From an uncultured Desulfospira sp. (GTDB lineage: Bacteria > Desulfobacterota > Desulfobacteria > Desulfobacterales > Desulfobacteraceae), in the NCBI GenBank assembly GCA_963663165.1, contig OY760175.1, positions 4,384,001 to 4,448,000 on the forward strand: DNA of 64,000 nt, written 5' to 3'. The notes under the pieces are model-generated. The model had not been told where the DNA came from. It made no database searches and saw only the letters and a list, made by a program, of their open reading frames with translations. Of the stretch, positions 1 to 64,000 are shown one piece after another; positions within the stretch are counted from its first letter, which is position 1; each line of letters opens with the position of its first letter. The translations under genes were made by a program, and so were the position numbers.

Positions 1-1876
1 CCATGACCGTGACCCGGTCCCCGGACTCCAGCCGGGTAAACCCATGGGGGACATAGAGGGTTCCCCTGCGCCGGACGGCCATGATCACCGAGTCAAAGGG
101 CAGGCGAAGGTCTCTTAAGGAAAGGCCTGCAAGATCCGGGTTCCGGACCGTCACGTCAGCCACATCCCGGCCCCGGTGAAATCCCATGAGCAGGGACGCT
201 GCCCCCGGTGCCCGGACAAAGTGGTCCAGGAGCCCGATAATGGCCGTGGACGGGTCCACCACCAATACGTTGAGGTCCTCAAACGCGTCAAGGTTGCTCC
301 GGTCATTGAGCCGGGCCACCAGGGTCTGGGTGGCAAAATGTTCAAAGGCGGTTTCGCAGATCTCCAGGTTTTCCCTGTCGCTTAACAGGGCAACAATGGC
401 TGTTGCAGTTTTGCACTGGATTTTTTCAAGGGATGGGCAGTCAAAGGCGTCCACCACCTGGACCGGTATCTGGGGGCTGTTTTCTAAGGCGGCGGTGGTG
501 GAACCGCCCCTTGGCTGGGCCAGTTTCACCTTCCAACCATGGGAAAACAGGGTATGGGCCAGGGCCGTGGACTGGCTGTCGGTTCCAAAAATTACCACAT
601 TTCGTGGTGCGGTGACAGCATTGGGCCTGGCCGGGGGATGATCTTCTTTCATCTTCTTGATGGCCACCTTGAACAATGGGGGGCCCACGATCTGGTTAAG
701 GACAATAACCGATATCATTATCGTGGAAAAAGAAGGTCCCCACTGGGGAAATTCCATGCCCGCTTCCTTGGCCAGGCCAAGCCCCACGCCGGCCTGGGTG
801 ATAAAGGCCATCCAGTAGGTCTGGCTGGCTTTGGTTCCGGCACTGGAAAGAAAGCCGCCCAAAAAAGACCCGGTAAATATGGCAAGGATGCGGACCCCGA
901 ACAGGATCAGGGCGATAAACCAGGTATCGGCCAGGATATCCAGCCGGATGGAGGCCCCGGTCAGGGTGAAAAAGGCAATGTAAATGCCGGGGCCGGAACG
1001 GTTGAGAAGGTCCAGAAACTCTTTGCGGTACCGCCGGGCATTGGCGGTTAAAAATCCGGCCACCATGCAGACCAGAAGCGGTTCAATGAGAATTTCAACA
1101 TTCATCTGACGGTGGGTCCAGGAGCGAAGGGCAAAAGAACCGATAAATACAAGATAGCCGGTTAAGAGGACCAGCACGGATTTAAAAAAAAAGCGGGCTG
1201 GAAGCCGGAGGATGAGAAACAAGACTCCCGCCACCGGAATGCCCATAGACATGGACAACCCAATCTCCAGGGCCAGAAAAAAGACAAATCCGGCATTCCC
1301 GGTTAACCCGGTCAGAAGGGCATCCGCCACGGTGGTGGCTGCGGCAAACAGCACGATAACCACCACGTCCATGATCACCGTCACCCCCATGACCGTCCGT
1401 GTAAACCGGCCCTTGGCCCTGAGCTCATTGATAATGGCAATGGCCGAGGACGGGCTTCGTGCCACCAGAATGGCGCCGCCAAGGATGGCCACGGCAATTC
1501 TTCCTGAAACCGGCATGGCCGCCATGAAAGGGATGTGGCCGGCAAGGGAAAACAAGGCCAGAGAACCCAATGTAAAGGTTGAGATCACAAGGCCCGACGT
1601 GATCCATCCAATGGCCGCCAGCCGTGACTTAAGCTCTTTAAGGTAGAGTTCCCCGCCGGCGGCAAAAGCGATGAGCCCCAAAGAGACCTGATCCACAAAG
1701 GTCAGGGAGGAAACGGCTTGACTCGGAATCAGGTTCAGAACATAAGGCCCGGCAATGATGCCGGTGAATAAAAACCCGCTGATCAGGGGAAAGCCAACCT
1801 GCTTAAATGTGTCGCCGATCTGCCTGGCAGCCAGGGCAATGATGCAGAATCCTGCGGCAAATACAAGAGAGTCCAT
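1..1876 (-). CDS. Cation:proton antiporter (CPA2-like) with C-terminal TrkA/RCK domains; 3' end runs off the window
   Basis: Absent from the ORF track because there is no stop in the window. Manual translation of both ends, which are in the same frame: ATG at 1876 gives hydrophobic MDSLVFAAGFCIIALAARQIGDTFKQVGFPLISGFLFTGIIAGP; the edge gives RCK-C-like LSLRDLRLPFDSVIMAVRRRGTLYVPHGFTRLESGDRVTVM. Confidence 0.8.
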   Translation of the reverse strand, partial: MDSLVFAAGFCIIALAARQIGDTFKQVGFPLISGFLFTGIIAGPYVLNLIPSQAVSSLTFVDQVSLGLIAFAAGGELYLKELKSRLAAIGWITSGLVISTFTLGSLALFSLAGHIPFMAAMPVSGRIAVAILGGAILVARSPSSAIAIINELRAKGRFTRTVMGVTVIMDVVVIVLFAAATTVADALLTGLTGNAGFVFFLALEIGLSMSMGIPVAGVLFLILRLPARFFFKSVLVLLTGYLVFIGSFALRSWTHRQMNVEILIEPLLVCMVAGFLTANARRYRKEFLDLLNRSGPGIYIAFFTLTGASIRLDILADTWFIALILFGVRILAIFTGSFLGGFLSSAGTKASQTYWMAFITQAGVGLGLAKEAGMEFPQWGPSFSTIMISVIVLNQIVGPPLFKVAIKKMKEDHPPARPNAVTAPRNVVIFGTDSQSTALAHTLFSHGWKVKLAQPRGGSTTAALENSPQIPVQVVDAFDCPSLEKIQCKTATAIVALLSDRENLEICETAFEHFATQTLVARLNDRSNLDAFEDLNVLVVDPSTAIIGLLDHFVRAPGAASLLMGFHRGRDVADVTVRNPDLAGLSLRDLRLPFDSVIMAVRRRGTLYVPHGFTRLESGDRVTVM

Positions 1877-1980
1877 ATCCTGATCCGTTTGAGGTTTTTC
1901 CCCTCACTTTAACACGAAAAGTCTGATGGGAAAATCTATATATTATGACAGCCGGAACTGGACAACATGTTGCGGCGGTT

Positions 1981-2008
1981 GTAGGGGCGATTCATGAATC
2001 GCCCCTAC
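1981..2008. repeat. GTAG-type REP palindrome / terminator hairpin
   Basis: GTAGGGGCGATTCATGAATCGCCCCTAC is a perfect palindrome just past the MCP stop codon. Confidence 0.7.
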
Positions 2009-2012
2009 CGCT

Positions 2013-3965
2013 TTATGATAACCGGAACTGGTTTACCATGGCATTAAGGTTCTCCGCCAGCCGGGACAATTCGCTGGCGCTGGTAAAAATCTGTCTGCTG
2101 CCGGTGTTCATCTCTTCGGTGGCATTGCTGACCTCGGTAATATCCTTTGCGACCTCAGCGGCCACAAGAGAGGTCTGGTTTACATTGCCATTGACTTCCT
2201 GGACCCCCTGTGAGGCCTGGGCAACGTTGTTGGCGATTTCCTGGGTAGTGGCGGCCTGCTCTTCAATGGCAGAGGCCACCGTGGTAACGATCCCATTGAC
2301 CTCATTGATGATTTCCACAATGGATTCAATGGCGGCGACAGCCTCATTGGTGGTGGTCTGGACCCCTTGAATTTTATCGTTGATCTCCCGTGTTGCCTCG
2401 GCCGTCTGCTGGGCCAGGGCCTTAATCTCCCCGGCCACAACGGCAAAGCCTTTGCCGGCCTCACCGGCCCTGGCCGCCTCAATGGTTGCGTTAAGGGCCA
2501 GTAGGTTGGTCTGCTCGGATATATCCGCGATGGTTTCGGTGACCTTGCTGATCTCGGATGCCGCCATGCCTAAGTCATCGACCTTTAAGGATACCTGCCT
2601 GGCGGTTTCGACGGCCCTGGCTGTTGTCTCGCTGCTTTTGGCGGTGTTGCCGGCAATTTCATTGATGGTGGACGACATCTGCTCGGCAGCGGCAACAATC
2701 ATCTGGATATTTACCGTGGTCTGCTCTGCGGCGGCGGCAACACTGTTCATGTGGGTTGTCATTTCTTCAGCAGCGGCAGCCACATTATTGGAACGTTCTG
2801 CCGTCTGTTCCGAACTCGTGGTGATCTGTTCCGAAACGGCTGATAATTGCGTTGAAGTGGCGGTCAGGGTCTGTACGCCGTTTGTGATGTCCGTGAGCAT
2901 CTGGATTAGATTTTCAGCCATATATTTCATGTCGCTGTATACCCCTTTATTCTTTGCCGGGTCAAATTCGATGGCCAGATTTCCATTGGCAATACTGTGG
3001 GTCATATCGGCGATATCGGCCGGGTCACTTCCGAGCTGTGACAAAACACTTTTTTTGATGAAAAAGGCGGTTCCAATACCTAAGGCAACCGCCAGAATTG
3101 CGACCCCGATGATCAGCCGCTTGGCGTTGATGATTTGCCGGTCGGTTTTCTGCTGCTGTCTGTCCAGGGACAGTTTAACAAGGTTCTGGACGTTGCGGGC
3201 GCATGCCACCATGGTATCGTTAATATCGTTTTGTGAGTCTTTCAGGGCCTTGAGCCTGGAAAAGGCCTGGCGGTATTCATCTGAGGCCTGAACGATCGGC
3301 TTGCTGTCCTTTCCTGCGGCCACGATCTGATCAAGTATGCTGTTGACCTTGATGAAATAGGATTCATCTTTGCGGATCAAAAAGTTTTTTTCATGACGCC
3401 GGCATTGCAGCACCAATCGGATAATGGCCTCGGCGTTCTCAGCACTTTTCATTAACCCTGTGATCTGCCCGGCACCGGCATCCTGATCCATCAGGCGTTC
3501 ACATTCAGCCCGGTCCGCATCAAGAATGGCTTTGGCGGCAGCTTCCATCAGCCGTGCCGATGTTACCATTGCCTTGTCAGCTTCTTTTACACTGTTTTCC
3601 ATGCTGATATAAGTATCAAATGCCTGCCGGTATTTATCGGCCATCCCGGCCATGTCTTCCAGCTGCCGGAGGGTTTCGGGATCAGTTGACCGGTGTTTGA
3701 TGGCATTAATCTGTTTTTGAATTAAATCTGATTGCTCAATGACCGCACTTACATAGGACTCCTCTCCTCTGATGATAAAGTTTTTCTCCTGCTGCCGAGA
3801 CTCATACATGGTCATGGTCAGATTCCCGGTGTCAATGGCATCGCTCATTTGCCTGACCACCTTTGAAAGTCCGGTAAAGCCGGCGGCAGCAGCCACTATC
3901 AGCAGTACCAGAACAATGCCGAATCCTATACTGATTTTTGTTCCGAGTTTTAAATTGGTTGACAT
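2013..3965 (-). CDS. Methyl-accepting chemotaxis protein
   Basis: Two TM segments around a helical periplasmic domain; signalling hairpin ISEQTNLLALNATIEAARAGEAGKGFAVVAGEIK. Confidence 0.95.
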   Translation of the reverse strand: MSTNLKLGTKISIGFGIVLVLLIVAAAAGFTGLSKVVRQMSDAIDTGNLTMTMYESRQQEKNFIIRGEESYVSAVIEQSDLIQKQINAIKHRSTDPETLRQLEDMAGMADKYRQAFDTYISMENSVKEADKAMVTSARLMEAAAKAILDADRAECERLMDQDAGAGQITGLMKSAENAEAIIRLVLQCRRHEKNFLIRKDESYFIKVNSILDQIVAAGKDSKPIVQASDEYRQAFSRLKALKDSQNDINDTMVACARNVQNLVKLSLDRQQQKTDRQIINAKRLIIGVAILAVALGIGTAFFIKKSVLSQLGSDPADIADMTHSIANGNLAIEFDPAKNKGVYSDMKYMAENLIQMLTDITNGVQTLTATSTQLSAVSEQITTSSEQTAERSNNVAAAAEEMTTHMNSVAAAAEQTTVNIQMIVAAAEQMSSTINEIAGNTAKSSETTARAVETARQVSLKVDDLGMAASEISKVTETIADISEQTNLLALNATIEAARAGEAGKGFAVVAGEIKALAQQTAEATREINDKIQGVQTTTNEAVAAIESIVEIINEVNGIVTTVASAIEEQAATTQEIANNVAQASQGVQEVNGNVNQTSLVAAEVAKDITEVSNATEEMNTGSRQIFTSASELSRLAENLNAMVNQFRLS

Positions 3966-4130
3966 GCTTTTTGTTCTCCTGTTCTGCTTGTTTTACACAA
4001 ATCATGATGGTATCCCAGATACCCAAAGCTTTTTTCCAGGTGGTTAACACGCCTTTCAACGTGGTTGGCAACGGCACCCCGGCCTTTCCCAAGGATACGG
4101 ATCAATTGGGCCTGCAAATATGGGTGGGCC

Positions 4131-4146
4131 TGCAAGTATAGGACCA
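4131..4146 (-). promoter_or_regulatory. Putative sigma54 -24/-12 promoter for the MCP gene
   Basis: Minus strand TGGTCCTATACTTGCA has the GG-N10-GC spacing and TTGCA. Confidence 0.5.
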
Positions 4147-4585
4147 TAATGAAAGCGCCATATGCATGGGGTGATTGATAAGGAAAAGAATGGCTGAACC
4201 GATTGAAATATAAGGGGAAAGTAGATGGTTATCCTGGTCCCGGTGATAAAAAAGAGATCGAAACCGGTTTTTCAAAAAAATGTCTGTCCGGTTTACAGGG
4301 TGAAAATAAACTTGACGCCCGGTGCTATTTCGCTGGGTTGATGAAACTCACAGATTGACAAAGGTTTTGTTTGAGTTCATGTTTCAATGTGTGAACTTCT
4401 AAAGGAGGGTGACATGGATACAGATTTATCTGGTATTTGGGGGAAATGAAAACGCCTATCACGCCATTGAAACTGCGGGGTGTTTCCAGATTTCCGTTTA
4501 TATGAAGCACTGATAAACAGTTACGGACCCTGTTTTTGCTTAGTTTTCAGCCAAAATCGTTCAAACCATGAAAGATTAAGGCAAA

Positions 4586-4625
4586 CAGGCTGAAGGGAAT
4601 TAAAACCCTGAATCCCTTCAGCCTG
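4586..4625 (-). terminator. Hairpin downstream of the acyl-CoA ligase
   Basis: CAGGCTGAAGGGA ... TCCCTTCAGCCTG, 13-bp stem. Confidence 0.55.
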
Positions 4626-4637
4626 AACACTTGGCCG

Positions 4638-6284
4638 CTATTGATATTCAGCCCGGATGTCTTTTTTGCTGATTTTACCCACGGATGTCTTGGGGATGGC
4701 ATGGGTAAAGACGATTTTTGAGGGGATACCGTATTTGGGAATCCGCCCCTCTTCCACAAATTTCATGCAGAAATTTGTGATTTCATCTTCGGTAACATCA
4801 TTCTGATACTCTTGTCTGAGGATAACCATGGCCAGGGGGCGTTCCCCCCATTTTTCATCGGGGACCCCAACCACGGCCACTTCGTTTACGGCGTGGTGCT
4901 GGCTGATGATGTCCTCCACATCCAGGGATGAAATCCACTCGCCCCCGGTTTTGATAACATCCTTGAGCCGGTCCGTGATTTTTAGATACCCTTCTTCATC
5001 TATCACTCCGATATCCCCGGTGTGAAGCCAGCCGTTTTCCCATAGATCCCGTCCCTTTTCTTCCGATTTGACATACCCCTGGGTCAGCCATGGGGCCCGG
5101 ACCACCACTTCGCCCGGGGTTTTGCCGTCATGGGGAAGGGGCTTGCCCTCGACGTCGGTGATTTCCAGAATCACGTTGGGGATGGGAAGGCCGGTTTTAC
5201 ACCGGATTTCGGCCTGCCGGTCTTCGTCCCACTCCATCATATGGGGTTTGATCAGGGCCAGGGACAGCACCGGGCAGGTTTCAGACATGCCGTATCCGGT
5301 ATACAGGTTAATACCGTGTTTTAAAGCCTCAAGGCAAAGTCCCTTTGACAGGGATGACCCGCCAATGATTACCTTCCAGCCGGATATATCCACCTGTTTA
5401 ATGGCCGGGCTGGTCACCAGCATGTTCAGGATGGTGGGAACGCAGTGGGAATAGGTGACTTTTTCGCCCACGATGAGCTTGAGCAGCATCTCCGGTTCAT
5501 ACCGGCCCGGGTAGACCTGCTTGGCCCCCAAGAGGGTCATCAGGTAGGGCATACCCCAGGCGTGAACATGGAACATGGGGGTCATGGGCATGTAGACGTC
5601 GGCCGAAGTGATGTTGGCCTGGGACTTGTAGGCGGTAAGGCCCGCCATGACCCCAAAGGTATGAAGCACAATCTGCCGGTGGCTGAAAAACACCCCCTTG
5701 GGCAGGCCGGTGGTGCCGGTGGTGTAAAAGGTGGTGGCCATGGTGTTTTCATCGAAATCCGGGAAATCATACTCAGCCGGGGCCGCACTGACCATCGCTT
5801 CATATTCCCCGTCAAATTCAAGTTCGGATTCGGGGAAGTTCCCTTTGTCCGAGAGCAGGATGACTTTTTTCACCGTTTCAAACCGGTCTTTAACCGATGA
5901 AAGCAGCGGAACAAACTCTTCATTGACCAGGATCACGTCGTCTTCGGCATGGTTGATGGTGTAGATGAGCTGTTCCGAGGTCAGCCGGATGTTAATGGTA
6001 TGAAGCACCGCCCCCATCATGGGCACGGCAAAGAAGCACTCCAGGTACCGGTGGGAGTCCCAGTCCATGACCGCCACGGTGTCCCCGGGTTTTACCCCCT
6101 GGGCCGTGAGCATGGCCGCGAGCTGCTTGACCCGCTGACCAAAAGTGCGGTAGGTGTACCGGTGAACATCCCGGTAGATGATTTCCTGATCCGGGGAATA
6201 GATCAGGGGGGTGTTTAACAGGTTTTTAATGAGAAGGGGGTAGGCATAGGCCGTGTCAACGGCGGGGATGAGTTTGGTTTTCAT
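4638..6284 (-). CDS. Fatty acid--CoA ligase (AMP-binding, AlkK-like)
   Basis: YTTGTTGLPKG, YGMSET, GWLHTGD, DRLKDVIKTGGE and PKTSVGK motifs. Confidence 0.92.
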   Translation of the reverse strand: MKTKLIPAVDTAYAYPLLIKNLLNTPLIYSPDQEIIYRDVHRYTYRTFGQRVKQLAAMLTAQGVKPGDTVAVMDWDSHRYLECFFAVPMMGAVLHTINIRLTSEQLIYTINHAEDDVILVNEEFVPLLSSVKDRFETVKKVILLSDKGNFPESELEFDGEYEAMVSAAPAEYDFPDFDENTMATTFYTTGTTGLPKGVFFSHRQIVLHTFGVMAGLTAYKSQANITSADVYMPMTPMFHVHAWGMPYLMTLLGAKQVYPGRYEPEMLLKLIVGEKVTYSHCVPTILNMLVTSPAIKQVDISGWKVIIGGSSLSKGLCLEALKHGINLYTGYGMSETCPVLSLALIKPHMMEWDEDRQAEIRCKTGLPIPNVILEITDVEGKPLPHDGKTPGEVVVRAPWLTQGYVKSEEKGRDLWENGWLHTGDIGVIDEEGYLKITDRLKDVIKTGGEWISSLDVEDIISQHHAVNEVAVVGVPDEKWGERPLAMVILRQEYQNDVTEDEITNFCMKFVEEGRIPKYGIPSKIVFTHAIPKTSVGKISKKDIRAEYQ

Positions 6285-6592
6285 GGGGCCTCCTTGGTTT
6301 AGCGGTTAGCTGTTAGCAATTAGCCGTTAGCCGGCTTCTAAGGGCTGCCAAAGGCGTTAACCATTCATACACGGAGCTGGAAAGGAAAAAAATCGGTGGG
6401 CGGCTGAACCCCGGGTATGGGGTTTCCCCAAATTTTTGTAGGCGGATTGCCTACATCTTTTTTGACGGTGGATGGGGAAGGGTATTGAGGGCAGAGAAAC
6501 CCGGGTCCGGTTTAAACCGCTGTCAAACGGGGAGATGAGGTGGTATGCCCGGACCCGGGAAACCTTATAAAAAGGGCTTTTTAATTCATTGT

Positions 6593-7426
6593 TTACTGTC
6601 TGGTTAACTGGATCAGGCCGTCAACCCAATGCTCATTTGTCGTTAACGTGGTTTCCCAGGGCAAATACCCGGGCAGTTCTATTTTTAATGTATAATCTTT
6701 GCCTTTGGGCAGGTTTTCAAATTCAAAGTCGCCAAACCCGTTGGCGTTAACGGATTGGGTGGTGCCGTTTCCGGACAGGGTCACCTGGGCATCCCTGGCC
6801 ACCTCCTGGACATCGGGACAAAAAACCGTACCGGCCACCAGCATCCCCGGCACATTGAGATAGGTCACCAGGGGATTTAAGCCGCTGTCCCCGGGCTCTA
6901 ATACCACAGACCCCCGGGCTATTTTTTTTGCCACCTCACTGTTGGGGTCTTCCAGGTCGCCAAAGGTTAAGGCCTGGGTGGGACAGACTTCCACACAGCG
7001 CGGTTCTTTATATCCCTGGTCCAGCCAGTGGGCGCACAGGGTACATTTCTGGGGCAGGTTTTCTGCTTCATTCCAGTAGATGGCGTTATAGGGGCAGGCC
7101 TCCACCAGCTGCTTCTGGCCTTTGGCTTTCAAGGGGTCAATCAGCACGATGCCGTCATCCCGGCGGATCACAGCATGGTCTGTTGCCGCCTTTTCACAGG
7201 GGGCATCCTGGCAGTGCATGCAGGGGATGGGAAAGGTGGCCACCTTAACCCGGGCGGATTTGCCCCGTTCCACATCTTTTATATCCATCCAGCGGTGGCC
7301 CATGTGGGGCTGGGCAGCGGTGACCGGCAGATGCGCCTGATTGCAGTGCTCATCTTTGCAGGCAAGAAAACAGGCATAACAGCTGGTACACAGGTCGACA
7401 TCAATTACCATTGCATATTTGGTCAT
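6593..7426 (-). CDS. 4Fe-4S small subunit of a pyrogallol-transhydroxylase-like enzyme (BthL-like)
   Basis: CTSCYACFLAC, CMHCQDAPC, CPY and CTLC...CVEVCP clusters plus a C-terminal beta-sandwich domain (NGFGDFEFENL); 1 bp after the large-subunit stop. Confidence 0.85.
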   Translation of the reverse strand: MTKYAMVIDVDLCTSCYACFLACKDEHCNQAHLPVTAAQPHMGHRWMDIKDVERGKSARVKVATFPIPCMHCQDAPCEKAATDHAVIRRDDGIVLIDPLKAKGQKQLVEACPYNAIYWNEAENLPQKCTLCAHWLDQGYKEPRCVEVCPTQALTFGDLEDPNSEVAKKIARGSVVLEPGDSGLNPLVTYLNVPGMLVAGTVFCPDVQEVARDAQVTLSGNGTTQSVNANGFGDFEFENLPKGKDYTLKIELPGYLPWETTLTTNEHWVDGLIQLTRQ

Positions 7427-7427
7427 C

Positions 7428-9929
7428 CTATTTGTCCTCCCATTTTACAATATCAATCAGTGTGGAATTCTGGGCCATTCCGGCCACATTTTTGGACATA
7501 AACCGGGACGATGTCAGCAGGTTCACGCAGCCGCCCTTATCCATGCTCGGTTTTCCCGGCTCAACCGGGCTGTAAATTCCCGATGAGGTAAAGCAGTGGA
7601 TAACATTAAACCGGACCCGTTCGGTCAGCTGGGCAATGCCCAAGACCTCTCCCCGGTCATTGAACATTTTGACCATATCCCCGGTCTGTATCCCTTTGTC
7701 CTTTGCGTTATCCGGATGGACACGGACAACAATATAAGGATGGCCGTCTTTGATGATACGATGCTCGGGAATTTCCCACAGCCACTTGGCATGGGCGTCA
7801 TAGTGGGTATGAAACCCGTGGCGGGGGTGGGGGCTGATCAGATGAAAGGGGTATTTTTCGTATAACGCTGATTTATGGCCTTCCCAGCTGTCTTTGTAGC
7901 CGGGCAGGGGGCTGCGTTCGGTATCATCGGGCTCAAAATGCTTCAGGCTTTCCGACACAAACTCAATTTTTCCGGAATAGGTGTTTAAGGTTTTGGTCTT
8001 TTTGGGTGAAGAGTCCGGGGTGTCACAGACCCGGTCCTCATAAAACCACCGGTAGGCCGGGGTGGGTTTATGGTCTTCGGACAGCGGAATCATATAGTAC
8101 CCTTTTTTCTCGAACTCCTCCCAGCTGATGTATTGGGGAAGATCGGAATAATCAAAGAACCGTCTGACCCACCCTTTTTCATCCAGCCCTTCGGAATAGT
8201 CGTCACCAAACCCTAAGCGCTCGGCAAGTTCCAGGAATATCTGGTAGTCGGATTTGGATTCATGCAGGGGCTCTATACATTTTTTTTGCAGTACGACCAG
8301 CCGGCGGTTGCAGGAGTTGACCCCATGGGCGGAATATCCGCCGGAACTGGATGATTCGCCAATGTCATCCCGCTCTAAATTGGTGCAGGCCGGCAAAATA
8401 ATATCGGCAAACCGGGATTCCGGGGTTTCCCAGATATCCTGGCTGACCACGCATTCCAGATTCGGGCTCTGGTACATGTCAACATACTTATTGGTTTCGG
8501 TCATGGTACCGATAAAAGAGCCGCCGTACCGGTAAAAGAGCTTGACCTCGGAATGGCCGGCCATGGGATAGTGGTACCGGTTGAACTGCTGCTCTAAAGT
8601 CTCGCCGCAGAATCCGTCCCCCATCCAGCTGACCGGTGCCTCGGTAATGGCCTTGGGCAGCAGGATACGGTATAATTTTTGTTTCACCGGATTGACCGGG
8701 GCAATGTTGGCAATGGCGGGGCTGGCAATGTTGCCGTCCTTATCGGCATACCCGGGGAAAATCACATCGGTGTTGATGGGGGCGCCCATCACCGCCGGCC
8801 AGAAGTTGGTGCCCGGTTTTCCCATTCCCTGCATGGCAGACAGCAGGATCATATACCGGGACAGCTCATGGCCAAAGGCCGAGCGCATGGAGCCGCCCCA
8901 GCCGCCCCGGGCCCCGCAGGACAGCATGGTCTTGTGGCCGGCCCATTCCCTGGCCAGGGCCTTAATGGTCGCCTGGTCAAGTTCGGTTAATTCTTCGGCA
9001 TATTTGGGGTTTTTTGGCTTTCCGTCGCTGTTTCCCAGGATATAATCTTTAAATTCGTCAAATCCGTGGGCCTTTTTCCCGATAAAATCTTTGTCGTACA
9101 GGTCTTCGGTGATCCAGACATGGGCAATGGCTTCGGCCAGGGCGGTTTCAGTCCCGGGACGGGGGGCCAGCCATTTATAGGCATCTTTCTGGGCCGTCCA
9201 GTTGCAGAAGGGATCAATATAGACCATCTTGATGCCCAGTTTTTTCATCCACACCCGCCAGATGGCCGATTCCTGCCCGGCATAACATCCCCTTGTGGTA
9301 TCCGGATCACTGGACCAGTGGACAATCATTTCGGTATGCTGCAGGGCATCCTGGAGCATGTCATAATGCTCCGGGGCCCCCAGGCGCCACCAGTAACCGT
9401 AAACATGGGTGGCCCCCCAGTGAAACCCTTCCCAGGAGTCGGGGTTGTCAAAGATCTGGGTATAGCCAAGAAAGCTGAAAAACCGCCTGAACGCGCTCAT
9501 CTTATAACCGACGAGCCCCCAGTTGTGGTGGGAAGACGGAATTGCGGTAACCGCCTCTTTGCCGTAGGTGCTCTGGACCCGCTTGATTTCAGAGGATACC
9601 ATATCCAATGCCTCGTTCCAGCTGACCCGGCGGTAACCGGATTTGCCCCGGTTCTGGGGGTTTCTCTCGCCATTGGGATCAAAATCCTCACGAACCATTG
9701 GATATTTTATCCTGTCGTGGGAATAGGTCCGGTCTTTTTCGGTCATGACCACCTGGCCTAAGGTAACCTTTCTTAAGGGGGTGAAACTCTGGCCCCGGGC
9801 CTGAATGGTCCAGTCTTTCGGGTCGCTGTCATCCAGCTGCAACGGCCTGATACGGGTGATTTTTCCGCCATCCACATGAACATGCACCGGACCGCCCACA
9901 GTGCAGTTGGTCAATACTTTTTCCGCCAT
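7428..9929 (-). CDS. Molybdopterin oxidoreductase large subunit, pyrogallol-phloroglucinol transhydroxylase (AthL)-like
   Basis: GGPV, FDPNGERNPQNRG, PSSHHNWG, NPDSWEG (Mo-ligand Ser) and a C-terminal SPHPRHGFHT dinucleotide-binding domain; no TAT leader and no N-terminal Fe-S motif. Confidence 0.85.
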   Translation of the reverse strand: MAEKVLTNCTVGGPVHVHVDGGKITRIRPLQLDDSDPKDWTIQARGQSFTPLRKVTLGQVVMTEKDRTYSHDRIKYPMVREDFDPNGERNPQNRGKSGYRRVSWNEALDMVSSEIKRVQSTYGKEAVTAIPSSHHNWGLVGYKMSAFRRFFSFLGYTQIFDNPDSWEGFHWGATHVYGYWWRLGAPEHYDMLQDALQHTEMIVHWSSDPDTTRGCYAGQESAIWRVWMKKLGIKMVYIDPFCNWTAQKDAYKWLAPRPGTETALAEAIAHVWITEDLYDKDFIGKKAHGFDEFKDYILGNSDGKPKNPKYAEELTELDQATIKALAREWAGHKTMLSCGARGGWGGSMRSAFGHELSRYMILLSAMQGMGKPGTNFWPAVMGAPINTDVIFPGYADKDGNIASPAIANIAPVNPVKQKLYRILLPKAITEAPVSWMGDGFCGETLEQQFNRYHYPMAGHSEVKLFYRYGGSFIGTMTETNKYVDMYQSPNLECVVSQDIWETPESRFADIILPACTNLERDDIGESSSSGGYSAHGVNSCNRRLVVLQKKCIEPLHESKSDYQIFLELAERLGFGDDYSEGLDEKGWVRRFFDYSDLPQYISWEEFEKKGYYMIPLSEDHKPTPAYRWFYEDRVCDTPDSSPKKTKTLNTYSGKIEFVSESLKHFEPDDTERSPLPGYKDSWEGHKSALYEKYPFHLISPHPRHGFHTHYDAHAKWLWEIPEHRIIKDGHPYIVVRVHPDNAKDKGIQTGDMVKMFNDRGEVLGIAQLTERVRFNVIHCFTSSGIYSPVEPGKPSMDKGGCVNLLTSSRFMSKNVAGMAQNSTLIDIVKWEDK

Positions 9930-10108
9930 GTCTGTTTATCCTTACGTTAGGGTGAAACTCATTTTCATGAAAGCAGGCGTTTAATTAACCAGGCAATTTT
10001 TTAAAATCAGCAGAGACCTGAAAAAATCGTGACCAGCAACCACAAATTGCCTGGTTAACATAACGACATGATTTCCATTGGTTACATTAACCAGGGGCGT
10101 TACATTTT

Positions 10109-10216
10109 GTAACTGTTCAGCAGTGCCCCATCTTCGCTCATTCAGGCCTTCTCACATAGCAAAAGTATGCTACGAGGTCCTGACTAAACAAATATGAAGC
10201 ACTGATGAACAGTTAC
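10109..10216. repeat. 108-bp palindromic MITE/REP-like element
   Basis: Ends GTAACTGTTCAGCAGTGC / GCACTGATGAACAGTTAC; right end plus flank recurs at 4501-4551, and a fragment at 55495-55509. Confidence 0.6.
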
Positions 10217-10509
10217 GGACCCCGGTTTTGCATAGTTTTCAGCTTTAGCTGAATAGCTACTACATTTTTTTATTCAGTTACTATTTTAATCATATATAAT
10301 TAATGAAAAAATGTTGTCAATAATATTTTCATTTTTTAGAAAAAAATATTATATAGATATAAAAACAAGAAATTTATATTTCAATAATACACCTTTTTTA
10401 GAAATAAGCTTAAAAAATTGACAACGCGGGCGTCTATAAGTAATCTGCGAATCCAAAAGCCCCCCTCTATGGGATTTATTAAAACATATGGTTTATTCGA
10501 AGGATATCG

Positions 10510-11472
10510 TTGAAAATGAATAAGACCGACCTCAGATTGATAGCGGAACTCCAGGCGGATGGCAGCGCCAGCTATGCTGATCTTGCCGCCAAGCTAAATA
10601 TCACGCCAAAGACGGTTGCCGTAAGGATCGGCCGTCTCATTAAATCCAAAGTCATAACGGTCAGGGCTCAGCCAAATCCTTATAAATTGGGGCTTTTTGC
10701 CAATGCTGTCATCGCCATAAAGGTTGATCGTTCCAAAATCAAAGATATCTGCGAGCATTTGAGCGGACATTTTTTTGTTAACCTGGTCCAGACGGTTTTC
10801 GGCCGCTTCGATATTATGATCAGCGTATATTTCCCGAGCTGGGAGTTGTTACATCAGTTTATACATGAAGAACTCTATGCGATTGCCGGCATCAAGAAAG
10901 TTGAGTTCTATATCGTCAGGGATGTTTTAAAGCGCTACGATCAATTTTTTCAGAAAGAACCTTTTTCCAATGGCCATACGAAACTGACAGATACAGACTG
11001 GATTCTGATCTGGGAGCTGGCAAAAAACGGCCGTGCAAACACCGTTAAGCTGGCCGAAAAAATGGGGGTTCATGTCACCACGTTGTACAAGCGGATAAAC
11101 GCTTTGTGCAAAAGTGAAATCATAAAAATCATCGCGGTGCCGACTCCCTCCAGATCGGACGTATCTTCAAGTGCCTATATCATGCTGGATGCAGAACCCC
11201 TGGAATTGAATAATATCTGCAACAGCCTCTATCCCCTCCCTGAAGTCCATTTTATTATGACCCTGAACTACAGATCCGGCGCAGTTGTTTGCATTCATGC
11301 AAAAAATACCGAAACCCTTTATGAGTTTATTACAGAACAAATTTCGCCTTTGAAAGGGCTCATTGACTGCGAGACAATTATAAGGGCAATGGTTCAAAAG
11401 ACCTATTATTGGTCGATGAAACCGGATGAACCTGAAAAGACAGGAACTCCCCTTTCACCAGCCAAGATATGA
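10510..11472 (+). CDS. Lrp/AsnC-family regulator with two tandem HTH-AsnC units
   Basis: Two repeats, DLRLIAELQADGSASYADLA and DWILIWELAKNGRANTVKLA, each followed by a ligand-binding domain. Confidence 0.85.
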   Translation: MKMNKTDLRLIAELQADGSASYADLAAKLNITPKTVAVRIGRLIKSKVITVRAQPNPYKLGLFANAVIAIKVDRSKIKDICEHLSGHFFVNLVQTVFGRFDIMISVYFPSWELLHQFIHEELYAIAGIKKVEFYIVRDVLKRYDQFFQKEPFSNGHTKLTDTDWILIWELAKNGRANTVKLAEKMGVHVTTLYKRINALCKSEIIKIIAVPTPSRSDVSSSAYIMLDAEPLELNNICNSLYPLPEVHFIMTLNYRSGAVVCIHAKNTETLYEFITEQISPLKGLIDCETIIRAMVQKTYYWSMKPDEPEKTGTPLSPAKI

Positions 11473-11633
11473 ACCGTTTACGCTGGCCGTTGAAAATAAT
11501 CCCGGTGAGATCTTCATAATACCCAGCAGCGTTATATGTTTTTTGGCTCCGGATGGGAGAAATTAATGGATTGTCCTTATGTTTAAAATGATTTACTGTG
11601 CTGGCAATTCAAACCGTCAAAGCCTTTATTGAT

Positions 11634-12884
11634 ATGAATGAAATGAAACACTTTTACGGGTGGTGGATCGTCTTTGCCGGAACCGCTATTTTATTGGTTG
11701 CCAATGGAATCGGCTTTTACGGCCACAGTGTCATTTTAGATCCCCTTTGTGAGCAGCATGCCTGGTCCAAGGGAACGGTATCGGCTGCCATCACCCTGTT
11801 TTTTTTCACCAACGGCCTGGCCGCCCTGTTTATGGGGCAATGGGTGGACAAATACGGTCCCAAGCGATTTCTGGTACTCGGCGCATTGTTTTTTAGCGCC
11901 GGGCTCATGGCGTTGACAAAGGTTCAAACCCTGCCCCAGTTGTTTGTGGTTTATTTTATATTGGCCATAGGATTCTGTGCCACGGCCCTGGTCCCTGTCA
12001 ACACACTGATTACAAACTGGTTTGTCCGAAAAAGGGGGCTGGCAATGAGTATTGTCGGCAATGGGCTGAGCATCGGCGGGATGGTGATGGTTCCGCTGGC
12101 CAGTTTTTTTATCCTGAACCTTGGGTTGAACAAAGCCCTTGGCACCCTGTCGTTGATCTATGTCCTGGTTATCGTCCCGGTCACCCTCATATTCATCAAG
12201 CAGCGGCCATCGGATATCGGCCAGTTCCCGGACGGCGACACCCCGGATGGGCCTACCGGCCAACCCCGTGTAACATCAGAAGTTCAGCTGGCAAAATGGA
12301 CCCGCCGCCAGGCGGCAAAAACCGTTGCGTTCTGGTCTATTTCCCTGACTTTCATGCTGGCGCTTGGCTGCCAGATTGCCTACCTGGTCCACCAGGTGTC
12401 GTTTCTGTCCCAATACCTGGGAGCCCAGCAGGCGGCCGCCACGGTGAGCATCACCACCGGGGCCAGCATTTTGGGACGGATGGTCCTTGGTATTTTTGTG
12501 GACCGCCTGGACAACCGGATGGTCACCATGGCCTGTGCCATCCTTCAAGGCTTGGCCATCATGACTTTGGCCTTCAGCCACCATGTGGCGGTCCTTTATC
12601 TTTGTGCCTTTGTTTTTGGACTGACCATGGGATCAATTTTGATGATGATGTCTCTGCTTACGGCAGAGTGTTTCGGCATCCCCTCTTTTGCCACCCTGTT
12701 CGGGACCATCTGGTTTATCACAATGCCCGGAGCAGCCTTCGGACCGAGCATTGCCGGCCTGATTTTTGATGCCACCCGGAGTTATACAACATCATTTTTG
12801 TTGTTTGCCCTGGCCAGTTTTCTTTCGGCCGGGATTGTCTGTTTTGCTAAACCGCCGGCGGGGCAGGGCCCGCTCCAACCCTAA
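11634..12884 (+). CDS. MFS transporter (OFA/MCT-like)
   Basis: About 12 TM segments; FYGWWIV, VDKYGPK and WFVRKRGLA; start refined to ATG 11634. Confidence 0.88.
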   Translation: MNEMKHFYGWWIVFAGTAILLVANGIGFYGHSVILDPLCEQHAWSKGTVSAAITLFFFTNGLAALFMGQWVDKYGPKRFLVLGALFFSAGLMALTKVQTLPQLFVVYFILAIGFCATALVPVNTLITNWFVRKRGLAMSIVGNGLSIGGMVMVPLASFFILNLGLNKALGTLSLIYVLVIVPVTLIFIKQRPSDIGQFPDGDTPDGPTGQPRVTSEVQLAKWTRRQAAKTVAFWSISLTFMLALGCQIAYLVHQVSFLSQYLGAQQAAATVSITTGASILGRMVLGIFVDRLDNRMVTMACAILQGLAIMTLAFSHHVAVLYLCAFVFGLTMGSILMMMSLLTAECFGIPSFATLFGTIWFITMPGAAFGPSIAGLIFDATRSYTTSFLLFALASFLSAGIVCFAKPPAGQGPLQP

Positions 12885-12974
12885 CGCTCAAACCAGGGAA
12901 CTTGACGGTTTCGGTCTCCGGTCTGCTTTTCTCCGGCTTCCTTTTTTTACATTGGTACCTTGCAGGAAACAGAT

Positions 12975-13023
12975 ATCGTGAGTGTGTGTGAGCCGTATAG
13001 GCGAGCTCACACACACTCACGAT
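12975..13023. terminator. 19-bp perfect hairpin between convergent genes
   Basis: ATCGTGAGTGTGTGTGAGC / GCTCACACACACTCACGAT. Confidence 0.55.
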
Positions 13024-13065
13024 TCTGCCAAATCAAAATTGAGGCGGGAGGAAAGGGCCTTTCCG

Positions 13066-13737
13066 TCAGGCAGGGCCTTTGAAATTGCCGGTCTCCACCC
13101 AGATGACCGCGTACCGGACCAGTTCATTGGCGGTTTTCAGGCTGAGTTTGTCCTTGATCCGTTCCCGATAGGTGCCCACGGTTTTGATGCTGACATTGAG
13201 CTGAATGGCAATTTCTTTGGAGGTCATGCCAAGGCCGATGAGTTTGAAGATTTCAAGTTCCCGGTCCGACATCCGCTTGAGGGGGAATTCGTGGACATCT
13301 TTGGGCCGGTTCCGGAACAGGTCAAGGATATGGCCCATGATGGCGGGGCTGACATGGATGCCGCCGTTCATGATCTGCCGGACCGCCGACACAACCGACT
13401 CAGAGGCTTCCTGCTTCATCATATACCCCCTGGCCCCGGCCAGGATACACCGTTCGGCATGAAGGGCTTCGTCGTGCATGGACAGCACCAGGCAGGCCAC
13501 GGGTTTTTTTAAGGTCTTGATGGCCTTGATCAGGTCCAGGCCGGAACTGTCTTTTAGGGACAGGTCCACGATGGCCAGGTCCGGTGTTAAGGATTCCACC
13601 AGATCCATGGCCTCGTCTACACTTTGGGCATGGCCGCACACGGTCATGTCCGGTTCATTATTGAGCATTTCCTCCAGCCCCATTCTGAAAATGGGGTGGT
13701 CTTCCACAATGATAATTTTGAAGGCGTTTTCTTTCAT
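13066..13737 (-). CDS. NarL/LuxR-family response regulator
   Basis: Receiver domain (VEDHP, VDLSL, LSMH, K) plus LuxR HTH SDRELEIFKLIGLG...SIKTVGTYRERIKDKL. Confidence 0.93.
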   Translation of the reverse strand: MKENAFKIIIVEDHPIFRMGLEEMLNNEPDMTVCGHAQSVDEAMDLVESLTPDLAIVDLSLKDSSGLDLIKAIKTLKKPVACLVLSMHDEALHAERCILAGARGYMMKQEASESVVSAVRQIMNGGIHVSPAIMGHILDLFRNRPKDVHEFPLKRMSDRELEIFKLIGLGMTSKEIAIQLNVSIKTVGTYRERIKDKLSLKTANELVRYAVIWVETGNFKGPA

Positions 13738-13755
13738 CTGTCGCTTCCTGTGGTT

Positions 13756-15966
13756 TCAGGGCCTGTGGGCAAATGCCAGAAAGATTCCGGTTCCCCCCTG
13801 GTCCAGGGATTTAATTTCAAGGGATCCCCCGATCTGGGCTGCCCGGTAGGACATGATTTTAAGGCCCATACCCAGGGCAGTTCCATTGGGGGTGAACCCG
13901 GTGCCGTTGTCGGTCACGGTAAGCATGGCGGTTTCTTTAAGGCCTTCCAGGCAGATCCGTATCCGGCTGGCCCGGGCATGTTTGACGGCATTGTACACGG
14001 CTTCATGGGCAATATAGTATACATGGGCGGCCAGTTCCGGATCTTTAAAGGGGCGGTCCAGGGTCCAGGCAAGCGTGCAGGAAATGTGAAACACCGTGTT
14101 AACATAGGCGGCCAGGTCTTCAAGGGAGACGTCAAGCCCCCGGTCTGCCAGGTTCACCGGGGATATGCCCCTGGATAAGGCCCGGGTCTTTTCCACGGCA
14201 TCCTGAATCAAGGCCCTGATTTTTGAGGTCTTTTCGATTTCCGGGTCAAGGTTTCCGCCAAGGTTTTTCTGATCAATTTTCTGGGCCAGCATCTTGGTCA
14301 TGACCTCAATGCCCATGAGCTGGGGGCAGAGATCATCATGAAGGTCCATGGCGATTTTGCGTCTTTCCCGTTCGCTGACCGTGAGAATCTCCCGTTCCAG
14401 GCGGCTGGATTCCGTGATGTCTTCCATGGCGGCCAGCATGCAGGGCTCGCCCCAGACCATGGCCCGTTCCGTTGAGATAATCCCTTTTTTCTTTTCCCCG
14501 TCAGCGGTTAAAAAATAGATTTCCCGGGGGGGTACCCGTCCCTTTGTCTCGGTATCCTGGAGCAGGGCCCGGCCCTCGCCGCCCGAATTAAACAGCCTTA
14601 TCTGCATGATTTCCCGGCCCATAGTGTCCAGCATGGACCGCTGGGTAAAGGTTAAAAAACTGTCGTTGACGTTGATGATCCGGCCGGTTTTAAGGGAGCA
14701 GATAAACATGCCCGACGGGTTGCTTCTAAAGGCTTTGGAAAACATTTCCTCGGACAGGCGAAGGGCTTTGGTGGTTTGTTCATGTTCCCGGACTTCCGAT
14801 AACAGGTTTTCCTTGTAATCATTGAGTTTGTCCGTGAACCGGTTAAAATATTTGGAAAGCCGTCCGATTTCATCATTTGATAACACCGGCACAGGGGTGT
14901 AAAAATCCCCGGACGGGCCCCGGTCGAACCGGTCAATGAGGGTTTCAAGGGGATGGACCACCAGCCGGTTGATCTTCAAGGATGCGGTAAAGACAAGGGC
15001 ACAGGTAAACAGGACAATGGTCAGAATAACCCGCCGTAAGGTTTTTAAAGGGGCATAGACTTCATCCAGATAGGAGGCCGAGCCCACAATCCAGTCATAC
15101 TCGGGAAGGTAACTGAAAATAACCAGTTTTTCCCGGGCCTGGGTTTCCCCGGGGTTTTTCCAGGTATAGACGGCTTTCCCGCTTTTTTTCTCGCAGATTT
15201 CCCGGGCAAAATAGTTCCCGGAGCTGTCTGTTGAATCCAGAAAATTTCCCGTCATAAAAGGGTGGACAATGAGATTGCCCTTAGTGTCGCTGATGTAGGC
15301 ATATCCGCTCTCTCCGAATTTCAGGCTTGAGATGCTTTTTTTAAAGTCCGAGATATTGATCAGCTCTAAAAACTCGTCCCGGTAGGAGGACACGGCAATG
15401 ATCCAGTCCCAGGGCTTGAAATAGGCCATGTACATGGCTTTGGGTTTAAGTCCGTCATCTTCCGGGTTTTGCCACTGGTATTCAAGGTAACCGGTTTTCA
15501 TTCGGATCATGTCCTGGACAAAGGTGCGCTCAGAATATGTTTTCCCGTTTATCCCGGGATTGGGGTGTTCAATGGCAATGGCGTTTGAATTGGCGCAGAA
15601 TATATACCCGGTTTTCCCAATGACCTGGCTGAACAGGACCTTCCGGCACATGGTCCTGGCCTGTTCTTCGGTCAGGGCACCGGTTTCAAACTCTTTGTAA
15701 ATGCTGTTGACAATGTCCAGATTCTTTTCGGCTACGGCCCGCAGATGATTTTTAATGGAGGTGGCCGTGGCGGTCCGGACCATATTCACGATGGCACTGG
15801 TGGCATTGGTCAGTTCGCTTTCAATCTGGGATTCAACGGCGGCCTTGACCTGGTAATAAATGATGGTGCATCCGAGCAGCACTGCCGCCGCAAACAAAAG
15901 GGTATAGCCGCCCAGGAGTTTGTGCCCCAGGCTCAGGTCTCTGAAGAATTGCGCCAGACTTTTCAT
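13756..15966 (-). CDS. Sensor histidine kinase (Cache-HAMP-PAS-HisKA_3)
   Basis: ERRKIAMDLHDDLCPQL, EAVYNAVKHA, DNGTGF and GMGL; two Cache-like repeats. Confidence 0.9.
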   Translation of the reverse strand: MKSLAQFFRDLSLGHKLLGGYTLLFAAAVLLGCTIIYYQVKAAVESQIESELTNATSAIVNMVRTATATSIKNHLRAVAEKNLDIVNSIYKEFETGALTEEQARTMCRKVLFSQVIGKTGYIFCANSNAIAIEHPNPGINGKTYSERTFVQDMIRMKTGYLEYQWQNPEDDGLKPKAMYMAYFKPWDWIIAVSSYRDEFLELINISDFKKSISSLKFGESGYAYISDTKGNLIVHPFMTGNFLDSTDSSGNYFAREICEKKSGKAVYTWKNPGETQAREKLVIFSYLPEYDWIVGSASYLDEVYAPLKTLRRVILTIVLFTCALVFTASLKINRLVVHPLETLIDRFDRGPSGDFYTPVPVLSNDEIGRLSKYFNRFTDKLNDYKENLLSEVREHEQTTKALRLSEEMFSKAFRSNPSGMFICSLKTGRIINVNDSFLTFTQRSMLDTMGREIMQIRLFNSGGEGRALLQDTETKGRVPPREIYFLTADGEKKKGIISTERAMVWGEPCMLAAMEDITESSRLEREILTVSERERRKIAMDLHDDLCPQLMGIEVMTKMLAQKIDQKNLGGNLDPEIEKTSKIRALIQDAVEKTRALSRGISPVNLADRGLDVSLEDLAAYVNTVFHISCTLAWTLDRPFKDPELAAHVYYIAHEAVYNAVKHARASRIRICLEGLKETAMLTVTDNGTGFTPNGTALGMGLKIMSYRAAQIGGSLEIKSLDQGGTGIFLAFAHRP

Positions 15967-16084
15967 TGCATCGGCAGCCCCAAAAGGTTTGGCCCGCTGT
16001 ACCGGGCGTTGACAAATTTTGTATGATAAAAAAGGGGGCCGATCAACCTATTTGTTCATGTTGTTTGAATGGGGGGCGCCCCTT

Positions 16085-16205
16085 AAAGTTTCTGGTCGGT
16101 TACTTTCCGGCCTGTTTTTAATAAAAAGAGCGAAAAGTCCTATGTCGGAAACTTTTTATTGCGTTTCGCCTGCAAAACAGCTAAAAGTACCCTATCGGAA
16201 ACTTT
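16085..16205. promoter_or_regulatory. Three putative HipB-type operator palindromes
   Basis: AAAGT-N12-ACTTT at 16085-16106, 16134-16155 and 16184-16205, each with TCGG at the same offset. Confidence 0.65.
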
Positions 16206-16220
16206 ACCATTGGTGAACCA

Positions 16221-16451
16221 TTGAAGCCTTCAGTAAAAATTAATAATCCTGATGAATTAGGGCAATACCTGCTAAAGGAACGCAAGCGCCTCAAGCTGAC
16301 CCAGAAAGAGATCTCTGAATTTAGTGATGTCGGCAGAAAATTTATTATAGAGCTTGAAAAAGGCAAAGCAACCGCTCAAGTCGGGAAAGTATTTGAATTG
16401 TTAAACAGCCTCGGTCTTGAACTCCATCTGGTTAAACGTGGAGATCGCTGA
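16221..16451 (+). CDS. hipB: HipB-like XRE antitoxin
   Basis: Short XRE HTH (RKRLKLTQKEISEFSDVGRKFIIELEKGK) directly upstream of a HipA-family gene. Confidence 0.8.
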   Translation: MKPSVKINNPDELGQYLLKERKRLKLTQKEISEFSDVGRKFIIELEKGKATAQVGKVFELLNSLGLELHLVKRGDR

Positions 16452-16453
16452 AT

Positions 16454-17713
16454 TTGGAAGCTTTGAATATATTTTTCGAGCAAACCAGAGTCGGTTCCCT
16501 GGCTATTGATGGCAAGGGAATGTTTTCATTCCAATATGATAGACAATGGCTGACGTCGCCGGATGCGTTTCAAATATCTGTTTCCCTGCCGATGCAGGAA
16601 GATGCTTTTTCTCACGACAAGGCAAAATCATTTTTTTCCAATCTGTTACCTGAATCTGCGGTTAAGACATTCATTGCGAAGAAACTGGGGATCTCAGATA
16701 AAAATGATTTTTTGCTTCTCAAACGGATTGGCGGTGAGTGTGCCGGGGCGATAACTATTCTGCCTGAATCGGAAAGCCCTGAATCTGAAGATCAATATAC
16801 ATATCGTCTCTTATCAGACCGGCAATTAACCGATCTGATAAGGGATATACCCATTCGCCCGCTGCTTGCCGGTGAGGAAGGTATCCGGATATCCCTTGCA
16901 GGGGCACAGGAAAAGCTGGCGCTTTTTTATAAGGAGCCTGACTTTTTTATCCCGGAAAATGGTGCGCCAAGCAATTTCATCTTAAAACCGAATATGGTTC
17001 ATTTTCAGTTTTCCATTGAAAATGAATGTTTTTGTATGATGCTTGCCAATGCCGTTGGTTTGAATGTCCTGCCGGTTCTCATTGCCCGGAAGGCGGATCA
17101 AAAGGTTTTGTTAGTCAAAAGATACGACAGGATATTGGATAATGATATTCTCAAGCGTCTTCACCAGGAAGATTTTTGCCAGGCCATGGGGCTTTCACAT
17201 GAGTTGAAGTATCAGGCAGAGGGCGGCCCCGGGCTGAAAGCATGCTTTGATCTGGTCCGGGCATACTCTGCAAATCCGATAAAAGATTTTCAGCAGCTGA
17301 TGGAATGGGTGTTTTTTAATTATTTAATCGGGAATATGGATGGCCATGCAAAAAATTTGTCGTTTATATATCAGACCGGGCAAATTCGATTGGCTCCTTT
17401 TTATGACATGTTGTGTACGGCCATATATGATAACCTGTCACAGAAACTGGCGATGAAAATCGGAGGGGAAAACAGGCCGGAATGGGTGATGGCAAGGCAT
17501 TGGGAACGGTTTGCCCAAGAGGTAAACATCAATTATCCTGTCCTAAAGAAAAGATTGCTGGATTTTTGCCTTAAGATGACCGGTAAAATTGACACTACCT
17601 ATGTTGATTTTACAGCCAGATATCAGCAGAACAGCCTGGTAGAGGAGATCATAGCTGCTACGAAAAAAAGCGTAAGCAGGACACGTCAACAATTGAGTTC
17701 AACAAAAAAATGA
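16454..17713 (+). CDS. hipA: HipA-family serine/threonine kinase toxin
   Basis: ISLAGAQEK, RLHQEDFCQ, GNMDGHAKN and LAPFYD motifs. Confidence 0.93.
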   Translation: MEALNIFFEQTRVGSLAIDGKGMFSFQYDRQWLTSPDAFQISVSLPMQEDAFSHDKAKSFFSNLLPESAVKTFIAKKLGISDKNDFLLLKRIGGECAGAITILPESESPESEDQYTYRLLSDRQLTDLIRDIPIRPLLAGEEGIRISLAGAQEKLALFYKEPDFFIPENGAPSNFILKPNMVHFQFSIENECFCMMLANAVGLNVLPVLIARKADQKVLLVKRYDRILDNDILKRLHQEDFCQAMGLSHELKYQAEGGPGLKACFDLVRAYSANPIKDFQQLMEWVFFNYLIGNMDGHAKNLSFIYQTGQIRLAPFYDMLCTAIYDNLSQKLAMKIGGENRPEWVMARHWERFAQEVNINYPVLKKRLLDFCLKMTGKIDTTYVDFTARYQQNSLVEEIIAATKKSVSRTRQQLSSTKK

Positions 17714-17805
17714 CCCGGATGATCCGCCGTTGCGTTTGAGCCCCCAGCCTCTGAAAAATTGAGCAGGATTTCTGATTGCATCGTTATGTTGTGTCCGGGC
17801 GAAAA

Positions 17806-19338
17806 TTATATGGGGTTCCGGTCAAAGCTTCGGTATTGGATTGCTTCAGACAGATGTTGGGGCTGGATGGATGTTGAGGCATCCAGGTCGGCAATGGTCC
17901 GGGCCACTTTCAACACTGAATGGCAGGCCCGGGCCGACAAGCCTAGCACCGTGGCGGCCCGTTCCAGGATGGTGCGCCCCTCTTTGTCCAGGCGGCAGTG
18001 CTTTTCCCGGTGCCGGCTTTCCATCCGGCTGTTGGAGAAAATACGGTCTTTTTCAAACCGCCGGGCCTGAATCCGGGCGGATAGTTCCACCCTTTCCCGG
18101 ATGGCGTTGGACGGTTCGGCCTTGTCCTGTGACATGAGTTCCTTGAACGCCACTTTGGGAACCTCGATCTGGATGTCGATGCGGTCCAGAAGCGGTCCGG
18201 ATATTTTGGCCCGGTATTTGTCGATTTGGTGAGTGGTGCAGGTGCATTTTCCCGAGGGGTCGCTTAAATACCCGCAGGGGCAGGGGTTCATGGCGGCGGC
18301 CAGCATAAATTTGCAGGGAAAGACCGCCTTTACTCCGGCCCTGGAAATACTCACCCGGCCGTCTTCTAAGGGCTGCCTTAACACCTCCAGGACATTGCGC
18401 CGAAATTCGGGCAGTTCATCTAAAAATAATATCCCGTTGTGGGCCAGGCTGATTTCTCCGGGGAGCGGCTTGGAGCCGCCGCCCACAAGGCCGGCATCCG
18501 AGATGGTATGGTGGGGGGACCGGAAGGGCCGGCCCTTGATCCCGCCCCGGTGGCTGCCGGCCATGCCCATGACCGAATAAATTTTAGTGACTTCCAGGAT
18601 TTCTTCAAACGAGGGTTTGGGCAGGATGCCGGGCAACCGTTTGGCCAGCATGCTTTTGCCCGATCCCGGGGGACCGGTCATAAGGACATGGTGCTGGCCG
18701 GCGGCGGCGATTTCCAGGGCCCGTTTCACATGGGCCTGGCCCCGGACATCCGAAAAATCCGGGCCGCCTTCCGTCAGGGTAAATTTTTCAAAGGCTTCAG
18801 GGTCCAGGACATGGGGGGCAAGGGGAACATGGCCTGAAAAGTGCTCCATGACCTGGGAAAGCCGGTCTACACAAAGGACCTCAATCCCGTCCACCATGGC
18901 GGCTTCATCGGCATTTTCTTTGGGGATGATTACCCCTTTAAATCCCTGATCCCGGGCGGCAAGGGCCAGGGGCAGGGCGCCCTTGACCGGTTTGACCCGG
19001 CCGTCCAGGGAGAGTTCCCCGGCCATGAGATAGGCGGCCGGGGCATCGCTGGGGATCAGGCCCGAAGCCGTTAAAATCCCCACGGCAACGGGCAGGTCCA
19101 GCCCGGTCCCCTCTTTTTTCACGTCGGCCGGCGCCAGATTGATGGTGACCCGGTCCATGGGAAAGGTATACCCGGAGTTTTTGACCGCCGACCTGACCCG
19201 CTCCCGGCTTTCTTTGACCGCCGCCTCAGCCAGGCCGACAATAGTGAAAACCGGCAGCCCAAAGGCAATATCCACCTCCACCTCCACCACAATGGCGTCA
19301 ATGCCGTTCACGGCGCATGAATTAACTTTTGCGATCAT
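17806..19338 (-). CDS. comM: YifB/ComM Mg-chelatase-like AAA+ ATPase
   Basis: GPPGSGKS, RPFRSPHH, GEISLAHNGILFLDELPEF and NPCPCG; start refined to ATG 19338 after an AAGGA RBS. Confidence 0.93.
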   Translation of the reverse strand: MIAKVNSCAVNGIDAIVVEVEVDIAFGLPVFTIVGLAEAAVKESRERVRSAVKNSGYTFPMDRVTINLAPADVKKEGTGLDLPVAVGILTASGLIPSDAPAAYLMAGELSLDGRVKPVKGALPLALAARDQGFKGVIIPKENADEAAMVDGIEVLCVDRLSQVMEHFSGHVPLAPHVLDPEAFEKFTLTEGGPDFSDVRGQAHVKRALEIAAAGQHHVLMTGPPGSGKSMLAKRLPGILPKPSFEEILEVTKIYSVMGMAGSHRGGIKGRPFRSPHHTISDAGLVGGGSKPLPGEISLAHNGILFLDELPEFRRNVLEVLRQPLEDGRVSISRAGVKAVFPCKFMLAAAMNPCPCGYLSDPSGKCTCTTHQIDKYRAKISGPLLDRIDIQIEVPKVAFKELMSQDKAEPSNAIRERVELSARIQARRFEKDRIFSNSRMESRHREKHCRLDKEGRTILERAATVLGLSARACHSVLKVARTIADLDASTSIQPQHLSEAIQYRSFDRNPI

Positions 19339-19620
19339 GGGGTTCCTTTTGAAGGTCAATGGCAGAAGGGGGACAAAATTTAACCGGTTGCGGGGTTCAG
19401 GCTGTCTAAATCCCTCTTATCTAACTCCCTGACAATCTACCAAAAAAATATGGACAAACCAAAGAAAAAACGCATTTCTTTTGATATTCCGGGGTATGAC
19501 AGTGACGGCCTGTTGACGGCATCGGGAAGTTTTACCATTTCCAGGAACCAGGAGACCGGCCTTCCTGAAACGGTTTTTAACAACGCATTCACCATGAACC
19601 GGACCTTTAACAGCTATGGT
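19018..19620. repeat. Direct repeat copy 1 (comM 5' end, upstream region, RHS start); partner at 35557-36159
   Basis: Aligns at offset 16539; 19018-19271 diverged (roughly 87% identity by hand count), remainder nearly identical. Confidence 0.9.
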
Positions 19621-20940
19621 ACGGATGTCGGTTTGGGGTATGACAGCGACGGCCTGTTGACGGCATCGGGAAGTTTTACCATTTCCAGAAACCGGCAGAC
19701 CGGCCTTCCTGAAACGGTTTTTAACAACGCATTCACCATGAACCGGACCTTTAACAGCTATGGAGAACTTAACTCCTCTGCTGTCCTGATATCCTCAAGC
19801 CCGGTTCTGTCCATTGACCTTGCCAGGAACGACAATGGCCGGATCACCGAGAAAACCGAAGTTATACAAGGCATCAGCCATACGTTCAGTTACGAGTATG
19901 ACCCGGTGGGGCGATTGCTCGGCGTCGCCAAAGACGGGACACTGGTCGAAGAATACCAGTATGATGACAACGGCAACCGGATCTATGAGATGAACACCCT
20001 GAGGGAAATCCCGGGCCGGAGCCTGGCCTTTTCCGATGAAGACCACATCATTACCGCAGGGGACATAAGCTATGAATTTGATTATGACGACCGCCTTGCC
20101 GCAAGAACCGCCGGCAGTGAAACAACCCGATATGTGTATTCCTCTACAGGAGAGCTGCTCAGTGTAACCCTGCCTGACGGAACAACCATTTCATACATTC
20201 AGGATCCTCTCGGCAGAAGAGTGGCCAAGAAAGTCAACGGCACCATAGTCGAAAAATACCTGTGGTCCGGCCTTACAACCCTGCTTGCCGTGTATGACGG
20301 CAATGATAATTTAAAGCAGCGGTTCCTTTACGCAGACGACCGGGTGCCCTATGCCATGACCCAGGACGGAACCACCTGCTATCTGGCTTACGATCAGGTC
20401 GGATCTCTCCGGCTCGTAACCGACAGTTCCGGCACCCCTGTCAAACAGCTTGACTATGACAGCTTCGGCAATATAATAGGAGATACCCATCCAGCCTTTA
20501 CTATTCCCTTTGGTTTTGCCGGCGGCCTACACGATTCCGATACCGGCCTTGTCCGCTTTGGATACCGGGATTACATGCCGGAAATCGGCAAGTGGACGGC
20601 CAAAGACCCGATCCTGTTTGCCGGCGGGGATACTAATTTGTTTGGGTATGTCCTGAATGATCCGGTTAATTTTGTTGATCCTTTGGGGCTTTATGTGAAA
20701 CATTGGTTTGAGGACAGTTTGCCATCATGGGCACGTGATAATCGGACCCCAGAAGAGCGAGAAGAGGCTCATCAAGCTTATAATAGGGACCTTGCAAAGA
20801 GATTAGGAGAGGCAGGAGGTCTCGGGCTATTACACAAAAAAGTTGAGAGCATCATACTAATGGACCATCTTGTTGATTTTGCCGAATGGTTGTTCCACGA
20901 TGAGGACAAGGAGGAGACAAAATGCCCCATAATTGATTAG
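19450..20940 (+). CDS. Headless RHS protein 1 with variable C-terminal domain
   Basis: YD repeats and the core end GYVLNDPVNFVDPLGL followed by a unique ~80-aa tail; the first ~14 residues come from intergenic sequence. Confidence 0.85.
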   Translation: MDKPKKKRISFDIPGYDSDGLLTASGSFTISRNQETGLPETVFNNAFTMNRTFNSYGTDVGLGYDSDGLLTASGSFTISRNRQTGLPETVFNNAFTMNRTFNSYGELNSSAVLISSSPVLSIDLARNDNGRITEKTEVIQGISHTFSYEYDPVGRLLGVAKDGTLVEEYQYDDNGNRIYEMNTLREIPGRSLAFSDEDHIITAGDISYEFDYDDRLAARTAGSETTRYVYSSTGELLSVTLPDGTTISYIQDPLGRRVAKKVNGTIVEKYLWSGLTTLLAVYDGNDNLKQRFLYADDRVPYAMTQDGTTCYLAYDQVGSLRLVTDSSGTPVKQLDYDSFGNIIGDTHPAFTIPFGFAGGLHDSDTGLVRFGYRDYMPEIGKWTAKDPILFAGGDTNLFGYVLNDPVNFVDPLGLYVKHWFEDSLPSWARDNRTPEEREEAHQAYNRDLAKRLGEAGGLGLLHKKVESIILMDHLVDFAEWLFHDEDKEETKCPIID

Positions 20941-21100
20941 CGGCTTACCGCTTGTCATTGAGAGATTATCTCTCACATTTACGGAAAGCCTTTGTGGATA
21001 ACGTTAAATTTAAAATATCTTTGGCTATCATTTTTATAGCGAGATAATTATTTATGGATTTAGTTTACGGAATAGTTATTTTATTTGCGCCTGTTCTAAT

Positions 21101-24100
21101 CCCAAAACAAGCGTGTTATAAAAAATGAATTTCTCATAAGCAATTGTCGACCCGAGCTATTATTTTGTGTCTCCAATTTCCATCAAACAGACGCACGAGT
21201 CCTGATGTTTTTTGGAATACTGCCGATTGTGTTGTGGTTCATTGCTTAAATTCCCTTTTGAAATCTACAGGTTTTAGACTCGCCATTGCAGCCCGTTTGC
21301 AATAACTGTCCGGAGCAAAGGCATCATGTAACCCAGGCAGTCTTCAAAGAGTTAAAAAACTTGAACACGCTTGTGAGCCTGTTGTTATAACCAATGATTC
21401 GATATTTAATGGCCCTGCTGGAACGTATGATCAAGCAAGGGATATTTATAAATGTCTGGATAAAGCGTTTGAATTCCATACGGACGATGGAGAGACCTAA
21501 AGCTCGATACGGCATCATCATTCCATACCAGGCTTTCAGATCCCATGCCAAAGATGCAACAACCATATAGGCCCAGTTGGCATTTAGGGAATCAGAAGGA
21601 TTAGCCATTGCATGCACGCCATGTTTCAACTGATCAATGTCATTTTCGTGATCCGCCCGTTTCCGGTAAAAATCCACCAGGTGCCTGGCTGATTTTTTCC
21701 AATCGTTTGTGATGTAAAAAAAGTAACGGATATCGTCAAACAATAGACGTTCGCCTTTATACTCATTTATTGTTTTGCGCAGCACGATCATCCGGTAGGG
21801 TTGCCGACATTTACCAGGTTTATATTCAAATTCGGCTATATGTTCACAGGCGGTCTCAAGACGTTTGAAATTGCGTTTTTTGACCACTTGAAGTTTGATA
21901 TTTTCGGGACGTTTTCTGGGGATTGTTTTGATGGCTTGCGGCTGTTTTTCAAATATCTCCCATTCGGAATCTGAAAGACCACCGGCCAGTTTTATCAGGT
22001 TTGATCTGGCATCCATGCCAAAGACAAAGGTACAGCGTTGATCCCATTTGTCAAAATTGGAAGTAAGGGATGTGGTAAAATTAAAACCCACAATTCATTC
22101 CTCATAGCATGGAATATCAACAGCCCATTTTTCAATCCCTGGAATCCGAATAATTTTGTTTTCTATATTATTCACGGCGGACTTGACCAAACGTACCCCT
22201 GTCGGGTAAACACCTTTGATTAATTTGACGACAGGATTTTCTCCTTTCCATGTCATTGTTCGACATAGACCGAGAACCTTTTCAATTTTGTTCAGCAATT
22301 CGCCTTTCCAATGATTTTCCAAAACACCCCAAACTCGCTCTATTGGGTTGTATTTACTGTGGTACGGGGGATAGTACACCAAACTAATATTTACAAATGC
22401 TGATTTGGCAAAGTCCACGAGGCGACTAATGAATTGGCTCCTTCGGCTACTATTTTCCGGCCCATTATCAAGATTGATCACCAGTGTATGTGGGGCGAAT
22501 CTTGCGTTCAAAGAAGGCCAGAGTGATTCCAGCGCATCAATCATGAAATCAGAGGTGATGTTGCTTTCAGTGAAGTACATATAATTTTCATCCAGAGCAG
22601 GTATGTTGATACCGAAAAGTTTCAAAAGGGAATCGGGTTTAAAATCATGGTCCGCCGCTTTAAGATTGCAACGACTATATCCGCCTCGGGAATAAGGCCC
22701 TATTTTAATAGTGGCTTTTGCGTCCATTGAGATACGTAAAACGCCATCTGTTTCATCGGCTAGTTGGTTTGTCCTATGCACATATTCAAAAATGATGTCT
22801 GTTTCAGGAATTTTTTTTTTACCTTGGCTTTGGCGACCTTCTTCAGTTTAAAACCCAATTTATTCATTATGGTGGATAGAGTCCGTACTGTTGGCATATT
22901 CTCAGGGTCATATCCCATGTCGTCAACTAATCGACGGAATACTTCATTCGCAGATATTGGGGAATATAAATTCTGGGTACGGAATGTAGGATCAGTCTGA
23001 CATATAGGGTTTACAATACGAGTTATGTCCTCTTTTAAATTCGGAAAATGTTCTAAACACGATTTCCGGCCTCGTCCGGAAAAATTATCAACACAGGTAA
23101 CTCCGCTTTCTATTTCCCGTCGCCCTTTGATTATTGTTTTCCGATCCCAACCCAGTTCTCTTTCAGCCTTTAGTTGTCCGCCGTGCCCCATAAGGGAGAC
23201 AACGCGTGCCATGAATTGGCGCCGTTCATGGCCTTTTAATTTGCTTCGAGTGGTATTCAGAAAATCCTTTAGTGGTGGCGTTAATTCCGATATAGTTTTG
23301 GGTAAATTGTGCTTAGAATGATCAAACATGGTCCTCCTGTATTTTTTATGTAATCTTCCATGTTGACCATAAACTATCGATTCCATGTTGTCTATAGAAA
23401 TCAGAATTCAGACTATGGAATTGTGGATATTAATTTTTCTGAGGCCCTAAGGCTGAAATCAGTATCACCCCGAACGTATAATTTTTTAAAAGTGCCTTCC
23501 AGCAGATCAAGGGACTTATCCACCCAACCCGCAGAGTTGAGGTGGGACGGAGCATTGCCGGATCGATTGATTATATAAAGAGGCTCCCTTGTTTTTTCCA
23601 GAGAGACTATCAGAGGGGCATATCCCCACTTACCATTATAAGAGATGTCCATACCCTGTTTGCACTCGCCGGTTGTTTCACTGATAGTGCCGTCGATATT
23701 GATGATGGCTTCTTTCTTGAAGTTTTGCGGCTGCTTTTCCCATACCTTTTTCCGGATGGTATTTTTGACGTCCTGCAGAGTTATGATATCTTCCTTGGAA
23801 AACCGGCGCAAAAAGTCTCCGGCTGTAGTGGGATCGGGGATAATTTCTGCATCCAGAGCATTCAACCAGGCTTCATTGTTTCTGAGCAGCTCAATATCCT
23901 GAAGGCAGGTGCCACCGGCAAGAATATTATATGCCATGTTGGCGACATGATCTGATTCATGATAGGGCAAATGGCGTTTAAGCAGTTCGAGCTCCTTATC
24001 AATTTCTTTCAGAAGGCCGGTCTTTTTGGCAAGCATATGAATTAACCCTATGCCGCCGGGAGCAACCCCTTGGAGGCGACCGTCAATCTCGTATTGAATG

Positions 24101-24327
24101 TTGGATGCTTTAAACATAGGGGCTGGCTGTTCATCCCAATCTCTTTTGTTGAGCTTTTTGCTTATTTTTTTCTTGCGTTTTGCCAAATTTTTGTTGATAT
24201 TTTTATTCACTCGAAACGTCCTTTCAATTTGGTATATTTCGTTGTGGTAAACTTATTATACCTTTTATTGATAGGCGTTTCGAGGATTTTATCTCATTTT
24301 TATTACTTATCTCACGCTTGTTTTGGG
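21101..24327 (-). mobile_element. IS1380-family element copy A; transposase (24210-23448 + 22063-21324) split by a nested IS
   Basis: 15-bp terminal IR CCCAAAACAAGCGTG; motifs ESDHV, PDPTTAGDFLRRF, IDGT and RGDTDFSL|TSNFDKWD. Confidence 0.85.
22067..23447 (-). mobile_element. ISAzo13-family element nested in IS1380 copy A; transposase 23329-22095 with -1 frameshift
   Basis: 30-bp imperfect IRs GGG...AAAATTAA...CCACAATTC; TAA target duplication (22064-22066, 23448-23450); motifs ISMDAKA, LDNGPE and YYPPYHSKYNPIERVWG. Confidence 0.85.
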
Positions 24328-25220
24328 TTTAGCTGTTCAAGGTTAGACCCAAAACAAGCGTGTTATAAAAAATGAATTTCTCATAAGCAATTGTCGACCC
24401 GAGCTATTATTTTGTGTCTCCAATTTCCATCAAACAGACGCACGAGTCCTGATGTTTTTTGGAATACTGCCGATTGTGTTGTGGTTCATTGCTTAAATTC
24501 CCTTTTGAAATCTACAGGTTTTAGACTCGCCATTGCAGCCCGTTTGCAATAACTGTCCGGAGCAAAGGCATCATGTAACCCAGGCAGTCTTCAAAGAGTT
24601 AAAAAACTTGAACACGCTTGTGAGCCTGTTGTTATAACCAATGATTCGATATTTAATGGCCCTGCCGGAACGTATGATCAAGCAAGGGATATTTATAAAT
24701 GTCTGGATAAAGCGTTTGAATTCCATACGGACGATGGAAAGACCTAAAGCTCGATACGGCATCATCATTCCATACCAGGCTTTCAGATCCCATGCCAAAG
24801 ATGCAACAACCATATAGGCCCAGTTGGCATTTAGGGAATCAGAAGGATTAGCCATTGCATGCACGCCATGTTTCAACTGATCAATGTCATTTTCGTGATC
24901 CGCCCGTTTCCGGTAAAAATCCACCAGGTGCCTGGCTGATTTTTTCCAATCGTTTGTGATGTAAAAAAAGTAACGGATATCGTCAAACAATAGACGTTCG
25001 CCTTTATACTCATTTATTGTTTTGCGCAGCACGATCATCCGGTAGGGTTGCCGACATTTACCAGGTTTATATTCAAATTCGGCTATATGTTCACAGGCGG
25101 TCTCAAGACGTTTGAAATTGCGTTTTTTGACCACTTGAAGTTTGATATTTTCAGGACGTTTTCTGGGGATTGTTTTGATGGCTTGCGGCTGTTTTTCAAA
25201 TATCTCCCATTCGGAATCTG

Positions 25221-25593
25221 TGAGAGCAATCACGATATTTGATGGACACGTTTTCATGCTATTTGGTGGAACTGAGGAGAAGAAACAATAGCTTGACACA
25301 CCACCCCCCATGGGTAGATGGGAAAGTTGATAAAAATGTCTCAAACCAGCAAATTTTTACGATACCCAAGGGAGGGGTGGTACGCTCTAAGAATTTTATA
25401 TCTACCTGTAATTAAATCTAATTCAAAAAATCTATCCCTCATTTATCGTTGATTCTTTCAAGTTAACGGAAGGAGGACCGATCGGCCCTAAAGTATAGTG
25501 AAAAATGAGGAACGACAAAGGGAGTGAAAAATTTCCATAAGATAGCTTGCAAAAAATAAAGCCTCTTTCCATCAAATATCGTGATCACTCTCA
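25221..25593. mobile_element. 373-bp non-autonomous MITE
   Basis: 26-bp IRs with 2 mismatches (TGAGAGcaATCACGATATTTGATGGA); 5-bp TSD ATCTG; absent from copy A at the same site. Confidence 0.85.
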
Positions 25594-25691
25594 ATCTGAA
25601 AGACCACCGGCCAGTTTTATCAGGTTTGATCTGGCATCCATGCCAAAGACAAAGGTACAGCGTTGATCCCATTTGTCAAAATTGGAAGTAA

Positions 25692-27070
25692 GGGATGTGG
25701 TAAAATTAAAACCCACAATTCATTCCTCATAGCATGGAATATCAACAGCCCATTTTTCAATCCCTGGAATCCGAATAATTTTGTTTTCTATATTATTCAC
25801 GGCGGACTTGACCAAACGTACCCCTGTCGGGTAAACACCTTTGATTAATTTGACGACAGGATTTTCTCCTTTCCATGTCATTGTTCGACATAGACCGAGA
25901 ACCTTTTCAATTTTGTTCAGCAATTCGCCTTTCCAATGATTTTCCAAAACACCCCAAACTCGCTCTATTGGGTTGTATTTACTGTGGTACGGGGGATAGT
26001 ACACCAAACTAATATTTACAAATGCTGATTTGGCAAAGTCCACGAGGCGACTAATGAATTGGCTCCTTCGGCTACTATTTTCCGGCCCATTATCAAGATT
26101 GATCACCAGTGTATGTGGGGCGAATCTTGCGTTCAAAGAAGGCCAGAGTGATTCCAGCGCATCAATCATGAAATCAGAGGTGATGTTGCTTTCAGTGAAG
26201 TACATATAATTTTCATCCAGAGCAGGTATGTTGATACCGAAAAGTTTCAAAAGGGAATCGGGTTTAAAATCATGGTCCGCCGCTTTAAGATTGCAACGAC
26301 TATATCCGCCTCGGGAATAAGGCCCTATTTTAATAGTGGCTTTTGCGTCCATTGAGATACGTAAAACGCCATCTGTTTCATCGGCTAGTTGGTTTGTCCT
26401 ATGCACATATTCAAAAATGATGTCTGTTTCAGGAATTTTTTTTTACCTTGGCTTTGGCGACCTTCTTCAGTTTAAAACCCAATTTATTCATTATGGTGGA
26501 TAGAGTCCGTACTGTTGGCATATTCTCAGGGTCATATCCCATGTCGTCAACTAATCGACGGAATACTTCATTCGCAGATATTGGGGAATATAAATTCTGG
26601 GTACGGAATGTAGGATCAGTCTGACATATAGGGTTTACAATACGAGTTATGTCCTCTTTTAAATTCGGAAAATGTTCTAAACACGATTTCCGGCCTCGTC
26701 CGGAAAAATTATCAACACAGGTAACTCCGCTTTCTATTTCCCGTCGCCCTTTGATTATTGTTTTCCGATCCCAACCCAGTTCTCTTTCAGCCTTTAGTTG
26801 TCCGCCGTGCCCCATAAGGGAGACAACGCGTGCCATGAATTGGCGCCGTTCATGGCCTTTTAATTTGCTTCGAGTGGTATTCAGAAAATCCTTTAGTGGT
26901 GGCGTTAATTCCGATATAGTTTTGGGTAAATTGTGCTTAGAATGATCAAACATGGTCCTCCTGTATTTTTATGTAATCTTCCATGTTGACCATAAACTAT
27001 CGATTCCATGTTGTCTATAGAAATCAGAATTCAGACTATGGAATTGTGGATATTAATTTTTCTGAGGCCC
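25692..27070 (-). mobile_element. ISAzo13-family element nested in IS1380 copy B
   Basis: Same ends, same TAA TSD and same insertion point as 22067-23447; ORFs 26953-26429 and 26406-25720. Confidence 0.85.
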
Positions 27071-28414
27071 TAAGGCTGAAATCAGTATCACCCCGAACGT
27101 ATAATTTTTTAAAAGTGCCTTCCAGCAGATCAAGGGACTTATCCACCCAACCCGCAGAGTTGAGGTGGGACGGAGCATTGCCGGATCGATTGATTATATA
27201 AAGAGGCTCCCTTGTTTTTTCCAGAGAGACTATCAGAGGGGCATATCCCCACTTACCATTATAAGAGATGTCCATACCCTGTTTGCACTCGTCGGTTGTT
27301 TCACTGATAGTGCCGTCGATATTGATGATGGCTTCTTTCTTGAAGTTTTGCGGCTGCTTTTCCCATACCTTTTTCCGGATGGTATTTTTGACGTCCTGCA
27401 GAGTTATGATATCTTCCTTGGAAAACCGGCGCAAAAAGTCTCCGGCTGTAGTGGGATCGGGGATAATTTCTGCATCCAGAGCATTCAACCAGGCTTCATT
27501 GTTTCTGAGCAGCTCAATATCCTGAAGGCAGGTGCCACCGGCAAGAATATTATATGCCATGTTGGCGACATGATCTGATTCATGATAGGGCAAATGGCGT
27601 TTAAGCAGTTCGAGCTCCTTATCAATTTCTTTCAGAAGGCCGGTCTTTTTGGCAAGCATATGAATTAACCCTATGCCGCCGGAGCAACCCCTTGGAGGCG
27701 ACCGTCAATCTCGTATTGAATGTTGGATGCTTTAAACATAGGGGCTGGCTGTTCATCCCAATCTCTTTTGTTAAGCTTTTTGCTTATTTTTTTCTTGCGT
27801 TTTGCCAAATTTTTGTTGATATTTTTATTCACTCGAAACGTCCTTTCAATTTGGTATATTTCGTTGTGGTAAACTTATTATACCTTTTATTGATAGGCGT
27901 TTCGAGGATTTTATCTCATTTTTATTACTTATCTCACGCTTGTTTTGGGTCTAATTACCAATATTATAGTTTTTAATAAATTGGTTTTTAGAATCAAAAA
28001 ATGGAGACTAAATGTAGATAGTGTTGATAAAAAAGATTTTAGAATTGAAATAGCAATATATCTATTATTACTCATTTGTTTAGTGTTTTTGCTATTTTTT
28101 AGTGCTAATTTTGTGTTTTTTCCAAAAAGTCAATTAATGCCGATGCCTTTTGTGATATTAGGTAAAATTTTATGTCTTCTTTTTTTTGTACCAATAATAA
28201 TATTATTTGCAATGGGTCATGCAGGAGGAGCTGGTGCTCCTTCAGTTCAAAAAACCATCATGGACTTTTTAAATATTGAAAAAATCCCCCAAAAAAGGAT
28301 CGGGTTAAATAAGTTGCTAACTTTTTGTTTAACGGCTGTCGTTTTGATTTGGTATCTTGTTTTTTTACTCGGTCCAGAGTAGCGAGTCCGGGGCCATACG
28401 AATTCCGGACTAAA

Positions 28415-28516
28415 GAATTCCGGGGACATCCATGATAAGTATTGTCAAGAACAAGATTGAACAAGATTGGGGTCAGGTCTTGAATTATAAGAAAGTGATA
28501 TTTCAAGACCTGATCC
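28415..28516. repeat. Junction motifs AATTCCGGGGACA and GGGGTCAGGTCTTGAA...TTCAAGACCTGATCC hairpin
   Basis: Lie between the immunity 1 stop and the start of RHS2-like sequence. Confidence 0.7.
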
Positions 28517-30406
28517 AGATTCATGAAACCGGCAGCAAAGTACCGGCAAGTGTTTCCGTAAGCACCCCCAGCGGATTAACCAGCCAGGTTGACATTGACA
28601 GGGTCTATGACCAAAGCGAAGACGGTTTAACCCGGACCGAAACCTTAACTTTTGACCGGAACGGTGCAACCACCACCGTGCTTACGGATTATGAAAACGG
28701 GGTAAAAACAGCAATCTCTCCTGAAGGCAGGGAGTTTGTCAGCCTTTTTGATCCGGACAGCCTTCTGGTAACCCAGACCCAGACCAGCGGCTTGTCAGCC
28801 ACCCAATACAATTATGACAGCCACGGCAGAATCATCTCTCAGGAAACCGGTTCCCGCATTACCGATTTCAGCTATGATGACCGAGGAAACCTTGAGAGCG
28901 TCACTGACCCGCTGAACCGGACCACCCGTTATACCCATGACCTTCTTGGCCGTGTAACCGGCATAGAATATTCTGACGGTTCCGCTGTGGGATTCTGGTA
29001 CGACAGCAAGGGCAATCTTACGGTACTGACCACCCCCACCCCCGCAGACAACAGCTTTACCTGGAACGGCGTGGACAAGCTGACAAGTTTTACCACCCCC
29101 CTTGGCAGCGTAACCTCCTACAGCTATGATACGGAACGAAAGCTTACCGCCGTCAACCTTCCTTCCGGCAAAACCATTGCCAACACTTATACCGACAGCC
29201 GCCTCACCCGGACCGATACCCAAGAGTGGACCAACTTCTACGACTATAACTGCATGAACCACCTATCATCCATCATCAGGGGCAGTCAGGAAATTGTCTT
29301 TAAATATGACGGCCGCCTGCTGACCCGGGTCAGCCAGGCCGGGACACTGAACCAGGATATAGCCCTTGCCTATAACGATGATTTTCAGATTGTCGCCATG
29401 GCATACGCCGGTACGGATGTCGGTTTGGGGTATGACAGCGACGGCCTGTTGACGGCATCGGGAAGTTTTACCATTTCCAGAAACCGGCAGACCGGCCTTC
29501 CTGAAACGGTTTTTAACAACGCATTCACCATGAACCGGACCTTTAACAGCTATGGAGAACTTAACTCCTCTGCTGTCCTGATATCCTCAAGCCCGGTTCT
29601 GTCCATTGACCTTGCCAGGAACGACAATGGCCGGATCACCGAGAAAACCGAAGTTATACAAGGCATCAGCCATACGTTCAGTTACGAGTATGACCCGGTG
29701 GGGCGATTGCTCGGCGTCGCCAAAGACGGGACACTGGTCGAAGAATACCAGTATGATGACAACGGCAACCGGATCTATGAGATGAACACCCTGAGGGAAA
29801 TCCCGGGCCGGAGCCTGGCCTTTTCCGATGAAGACCACATCATTACCGCAGGGGACATAAGCTATGAATTTGATTATGACGACCGCCTTGCCGCAAGAAC
29901 CGCCGGTAGTGAAACAACCCGATATATGTATTCCTCTACGGGGGAGTTGCTCAGCGTAACCCTGCCTGACGGAACAACCATTTCATACATTCAGGATCCT
30001 CTCGGTAGAAGAGCGGCCAAGAAAGTCAACGGCACCATAGTCGAAAAATACCTGTGGTCCGGCCTTACAACCCTGCTTGCCGTGTATGACGGCAATGATA
30101 ATTTAAAGCAGCGGTTCCTTTACGCAGACGGCCGGGTGCCCTATGCCATGACCCAGGACGGAACCACCTGCTATCTGGCTTACGACCAGGTCGGATCTCT
30201 CCGGCTCGTAACCGACAGTTCCGGCACACCTGTCAGTGCTGACGCATGAAAATTTATAGTCAATGATATCAATGACGCAGCTCGATATCCAAAATTATTT
30301 TGTCGCAAAATTTAAATAGACAAAATTTCGGCCTTTTGATAATGTAGCATAGGGTACGAATGAGCGCCCCCCCAATCGAGACACTACATTTGAAGAGGAG
30401 GATGTC

Positions 30407-31282
30407 GTGATTGTCCAATGTGGCCGGAAAATTAAAGACGAAGAGCTTATACAGATTTGCGAGACAGTAGAGACCTTTTCGAATTTGAGTCAGACTGAAC
30501 TGGCTCATACAATATGCGAACATTTGGGCTGGTATACCGCTTCTGGTAGGAACAAGGTGGATGCCTGCCGGAAATTGCTTCTGCGACTGGAGTCCCAAGG
30601 TCTCATACGGTTGCCTGAAAAAGAGAAACTCGGTCCCATAAAGGGCTCTCAACAGAAACTGCCGGTAGCGGACGACAGGACCCAGCCCCAAGATAAGGTA
30701 GCGGGCACGCTTTCGGATATCGGGCCGATCGTTGTCAGGGTCGCACAAGACACGGAAGAACGCTCACTGGTTAATGAATACCTGCACCGTTACCATTATC
30801 TTGGCTACAAGCGGCCGTTCGGATGTCATCTGCGTTATTTGATACAAGCTCAAGAGCGCATATTGGGATGTATGCTGTTCTCAGGGGCGGCCAAGGCGCT
30901 GACCCCGAGGGATCGATGGATCGGCTGGAGCACCAACGAACGCTTAAGAAACTTGGGATTTGTTGTAAACAATGGACGCTTCCTGATTTTTCCGTGGGTC
31001 AAGGTCCGGTATCTGGCAAGTCACGTATTGGGTAAAATTGTCAGAGATCTGGTGCAAGACTGGGAGCGGAGCTGGGGGTATCGGCCGGCTTTGCTGGAGA
31101 CCTTTGTCGACCCACAACACTTCGATGGGACGTGCTATCGGGCGGCCAATTTTAGACACCTTGGCATGACCAGCGGAAAGGGGCTTGTCCGGCAGGGTAG
31201 AAGTTACAGGACCAGTCCCAAAAAAATCTTCGTTTATCCGCTGGTGAATAATTTCCGTCAGGTTTTGAGGCAGATCGGATGA
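30407..31282 (+). CDS. DUF4338 (DruA-like) protein
   Basis: YHYLGY, RDRWIGW, NNGRFLIFPWV, LETFVD and GTCYRAANF motifs. Confidence 0.8.
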   Translation: MIVQCGRKIKDEELIQICETVETFSNLSQTELAHTICEHLGWYTASGRNKVDACRKLLLRLESQGLIRLPEKEKLGPIKGSQQKLPVADDRTQPQDKVAGTLSDIGPIVVRVAQDTEERSLVNEYLHRYHYLGYKRPFGCHLRYLIQAQERILGCMLFSGAAKALTPRDRWIGWSTNERLRNLGFVVNNGRFLIFPWVKVRYLASHVLGKIVRDLVQDWERSWGYRPALLETFVDPQHFDGTCYRAANFRHLGMTSGKGLVRQGRSYRTSPKKIFVYPLVNNFRQVLRQIG

Positions 31283-32805
31283 GCAAGCCTAGCCGACGCC
31301 CCAATCGTGAGGAGATAAAGGCCAAAAGAAAGCAGTTTAAAAAGGAGCAGAGAAAATTACGTCGGGATGAAGAGGCCAGGGGATTTCAGCCGCCCTCTCA
31401 TGGCACAATTTCTAACTGCAAATGCCGATATGAAAGTGTAGAACAGGAGGGGCGCATCCGCAATGAGGCCGTGGCTGAGAAAATGAGTATTTTTCGCGCT
31501 AAGCTGCCAATTCTGCTCAAACGTATGGCCAAGATTGAAGACCCTCGAAACCCTAAGAAGATAAAACACCAAATATCCACACTCATGATCTATGGGATAC
31601 TGACCTTTGTGTTTCAGATGGCTTCTTGCCGTGAGGCCAACAAAGAAATGAGCCGGCCGATGTTCTGGAAGAATCTTCAATATTTTTTCCCGGAGCTTGA
31701 AACGCTTCCCCATCATGATACGTTAAAACGCCTATTGTCTAAGATTGATATCAATCAAATCAAGAAGCTTCATCTCGATCTGGTCAGAGATCTGATCCGG
31801 AAAAAGAAATTTCGACGGTACCTGGTCAATGGCTGTTATCCGATTGCCATAGATGGTACCGGTAAATTCAAACGCGACTGGCTTTGGGATGAAGAGTGCC
31901 TGGAACGTAACATCAAGAAAGAGGATGGCACCAGGAAACAGTATCATGTCTATGTTCTGGAAGCTAATCTTGCGTTTTCCGATGGCATGAGCATTCCGCT
32001 GATAAGCGAAATCCTGAGCTACACCGAAGGAGATACCGCTAATGATAAGCAGGACTGCGAACTCAAGGCGTTTTACCGGTTAGCCTCTTGCCTGAAGGCG
32101 GCATTTCCCGCCCTAAAAATTATGGTGCTTTTGGATGGGCTTTATGCCAAGGGCCCCGTGGCAGAAATTTGCCGAACAAACAAATGGCAGTTCATGATTG
32201 TACTGAAAGATGACGCTCTACCCAGCGTAATGAATGAATTTGAAACGCTTGCCGCACTCGATACAGAAAACTGCCACCAACACACATGGGGCAATAGGAA
32301 ACAGGTTTTTCGGTGGATCAACGCCATTGACTACCGGTTTGGTCCGAACGGCAAGAAAAGTCAAATCCTGCACGTTGTTGAATGCAAAGAGAGCTGGAAA
32401 GAGGTTAGCCGGGAAAGCGGTCAACCGGAAAAGAAAAATAGTCGTCATGTGTGGTTGTCCAGCGAACCTTTGGACAGATTTAATCTTCACGAACGATGCA
32501 ACATAGCCGCCCGTTCCCGTTGGTGTATTGAAACCGGTATTCTCGTTGAGAAACATCATGGATATGAGTACGAGCACTGTTTTTCGTATGATTGGAACGT
32601 CATGAAGGGGTATCATGCCTTGATGCGCCTGGGCCATATGTTTAACGTTTTGGCCAGATACTCGCAGCGGCTTGCCAGGATTATTGAAGATACCGGCGCA
32701 CGGGGCCTGATTCGTTTAGTCCGGGATACCATGTCCGGCCCGTGGCTGGATTACATGTGGCTGGAAGATCGTCTGTCCACTCCCTTTCAACTCCGATTAG
32801 TATGA
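31279..32805 (+). CDS. DDE transposase, ISAs1/H-repeat-like
   Basis: DPRNPKKIKH, PHHDTL, IAIDGT, LDGLY and RWCIE. Confidence 0.8.
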   Translation: MSKPSRRPNREEIKAKRKQFKKEQRKLRRDEEARGFQPPSHGTISNCKCRYESVEQEGRIRNEAVAEKMSIFRAKLPILLKRMAKIEDPRNPKKIKHQISTLMIYGILTFVFQMASCREANKEMSRPMFWKNLQYFFPELETLPHHDTLKRLLSKIDINQIKKLHLDLVRDLIRKKKFRRYLVNGCYPIAIDGTGKFKRDWLWDEECLERNIKKEDGTRKQYHVYVLEANLAFSDGMSIPLISEILSYTEGDTANDKQDCELKAFYRLASCLKAAFPALKIMVLLDGLYAKGPVAEICRTNKWQFMIVLKDDALPSVMNEFETLAALDTENCHQHTWGNRKQVFRWINAIDYRFGPNGKKSQILHVVECKESWKEVSRESGQPEKKNSRHVWLSSEPLDRFNLHERCNIAARSRWCIETGILVEKHHGYEYEHCFSYDWNVMKGYHALMRLGHMFNVLARYSQRLARIIEDTGARGLIRLVRDTMSGPWLDYMWLEDRLSTPFQLRLV

Positions 32806-33666
32806 CGGCAACGACGGACGGGTAATCGAAAACACTCTCCCAAGCAGAGAGGTGGGAACGCTATGTTCGGACCGAAGGACCGTCTTTCGTTTCGGCCATA
32901 GTCAGTGTCTGAAGGACTGCCTTTTTGAATTAAAAAAGGCTGGATCTCCCCCCAAAGGGAGTGGTTAGATCGACTAAAGCCAACCTTTTTTTATTCATGC
33001 GTCAGCACTGCACACCTGTCAAACAGCTTGACTATGACAGCTTCGGCAATATAATAGGAGATACCCATCCAGCCTTTACTATTCCCTTTGGTTTTGCCGG
33101 CGGCCTGCACGATTCCGATACCGGCCTTGTCCGCTTTGGATACCGGGATTACATGCCGGAAATCGGCAAGTGGACCGCCAAAGACCCGATCCTGTTTGCC
33201 GGCGGGGATACTAATTTGTTTGGGTATGTCCTGAATGATCCGGTTAATTTTGTTGATCCAACTGGTGAATTTCGTTTTGGTACCAGACCCCTTGGGTCTT
33301 TTCCAGGTAAAATAGGATATAATGAGGGGGCGAGTAACCAAAGATTATTGCATGAGCATGGATTCTACGAGAACGGTCATAATGTTGGATATTTCAATCG
33401 AGGAATTGATAAAGATAGCTCGTCAGCTTGTAGCAATTATGAAATGTTTGGCCCATATTATGATGACGCTATTATGGAAATAGCTGAAAACAATTTACGT
33501 AACAGTGGAGAATGGAACAAGCAAGGTACGAGTAATGGGTACGATTTAATAAACCATAACTGCCAAGATTTTGCCGATGCATTAAGAAATGAATATGATA
33601 GATTGCAAGGCCCAATTTATGACAATCATATACCTATCTCCCTTGATCCATTCTTTTGATAATATC

Positions 33667-34089
33667 ATGATTAAAATTCCTCTAACAGAATTAAAGCATT
33701 CAAAAACTTTTTGTGTTATTTCGATAATCGCAACTGTTATTTCTGTTGGGCTTATCACTAATTGGCTGTTAAAAGCAAGCTGGGATGCGATGGTTTATGA
33801 TGTTGGCAAAGTAGGCACAATAATCGTTTTGGGTATTTATCATCTAATTTATTCAGGTATAATTTTAGTAGGTGTTATGTGTTCACTTATTAGATTCTCA
33901 AATAGTATTCATCAGCTAAACATTTATATCTGCATAACATCATCGGCTTTAGTAACAATTTGTGCTAACATCCTAACCCATTTCTTCCACAATAATATCG
34001 GATGGGTTGAAATTGTCTTTGGATTGTGGATTGGTTCATGGATTGTTTGCCTACTTATTTATTTTTTTAAGGACAAGGGGCATAACTGA
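33667..34089 (+). CDS. Putative membrane immunity protein for RHS2
   Basis: AT-rich, about 4 TM segments, starts just after the toxin stop. Confidence 0.6.
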   Translation: MIKIPLTELKHSKTFCVISIIATVISVGLITNWLLKASWDAMVYDVGKVGTIIVLGIYHLIYSGIILVGVMCSLIRFSNSIHQLNIYICITSSALVTICANILTHFFHNNIGWVEIVFGLWIGSWIVCLLIYFFKDKGHN

Positions 34090-34104
34090 GGGATAATCTC
34101 GGGA

Positions 34105-34155
34105 TCGGGGGACCTTACATAATTCCAAATAATTAAGTAAGGTGTCCCCCGAATT
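34105..34155. repeat. Junction hairpin TCGGGGGACCTTAC...GTAAGGTGTCCCCCGAATT
   Basis: Sits between immunity 2 and the point where RHS3 homology starts (34156). Confidence 0.75.
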
Positions 34156-34244
34156 AGGACCCTCTCGGCAGAAGAGCGGCCAAGAAAGTCAACGGCACCA
34201 TAGTCGAAAAATACCTGTGGTCCGGCCTTACAACCCTGCTTGCC

Positions 34245-35027
34245 GTGTATGACGGCAATGATGATTTAAAGCAGCGGTTCCTTTACGCAGACGACCGGGT
34301 GCCCTATGCCATGACCCAGGACGGGACCACCTGCTATCTGGCTTACGACCAGGTCGGATCTCTCCGGCTCGTAACCGACAGTTCCGGCACCCCTGTCAAA
34401 CAGCTTGACTATGACAGCTTCGGCAATATAATAGGAGATACCCATCCAGCCTTTACTATTCCCTTTGGTTTTGCCGGCGGCCTGCAGGATTCCGATACCG
34501 GCCTTGTCCGTTTTGGATACCGGGATTACATGCCCGAAATCGGCAAGTGGACCGCCAAAGACCCGATCCTGTTTGCCGGCGGGGATACTAATTTGTTTGG
34601 GTATGTCCTGAATGATCCGGTTAATTTTGTGGATCCTGAAGGGCTTTGGTCGGAAACTCATCCTCATCAAATCCAAAAAGATCCTACCGGTGGTGGTGGA
34701 GCAGGAGCAGCCAGCACTGTAACAGGTATTGGGGCTGGTTTGGCATTAGGGCAGATGCTTTCAGATATGATGTTCGAAGACTATGAAGGTAGTAGTTGCC
34801 CCGGTTACACTTCTGACAAATTTCCTCCTGGCTTCTGGCCTGGTGATAAGGGTGCTGAAGAGTGGGGGCGAAGAAACAATATAGATAAAAATGATGCTCG
34901 GCGAAGATTCCATGATAAAAAAAAGAAGGATTTGGGTAGTGAAGCAACGGATCCATATGGTGTGAATCCAGATACAGGGGATATTGTTGATCCAAATGGA
35001 GAATATGTTGATAACTTAGGCCAATAA
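34245..35027 (+). CDS. Orphan RHS core fragment 3 with variable C-terminal toxin
   Basis: RHS homology from 34156; core end DPEGL, then a unique tail with FWPGDKGAEEWGRRN and YGVNPDTGDIVDPNGE. Confidence 0.8.
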   Translation: MYDGNDDLKQRFLYADDRVPYAMTQDGTTCYLAYDQVGSLRLVTDSSGTPVKQLDYDSFGNIIGDTHPAFTIPFGFAGGLQDSDTGLVRFGYRDYMPEIGKWTAKDPILFAGGDTNLFGYVLNDPVNFVDPEGLWSETHPHQIQKDPTGGGGAGAASTVTGIGAGLALGQMLSDMMFEDYEGSSCPGYTSDKFPPGFWPGDKGAEEWGRRNNIDKNDARRRFHDKKKKDLGSEATDPYGVNPDTGDIVDPNGEYVDNLGQ

Positions 35028-35033
35028 ATTAAA

Positions 35034-35070
35034 TAAGGTTAACACGGCTTTTTAGTCCGTGTTAACCTTA
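35034..35070. terminator. Bidirectional hairpin terminator
   Basis: TAAGGTTAACACGG / CCGTGTTAACCTTA with A/T-rich flanks, between convergent genes. Confidence 0.7.
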
Positions 35071-35075
35071 AAAAA

Positions 35076-35477
35076 TTAGACCTCATTATCAAAATAAATA
35101 TCCCAATGGATTTCTAACCCAAATTTTAAAAAAGATTTCATAGTTTCTAAATCCAAAAATAATCCTTCATTCCCTGTTGAAACCCAGTAACAAAAGACGT
35201 CCATACTACAATCATCTTTACGAAGATCAGACAATAAATTTTCTTTATCTTGTAGTAATTCAATAAGTTTGGATAAATGTTTCAGGTTTTCACATGAATC
35301 AATTTTTCCCTCAGTAGACCAACTCCAAAAATTGTATTTTTGCCTTGATCTATTATGAGATTCTTGGTCTAAAGGAATCATTTCTGTTGCAGTAATATTC
35401 AATCTTCTGCCAATAATTTCAGGTGATATCTTTTTAGAAAAAATTCTTAAAGTAGCAAAAGTTTCTTTACAACTCAT
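35076..35477 (-). CDS. DUF4279-like protein (candidate immunity protein)
   Basis: ATLRIFS...SPEIIGRRLNIT...WSWST...LEIHWDIY pattern; AT-rich. Confidence 0.6.
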   Translation of the reverse strand: MSCKETFATLRIFSKKISPEIIGRRLNITATEMIPLDQESHNRSRQKYNFWSWSTEGKIDSCENLKHLSKLIELLQDKENLLSDLRKDDCSMDVFCYWVSTGNEGLFLDLETMKSFLKFGLEIHWDIYFDNEV

Positions 35478-35478
35478 A

Positions 35479-35877
35479 TTATAACCCCTTCATTGCCAAT
35501 TTTAGTCTAAATGTCCTGTATTCTCTTAATAACTTAGGGCCTCTGACCCCATTTATCCCAGCCATAATATAGGCGGCCTGGGCATTGCCGGGGATCAGGC
35601 CCGAGGCCGTTAAAATTCCCACGGCAACAGGCGGGTCCAGTCCGGTGCCTTCCTTTTTCAAATCTGCCGGTGCCAGGTTGATGGTGACCCGGTCCATGGG
35701 AAAGGTACACCCGGAGTTCTTAACCGCTGACCTGACCCGCTCCCGGCTCTCTCTGACCGCTGCCTCGGCCAGGCCCACAATGGAAAAAACCGGCAGACCA
35801 AATGCAATACCCACCTCCACCTCCACCACAATGGCGTCAATGCCGTTCACGGCGCATGAATTAACTTTTGCGATCAT
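35479..35877 (-). pseudogene. comM: Truncated, diverged 5' copy of comM
   Basis: Matches the ComM N-terminus up to AAYIMAG; homology stops at 35557, abutting ATAAATGGGGTCAGA. Confidence 0.85.
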
Positions 35878-35988
35878 GGGGTTCCTTTTGAAGGTCAATG
35901 GCAGAAGGGGGACAAAATTTAACCGGTTGCGGGGTTCAGGCTGTCTAAATCCCTCTTATCTAACTCCCTGACAATCTACCAAAAAAAT

Positions 35989-36348
35989 ATGGACAAACCA
36001 AAGAAAAAACGCATTTCTTTTGATATTCCGGGGTATGACAGCGACGGCCTGTTGACGGCATCGGGAAGTTTTACCATTTCCAGGAACCAGGAGACCGGCC
36101 TTTCTGAAACGGTTTTTAACAACGCAGTCACCATGAACCGGACCTTTAACAGCTATGGTGAGCTTGAATCCTCTGCTGTCTTGATATCCTCAAGCCCGGT
36201 TCTGGCCATTGACCTTGCCAGGAACGACAATGGCCGGATCACCGAGAAAATCGAAGCTATACGCCCGACCCCCGGTCCCTGGTTAATTAACGCCATGACC
36301 ATAGGCAACTCAGAATTTTTACATGCGTTAGCCCTGGGGAGCATGTAA
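35989..36348 (+). pseudogene. Short RHS fragment 4
   Basis: Same start as RHS1; RHS homology lost after RITEKIEAI. Confidence 0.75.
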
Positions 36349-36402
36349 TTCGGGGGACAAAAATATTCAATTCCGGGGACATGATACAGAATTCCCATCA
36401 AC

Positions 36403-36672
36403 CTAAGGAAAATACTTATAAATCTCACCCCGATGCAGGAACCTGACAAAGCAGACGGCATCTTCTTCAATAACAAGGCCCAGGCGGTAGTCACCCATTC
36501 TGATGCGGTAGTGACTACCCTGGGCCTTTAACTTTTTAAGGTTCCGGATGCTGTGGATGTCCGGGGCCTCCTCCACTTCCCGGATGATCTGCCGGACCCG
36601 GTCGAGCAAGGGTTGGTCTGTTTTGCGTTTTTTTAAATCTCTGGCAAAGCTCTTTTTAAAATCGAGGATCAC
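36403..36672 (-). CDS. RelE/ParE-family toxin
   Basis: FKKSFARDLKK, YRIRMGDYRLG and HRGEIY. Confidence 0.85.
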   Translation of the reverse strand: MILDFKKSFARDLKKRKTDQPLLDRVRQIIREVEEAPDIHSIRNLKKLKAQGSHYRIRMGDYRLGLVIEEDAVCFVRFLHRGEIYKYFP

Positions 36673-36875
36673 GCCCGGCCTTCCAGTATGTTAAATATCT
36701 CTTTTTTTGTGGCAGTGCCGGTATTCTGTCCTTCCTGGATCGCCCGGCTCAGGGCAATGTCTTCCATGGCATCCACGATCATCTCATGAAAGATGTTCTG
36801 TTTTTCTTCGAGCATCTCGACAAGTGCTTCCTTGAAGACCTGTTTGAGTCTGGCCTCATCCATTACGGTCTGCAT
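36669..36875 (-). CDS. Putative antitoxin
   Basis: 68-aa acidic helical protein overlapping the toxin start by 4 bp. Confidence 0.7.
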   Translation of the reverse strand: MQTVMDEARLKQVFKEALVEMLEEKQNIFHEMIVDAMEDIALSRAIQEGQNTGTATKKEIFNILEGRA

Positions 36876-36894
36876 GGCGTCTCCTTACAAACAA

Positions 36895-37266
36895 TCAGGC
36901 CCGGGCCAGTTGTTCAAATTTATATTTTTTGATGAATGCATCCAGCAGGCTGGTCAGTACCTGCTGGTCTTCTTCGGGAAGTTGCTCTATTTCTTCGATA
37001 TGCTTTAGAAGCTCCCGGCTCCTGATCTTGTTGATTGCCACGTTTGCTTCATCCCGCAGCAGGTAATCCAGGCTGACGTCAAACACAGAAGCAATTTTAA
37101 CGACCATGTTGGTGGGCGGGCAGACCACTCCCCGTTCGTATTTGGATATCAACTGGACATTCACGCCCAGTTTGTTGCCGAGCTGCCCCTGGGACAAGCC
37201 CCGGCCCTGGCGCAGCTTCTTTAACTTATCAGGCAATCCGGATATAATGGCTTTATTGTTATTCAT
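36895..37266 (-). CDS. XRE-family HTH regulator
   Basis: LKKLRQGRGLSQGQLG...ISKYERG...FDVSLDYLL. Confidence 0.88.
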   Translation of the reverse strand: MNNNKAIISGLPDKLKKLRQGRGLSQGQLGNKLGVNVQLISKYERGVVCPPTNMVVKIASVFDVSLDYLLRDEANVAINKIRSRELLKHIEEIEQLPEEDQQVLTSLLDAFIKKYKFEQLARA

Positions 37267-37532
37267 AAGTTCCTCCTTGCCTGTATATTTCTATAAATAT
37301 GGGCCTGTGTGCAAACATATTTTTCCTTGACTTTAACTTTAAAGGATACCAACTAAGCATATTAAGTTATACTTTTTGTCGTGAAAAGCAAGTTTATTTT
37401 GATATCAGGGATGTTTTTAGGAAAGAAGGCCATCAACCCGCACTCGCCAAAGTCAACCGGTTGATGGCCGAAAAAAACAAATCACAAAGGGCAAGCCCGT
37501 TTGTAACCGTTTTCTTTTTCTATCATATCTCG

Positions 37533-38286
37533 AATTCGGGGGACACGAGATAAAAATATTAATAAATTAAGTTTGATTTGCAATAAGTACCAATATGGCA
37601 AGGATAGCAAGAGCAGTAGCCCCGGGATACCCCCATCACATTACGCAGAGGGGTAACCGGAGGCAGCAGACATTCTTTTTGGATGAAGATTATCAGGCCT
37701 ATATTGATCTGATGGCGCAATGGTGCGGGCATTTTAATGTAGAAATCTGGAGTTACTGCCTGATGCCCAATCATACCCATTTAATTGCGGTTCCCGCAAC
37801 ATCAGACGGGATCGCCTCGGCCATAGGCAAAGCCCATAGAAGATATGCAAGAATGGTGAATTTCCGGGAAGGCTGGCGGGGCTATTTCTGGCAGGGACGT
37901 TTCACCTCTTTCATTTTGGACGAACCACATTTGCTGGCAGCTGCCAGATATATTGAGCAAAATCCCGTCAGGGCCGGGTTGGTTAAAAAGCCGGAAGAAT
38001 ATCGGTGGAGTTCTTGCAGGGCACACTTAAATCTCGCCAAAGATCCTCTTGTGAGGGTGGAACCTTTATCGGCATATGTAGATAAGTGGGATGAATTTAT
38101 AAATCTCCCTGTTGATCATGTCCAAAGGGATGCGATGCAAAAGCATGAGAGGACCGGGCGTCCCTTGGGAGGGGATGAATTCATTATCCAGCTCGAAACC
38201 GAGACCGGTCGGATGCTGAGAAAAAAGAAGACCGGCCCGAAAGGGCCAAGATTAAAACGATAATTTTGTATCGTGTCCCCGGAATT
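37533..38286 (+). mobile_element. HUH transposase unit with inverted ends AATTCGGGGGACACGA / TCGTGTCCCCGGAATT
   Basis: 16-bp inverted repeats (1 mismatch) closely enclose the Y1 transposase gene. Confidence 0.75.
37595..38263 (+). CDS. HUH Y1 tyrosine transposase (IS200-like, REP-associated/RAYT type)
   Basis: HHITQRGN, YCLMPNHTHL (HUH), FWQGRF, RYIEQNPVRAG (catalytic Tyr) and YRWSS. Confidence 0.9.
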   Translation: MARIARAVAPGYPHHITQRGNRRQQTFFLDEDYQAYIDLMAQWCGHFNVEIWSYCLMPNHTHLIAVPATSDGIASAIGKAHRRYARMVNFREGWRGYFWQGRFTSFILDEPHLLAAARYIEQNPVRAGLVKKPEEYRWSSCRAHLNLAKDPLVRVEPLSAYVDKWDEFINLPVDHVQRDAMQKHERTGRPLGGDEFIIQLETETGRMLRKKKTGPKGPRLKR

Positions 38287-38338
38287 CGGTGTCCCCGGAA
38301 TTCGGAATTGTGCCACCGGTTTTACCGGTGGCTGATTA

Positions 38339-40009
38339 CTATTTACTGGCGTTTTCAACAAAAACTTCGATCAGGTTTGGATGGTTTGAGCCAATATTAT
38401 CCTCCAAAGTGGCCAGTAACTCGTTGGGATCCTCAACCTGGGTTGCTGCTACCCCCATGGACTCAGCCATTTTCTGAAAATTCATGACAGGACTGTCCAG
38501 CTCCATGCCGGGGTGTTTTTCATTCAGAGGATAGTCACCCAGTACAGCCTTGCGCACCAGCTTCACCTGACGATAGGTTGCATTATTGGTGATGATAAAG
38601 GTAACAGGAATATTGTATTTAGCTGCGGTCCAAAAAGATTGCATACTCCAGGCCGCGCTACCGTCACCGGAAACCACCACCACATTCTTATCAGGTGCGC
38701 CAAGCTTGGCCCCTAAAGCCATGGGAAGGCCTGAGCCGATACTCCCGCCGTTCCTGGCCCTGATGAAGGAATCGGGCGTATCAAGATCCAACACCTGCCT
38801 GAGCATCGCTGAAGACGACCAGCAGTCATCCACAATAATCGTGTCGGCAGGCAATGCCTTTTTCAGGTCGGACATGAGTCGGGAGATGGCAATAGGACAC
38901 TGGTCCTTTTCAGCCTGGACCTGCTCTTCAAGCATTGCCAGTTTCATTTTCTTCTCAGCCAGGATTGACAACCTGCGGGAGGCGGCCATTTTCTGGTAGC
39001 CATCATCCAACTGCCCTTCCATTTTCGCGAGAATGTCGGTGAGGCCGGCCTTTATATCGCACTGAATTCCACAATCCACTGGAAAATTCTTGCCTATTTC
39101 CCATGGATTTTCGTCAAACTGCATGATCTTGATGTCATTTGGTAGCGTCGGTTCCGGATTGACAAAGGCCTGGGCAAACATGGGACAACCGATACCGATC
39201 AACAGATCAACCCCTTCCAGTATTTTTCGGGCCGGAGGCGATGTCGGGTCCAGATCACCAAGGTACTGGCCATGGGTCACCGGAAAGTTCACGTCCGACA
39301 TCCAGCTCTGGAACACCTTCGCCCCGATCATTTCAGCAAACCGGACTGTTTCCTCTATGGCGTTGCATCGGCTGACACCACTTTCCACGAATATGACAGG
39401 GTTCTTGGCTTTCTTGAGTAGTTCGATGGCCAGGACAAGGGATTCTGCGTCCGGCCTTACCCCGGGGTATACCCGGGTATTATCCTTATAGGTGTAATCA
39501 AGTTCCCCATCCAATACATCGTAGGGTATGGAGACAAGTACAGGCCCGGCCGGATGCTGAATTGACATTTTAAAGGCCCGCTGCACCGTAACCGGAATGT
39601 CCTGGGCATGTATAATTTCAGTAGCCCATTTGCTAAAAAGCTTACCCATGCCAACAATGTCCCCGGTCAAGTGCGGGTCTCGCTGCAAAAGCCTGCTATG
39701 TTGTTGACCAACGGTAATCACAATGGGTACGTTTCCGGAACAGGCGTTATACAACATGGGAAGGGCCGCTGCCATTCCCGGCCCGGTATGCAGGTTCAAA
39801 AACCCCGGCTTTCCGGATGCTCGGGCATATCCCTCAGCCATACCTGCACAGACAATTTCATTCAAACCAAGTATATATTCAATGTCGTTCGCCCGCTCCA
39901 GGGCGTCCATGAAGACAATCTCCGTAGCGCCCGGAATTCCAAAAACATATTCAACACTCTCCTTGGAAAGGAGATCAATTAAAGCGTCTTTTCCTGTCGT
40001 CTTTGCCAT
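38339..40009 (-). CDS. Thiamine-diphosphate enzyme, benzoylformate-decarboxylase-like
   Basis: VFGIPGATE, NLHTGPG and the ThDP motif GDGS...NN. Confidence 0.8.
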   Translation of the reverse strand: MAKTTGKDALIDLLSKESVEYVFGIPGATEIVFMDALERANDIEYILGLNEIVCAGMAEGYARASGKPGFLNLHTGPGMAAALPMLYNACSGNVPIVITVGQQHSRLLQRDPHLTGDIVGMGKLFSKWATEIIHAQDIPVTVQRAFKMSIQHPAGPVLVSIPYDVLDGELDYTYKDNTRVYPGVRPDAESLVLAIELLKKAKNPVIFVESGVSRCNAIEETVRFAEMIGAKVFQSWMSDVNFPVTHGQYLGDLDPTSPPARKILEGVDLLIGIGCPMFAQAFVNPEPTLPNDIKIMQFDENPWEIGKNFPVDCGIQCDIKAGLTDILAKMEGQLDDGYQKMAASRRLSILAEKKMKLAMLEEQVQAEKDQCPIAISRLMSDLKKALPADTIIVDDCWSSSAMLRQVLDLDTPDSFIRARNGGSIGSGLPMALGAKLGAPDKNVVVVSGDGSAAWSMQSFWTAAKYNIPVTFIITNNATYRQVKLVRKAVLGDYPLNEKHPGMELDSPVMNFQKMAESMGVAATQVEDPNELLATLEDNIGSNHPNLIEVFVENASK

Positions 40010-40246
40010 TTTTGTCCTTTTGGGTGTTGATTATTCGCTCATCTCGAAATGATTTCCGTCACCTCGTGAAACCGTTTTTTGCGTTATTAACCCAGGTTTC
40101 ACGAGGGTCAGACTTTTGAAGATTCTGACAATAACATACAATGTTCGTCGAAAGGTGAAGTGATCATCAAACAGTAAGTTTTCATTGGTTAAAAAATTTC
40201 CCAGCCGCTTCTCCCGGGGGCATAATTTGGAGAAGCGGTTCTATCA

Positions 40247-42109
40247 CTATAAATTCAGTTCCTCTATGACTTTCTGCATACCGCCGAGTTTTTCAAGGGA
40301 CTTCCGACTGGGCTTTCCGGTCGCCTCATCCCAGCCGATTGTTTCGTAAAAATTCTTGATAAACCCTTTATGGTCCACAGTAATACCCGCGATGGGGCCA
40401 TCGGCCAGGGGAGGTTCTCCAACCGATCGTGCAGGCGGCTTGAAATCAGCCGGCAGTAACCCTTCCCGTACGTTAAAGGCCTGGCGCAGATTGAAGATTC
40501 GAAGGCCCGCGGCCTGTTCCTCTTCTTCACCGAATTTCCAGCCGGTAACCGCCTCAAGAAGGGGCCTGGGCATATTGGGGAAGCCGCAGAAGTCGTTGCC
40601 GAAAAGACATAGGCCCGCTGAGTTCATCACTTCCCTGGCGGCGGTGGCCATGACGTCCGGTGGTCCACTGCCCTTTGGGCTGTTTTTATCCTCAAGGGGG
40701 GAAGGTCCCAAGCCGATACCTCCCTTGACATGGCGGCCCGGGGTCGGGTCCACGGCATAGGTCCTGGCAAGCGCCGGTCCAAAGCGGGGATCGTGCATGG
40801 GCAGCTCAATCCCTTTTACGGCAACCAGATATTCATCACCTTTCCCGAGCTTCTTGGCTGCTGCCGCAGACCCAAGTGCCAGCAGCTTGCCGAATTCAGT
40901 ATTTTGATCGGCCATTTCCCGGGTGGCCTGGACAAGTGCTTCCCCGTTTCCCCAGGTCAACTCCAGACCGCCGGTTTCCTCTTTGGACAGGAGCCCGTTT
41001 TCGTAGCATTCGATGGCCCAGGCAAGTGTACCTCCCGCCGAGATGGTGTCCAGACCGTCGAGATTACAGATATGGTTGCATTTGATCAAAGCCTCAACAT
41101 CTTTGTTCATAACCAGCGGACCAAAGCTGATGGATGTTTCGTATTCAGGCCTGCCGGTTTCGCCCACAGGCCATTTGCCCTCTTCAACTTTATAGACGGC
41201 ACCGCATCCCATGGGACAGCTGGCACAGGCAAATTTTTTGGTCCGGTACTTGGCATCCATGGCTTCACCCTCAAAGGGGGAAACATCCTCTTCTTTGAAA
41301 TCAGCGTTCACGGCACCCGCCCAGTTTTTCACCGGAGCATCGCCACACATCATGGACCCGCTGGTCATGAGGGTGGTGCCCAATGCAGAAAAGCCCCCTA
41401 CCATCTGCGCCATGGGGCCTTCTTTCATGGTCTTCATGATATCCTGATTAACCGCCTTAAGACGATCCCTATCGGCCACGGGTATGGAACCCTTTCCTCT
41501 CACAACGACGGCCTTCAGGTTCTTGGACCCCATGACCGCCCCGCATCCCCCCCGTCCGGCTGCACGATGCCCGTCATTCATAACGGCGGAAATGAGCGAT
41601 AATTTTTCACCTGCCTGGCCGATGGTCGCCAGGCGAAGCTTCTTGTCCCCGAGCTCTTCCTTAAGGGTTTTCTCGGTATCTACAACATCCTTGCCCCACA
41701 GATGACCGGCGTCCTTGATTTCCACAGCACCGTCATTAATCCAAAGGTACACAGGCTTTGAGGAACTTCCAGAGACAAAAACCGCATCAAATCCAGCTTT
41801 CTTCAATTCTGCTCCGAAATAGCCTCCGGAATTGGCATCATTCCATCCTCCGGTAACCGGGGACTTGCAGACAATTGTATATCGCCCGCCAAACAAGGCT
41901 CCTGTGGCGGTCAGAGGTCCCGTTGTAAAGCCGATGATATTTTCAGGCCCCAGGGCGTCAACGCCCGGTTTCATCATATCAAACAGCACTTTCGCACCAA
42001 TGCCGTAGCCACCGATAAATTTTTCGGCAGTTTCCTGTGGCAAGTCACGCTCCTGACACTCACCACTGGTCAAATCGACAAAGAGCATTTTCCCACAGTA
42101 CCCGTTCAT
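40247..42109 (-). CDS. Aldehyde:ferredoxin oxidoreductase (W/Mo AOR family)
   Basis: KSPVTG, AAGRGGCGAVMGSKNLKA, CASCPMGC, PEYET, DGLDTIS and HDPR; start refined to ATG 42109. Confidence 0.92.
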   Translation of the reverse strand: MNGYCGKMLFVDLTSGECQERDLPQETAEKFIGGYGIGAKVLFDMMKPGVDALGPENIIGFTTGPLTATGALFGGRYTIVCKSPVTGGWNDANSGGYFGAELKKAGFDAVFVSGSSSKPVYLWINDGAVEIKDAGHLWGKDVVDTEKTLKEELGDKKLRLATIGQAGEKLSLISAVMNDGHRAAGRGGCGAVMGSKNLKAVVVRGKGSIPVADRDRLKAVNQDIMKTMKEGPMAQMVGGFSALGTTLMTSGSMMCGDAPVKNWAGAVNADFKEEDVSPFEGEAMDAKYRTKKFACASCPMGCGAVYKVEEGKWPVGETGRPEYETSISFGPLVMNKDVEALIKCNHICNLDGLDTISAGGTLAWAIECYENGLLSKEETGGLELTWGNGEALVQATREMADQNTEFGKLLALGSAAAAKKLGKGDEYLVAVKGIELPMHDPRFGPALARTYAVDPTPGRHVKGGIGLGPSPLEDKNSPKGSGPPDVMATAAREVMNSAGLCLFGNDFCGFPNMPRPLLEAVTGWKFGEEEEQAAGLRIFNLRQAFNVREGLLPADFKPPARSVGEPPLADGPIAGITVDHKGFIKNFYETIGWDEATGKPSRKSLEKLGGMQKVIEELNL

Positions 42110-42269
42110 GTGTTCTTCCCCCGTATTCATTGAATTACTTAAATGACAAAATCTCGCTTCAATTTTGTCGGTTCCTTCGACTCAATCATATTTTTTTTTT
42201 ACACAAAGATAAAGTCGGTTTTTTACCTGGACTTCAATACAATAGTGTATTTTAGAATTCCGAATTCCG

Positions 42270-42641
42270 AATTCCGGGGACACGAAACAAAAATATTGAT
42301 AAGTTGAGTTTGATTTGCAATAAGTACCAATATGGCAAGGATAGCAAGAGCAGTAGCCCCGGGATACCCCCATCACATTACGCAAAGGGGTAACCGCAGG
42401 CAGCAGACATTCTTTTTGGATGAAGATTATCAGGCCTATATTGATCTGATGGCGCAATGGTGCGGGCATTTTAATGTAGAAATCTGGAGTTACTGCCTGA
42501 TGCCCAATCATACCCATTTAATTGCGGTTCCCGCAACATTATCCAGCTCGAAACCGAGACCGGTCGGATGCTGAGAAAAAAGAAGACCGGCCCGAAAGGG
42601 CCAAGATTAAAACGATAATTTTGTATCGTGTCCCCGGAATT
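42270..42641 (+). mobile_element. Internally deleted copy of the HUH transposase unit
   Basis: Same ends and near-identical sequence to 37533-38286, lacking 382 bp between two CAT trinucleotides. Confidence 0.85.
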
Positions 42642-42877
42642 AAGAAAAAACGCATTTCTTTTGCCATAAGCCGGGAATTCGGCTATATATAGCTGGATAT
42701 TCAAAATATAAACCGTCACCAAAGGATCCTTGGCAGGATATTGCCATGGCAACGGCTGAAGGCTGCCGCTATCCTCCTTTAGCCATCAACTTTCATATTG
42801 TTACAGACGCCTGACCGCTATCAGCAAAAAGCTAACAGCTAACGGCTGATAGCTAACAGCTTATAAATATAAACAAC

Positions 42878-43759
42878 ATGGACTCATACTTTAAACAAAA
42901 AACCATAGCCCGAAATGTCGGCCTGTCCGGGACCGGCGTTCATTCCGGCAAAAAAAACAACATCACCATAAAGCCGGCGCCGGAAAATCACGGCATTAAA
43001 TTTCAGCGGGTGGACCTGCCCGGCACAGCCCCCATCCAGGCCCTGTTCAAGCGGGTGGTGGATACCAGCTTAGCCACCGTGATCGGCACCAACGGCGCCA
43101 TTGTCTCTACCATTGAACATCTCATGGGCAGCTTTGCCGGCCTTGGCATTGACAATGCCCTGGTGGAAATGGACGAATATGAAATGCCCATCATGGACGG
43201 CAGCGCCCGGGAGTTTACCCAGGTCTTTGAGGCGGCCGGGATTGTGGCCCAGAACCTGCCCAAACATTTCATGATCATGAAGAAAAAAGTGCGGGTAGAA
43301 GAGCAGGATAAATATGTGGAAGTGGTCCCTGCGCCCTGTTTTAAGATTACCTGTTCCATTGATTTTGACCACCCGTTGATCGGAAAACAGAAAATCACCT
43401 TTGACCGGGCTAAAAATAACTTTGAACAGGAAGTCAGCCATGCCCGGACCTTCGGGTTTGTAAAGGATATTGAACTGCTTAAACGGTTCAGCTTGGGAAA
43501 GGGCGGCAGCCTTGACAATGCCATTATCCTGGACAAAGACAAAATTCTCAATGAGGACGGCTTACGGTATCCGGATGAATTTGTCCGGCACAAGCTGCTG
43601 GACAGCCTTGGGGATTTTTCTTTGCTGGGCATGCCCATCCAGGGGCATATTATTTCCCATAAATCCGGCCATACCCTGAACCACAAGTTTATCCGGCAGC
43701 TTCTTGAAAACACCGATGCATGGGAAACCGGGCCGGCCACACCGGTACCGGTAAACTGA
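42878..43759 (+). CDS. lpxC: UDP-3-O-acyl-N-acetylglucosamine deacetylase
   Basis: GTGVHSG, STIEHL, PIMDGSA, ARTFGF, RHKLLD and GH. Confidence 0.96.
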   Translation: MDSYFKQKTIARNVGLSGTGVHSGKKNNITIKPAPENHGIKFQRVDLPGTAPIQALFKRVVDTSLATVIGTNGAIVSTIEHLMGSFAGLGIDNALVEMDEYEMPIMDGSAREFTQVFEAAGIVAQNLPKHFMIMKKKVRVEEQDKYVEVVPAPCFKITCSIDFDHPLIGKQKITFDRAKNNFEQEVSHARTFGFVKDIELLKRFSLGKGGSLDNAIILDKDKILNEDGLRYPDEFVRHKLLDSLGDFSLLGMPIQGHIISHKSGHTLNHKFIRQLLENTDAWETGPATPVPVN

Positions 43760-43761
43760 CC

Positions 43762-44322
43762 ATGAATAAATTTTTTTTTATCCTCATCCTTGTTGCCGGC
43801 CTGGTTCTGCCCCTGGCCTGTTTTGCGGACAATTCGGCCATGCTGGCCAATATCAAGCTGGCCAACACCAGAGATGACCTTCTGGCCTATTTTCAGGTAG
43901 AAAAAGCCTTTGATGAGAACATCAGCCAGGCCGTCAAAAACGGGGTGCCCACGACCTTTTCATTTCTGGTCGCCTTGTACAAAACCAGTGATTCCTGGCT
44001 GGATAAAAAAATTGCCGATGTTCAGATTAAATCCACCATAAAATTTAATTCCCTGAAAGAAGAGTATACGGTGTCAAGGCCTTGGAAAGACGAAAAACCG
44101 CTTACCACTAAGTCCTTTGACCAGGCAAAGTCCTGGATGACGGAAATTGACAACCTCAAGGTCATTCCGTTAAACAAGCTGGTCAAGGGCGGTAAATACC
44201 AGATCAGAATCAAAGCGGAACTGGATAAAGTGACCCTTCCCCTTTCCCTTCACAATGTGTTTTTCTTTGTCTCTTTCTGGGATGTTAAAACCGACTGGTA
44301 TCTTGTAAATTTTACGTATTGA
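43762..44322 (+). CDS. DUF4390-like exported protein
   Basis: Signal peptide; typical position upstream of ntrY/ntrX-like genes. Confidence 0.65.
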   Translation: MNKFFFILILVAGLVLPLACFADNSAMLANIKLANTRDDLLAYFQVEKAFDENISQAVKNGVPTTFSFLVALYKTSDSWLDKKIADVQIKSTIKFNSLKEEYTVSRPWKDEKPLTTKSFDQAKSWMTEIDNLKVIPLNKLVKGGKYQIRIKAELDKVTLPLSLHNVFFFVSFWDVKTDWYLVNFTY

Positions 44323-44325
44323 TCC

Positions 44326-46539
44326 ATGGACAGTGAAAGAGAACATCTGCCTGGAAAAATGTCCAGGAGGAAAAAAGAAGGAATTTTAATCCTTGCTATC
44401 CTTCTGATTGTGGGGGTGCTGACCTTTGTTGAAATAAAGATCACGCCCTTTGGAAGTGACTTTCCCTTTTCCAGTACCGTGTTGATGTTTATCCTCATCA
44501 ACATCAACCTGCTGCTGCTGCTGACCCTTCTTATCCTTGTTTTCAGGAATCTCGCTAAACTTTATACGGAAAAAAAGCAAAATATTTTCGGCTCAAAGCT
44601 GAAAACCCGGCTGGTGATTTCCTTTGTTGTCCTGGCCCTTTTGCCCACCACGGTGTTGTTTTTCTTTGCCATCCAGTTTTTGTCCACGTCCATTGCCTTC
44701 TGGTTTAATGCGCCGGTAGAGCAGACCCTGAACTCTTCGGTGGCGGTAGGGCAGAAACTCTACGATTATATTGAAGAAAAAAATGAGTTTTTTGCCAAAC
44801 GGGCCGCCTATCAGATCGACTCCCGGAAACTGCTGGATAAGAAAAATGAAAAGAGCCTGAACCGGTATACCCAGGTCATTCAACGGGCGTTTAACCGGCA
44901 TGCCGTGGAGGTTTATACGCCGGATGCCAAGCGGATCAGCCTGTCCCTGGACAACGAGGTGGAGGCCCTTCATTTCGGGTTGCTGACCACGGATGAACTG
45001 ACCCGGATTGCCCCGGACAAGGCCAGCGCCACCATCTATCAGCTCATTGACCAGGGAGAATTTTTAAGGACCGTTGCCACCATTCCATTTGGGATTGCTC
45101 CGGATAAAGCCCAGGGGTTTATTGTGATTACCACCATTGTATCCATGGACCTTTCCGAGAATCTTAAGGCCATCCTCAAGGGAATTGAGGAGTACCAGCA
45201 GTTGAAATTAACCAAGAAACCGGCCCAGATTTCATACTATATTGCCCTGTCCATTGTGGCACTGCTGGTGCTTTTCTGCTCCGTCTGGTTCGGGTTTCAG
45301 CTGGCCAAGTCCATTACCGTGCCCATCATGAAGTTTGCCGAAGGCACCAAACGGGTGGCTGAAGGGGACTTAACCTACCAGATTGATTATCAGACCGATG
45401 ATGAAATCGGAACCCTGATTGACTCCTTTAATTCCATGACCAAACAGCTGGCCGCCGGAAGAAAACAGCTGGATATGTCCGGTAAAATGCTGGAACACCA
45501 GTATGTTGAGCTGGAAAAAAGCCGGCAGTACATGGAAATTGTCTTAAGAAACGTGTCCACCGGTGTGGTCTCCATTGACAACAAGGGCATCATCACCACC
45601 ATGAACAAGGCCGCGGAATCCATGCTGGATATCCAGAGCCGGCAGGTCTTAGGCCGGAATTTTAAGCAGGTCCTCAGTGAAAAATACCTGAAAGTGGCGG
45701 ACACCATATTTGAACAGGCCGCCCACAGCCCCCACCATGTTCAGATTCCCATTTCCGCCACCATCTCGGGATCTCCCAAGCATTTTTCCCTGCATTATGC
45801 CATTTTAAAAGATGACACCGATAAGGACGTGGGCGGGGTTCTGGTGTTTGATGATGTCACGGCGCTGGAAAAGGCCCAGCGGGTGGTGGCCTGGCGGGAA
45901 GTGGCCCGGCGCATAGCCCATGAGGTAAAAAATCCGCTCACCCCCATCAAGCTGTCGGCCCAGCGGCTTAAGCGCAAATACGGCAAGCAGATTGATGATG
46001 AGATTTTCAACCGGTGTGCCGACACCATTGTGGAGCATGTGGACCTGATCCGGAACCTGGTAAACCAGTTTTCGGCCTTTGCCAAATTCCCGGACACCAA
46101 TTTTTCAAAGGACCGCATCGAAGATATCATTTTGGAGACCATTGCCCTTTATAGGGAAGGCCTTGAAAATGTGGAAATCAAGGAACACTTCAGCACGGAG
46201 ATCCCCTTGCTCAAACTGGATCGCCAGCACATGAAACAGGCCTTTATCAATTTGTTTGATAATGCGGTTTATGCGGTTAACAAAAACGGGGTGATCACCG
46301 TTGACGTGTTTTATGACCAGATTCTCAAGATTGTGAGAATTGAAATTGCCGATAATGGCAAAGGAATTTCAGACAAAGAAAAAACCCGGCTTTTTGAGCC
46401 GTATTTTTCCACAAAACAGTCCGGCATGGGGTTGGGCCTGGCCATTGTCAGTTCCATTATTTCCGATCACAACGGGGTGATCCGGGTCCAGGACAACCAG
46501 CCCAGGGGGGCCAAATTTATTATTGAACTGCCGGCGTGA
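44326..46539 (+). CDS. NtrY-like HAMP-PAS sensor histidine kinase
   Basis: AWREVARRIAHEVKNPLTPIKLSAQRL and an HATPase domain. Confidence 0.92.
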   Translation: MDSEREHLPGKMSRRKKEGILILAILLIVGVLTFVEIKITPFGSDFPFSSTVLMFILININLLLLLTLLILVFRNLAKLYTEKKQNIFGSKLKTRLVISFVVLALLPTTVLFFFAIQFLSTSIAFWFNAPVEQTLNSSVAVGQKLYDYIEEKNEFFAKRAAYQIDSRKLLDKKNEKSLNRYTQVIQRAFNRHAVEVYTPDAKRISLSLDNEVEALHFGLLTTDELTRIAPDKASATIYQLIDQGEFLRTVATIPFGIAPDKAQGFIVITTIVSMDLSENLKAILKGIEEYQQLKLTKKPAQISYYIALSIVALLVLFCSVWFGFQLAKSITVPIMKFAEGTKRVAEGDLTYQIDYQTDDEIGTLIDSFNSMTKQLAAGRKQLDMSGKMLEHQYVELEKSRQYMEIVLRNVSTGVVSIDNKGIITTMNKAAESMLDIQSRQVLGRNFKQVLSEKYLKVADTIFEQAAHSPHHVQIPISATISGSPKHFSLHYAILKDDTDKDVGGVLVFDDVTALEKAQRVVAWREVARRIAHEVKNPLTPIKLSAQRLKRKYGKQIDDEIFNRCADTIVEHVDLIRNLVNQFSAFAKFPDTNFSKDRIEDIILETIALYREGLENVEIKEHFSTEIPLLKLDRQHMKQAFINLFDNAVYAVNKNGVITVDVFYDQILKIVRIEIADNGKGISDKEKTRLFEPYFSTKQSGMGLGLAIVSSIISDHNGVIRVQDNQPRGAKFIIELPA

Positions 46540-46637
46540 CGTTTAGGTGGATAGACTGAAGGCTGAAGGCCCTTGAGAAACAGCCCGGTTCCTTTACCCT
46601 TCAGTCTTCAGCCTAAAAACCTTAGAAAGGAAGACCC

Positions 46638-47984
46638 ATGTATCCTGCCATATTAATAGTTGATGACGAAGCCACCATCATTGAATCCCTTGAGGGGATT
46701 TTATCCGATGACGGATTTGAGGTCATTCATGCCTTTAACGGGTACGAGGCCTTAAAAAAAATAGAGTCCGACTCCCCGGATATCGTTTTGCTGGATATCT
46801 GGATGCCGGGAATGGACGGCATTGAAACCCTCAAGGAGATCAAGAAAAAATTCCCGAGCCTGCCCGTTGTCATGATCACGGGACACGGCTCCATTGAATC
46901 CGCCGTGGACGCCACCAAGTCCGGGGCCTATGATTTTTTAGAAAAACCGCTCTCCATTGACAAGGTCATGGTGACCATCAACAATGCCTTAAATTTCAGG
47001 AAACTGGAAGAAGAGAACATCTATCTGCGCAAAAAGAGCATTGAAAAGAACTCCATCACCGGCACCAGCCCGGCGGTTCAAAAGCTTTATGCCGAGGTCA
47101 TGGCCGCCTCCCCTTCCGATGCGTCCATCCTGATCACCGGGGAGAACGGGACCGGTAAGGAAATGGTGGCCCGGACCATTCACCAGTTCAGTTTACGGCC
47201 TGAAGGCCCGTTTATTGCCATCAACTGCGCCGCGATCCCTGCGGAAAATATTGATTCTGAACTGTTCGGCCATGAAAAAGGGGCCTTTGACAAGGCCACC
47301 TCCAAAAATAAGGGCAAATTTGAGCTGGCCTCGGGCGGGACCCTTTTTCTGGATGAAATCGGGGACATGAACATTGATACCCAGGCCAAAATATTAAGGG
47401 CCCTGGAGTCCAAGACTTTTCAGCGAATCGGCGGGGGACGGACCCTTCATATGGATGTCCGGCTCATCACCTCCACCAACAAAAACCTTGAACTAGAAAT
47501 CCAGGAAGGCCGGTTCAGAGAGGACCTGTTTTACCGGCTCAACGTTATTCCCATCCGGGTTCCGGCCCTAAGAGAACGAAAAGAAGACATTCCGCTGCTG
47601 GTGGATACTTTTTTGGGAAAACTGTCCGGCAAGGGGCATTCCCGGAAAACCATCTGCCCTGAAGCCATGGACCTGCTCAGCCAGTACCCCTGGCAGGGGA
47701 ATGTCCGGGAGTTGAAAAATCTTCTGGAGCGGCTGTCCATCATGGTTGAAACAGATGTCATAGCGCTTTCCGACATCCCGTTTCCCTACAATCCCAAGTC
47801 CAGCGAGCCGGTTCATCCTGAGCGAAGATGGTTGTTTAACATTGACGGCCTTGAGCAGGCCAGGGTTTATTTTGAAAAGGAATTTATCAAAAATAAGCTG
47901 GATCAGCTGGATGGCGATGTTTCAGCCGCGGCCAAACAAATCGGGACCAGTGTCCGGTTTATCAAAAAAAGACTGGGCAAATGA
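46638..47984 (+). CDS. NtrX-like sigma54-type response regulator
   Basis: Receiver plus AAA+ (GENGTGKE, LFGHEKGAF, WQGNVREL); the GAFTGA loop reads GAFDKA. Confidence 0.9.
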   Translation: MYPAILIVDDEATIIESLEGILSDDGFEVIHAFNGYEALKKIESDSPDIVLLDIWMPGMDGIETLKEIKKKFPSLPVVMITGHGSIESAVDATKSGAYDFLEKPLSIDKVMVTINNALNFRKLEEENIYLRKKSIEKNSITGTSPAVQKLYAEVMAASPSDASILITGENGTGKEMVARTIHQFSLRPEGPFIAINCAAIPAENIDSELFGHEKGAFDKATSKNKGKFELASGGTLFLDEIGDMNIDTQAKILRALESKTFQRIGGGRTLHMDVRLITSTNKNLELEIQEGRFREDLFYRLNVIPIRVPALRERKEDIPLLVDTFLGKLSGKGHSRKTICPEAMDLLSQYPWQGNVRELKNLLERLSIMVETDVIALSDIPFPYNPKSSEPVHPERRWLFNIDGLEQARVYFEKEFIKNKLDQLDGDVSAAAKQIGTSVRFIKKRLGK

Positions 47985-48538
47985 GAATTGTGGCCGGCTC
48001 ATGCCGGGGCCGGAAACTGACCCCGATCCAGGGGTGGGATATCCGGCCCACCTCAGACCGGGTCAGGGAGGCCCTGTTTAATATCCTGGGGCCCAAGGTG
48101 CGCCACGCAAAGGTCCTGGATCTGTTTGCCGGCACCGGGGCCCTTGGCCTTGAGGCCTTGAGCCGGGGTGCCGATCATGTTGTTTTTGTGGATAACGCCA
48201 AAACATCGTGTCAAATTATCCAGGCAAACATTGACCTGTGCCGCATGGGCCCCCGGGCCAACCTTGTCCAGGCCGACCTCATTTCAGGCCCCCTGCCGGA
48301 GACACTGGTATCCGGGCGCTTTGATCTTATTTTTATGGACCCGCCCTATAAAAAAGGAATGATTGGCCACATCATGGAAAGACTGTTGTTTACGGATCTT
48401 CTGGTTCCCGGCGGCCTCATGATTATTGAACACGCAGCTGCCGAAAATTTGCCCCAAATTCCGAACGTCCTTGACATTTACCGGCAAAAAAAATACTCAA
48501 AGACCGTTATTTCTATTTTGACCCGAGCGCCGGACTGA
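47981..48538 (+). CDS. rsmD: 16S rRNA m2G966 methyltransferase
   Basis: RPTSDRVREALF, LDLFAGTG and DPPY. Confidence 0.92.
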   Translation: MRIVAGSCRGRKLTPIQGWDIRPTSDRVREALFNILGPKVRHAKVLDLFAGTGALGLEALSRGADHVVFVDNAKTSCQIIQANIDLCRMGPRANLVQADLISGPLPETLVSGRFDLIFMDPPYKKGMIGHIMERLLFTDLLVPGGLMIIEHAAAENLPQIPNVLDIYRQKKYSKTVISILTRAPD

Positions 48539-48550
48539 AGGAAACCGTAT

Positions 48551-49069
48551 ATGGAAGATAAAAAAAAGATTGCCATTTATCCGGGGTCGTTTGACCCGTT
48601 GACCAACGGCCACGTGGATGTGATTCAAAGGGCCCTTGAAATTTTTGACCAGGTTATTGTGACCATCCTGATCAATCCCAATAAAAAAAGCCTTTTTACC
48701 ATCCCGGAACGGCTGGATATTATTAAAAACAGTTTTAACGGCAACCCGAATCTGATGGTGGATTCCTTTGACGGACTGCTGGTGGATTATGCCAAGATGA
48801 AAAATGCGGTTGCCATTATCCGCGGGATGAGGGCCATATCCGACTTTGAAAGTGAGTTCCAGATGGCCCTGATGAACCGGAAACTGTATAAAGATGTCCA
48901 GTCGGTTTTTCTCATGACCGGCCTTCGGTGGATTTTTACCAGCTCTTCCATCATCAAGGAAGCCGCCCAGTTCGGCGGAGATGTGTCCGACATGGTTCCG
49001 GAACCGGCACTTATTAAGCTTAAGGAAAAATTCCCCAAATCCAGCAAGACAACAGGGAAAAAGGAGTGA
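48551..49069 (+). CDS. coaD: Pantetheine-phosphate adenylyltransferase
   Basis: YPGSFDPLTNGH and SSSIIKE. Confidence 0.96.
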   Translation: MEDKKKIAIYPGSFDPLTNGHVDVIQRALEIFDQVIVTILINPNKKSLFTIPERLDIIKNSFNGNPNLMVDSFDGLLVDYAKMKNAVAIIRGMRAISDFESEFQMALMNRKLYKDVQSVFLMTGLRWIFTSSSIIKEAAQFGGDVSDMVPEPALIKLKEKFPKSSKTTGKKE

Positions 49070-49070
49070 T

Positions 49071-49964
49071 ATGGATTTATGGCAGCTGAAAATTTTTACT
49101 TCCGTGGTGGACAATAAGAGTTTTTCAAAGGCGTCTGAAGCCGTTAACCTTTCCCAGCCCACGGTTTCCACCCACATTAAAGAGCTTGAAGACCATTTCC
49201 AGTGCCGGCTTCTGGACCGGTTAGGCAAAAAAACCGAACCCACACGGGCCGGCCAGATTCTTTACGAATACGCCACTGAGCTTCTGCACATTAAAAATCA
49301 GACCGAGTCGGCCATGTTTGATTTTCTGGGAAGGACCCGGGGGGAACTGAGCCTCGGGGGAAGCACCATCCCGGCCGGTTATATCCTGCCAAAGGTGATG
49401 GAGCCGTTTATGAAGGCCTATCCCAATGTATTGGTTTCCCTGAATACCGGGGATACCCGCCAGGTGGTTGAGGATGTTAAAAAAGGGCGGATTGAGATCG
49501 GTATTGTTGGGGCCGGCACCGAAGATCCGGCCATTGTCCAGGAAAAGTTTGCATCGGATCAGATGAAGCTGATCGTTCCGGTGGACCATGAATGGGCCGG
49601 CCGCCAGTCCGTTCAATGTTCAGAGCTGTTCTCCCAGAATTTTATCGCCAGAGAAAAGGGCTCCGGGACCTGGCAGTCCATTCTTCACAGCATGGATGCG
49701 GCCGGGTTCAACTCAAAAAATTTAAACATCCGCATCACCATGGGCAGCACCATCGCTGTGATTCAGGGCATCTTAAGCCACCTGGGGATTTCCATTCTGT
49801 CAACCATTGCGGTTGAAGATTATATCCGGCAAAAGCGCCTGGCCGCCATCAGCGTTGAGGGCCTTGACCTGAACCGGTTTTTTTATCTGACCCTGCATGC
49901 CAGAAGGGAGCGCTCCCCCATCTGTAAAAAATTTATTGAATTTGCCAGAAGCCGGTATAGTTAG
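49071..49964 (+). CDS. LysR-family regulator
   Basis: SFSKASEAVNLSQPTVSTHIKELE and REKGSGT; start refined to ATG 49071 after AAGGAG. Confidence 0.92.
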   Translation: MDLWQLKIFTSVVDNKSFSKASEAVNLSQPTVSTHIKELEDHFQCRLLDRLGKKTEPTRAGQILYEYATELLHIKNQTESAMFDFLGRTRGELSLGGSTIPAGYILPKVMEPFMKAYPNVLVSLNTGDTRQVVEDVKKGRIEIGIVGAGTEDPAIVQEKFASDQMKLIVPVDHEWAGRQSVQCSELFSQNFIAREKGSGTWQSILHSMDAAGFNSKNLNIRITMGSTIAVIQGILSHLGISILSTIAVEDYIRQKRLAAISVEGLDLNRFFYLTLHARRERSPICKKFIEFARSRYS

Positions 49965-50683
49965 CTAACCATCAGGTTGAGCGGTTCGATAAATTCAGGG
50001 TCCTGCTCGTCAATCACGCGGATGGTTTCCTTGTGAAGCCGCTTTTTCAGTTCCCCGAAGATGTTCCTGTTTTTGGTGAAGGTGCCGGCATAGGCCATGG
50101 CTTCGGCCATCAAAGATTCCCGGCTGTCACAGGCCTTGACAATGACCTGTCCTTTTTCTAGTTCCAAGGCGGTCATCCGTTTTCCGGACAACAGCAGTTC
50201 ATTGAACAAGGGTTCGGGAACAGCCTTGCGGACAAACGCGATCATCCCGGGAAGAAAGGGGATCATCACATCCACCTCGGGAAAACAAAAATACCCCTTA
50301 TCGTTTCTCATGAACCTGAAATCACAGGCACAGGTAAGGATGGCGCCATTGCCGAAGGCATGGCCGTTGATGGCCGCAATCACAGGGACCGGAAAGAGAA
50401 GCAGCCGTTTGAACAGGGTGTTCATGTTATACATAAACGCTTTTATGGATTGAAAGTCCTTTTGAGCAAATTGCTGGCCCAACCAGTCCACATCAACCCC
50501 TTGAGAAAAGTTTTTTTCATCCGAAGATGTAAGAACGACGCTGAAAATTTCCTTATCCTCAAGCACCTGATCCAGGCACTGGTTGATCTGCTTCGAGAAT
50601 TCAAGGTTCTGCCGGTTGGCCTCATTGCACATGTCAACCACCGCCACCGTGTTTTCCCTGTGCCATTTAACAACTTCCATCAC
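49961..50683 (-). CDS. Enoyl-CoA hydratase/isomerase family protein
   Basis: FSQGVD and PVIAAINGHAFGNG. Confidence 0.88.
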   Translation of the reverse strand: MMEVVKWHRENTVAVVDMCNEANRQNLEFSKQINQCLDQVLEDKEIFSVVLTSSDEKNFSQGVDVDWLGQQFAQKDFQSIKAFMYNMNTLFKRLLLFPVPVIAAINGHAFGNGAILTCACDFRFMRNDKGYFCFPEVDVMIPFLPGMIAFVRKAVPEPLFNELLLSGKRMTALELEKGQVIVKACDSRESLMAEAMAYAGTFTKNRNIFGELKKRLHKETIRVIDEQDPEFIEPLNLMVS

Positions 50684-51227
50684 ATCTCCTTTCTTTGTCG
50701 GCGTTTAGCTTTGGCCCTAAGCCGTCTTTCCTGCTTTTTTCCAAAGGGCGTCCCCCTGCAAATGAATGAATGCCGGACAGCCCGCGGCCATTGTCAGGAT
50801 GGAACTTATACCACCAAACTTGGGTTTTTAAAAGCCGGGGGTGGGAAATCATTTGGCTTTAATAACCAAAACTACTTGAAATTTAAACGCATTATCGCTA
50901 AAGAGATGCCGTCAGTTGTGGGCGGTAAACGCGCAATGAAAAGCAAAGAACCGTTAAAGTAAATCGGCATCTGTTTTTTCGGACGTCCTTGCTTTTCCCT
51001 GTGGACGAACTTCATTGAAAACTTCATTGACAACCCCTGATTTTTTTGACAAGCTTCGCCATGGTACTATATCAAGAGTGGGCTGGTACAATTTTAAAAT
51101 GAAACCCCAGCCGAAGCTGGGACAACAGTTTCAATTTTTGTTGTGAACGAAGCGGGTTCTAAACCCCCGGCCGTCCCGGGTTCTGCCCCTTGGGCATGAC
51201 GGTTATAAAAAAAATTAGGAAGGCGCC

Positions 51228-52907
51228 ATGATAATAGGACTTGATGTTGGCGGCACGCATACCGATGCAGTTCTTATCAGCAGGAACGGAGGGGTTGAAA
51301 AAAAGGTCAAAGTTCCCACAGATCCTGACGATCTATTTAAAAGTGTTCTTTCAGGGTTTAACCTGCTCATGGGCGACACCGACCCTGGGCGCGTCAAGCG
51401 GGTCGTTATTTCCACCACCCTGACAACCAATGCCCTTGTCCAGCAGACCATGGAGCCTGTAGGGATGATTGTGTCCGCCGGTCCCGGCATTGATCCTGAA
51501 TTTTTTCGCACTGGAGACCATTACTACCCCGTGGCCGGCTCCATCAACCACCGGGGCAGGGAAAAGGCCCCGGTAAATGAAATGCAGATTGAGGATATTG
51601 TCAAGAAATTAAAAAAAGACAAAATCGAATACGTGGGCGTGGTCAGCAAGTTCTGCGTTCGAAACCCGTCCCATGAAATCCTGATTAAACGGATACTGAA
51701 CAAACATTTTAAAAAGGTATTTCTAGGTCATCATGTTTCAGGAAATTTGAACTTTCCCCGGCGAATCGCCACCACCCACCTGAATGCCGCTGTTTTCGCA
51801 CTGCATAAAAATTTCTTTGAAGCCGTCAAGCATTCTCTGGAAGAAAAAGGGCTGCGGGTTCCCATTCATATCCTCAAGGCGGACGGGGGAACCATGACAC
51901 TGGAATCTTCCATGGCCTTTCCGGGGCAGACCGTTCTTTCCGGCCCTGCGGCAAGTATCATGGGGGCTATTCCCCATGCGCCTGAAAAACAGGACGCCAT
52001 TGTGCTGGATATCGGGGGGACCACCACGGATATTGCCTTTTTAGTGGACAAAGCCCCTCTTTTGGAGCCCGTGGGCATCCAGAGAGGCCGGTACAAGAGC
52101 CTGATCCGGTCGCTGAGAACCGACTCCAAAGGCATTGGCGGTGATTCCGCCCTCAGGGTGGACGAATCAGGCCAGCTGACTGTTGGGCCGGACCGGAAAG
52201 GACCTGCCATGGCATTTGGGGGCCCTATGCCCACGCCGACGGATGCGTTAGTGGTTCTTGGCCTAATGGATGAGGGGAACCGGGAAAAGGCCACTGAAGG
52301 GATCCATGGCATTGCCCTGCAGCTCGGATTAGAAGACACGGACGCTGCTGAAGCCATATTTAAAAAATGCTGTTCCATTATTTTGAAAAAAACCTTTGAA
52401 ATGATTGACCAGATCAACTCAATGCCCGTGTATACGGTCCATGAGTTTTTAGAGGGGTATAAGCTCAGCCCGAGCAAGATCCTGATTCTTGGCGGGCCGT
52501 CCAAATATTTTGCAGAAAAAATCGAAGATATGTACCAGATTGAAACCGTTGCCGTTCCGGAATCTGCCGTGGCCAACGCCATTGGCGCGGCCTGTGCCCG
52601 GACCACCTGCGAGGTTTCCTTGAACGCCGATACGGAACAAGGTGTTGTCACCGCCCATGAGGAAGACTTTGCCGAGCCTATCTCCAAGACCTTTTCCGAG
52701 GATGACCTGATCGAAACCGCCTATGGGTTGTTAAAGGAAAAGGCCATCAACTCCGGTGCGGATTCAGAAAATCTGGATGAGGTGGAAGTGGTTGAATTTC
52801 AGAAGTTCAACATTGTCAGGAATTTTTCTCCAAAAGGGAAAATCTACCGGACAAAGATCCAGATCAAACCGGGCCTGATTAAAGGGTATGAAACCGTTCT
52901 CCAGTAA
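51228..52907 (+). CDS. Hydantoinase/oxoprolinase family protein
   Basis: GLDVGGTHTD, LSGPAAS, DIGGTTTD and ANAIGAA. Confidence 0.88.
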   Translation: MIIGLDVGGTHTDAVLISRNGGVEKKVKVPTDPDDLFKSVLSGFNLLMGDTDPGRVKRVVISTTLTTNALVQQTMEPVGMIVSAGPGIDPEFFRTGDHYYPVAGSINHRGREKAPVNEMQIEDIVKKLKKDKIEYVGVVSKFCVRNPSHEILIKRILNKHFKKVFLGHHVSGNLNFPRRIATTHLNAAVFALHKNFFEAVKHSLEEKGLRVPIHILKADGGTMTLESSMAFPGQTVLSGPAASIMGAIPHAPEKQDAIVLDIGGTTTDIAFLVDKAPLLEPVGIQRGRYKSLIRSLRTDSKGIGGDSALRVDESGQLTVGPDRKGPAMAFGGPMPTPTDALVVLGLMDEGNREKATEGIHGIALQLGLEDTDAAEAIFKKCCSIILKKTFEMIDQINSMPVYTVHEFLEGYKLSPSKILILGGPSKYFAEKIEDMYQIETVAVPESAVANAIGAACARTTCEVSLNADTEQGVVTAHEEDFAEPISKTFSEDDLIETAYGLLKEKAINSGADSENLDEVEVVEFQKFNIVRNFSPKGKIYRTKIQIKPGLIKGYETVLQ

Positions 52908-52910
52908 TTT

Positions 52911-53188
52911 TATAACCGTCATGGACGGCTTGGATTATCCAGCCAGGAAGCGTCCACAACAAATAATGAAAGTCATCTCAGGATGTTGGTGAGACTTTCA
53001 TATAAACGGCCACGGGCCGTCTTGGTTATCTAACCAGGAACCGCCCACAACAGATAATGAAAGTCATCTCAGGATGTTGGTGAGACTTTCATATAAACCG
53101 TCACGGACGGCTTGGATTATCCAACCAAGCACCGTCCACAACGAAAAATGAAAGTCTTTTCGGCTTGTTAATGAGACTTTCATATAAA
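52911..53188. repeat. Three tandem ~91-bp double-hairpin repeats
   Basis: Units start at 52911, 53001 and 53092; each has a GGAC/GTCC-type stem and an ATGAAAGTC...GACTTTCAT stem. Confidence 0.85.
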
Positions 53189-53201
53189 ATTTGAGGGAAT
53201 C

Positions 53202-54518
53202 ATGTTAAAAGCGTTGAACAAAACAGGCCTTGTGTTTTTCCCCGCATTTGACTGGGCGATTGACCCCACCCATCCGGAACGGGAAGAGCGCCTTTTATAC
53301 ACCCAGGATCAGGTCATGGAAGAAGGGATATTTGACATCCCCGGGATTATTGAATACAAGCCTGACCTGGTGACTCCCGAAGACATTCAAAGAGCCCATT
53401 TCTGCGTTCCTGATGAAAGAAGCATTACCACAGAATCTCACTTGATCAGCTCCGGCGGCGCCAAGATCATTGCCGATGCGGTCCTCAAAAAAGAAGTTAA
53501 AAATGGTTTTGCCCTTGTCCGTCCCCCGGGACACCACTCCATGAGGGTTTCCCATGGCGGCAGGGGGTTCTGTCATATCAATATTGAAGCGGTCATGGTG
53601 GAGTATATCCGGTCCCATTACGGGGTGAAAAAGATTGCCATTGTTGACACGGATTGCCACCATGGGGACGGGACAAACGATATCTACTGGCATGACCCGG
53701 ATGTCCTGTTTATCTCCCTTCACCAGGACGGCCGGACCATGTATCCGGGCACCGGGTTTCCCGGCGAACTCGGCGGCCCCAATGCCAAGGGAACCAACCT
53801 GAATATTCCCCTGCCTCCGGGCACCTCCACCGAAGGATATCTTTATGTGATCCGCAACTGTGTCCTGCCCGTTTTAGAAGAGTTCAAGCCGGACATTGTG
53901 GTCAATTCCGCAGGCCAGGACAACCATTATACCGACCCGTTGACCAATATGAACTTTTCCGCCCAGGGGTATGCCAAGCTGACCAGCATGTTAAAACCCG
54001 ACATTGCGGTTCTCGAAGGCGGGTATGCCATTGAAGGGGCACTGCCTTATGTCAATTTAGGGATTATTCTGGCCATGGCCGGCATTGATTATTCGGGGGT
54101 GGTGGAGCCTGATTACAACCCGGAAAGGCTCAAGCAGTCCGTGAGCGTGACCGACAAGATCAAGAAGACCACAGACCAGATCAACGGCTATTGGGCAAAA
54201 CGGGATATCTTAAGGGAACAGGCCGGTCCGCCCGGCGAGTTGCTGGTCCGCCACCGGGAAATTTTTTATGATACGGACAATATTTTCGAGCGTCAAAAGG
54301 AAAAAATCTGGACCTGCAGGGATTGCGGCGGCAGCTTTGAAATTGACTCCAAAGGTGCCCCGGGCCTTCACATTCTCGGGGTTCACATTCCCATCAACGC
54401 CTGCCAGGCCTGCATTGAAAGGGGATATGAATTTTATGACAAGGCCGATCCGAAAAAATTTGACCGGGTCTTTCTCCAGGACCGGCCAAAAGACGAGTAT
54501 CTGGTAAAAAAAAAATAA
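53202..54518 (+). CDS. Histone-deacetylase-family amidohydrolase with C-terminal CxxC pairs
   Basis: RPPGHH, DTDCHHGDGT, SAGQD and LEGGY. Confidence 0.9.
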   Translation: MLKALNKTGLVFFPAFDWAIDPTHPEREERLLYTQDQVMEEGIFDIPGIIEYKPDLVTPEDIQRAHFCVPDERSITTESHLISSGGAKIIADAVLKKEVKNGFALVRPPGHHSMRVSHGGRGFCHINIEAVMVEYIRSHYGVKKIAIVDTDCHHGDGTNDIYWHDPDVLFISLHQDGRTMYPGTGFPGELGGPNAKGTNLNIPLPPGTSTEGYLYVIRNCVLPVLEEFKPDIVVNSAGQDNHYTDPLTNMNFSAQGYAKLTSMLKPDIAVLEGGYAIEGALPYVNLGIILAMAGIDYSGVVEPDYNPERLKQSVSVTDKIKKTTDQINGYWAKRDILREQAGPPGELLVRHREIFYDTDNIFERQKEKIWTCRDCGGSFEIDSKGAPGLHILGVHIPINACQACIERGYEFYDKADPKKFDRVFLQDRPKDEYLVKKK

Positions 54519-54534
54519 AAGGGTCTTTCCGGCG

Positions 54535-55455
54535 TTGGGCGGGCGGTTTGAAAATTTGAAAATTCGTTCCCTTGTGATTGGGTTCACAAGGGAATTTTTT
54601 ATTCAGGAGGGATACCTTGAGGTAGAGACCCCTGTCATGGGGCCGGCCGTTATCCCCGAGGCCCATATTGACCCGGTCACGGCCGGCGGTTCAGGGGGGG
54701 GGCTTGGGTATCTTCAGGCCTCCCCGGAGCTTTGTATGAAACGGCTTTTATCCCGGGGCCTTCCCAAGATTTTCCAGATCTGCAAATGCTTCCGGAAAAA
54801 TGAACGCGGGGAACGGCACCTGCCGGAACTGACCATGCTTGAATGGTATGCGGCCCATGAAACCTATCATGATCTGATGACCCAGTGTGAAAATCTTTTC
54901 CGGTTTATTGCCAAAAGACTTGGCAGGGGAACCACCCTTGAGTACCAGGGAAAATCCATTGACCTTTCCCCTGAGTTTAAGCGGATTTCCGTGTCCCGGG
55001 CCTTTGAAGATTATACGGATGTCACCATGGCCCGGGCCATTGAAACGGACCGGTTTGATGAACTTATGGGCTTTAACATCGAACCTGGCTTAGGCCTTGA
55101 CCGGCCCTGTATCCTTTACGATTACCCGGCCTGTTTTGCCAGTCTTGCCATGCTCAGACAAGACTGTCCGGATCTTGCCCAGCGGTTTGAACTCTACGTT
55201 GCCGGCATTGAGCTGGCCAACGGGTTTACCGAGCTTACGGATTCGAAAACCTTACGGCAGCGGTTTATCAAAGAAAACCAGATCCGGCAGGACCGGGGCA
55301 TGGAAAGCCTTCCCATCCCCGAAAAATTCTTACAGGACCTTAGCGCCATGCCGCCGGCCGCCGGAATCGCTTTGGGGCTGGACCGTCTGGCCATGCTGTT
55401 CTGTAATGCCGGTGCCATTGACGATGTGGTGGCCTTTACCCCGGAACAGCTGTGA
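54535..55455 (+). CDS. epmA: EF-P lysine aminoacylase (GenX/PoxA)
   Basis: YLQASPELCMKRLL, HLPELTMLEWY, ELANGFTEL and ALGLDRL; no anticodon-binding domain; start uncertain. Confidence 0.9.
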   Translation: MGGRFENLKIRSLVIGFTREFFIQEGYLEVETPVMGPAVIPEAHIDPVTAGGSGGGLGYLQASPELCMKRLLSRGLPKIFQICKCFRKNERGERHLPELTMLEWYAAHETYHDLMTQCENLFRFIAKRLGRGTTLEYQGKSIDLSPEFKRISVSRAFEDYTDVTMARAIETDRFDELMGFNIEPGLGLDRPCILYDYPACFASLAMLRQDCPDLAQRFELYVAGIELANGFTELTDSKTLRQRFIKENQIRQDRGMESLPIPEKFLQDLSAMPPAAGIALGLDRLAMLFCNAGAIDDVVAFTPEQL

Positions 55456-55695
55456 TGGCCGGCGCTTTTTACTTTTTTCGCTTCTTTGACATTCCAAATA
55501 TGAAGCACTTATGATACGATTGGTCTATCCAAGGAAAACTAACACGTTGAAAATTCAAGACATGTGAGGCTGTCTATCTCTTCAGATAAAAAAATAATGC
55601 CGGGTTTGTCGCGTATTATGCGTACTCTGGGATGAAAGGGGCTAACGCTGTTTTTGGACCGTTACCCGGTATTTACCCAAAGAAATAGAGGTGAC

Positions 55696-56175
55696 ATGGA
55701 ACATATTGTCGGTATAGCAGACATGAAAGTCAGCAATCATTCGGGAGACACCATTGTGGCCCCCGCACTGGGTTCAGGTATCGGGCTTGGGGTATATGAC
55801 CTGAGCGCCCGGGTGGGGGGGATACTTCATTACATTCTGACGGATTCTTCCATTGATGAAACCAAGGCACAAACCCAGCCGCTCATGTTTGCGGACACCG
55901 GTATTCCCACATTGTTTGAACAGGTTTATCGGCTGGGTGCTGAAAAAGACAGGCTCAGGGTCTTTGTTGCCGGCGGTGCCCAGTTTATGGACCAGGAGGG
56001 GGGTTTTAATATCGGGCAGCGAAATTACACGGCCTTAACCCGGATACTGGCCCGTGAGAATATTCCCATCTGGAAACAGGCCGTGGGCGGCAATTTTAAC
56101 CGGACAGCCAGAATGGACATCACCACCGGCCGGATCTCTTTGGAAACGTCAGGGCAAGGCGAGGTGCAGTTATGA
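55696..56175 (+). CDS. cheD: CheD-family protein
   Basis: VGIADMKVS, LGSG, FADTGIP, AGGA and NIGQRN. Confidence 0.85.
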   Translation: MEHIVGIADMKVSNHSGDTIVAPALGSGIGLGVYDLSARVGGILHYILTDSSIDETKAQTQPLMFADTGIPTLFEQVYRLGAEKDRLRVFVAGGAQFMDQEGGFNIGQRNYTALTRILARENIPIWKQAVGGNFNRTARMDITTGRISLETSGQGEVQL

Positions 56176-57020
56176 CAAACTTTCAGGAAATGGCCCGGGA
56201 AATCAAAAGTTTGACGCCCATCCCCGCCGTGGCCATGACGCTTTTAGAGATGGTGGAAGACCCCAACAAGACCATGAACGATGTCACCAATGTAATCCAG
56301 TATGACCCGGCCATCACCGCCGATGTCCTTCGAAGCGCCAACTCAGCATACTTTGGATTGAAATACCCGGCTGAAACCATCTCGGATGCGGCCAAAATGT
56401 TGGGTATGGACCGTCTTGTGGAGATTGTCCTGCTGAAAGTGGCGGCCAAGATAACCCAGGGGCCTTTGGGCGGATACGGCCTGCATGAAGGGGCCCTGTG
56501 GCAGTATTCGGTATCATCGGCCCTTATAGCAAAACAGGTGGCGGTCCAGCTCGGCCTGCCCCATACGTGCAGCATATTTACCGCAGCCCTTCTCAAGGAT
56601 ATTGGTAAAACCGTGATGGATAAATATATCCGGAACGCCCATGAAAAAATTTCCGACCTGGTGATCAATGAGCATTTCAGCTTCATGGAGGCGGAGAAAG
56701 AGGTCATCGGCGTGGACCATGCCGAACTTGGCGGGATGATGGCCCGGATATGGAAATTCTCCCCCAAAATGGTAATGATCATCAGCAATCATCATCTTTC
56801 CCGGGAAGACATGGTAAAGGACAAAGACATGACCGTGGTCTATCTGGCCGATTGTATCTGCATGATGATGGGCATGGGGGTTGGCGCGGACGGCCTGGCC
56901 TACCGGTTCCATCGCAAGGCCATGGAAAGTATCGGCATTTCAGCCGATGATATCGCCGGCATCATGGCCGACTTCACCTTCCGGATGAAGGAAGTGGAAA
57001 CGCTGTTGCAAATGACCTGA
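56172..57020 (+). CDS. HDOD domain protein
   Basis: DPAITADVLRSANSAYFG, LLKDIGK and GVDHAELG. Confidence 0.9.
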   Translation: MTNFQEMAREIKSLTPIPAVAMTLLEMVEDPNKTMNDVTNVIQYDPAITADVLRSANSAYFGLKYPAETISDAAKMLGMDRLVEIVLLKVAAKITQGPLGGYGLHEGALWQYSVSSALIAKQVAVQLGLPHTCSIFTAALLKDIGKTVMDKYIRNAHEKISDLVINEHFSFMEAEKEVIGVDHAELGGMMARIWKFSPKMVMIISNHHLSREDMVKDKDMTVVYLADCICMMMGMGVGADGLAYRFHRKAMESIGISADDIAGIMADFTFRMKEVETLLQMT

Positions 57021-57041
57021 CCACCCGCCATTTAAAACGGT

Positions 57042-57683
57042 TCACATCATTCCTGCCGGTTTAACATGTTTGTTGATCAGCCTTACGGCAATCAAGCTCC
57101 CGGCGACAGCCGCCAGAAAGGAGACCGCCACCTGGGCGAAAAACAGGGGAACTGTGACCTTGTCCATGAGCCCTGCAAAAAAGGGGTCTACCTGGGCGGT
57201 CCGGGCGATGGTATGGCTGTCCTTCATCAACAGCAACGGACAGCCGTTGGCCACGGCAAGGATGGTGGCATAAAAGCTGTACCCTGCCGATATTACGCCT
57301 AAATTTTCAGATCCCCTGGTCCGGATAAACCAGTCTGCCGCAAGGCCTGCCGGCAAAGCCATCGCCAGAATCTGCCAGAATCCCATGGCAAGCCCCATAA
57401 ATCCCCACACCCCGGCGTTAACGGCAAGGGCCCGGCCCGGCACCTTGATCACCATGAAAATATACACCGTGGCCAATAACAGGTTTTCAAATGCCTGGTG
57501 AAAATAGGAAAGGATAAAGAGCCCGGCCAGGGAATGAACGGCATACAGGATGTGGCTGAGCATCAGTATCAGGCTGTTGAAAATGCCGGCCATTATCAGG
57601 TGGGACATGGCCCTGCCCGTGCCCGAAAGAATGATATCACAGCTTTTGGGGCTAAAGGCCTTTTCTTCTGGTTGCGGTCGCAT
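57042..57683 (-). CDS. Membrane protein, possible MptD-like ECF S component
   Basis: About 6 TM segments ending KHVKPAGMM; directly after a TonB receptor gene. Confidence 0.5.
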   Translation of the reverse strand: MRPQPEEKAFSPKSCDIILSGTGRAMSHLIMAGIFNSLILMLSHILYAVHSLAGLFILSYFHQAFENLLLATVYIFMVIKVPGRALAVNAGVWGFMGLAMGFWQILAMALPAGLAADWFIRTRGSENLGVISAGYSFYATILAVANGCPLLLMKDSHTIARTAQVDPFFAGLMDKVTVPLFFAQVAVSFLAAVAGSLIAVRLINKHVKPAGMM

Positions 57684-57691
57684 ATGTTTGC

Positions 57692-59806
57692 TTAAAACCG
57701 CCAGACAACCGACAGGCCCGCACAGAACGGCTCCCCGTCCTGGACCAGTTCCATGCCGTCCCAGTCGTATTTGATGGTATGGTATTTCTTGTCAAACACG
57801 TTTTTTCCCCAGACATAGATATCAAACGTTTCTGTTTCATATCCCAGTTTAAGATTGACCAGGGCATAGGCATCTTCCTTGACCGTATTGGCGTGATCCC
57901 CGTAAAAAGACCCCACCCCGTTGACATCAGCCCGCATGAAAAACCCGTTCAAAAAACGGTATTGGGCGCCCAGGCTGAAGGTGTACTCCGGCACATTGGG
58001 AAGATCTTTTCCGGAATAGTCGTTTTTTTCGTAACCGGTATAAGTATCGTTCCACTCTGTGGCGATCCAGTCGTCGTATTCACCCCGGATCAGCCCTAAG
58101 CCTGCCGAAAGATCAAGCCCCCGGCACGGCCTGGCCGAAATCTCCAATTCAATCCCCTGGGTATGGGCCTTGGCGGCGTTGTCCACTTTTGTCCCGGGAT
58201 TGGCTCCGGAAATCTGTTCATACACCTGCTTGTCCGAAATTTTCAAATAAAATGCAGACAGGCTTGCTGCCAGACGGCCATCCAGAAAAGAGGCCTTGAT
58301 GCCGGCCTCATAATTCCAGACATACTCGGGGTCATAGGTAAGGGTTTGGGTGTCCACGGCCAGGGAATAATTGTATCCGCCGGCCAGGAAACCTTTTGAC
58401 ACAACTGCGTAAGTATAGATATCGTCCGTTAAATCAACCCCTATAGAAAACCGGGGAAGGAGTTCCCTGAAATTCTGATCTTCAGACAGGTTCCTGGCAC
58501 CCATGCCCCCTGTATTATAGTCGTAGTAGCTTTGATGGTTTTCCCCTTCCTGGAACTGGGCGTCATATCTTAAGCCGGCACTGATGTGAAGCCGGTTAAA
58601 AAAAGTATAAGTTGCGTTGCCGAAAAAGGCATATCCGTTGTTGTCAATATCGGTTAAGCTGTCTTCCATGGAAACGGCATTGGTCTGTGTGATCCGGGTA
58701 TCTTCCTTGAATGCGTAAAGCCCGGCAAGCCAGGTAAACGGCGTGTCTTTGGCCGAGGAAACCCTGAATTCCTGGGTCAGGATCGTGTCGTCATAGTCGG
58801 ACACCACCTCTCCCCAGTTGTTCATGGGATCACTGGTACAGTCATAATCCTGCTGGTTGTTGTTCTCATAATCCCTGCGGCCGGTTACGGAAAGAAATTC
58901 AAGGGCCTTAGTTCTATACTTGATTTTAAGGACCTGGCCGTTTCCGTCTTCATCTGACCAGTCCGTTTCCTCATGGCTGACGGTATACGGGTCGGTGACA
59001 TAGCCACCGGTTTCAAACCGGTACACCCCGATATGGTCCTTGTTTTTCATGGCATCGGCAATAAAAGAAACCTCCAGAGCTTCAGAGGGCGTGTACCGCA
59101 GTGACACCCGGCCATTGTAACGGTCCATCTTTGAGGCATCATCTTCATTGGTTGCCAGGTTGGTTGTAACGCCCTGGCTGTTTTCCCACATACCGGCCAC
59201 CCCGAAATACAGCCGGTCTTTTTGCACGGGTCCAGACAGGCTCAGTCTGGCCCTGGCTGTCATGGGATCGCCGTCAATGGACGGATAGGCCCCGGCATCC
59301 AGGGCCACCCGCCCGGAAAATGTATTGCCCGGCTGCCGGGTGATCACATTGATGACCCCGGACTCGGAATTGCCGCCGTACAAAGTGCCTTGAGGCCCTT
59401 TAAGCACTTCCAGACGTTCCAGGTCAAAAAAATCAATGTTGTGCATATAGTGCAGCGGCAGCAGCACATCATCCACATAAAAGGCCGCAGGAGAATAGAC
59501 CGATGAATCAAAAGGCGTAATTCCCCGGATGGTGATCATGTTCTCGGAGGTGGACTTTTTCATATAAACGTTGGGCGCAAACCGGGTCATTTCAAGGCAA
59601 TTGCCGATACCGGCATTTTCCAGCCGCTGACTGGAAAAGACAGATACGGACACCGGGATCTTCAAGGCGTCCTCTTCGATCTTTTGTGCGGTAACAATCA
59701 GGGTTTCGAGTTGTTCCCGGTCAGACAACTCCGATCCGAATACCGGGGCTGTGATCATCAGCAGACCGGCCAGGATTCCGGCCGGATATTTTATAGAGCG
59801 TAACAT
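57692..59806 (-). CDS. TonB-dependent receptor (siderophore-receptor-like)
   Basis: Signal peptide, ETLIVTAQK TonB box, EVLKGPQGTLYG and C-terminal Phe. Confidence 0.92.
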   Translation of the reverse strand: MLRSIKYPAGILAGLLMITAPVFGSELSDREQLETLIVTAQKIEEDALKIPVSVSVFSSQRLENAGIGNCLEMTRFAPNVYMKKSTSENMITIRGITPFDSSVYSPAAFYVDDVLLPLHYMHNIDFFDLERLEVLKGPQGTLYGGNSESGVINVITRQPGNTFSGRVALDAGAYPSIDGDPMTARARLSLSGPVQKDRLYFGVAGMWENSQGVTTNLATNEDDASKMDRYNGRVSLRYTPSEALEVSFIADAMKNKDHIGVYRFETGGYVTDPYTVSHEETDWSDEDGNGQVLKIKYRTKALEFLSVTGRRDYENNNQQDYDCTSDPMNNWGEVVSDYDDTILTQEFRVSSAKDTPFTWLAGLYAFKEDTRITQTNAVSMEDSLTDIDNNGYAFFGNATYTFFNRLHISAGLRYDAQFQEGENHQSYYDYNTGGMGARNLSEDQNFRELLPRFSIGVDLTDDIYTYAVVSKGFLAGGYNYSLAVDTQTLTYDPEYVWNYEAGIKASFLDGRLAASLSAFYLKISDKQVYEQISGANPGTKVDNAAKAHTQGIELEISARPCRGLDLSAGLGLIRGEYDDWIATEWNDTYTGYEKNDYSGKDLPNVPEYTFSLGAQYRFLNGFFMRADVNGVGSFYGDHANTVKEDAYALVNLKLGYETETFDIYVWGKNVFDKKYHTIKYDWDGMELVQDGEPFCAGLSVVWRF

Positions 59807-59895
59807 GTCACCCCTTTTTTGTTGAATATTTAGAATTAACTTATAAAATCCTTATACAACAACAAAATAAAGAACGACGAACCATATGGGGTTTA

Positions 59896-60231
59896 TTGCG
59901 TGCCTTTAAAGGTTTTTTGCAGGAGATCTTCTGTTTCCGGCAAGCGGTGGGAACTTATTCAGAACATGACCGGGGCCTTCGGAATATTTATTCCAGACTT
60001 GATGAATACGGTCAGGACTATATTGAAGAACTCATACCCCATGAATATGTTCAGGGGAAAAACCACGGAGTTCCCGACAAAGAAGGCTTTGTGTGGGGTT
60101 ATAAACCGGATGCCGGAGGGTTTGAACCCCAGCTTAAGGAACTCGAATATCGGTTTTGGGATTATCTTAAAAATGCCTGGGAACGCCTGGAAAAAGATTT
60201 CTGGATGCTCAATATCTTGATATTATGGTAA
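59896..60231 (+). CDS. Hypothetical protein or gene fragment
   Basis: 111-aa ORF with a TTG start; no motif recognised. Confidence 0.3.
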   Translation: MRAFKGFLQEIFCFRQAVGTYSEHDRGLRNIYSRLDEYGQDYIEELIPHEYVQGKNHGVPDKEGFVWGYKPDAGGFEPQLKELEYRFWDYLKNAWERLEKDFWMLNILILW

Positions 60232-60423
60232 ATTTTGACCCCAATGTGTTAAAGTTCAGAAAAAAATATAAAATCATATGCCATAAAGATTCCGGGCTTG
60301 TCTGATCGATTCCTTGTTGCCCCATGTCCATTTCAAAGAAGGGTTCGATGACAGGGATAGTCTTTGGTTGCATCCATCGAAAATTTGTAATGCGAGTAGT
60401 CCTCTCCTTCAATACTTTAAAAC

Positions 60424-60834
60424 CTATTTCGTTTCGATCCAATTTTCCAACCTTAAACCATCAACTCTAATAAACTCACGCATATTGTTTGAAACCAAGA
60501 TCAATGATTCACTTCGGGCATGCCCGGCAATATGCAAATCATTGACCCCGATAGGGGTGCCTTTCTTTTCTAAGTCAGCTCTTATATTTCCATAGTGGGC
60601 TGCAGCATTATCGTCATAGGCAAGGACTTCCAGGCGGGATACAAAATCTTCTACTTTTCTTAAATTATGAGACACCATAGCGCTTTTTTCGGCACCATGT
60701 AAAATTTCGGCCAACGTAATTGAACTAATACACATCTGCCCTGCATGGGCGTTGAAAACGTCTAAAATTTCAATTGGCCGACGCTTAATCACATAGATAA
60801 CAATATTGGTGTCCAACATATATTTCAACATCAA
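60424..60834 (-). CDS. vapC: VapC PIN-domain toxin
   Basis: YMLDTNIVIY, ISSITLAE, DLHIAGHA and SNNMREF. Confidence 0.93.
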   Translation of the reverse strand: MMLKYMLDTNIVIYVIKRRPIEILDVFNAHAGQMCISSITLAEILHGAEKSAMVSHNLRKVEDFVSRLEVLAYDDNAAAHYGNIRADLEKKGTPIGVNDLHIAGHARSESLILVSNNMREFIRVDGLRLENWIETK

Positions 60835-61064
60835 AAAGATTCCCTTTCTGATTGTTCCTGTGACGCACGCTCCGTCATAAAATCATCGGACACCCCATCG
60901 TCAGAAAGAAAAAAACTGTCCCATGTATTTTCTACGGGCGAAAGTACGCGGTCTTTGCCGACAATACGGACAACAACTTTTTTCACGTTTTCAGGGAACC
61001 TGCTGTCAACCGGCAATCTTACCGCTTGGGTTCTATTATTTACAAAAACGGTTCCTACAGCCAT
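60831..61064 (-). CDS. vapB: VapB (AbrB-type) antitoxin
   Basis: VFVNNRTQAVRLP...WDSFF; overlaps the vapC start; start refined to ATG 61064. Confidence 0.88.
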   Translation of the reverse strand: MAVGTVFVNNRTQAVRLPVDSRFPENVKKVVVRIVGKDRVLSPVENTWDSFFLSDDGVSDDFMTERASQEQSERESF

Positions 61065-61609
61065 AACCCAATCTCCTTTAATAAATTCGCTATATATCTG
61101 AAGTATAAAACAGAAAGGTGTATTTAGCAATGGTATATAGCATCAATCTTTATCTCCAAGCCTTTAAAATAGTCGTCTCCATTACGGCATCTACGGGAGC
61201 ATTACAGGGAAAGTCTATGGCAATTGTCTATTGAAAAACAAAACCGATCGAATAAGTAGTCCTCGCTTCAAAAGTCTCTATCATGGCTGCCGAATTTTTC
61301 ATATCAACTCACCTAACAGTGCAAATAATTTAAAACGTATGCTGTTCTGATGTCGGCTTAGCGTGTACAATAAAATTAGAATAACACTTTTAATAATAGG
61401 TGCAATTCGGGGGTGCCATATATAAATGCAGGCGGGTCAGTAGGATGGCCCGGAGTTTTATAAGAAACTGGAGACAAGAAACAAGAGACAAGAGGGCGAA
61501 GCACCTGCGGTGCCCAATTTATAGTCTACCGTTGTTGGTATCTTCAGTTTCATTATTCGTTGTGGGCTTGTGGCCCATGGCAGTTATAAGAAATATGGGA
61601 GACTGATTA

Positions 61610-62653
61610 ATGGCCGGGGACACACCGCAAGAAAACACACCATCCAAAGGACAGTTTTTGGTCTATCAGGACGAAGATGGCCGGCTTAAGTTAGATGTCC
61701 GGATTGAGGATGAATCTGTATGGTTAACCCAGCAGTTGATGGCAGATCTGTTTCAAAGTTCAAAGCAGAATATAAGCCATCATATTAATTCAATTTATGA
61801 AGAAAGTGAGTTGGCGCCGGAGGCAACTGTCAAAAAATATTTGACAGTTCGCAGGGAAGGGAACCGAGACGTAAAACGCCTGCTGGATTACTATAATCTG
61901 GATATGATCATATCCGTTGGTTACCGGGTAAAAAGCCGTGTGGCCACCCGTTTTCGTATCTGGGCAACGGAACGGCTCAAGGAATATATTATCAAAGGGT
62001 TTACTCTGGACGATGACCGTTTGAAAAATCCAGACCTTCCCTTTGATTACTTTGAGGAACTGGAACGGCGGATTCAGGATATACGGACGTCCGAGCGTCG
62101 GTTCTATCAGAAAATTACCGATATTTATGCCACAAGCATAGATTATGATCCCACCATGGATATCAGTATTTCATTTTTTAAGACAGTCCAAAACAAGATG
62201 CACTGGGCCATAACCGGCCAAACAGCCGCTGAGATTATTCATTCCCGGGTTGATGCTGATAAACCCAATATGGGGCTGACCAATTACCGGGGGACAAAGG
62301 TCCGCAAGCAGGACGTTGTCATTGCAAAAAATTACCTCAATGAAGACGAATTAGCGGCCTTAAATAATTTGGTTGAACAATACCTTATTTTTGCACAAGG
62401 CCAGGCCATGCGCCGTATTCCCATGTATATGGAAGACTGGATTAAAAAGCTGGATGGTTTTCTTTCGATCAATGATCGGGACATTTTGAACCATGCGGGA
62501 AAAATTTCCCATGAATCGGCAAAGCAGACGGCTGAAAATGAGTATGAAAAATTTCATACCCGGCGTTTGATCTCTTCAAAAAATGAACTGAGCGACTTCG
62601 ATAAGGCGGTAAAACAAATAGAAACCTCAAAGAAAATAAAAGGCAAAAAATAA
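61610..62653 (+). CDS. RhuM-family protein
   Basis: WLTQQLMADLF, YNLDMIISVGYRV, FRIWAT and IRTSERRFYQKI. Confidence 0.88.
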   Translation: MAGDTPQENTPSKGQFLVYQDEDGRLKLDVRIEDESVWLTQQLMADLFQSSKQNISHHINSIYEESELAPEATVKKYLTVRREGNRDVKRLLDYYNLDMIISVGYRVKSRVATRFRIWATERLKEYIIKGFTLDDDRLKNPDLPFDYFEELERRIQDIRTSERRFYQKITDIYATSIDYDPTMDISISFFKTVQNKMHWAITGQTAAEIIHSRVDADKPNMGLTNYRGTKVRKQDVVIAKNYLNEDELAALNNLVEQYLIFAQGQAMRRIPMYMEDWIKKLDGFLSINDRDILNHAGKISHESAKQTAENEYEKFHTRRLISSKNELSDFDKAVKQIETSKKIKGKK

Positions 62654-62894
62654 TATCGGCGACATCATTTTTGATATTGGAACGAGCCTGAATTACAGGA
62701 TAGTCTGGTGGGTTCGTTCACCTGAAAAGCGGACAATGTTACGTAGGTAGTCTTCACCTCAAAAGCTTAATTTGATCTTCCGAATTTCCGATCCGAGCAC
62801 CCAATGACATAAGAAGTCAACGCCTTTACTGGCAAAGGTTGCACACAACATAAATACCATAAGTAATCGCTTGAAATTTTTTCACAACTTTTTT

Positions 62895-62912
62895 ATTGAA
62901 TAAATATTCAAT
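62895..62912. promoter_or_regulatory. Putative TetR operator
   Basis: ATTGAATA-AA-TATTCAAT perfect inverted repeat 46 bp upstream of the TetR gene. Confidence 0.55.
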
Positions 62913-62958
62913 CAATGGTAATTCACTTACTCCATTAAGATGAAGCAGGAGAAATAAT

Positions 62959-63591
62959 ATGCCAAGAAATGCTGAAACAAACCAAAAAATTAAACAAGAA
63001 CGCAGGGAACGTATATTAAACGGCGCTTTAGAGCTTTTTGTACGAAACGGACTATCTGGAACAAAAATCAGCGATGTGGCTCGGAAAACAAAGATGTCTA
63101 ATGGTTTGGTCTATCATTATTTCTCATCAAAGGAAGAAATATTCATAGCCTTGGTTGAGACTGCTTTCAATCGAATGATTCAAGCCTGTGAATTCCTTGA
63201 ATCTATGGATCTTGAGGCTCACGAAAAGATTAAATATGCGATAGATGAACTGGTTAAGGGTATCCGATCAAATCCAAGTGCATGTCTTTATCATATTTTA
63301 GTTTTTCAGGCGGCATCTTGCGATAATATTCCAGACCAGGCCAAAAAAATCATTCAAAAAAATCATGACAAACCCTATGAAGTTATCTCCAGAATCATTT
63401 CCAATGGTCAGAAACTTGGGACGATAAAGAAAGGATCTGCAGAAGATCTATCTTTCTTTTTCTGGAATACTGTCAATGGACTGGCTATTCATCAAGCCAT
63501 GCATGGCAAGTCTGCAAAAAGTCCACAACTTGAACCAATATACCATATTTTTTTCGATATAAAAGGAGAGCAAATCAAATGTCAGGCATGA
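62959..63591 (+). CDS. TetR-family regulator
   Basis: RERILNGALELF...GLVYHYFSSKEEI. Confidence 0.92.
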   Translation: MPRNAETNQKIKQERRERILNGALELFVRNGLSGTKISDVARKTKMSNGLVYHYFSSKEEIFIALVETAFNRMIQACEFLESMDLEAHEKIKYAIDELVKGIRSNPSACLYHILVFQAASCDNIPDQAKKIIQKNHDKPYEVISRIISNGQKLGTIKKGSAEDLSFFFWNTVNGLAIHQAMHGKSAKSPQLEPIYHIFFDIKGEQIKCQA

Positions 63592-64000
63592 GTGGCGTAA
63601 AAGTGGCTGAGACTGTATTAGGGCCAATTGAATATTTTCAAAGGGATACGGGGATTGACTCAAATAAAGTCATATTAACAATTCATGGAGCTATGGGTGG
63701 ATATGACCAATCCGATATTTTGGGAAGGACAATAGGACCCGAAGGTTATAGGTATTTATCAATATCCAGACCAGGATATCTAAGAACCCCATTAAAGGGA
63801 AGAGAGGCTCCTGAGAAACAGGCCGACTTGATAGCTGCTTTTCTTGATTCTTTACATATCAGCAAAGTAATTGTGTTTGCTATTTCCGGAGGCGGGTATT
63901 CTGCATTACATTTTGCTTTAAGGCATTGTGGCCGCTGCAAAGCTCTTGTTTTGTGTTCAACAACAGGTGGAAAAAATAACACACCAATACCGTTTGGTTT
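63579..64000 (+). CDS. Alpha/beta hydrolase, runs off the window
   Basis: Manual translation from ATG 63579 after AAGGAG gives IHGAMGGYDQ, SRPGY and AISGGG. Confidence 0.75.
   Translation, partial: MSGMSGVKVAETVLGPIEYFQRDTGIDSNKVILTIHGAMGGYDQSDILGRTIGPEGYRYLSISRPGYLRTPLKGREAPEKQADLIAAFLDSLHISKVIVFAISGGGYSALHFALRHCGRCKALVLCSTTGGKNNTPIPFG

Follow-up and report, generated by a model that had tools for sequence, protein, structure and literature searches.

Integrons keep accessory modules in an array with a short repeated site, and a tyrosine-recombinase integrase moves their intact cassettes with a fixed crossover. IS91 and ISCR elements carry a Y2 HUH enzyme and move by one-ended rolling-circle transposition, with ori and ter ends and no target duplication. 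Among the Y1 HUH proteins, TnpA-Y1 subclass 2.1 was described as the second-largest subclass (Quentin et al. 2018, 10.1101/279083), and TIRYTs probably belong to it. TIRtron and TIRYT were named in 2013 by Di Nocera, De Gregorio and Rocco (PMC3733652). In its available text, that paper reports no experiment on a TIRYT and is silent on tip stutters, breakpoints at tips and RHS arrays. A substrate, cut site or product of a TIRYT was not found in print, subscription papers being outside the search. For TnpA-REP of E. coli, cleavage and strand transfer were reported in vitro, and repeat amplification by nicking, extension and rejoining was proposed (Ton-Hoang et al. 2012, PMC3333891). In the model published there (legend of Fig. 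7B), nicking is followed by extension and then by attack on the Tyr-5′-phosphate.

The window, which is the whole 64-kb stretch of DNA that was analysed, contains a 23-kb island between comM and lpxC. The two genes are adjacent in six of seven relatives, and the seventh has a different array at the same place. We consider it moderately probable that one-ended joining by a Y1/HUH enzyme at the outer tips of terminal inverted repeats (TIRs), together with recombination and insertion sequences, built the island as a by-product and not as programmed cassettes. The motif repeated in the island is the TIR of a 754-bp TIRtron (37533..38286, forward strand). Its inverted TIRs, GGGGACAC, lie at 37533+ and 38274−, and its 29-nt arms are 86% complementary. 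The Y1/HUH ORF (37595-38263, forward) encodes 222 aa with H60-T-H62 and Y119xxxNP. The protein matched Pfam Y1_Tnp (E 2.7e-12) and PDB 4ER8, E. coli TnpA-REP (E 0.004), and scored 70.7 on NF047646 (cut-off 80). It has a C-terminal extension of ~100 aa with no Pfam HTH match.

In the preliminary description, the motif was reported as the inverted ends of this Y1 unit and of its deleted copy, and also at points where modules meet. Mapping of exact copies confirmed both. Nine exact copies of AATTCSGGGGACA (28416+, 34143−, 36347+, 36369+, 37533+, 38274−, 38290−, 42270+ and 42629−) are confined to 28.4-42.7 kb, and no exact or one-mismatch copy was found in the rest of the window. Genome-wide there are 33, where Markov models predict 0.9-1.5. 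The preliminary description drew a parallel with REP hairpins; the motif is no such hairpin but a GGGGWSAS TIR of the TIRtron/TIRYT kind, and its consensus and its dimer and cluster families agree with the 2013 description (PMC3733652). TIR copies are dispersed in the genome as singles, dimers and clusters, with doublets of ~55-67 bp. Several phyla have homologous Y1 genes flanked by the same TIR, which mostly lies 53-61 nt before the start of the gene.

The left border of the island is a 22-bp host repeat of the comM/lpxC intergenic region (19462..19483, forward), which is also present at 36001-36022 and 42642-42663. A contig joint from 36000 to 42642 has 22 shared letters. Two nucleotides from the host end, there is a family-1 TIR remnant, ATTCCGGGG (19486..19494, forward). 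As first described, this truncated motif is fused by GGGG microhomology to RHS sequence at 19486 and 36025; the native context of that RHS sequence is GTTTGGGG-TATGAC. The fusion is on the inner side of the remnant, and a contig crosses the 19486 site. RHS1 (19491..20940, forward) is a 5′-truncated core with a variable tip; numbered by a 2237-aa relative, it starts at about aa 1786. It has a 144-bp internal duplication without a TIR. Nested multicopy DDE insertion sequences (21088..27953, reverse) lie between the RHS1 tip and putative immunity gene 1 (27945..28382, forward). They are absent at the same spot in the same-genus genome G001 and stand outside the TIR system. A family-1 TIR with one truncated outer copy follows (28400..28449, forward), and G001 has different stacks at this spot. 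Directly before RHS2, there is a family-2 TIR doublet, GGGGTCAGG (GGGGTCAGGTCTTG...CAAGACCTGA), with its own stutter (28450..28516, forward; doublet ~28469-28516). RHS2 (28517..33659, forward) is 5′-truncated, starts at about aa 1487 and contains a 2.8-kb multicopy insertion sequence (30234-33010). Putative immunity gene 2 (33589..34089, forward) and a family-1 TIR doublet (34105..34155) precede RHS3 (34156..35027, forward), a truncated core with a tip, whose homology begins at the very next base (~aa 1975). The earlier observation that RHS homology begins mid-gene at several points therefore held, with entries at ~aa 1786, 1487 and 1975. Small genes are indeed present at the positions labelled immunity 1 and 2, but the label is positional because neither gene has a Pfam or NCBIfam match.

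In the right part, a DUF4279 gene (35076..35477, reverse) is followed by a family-3 TIR end, GGATAAATGGGGTCAGAG (35541..35558, reverse), of which unchanged copies lie at a further RHS locus elsewhere in the genome. A duplicate of the 5′ part of comM (35557..36159, from 19018-19620) ends at its outer tip and includes the promoter, a TIR remnant (36025-36033) and an RHS start. This copy is a mosaic, identical near the promoter and diverged distally. RHS4 (36030..36262, forward) is an internal fragment corresponding to aa 1786-1865 of the relative, and its right end is without a family-1 TIR. A GGGGTCGG look-alike is seen at 36263-36272. Two stacked family-1 TIR starts (36347..36398, forward) are followed by a ParE/RelE toxin and XRE-HTH module (36399..37531, reverse), which ends 1 nt before the left tip of the TIRtron and is a 94% copy of source-genome positions 1802657-1803789, 2.6 Mb away. 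Next to the TIRtron, stuttered partial copies of its right TIR tip (38287..38309, reverse) precede a cargo of an intact TPP-dependent enzyme and an aldehyde:ferredoxin oxidoreductase (38310..42255, reverse), which lies between two TIR outer tips. A donor of the cargo was not found in G001, G002, G022 or G005, G004 gave only a 66-bp match, and partial matches of 66-70% were present in 2 of 200 genomes of the order. Therefore, the capture of the cargo is untraceable. The last element is an internally deleted TIRtron with a GAATTCC stutter (42255..42641, forward; deleted copy proper 42270-42641), and host DNA starts from 42642 with zero bases between. One motif had been thought to mark all of these places; three TIR families mark the joints instead. 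The family-2 doublet, the family-3 end at the comM copy and the tip stutters are additional features absent from the preliminary description.

Five of the seven island joints with traceable partner DNA are within 0-2 nt of a TIR outer tip: 19483 (2 nt), 34156 (0), 35558 (2-nt overlap), 37531 (1) and 42642 (0). The joints at 19619/19635 and 36262 are without a TIR. Several joints are not assembly artefacts because short-read contigs span them with 0-1 differences. No differences were found in contigs of X1 across 38257-42336, 34601-35840 and 42612-43200 or in a contig from another study (X3) across 37867-42299, and one difference was found across 19272-19520; X1 may be the source sample, and no contig piece covers the whole island. 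The joints could also be scars of two-ended transposition by TIRtrons and doublets, with target loss or duplication, followed by homologous recombination and involving no distant capture. This agrees with a family-4 TIRtron in the source genome that replaced ~77 bp of target without duplication, with doublets polymorphic between the source genome and G001, with RHS cores sharing 250-826 bp at 97-99% and with the mosaic comM copy. We consider the scar reading unlikely, however, as it leaves unexplained the ParE module from 2.6 Mb away, the breakpoints at which a lone tip lacks its partner arm (L117, L118 and L121) and the fixed-start truncated tip copies; the family-4 replacement was counted for one-ended joining as well. 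A classical insertion sequence or composite transposon was rejected: there is no fixed short duplication, and the flanking overlap varies from 22 bp in the source genome to ~80 bp in G001, besides the 77-bp loss. Neither a clean empty site nor a fixed target duplication was seen in the compared genomes.

The source genome was also compared with G001 at 29 tips. At 7 of these, shared sequence stopped 3-7 nt beyond the tip, as it did at 2.8-3.3% of non-coding points chosen at random (p 3.5e-5); the test covers one genome pair, and related tips are not independent. The other 22 tips include 14 without flank homology to judge and 4 inside shared blocks. For unshared tips with flank homology, 7 of 11 were at homology ends against 10-14% (p 2e-4). 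A caveat to both figures is that a polymorphic insert sits at an alignment edge by definition. Homology ends were found at 6/36 outer sides, 0/36 inner sides and 6/556 decoy motifs. The unoriented test was weak (6/24 against 12%, p 0.06), and its repeat filter dropped one real block (L119). Two further results were counted against the joining model: a loose pattern for GGGGTCA families placed 1/43 at breakpoints, and an inversion joint in G001 lies 14-17 nt from the tip, outside the 3-7 range. Two different RHS positions in G001 are joined to a family-2 tip with an identical leader, CCCCGAAAGCG. The preliminary description was supported in that outer tips coincide with rearrangement junctions beyond the chance level (7/29 against 3%) and in that the same-genus genome carries other modules in another order.

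Truncated self-copies, or stutters, were found at the tips of 87 of 210 TIR cores and at 83 of 6041 controls (1.4%). They have a fixed start and a variable end, with an outer match of 2-7 nt in 80/87 and an inner match of 4-59 nt. In an unanchored scan, tandem junctions peaked at −7 to −2. Contigs from two studies carry the same stutters beside the cargo, and an alternative source-genome-type joint was not listed; therefore, these contigs give no sign of current activity. We suggest that outer tips stand at many joints because the Y1/HUH enzyme likely nicks outside the tip and joins any near 3′-OH. The enzyme would cut the AATTCC strand 2-7 nt 5′ of TTCC and leave a 5′-phosphotyrosine on the TIR side. 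Extension of the freed host 3′-OH by a few bases and resealing would give a stutter copy. If a different 3′-OH were used, DNA would be deleted, duplicated, inverted or fused to distant or incoming sequence. The ends would likely be joined one at a time to whatever free 3′-OH is near. Judged from sequence, the 37595-38263 protein may perform both the cutting and the capture. Three agents would together have produced the array at the comM-lpxC hotspot, with its orphan RHS tips, cargo and putative immunity genes: TIR ends from at least three TIRYT families, homologous recombination through RHS cores and the comM copy, and ordinary insertion sequences.

On the other hand, TIR doublets or protein-bound TIRs could be fragile sites, as hairpins or fork blocks, at which host repair and slippage act and the Y1 protein is not the joiner. 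The folding of the doublets (−13.5 and, at 34105..34155, −15.4 kcal/mol), the GGGG fusion at 19486 and the surplus of 3-4 nt microhomologies (10 against 2-3 expected) are in line with this. However, stutters and junctions are also found at single TIRs, whose folding is weak (−4.6). Junctions gather only on the outer side, 2-7 nt beyond the tip, and most perfect stutter units have 0-1 nt of microhomology (28/44). Fragile sites are thus quite unlikely to be the main cause. The microhomology surplus and the GGGG fusion indicate that host slippage or deletion also acts.

As read in the preliminary description, the island would be a domesticated cassette system that needs no integrase and whose transposase gathers toxin tips, toxin-antitoxin modules and enzymes on purpose. 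About ten island joints bear TIR ends. In the genome, 5% of the sequence lies no more than 15 kb from an RHS gene, and 21 of 75 TIR clusters fall there, but 54 are far away, and the clusters are clumped, so that 5 of 10 RHS loci have a cluster against 2.3 expected. Elsewhere in the family, family-1-type TIRs accompany 4 of 8 related RHS loci, two of them close kin. RHS matches lie near 8 of 57 Y1 loci and in 14 of 337 source-genome windows, although the former count takes in G001's own loci and the control windows have a different taxon mix. RHS detection by regular expression was dropped as too insensitive (0/54 loci, only 2 source-genome sites). In a sphingomonad locus (L082), an RHS-like frame starts at a stuttered tip, which was counted for the joining model. 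Against purposeful collection, the pieces are cut mid-gene, a full-length parent RHS gene was not found in the source genome or G001, source-genome junction frames are lost at two G001 joints, the island includes a copy of host comM DNA, and TIRs of three families occur side by side. The cassette system is therefore very unlikely, and the integron-like array is not sustained, also in view of the varying overlap (22 against ~80 bp). The joining in the island is probably a by-product, like that of a one-ended HUH joiner. A wider proposal, that TIRYT enzymes are homology-independent single-end joiners that graft TIR tips onto any 3′-OH, distant or incoming DNA included, and so provide a recurrent, selected route for truncating, shuffling and collecting RHS tips, immunity genes and metabolic cargo in sulfate reducers and other phyla, is doubtful at present; it would make them a recombination engine of polymorphic-toxin arrays that had gone unrecognised. 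If the joining model is right, the elements would be a widespread source of homology-independent rearrangement and would help explain the arbitrary entry points of orphan RHS modules. The locus and its relative predict which strand is cut and where (2-7 nt outside TTCC), as well as the products: fixed-start stutters and one-sided fusions, with no fixed target duplication.

Compared with known systems, the locus is most like the TIRtron/TIRYT as described in the available text of PMC3733652, in its Y1/HUH gene between GGGGWSAS inverted repeats, its Y---NP motif and its dispersed single, dimer and clustered TIR copies. The examples given for subclass 2.1 bear DnaA-C/HTH (10.1101/279083), whereas the 222-aa protein has no such Pfam match. 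TnpA-REP (RAYT) of the E. coli REPtron is a related HUH/Y1 enzyme, but it cuts at CT sites up to hundreds of nucleotides away (PMC3333891), and the cut here would be fixed near the tip. A REP/REPIN reading was rejected, as no GT[AG]G-tagged hairpin was seen by eye in the flanks, a single TIR folds weakly and the NF047646 score is below cut-off. IS200/IS605, with Y---Q, a short core-only TnpA, subterminal hairpins and no inverted ends, was rejected in view of Y---NP, 222 aa and inverted ends. Like IS91/ISCR, an HUH enzyme here would join a defined end to arbitrary DNA and mobilise adjacent sequence without target duplication; unlike them, the enzyme is Y1 (only Y1_Tnp matched), the TIRs are symmetric and the joints are on the outer tip side. 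The island resembles an integron in that its accessory modules form an array with a short repeated site between them. However, no integron integrase was matched by Pfam among 37 selected ORFs (13.7-48.5 kb), there are no intact one-gene cassettes but mid-gene entries at aa 1487, 1786 and 1975, and the crossover offset varies by 0-7 nt over three TIR families. Finally, orphan RHS C-terminal/immunity arrays (Zhang et al. 2012, PMC3482391) share the truncated cores, different tips with a small gene each and recombination through common cores. HUH and RAYT are absent from the first 300,000 characters of that paper, which have one unrelated 'transposase'. The difference is that the entry points here appear to be set by TIR tips.

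The 13-mer that the preliminary description placed at the transposase ends and module borders occurs in 9 exact copies in the window, all within 28416-42641, and in 33 copies in the 6.74-Mb genome, where about one is expected. The observation of the motif is borne out and extended. A 754-bp unit (37533-38286) has two of these copies as its inverted ends and an ORF of 222 aa inside. This ORF matches Pfam Y1_Tnp, carries H60-T-H62 and Y119xxxNP, and matches E. coli TnpA-REP (4ER8) weakly. An internally deleted copy of the unit lies at 42270-42641, and a truncated ATTCCGGGG is present at 19486 and 36025. Judged by its sequence, the repeat fits GGGGWSAS, the consensus given for TIRtrons and their Y1/HUH enzymes, the TIRYTs (Di Nocera 2013, PMC3733652). 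These have been tentatively equated with TnpA-Y1 subclass 2.1 (Quentin 2018, 10.1101/279083). Among 57 homologous Y1 loci, the same terminal inverted repeat (TIR) is found at many full-length ones, in Planctomycetota, Alphaproteobacteria, Gammaproteobacteria and other groups, usually 53-61 nt 5' of the start codon with a second copy past the stop. Further Y1 genes of the source genome are accompanied by separate GGGGTC- TIR families; the 13-mer is named family 1 here, and families 2, 3 and 4 are other TIR families of this genome. By the features tested, the element is a TIRtron and not a REPtron, an IS200/IS605 member, IS91 or an integron.

The genes comM and lpxC adjoin, about 100-250 bp apart, in six relatives (G002, G004, G007, G012, G014 and G015), and the region is rearranged in the same-genus relative G001. 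In the window they are separated by an island of 23 kb, with 22 bp of host sequence overlapping at its borders (19462-19483 and 42642-42663). Among its contents are four RHS pieces truncated at the 5' end (RHS1-RHS4), which begin near aa 1786, 1487, 1975 and 1786 of a 2237-aa relative found in G286; a full-length parent was not found in the source genome or G001. Two putative immunity genes, a DUF4279 gene and multicopy DDE insertion sequences are also present, together with a ParE/HTH module that shares 94% identity with a segment lying 2.6 Mb off in the same genome and a TPP-enzyme/AFOR pair for which no close match was found in the relatives searched. The 5' part of comM is duplicated in the island, and the copy is mosaic. 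Between 19018-19483 and 35557-36022 the distal part is diverged, the promoter-near part is identical, and some letters are common with G001 comM. The pattern suggests inter-strain recombination at the locus.

Five of the seven joints with traceable partner DNA in the window are at TIR tips. Host DNA stops 2 nt ahead of the TIR remnant at 19486, and the first RHS3 base directly follows the TIR tip at 34155. The comM copy terminates at a family-3 TIR end at 35541-35558, which had been overlooked before. The ParE module stops 1 nt ahead of the TIR at 37533, and host DNA restarts at the base after 42641. No TIR marks the other two traceable joints, one at a 144-bp duplication inside RHS1 and one where RHS4 ends on the right. 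RHS2 starts directly after a family-2 doublet, and two outer tips (TIR ends facing away from the element) flank the cargo; for these joints the partner DNA is untraceable. Short-read contigs cross several joints with 0-1 differences.

Several other features were seen in the window. Two tandem IS1380-like copies (21088-27953), each with an ISAzo13-family element at the same position, lie between the RHS1 tip and its putative immunity gene; the second has an extra 373-bp multicopy insert (25221-25593). A 2.8-kb multicopy insertion sequence (30234-33010; about 10 near-identical genome copies) has a first ORF matching Druantia DruA (PF14236) and a DDE-associated second ORF. Small non-coding repeats with further genome copies lie at 36314-36337 and 42811-42875, a hipA-like toxin gene adjoins comM (16454-17713), and an approximately 91-bp tandem repeat at 52908-53191 has dispersed copies in G001. 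ATGs in frame with RHS1 and RHS2 occur at 19450, in the comM promoter region, and at 28432, in TIR-derived sequence; of three counterpart joints in G001, two have a stop directly ahead that shuts the RHS frame.

The comM promoter of G001 leads via a family-2 doublet into another RHS position than in the source genome, and RHS-tip-immunity units are repeated in tandem. A family-2 tip and its short leader, identical in both cases, meet RHS sequence at two different positions, and the outer tips of a family-2 and a family-1 TIR enclose a 210-bp RHS piece. The TIR stack ahead of RHS2 in the source genome is unlike those of both G001 units. Ahead of lpxC stands a full TIRtron whose promoter overlap is about 80 bp; an inversion has moved comM away from lpxC, its breakpoint lying 14-17 nt from the left tip of this TIRtron. 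Because the two arrays differ at this site, module order is not invariant; the invariance named beforehand as evidence against the proposal was not found. A 14-kb block, labelled TRAP-transporter-like by eye from translations, follows the TIR stack that closes the RHS array of G001 on its far side (G001:C1 ~1199900-1213400) and is absent from the source genome. Sequencing run X3 contains source-type contigs (depth ~8-9) and G001-type contigs (high depth) together; therefore, the two lineages can co-occur.

The G001 genome has 44 motif matches, of which 36 in 18 regions entered a breakpoint test against the source genome and 8 at the RHS/lpxC site were handled separately. Without orientation, 6 of 24 clusters had an alignment edge no more than 25 bp away, against 12% of non-coding controls (p 0.06). 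With orientation, 7 of 29 tips had the end of homology 3-7 nt beyond them on the outer side, against about 3% (p 3.5e-5), in a single genome pair with non-independent tips. Such an end was seen at 7/11 unshared tips with flank homology against 10-14%, polymorphic inserts being at edges by definition. The inner-side control gave 0/36 and is rough, the inner boundary being variable; decoy motifs gave 6/556 and a loose GGGGTCA-family pattern only 1/43. No clean empty site with contiguous flanks on both sides was seen among the junctions inspected, and about 77 bp of target is replaced at a family-4 TIRtron present only in the source genome. At L117 (G001:C1 ~1296600), a TIR stack and an RHS-like gene start (~185 bp) stand in place of 40 kb of other DNA in the source genome. 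At L120 (G001:C1 ~2381700), a TIR stack directly follows a 236-bp host segment repeated 6.6 kb downstream, a layout resembling the comM duplication of the window.

Many tips carry a stutter, a partial copy just outside the TIR core: 87 of 210 cores from the source genome, G001 and the homologous Y1 loci, against 83 of 6041 controls. The start is nearly fixed, 2-7 nt ahead of TTCC in 80/87, and the end varies, 4-59 nt inside. Of 44 perfect units, 28 show microhomology of 0-1 nt, with an excess at 3-4 nt, and an unanchored scan placed tandem junctions at -7 to -2.

The link of TIRs with RHS loci is suggestive, neither exclusive nor proven selected. Of 75 TIR clusters from six families, 21 are no more than 15 kb from RHS genes, a zone of 5% of the genome, and 54 lie elsewhere. 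They are clumped, five of ten RHS loci having one against 2.3 expected. Family-1-type TIRs occur at 4/8 related RHS loci of other genomes in the family, two being close kin. RHS matches were near 8/57 Y1 loci against 14/337 windows of the source genome, a poorly matched control, and at one Y1 locus (L082) an RHS-like frame begins at a stuttered tip. At another RHS locus of the source genome (G000:C1:1802626), a copied RHS gene start is cut short by a family-2 tip, which lies ahead of the source copy of the ParE/HTH module; family-3 TIRs are densely clustered around a further one (G000:C1:3241845-3259260).

Cleavage by a Y1 enzyme, in established HUH chemistry, frees a 3'-OH while the 5' end stays bound to the tyrosine. 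If a strand were nicked a few bases beyond the TIR, short extension of the host 3'-OH and then resealing would yield truncated copies with a fixed start. With a different 3'-OH as partner, one-sided fusions, deletions, inversions and variable overlaps would arise, matching those observed. It is plausible that the Y1 enzyme makes the joints, as had been proposed; the dedicated integron-like system proposed with it is quite unlikely. The remaining structure of the island is explained by homologous recombination (RHS cores, comM copies), deletion through microhomology (GGGG at 19486) and DDE insertions. In the openly accessible literature searched, no paper was found that connects TIRYT tips with breakpoints, stutters or RHS arrays. 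The proposed nicking, extension and resealing closely resembles an amplification model published for TnpA-REP (PMC3333891).
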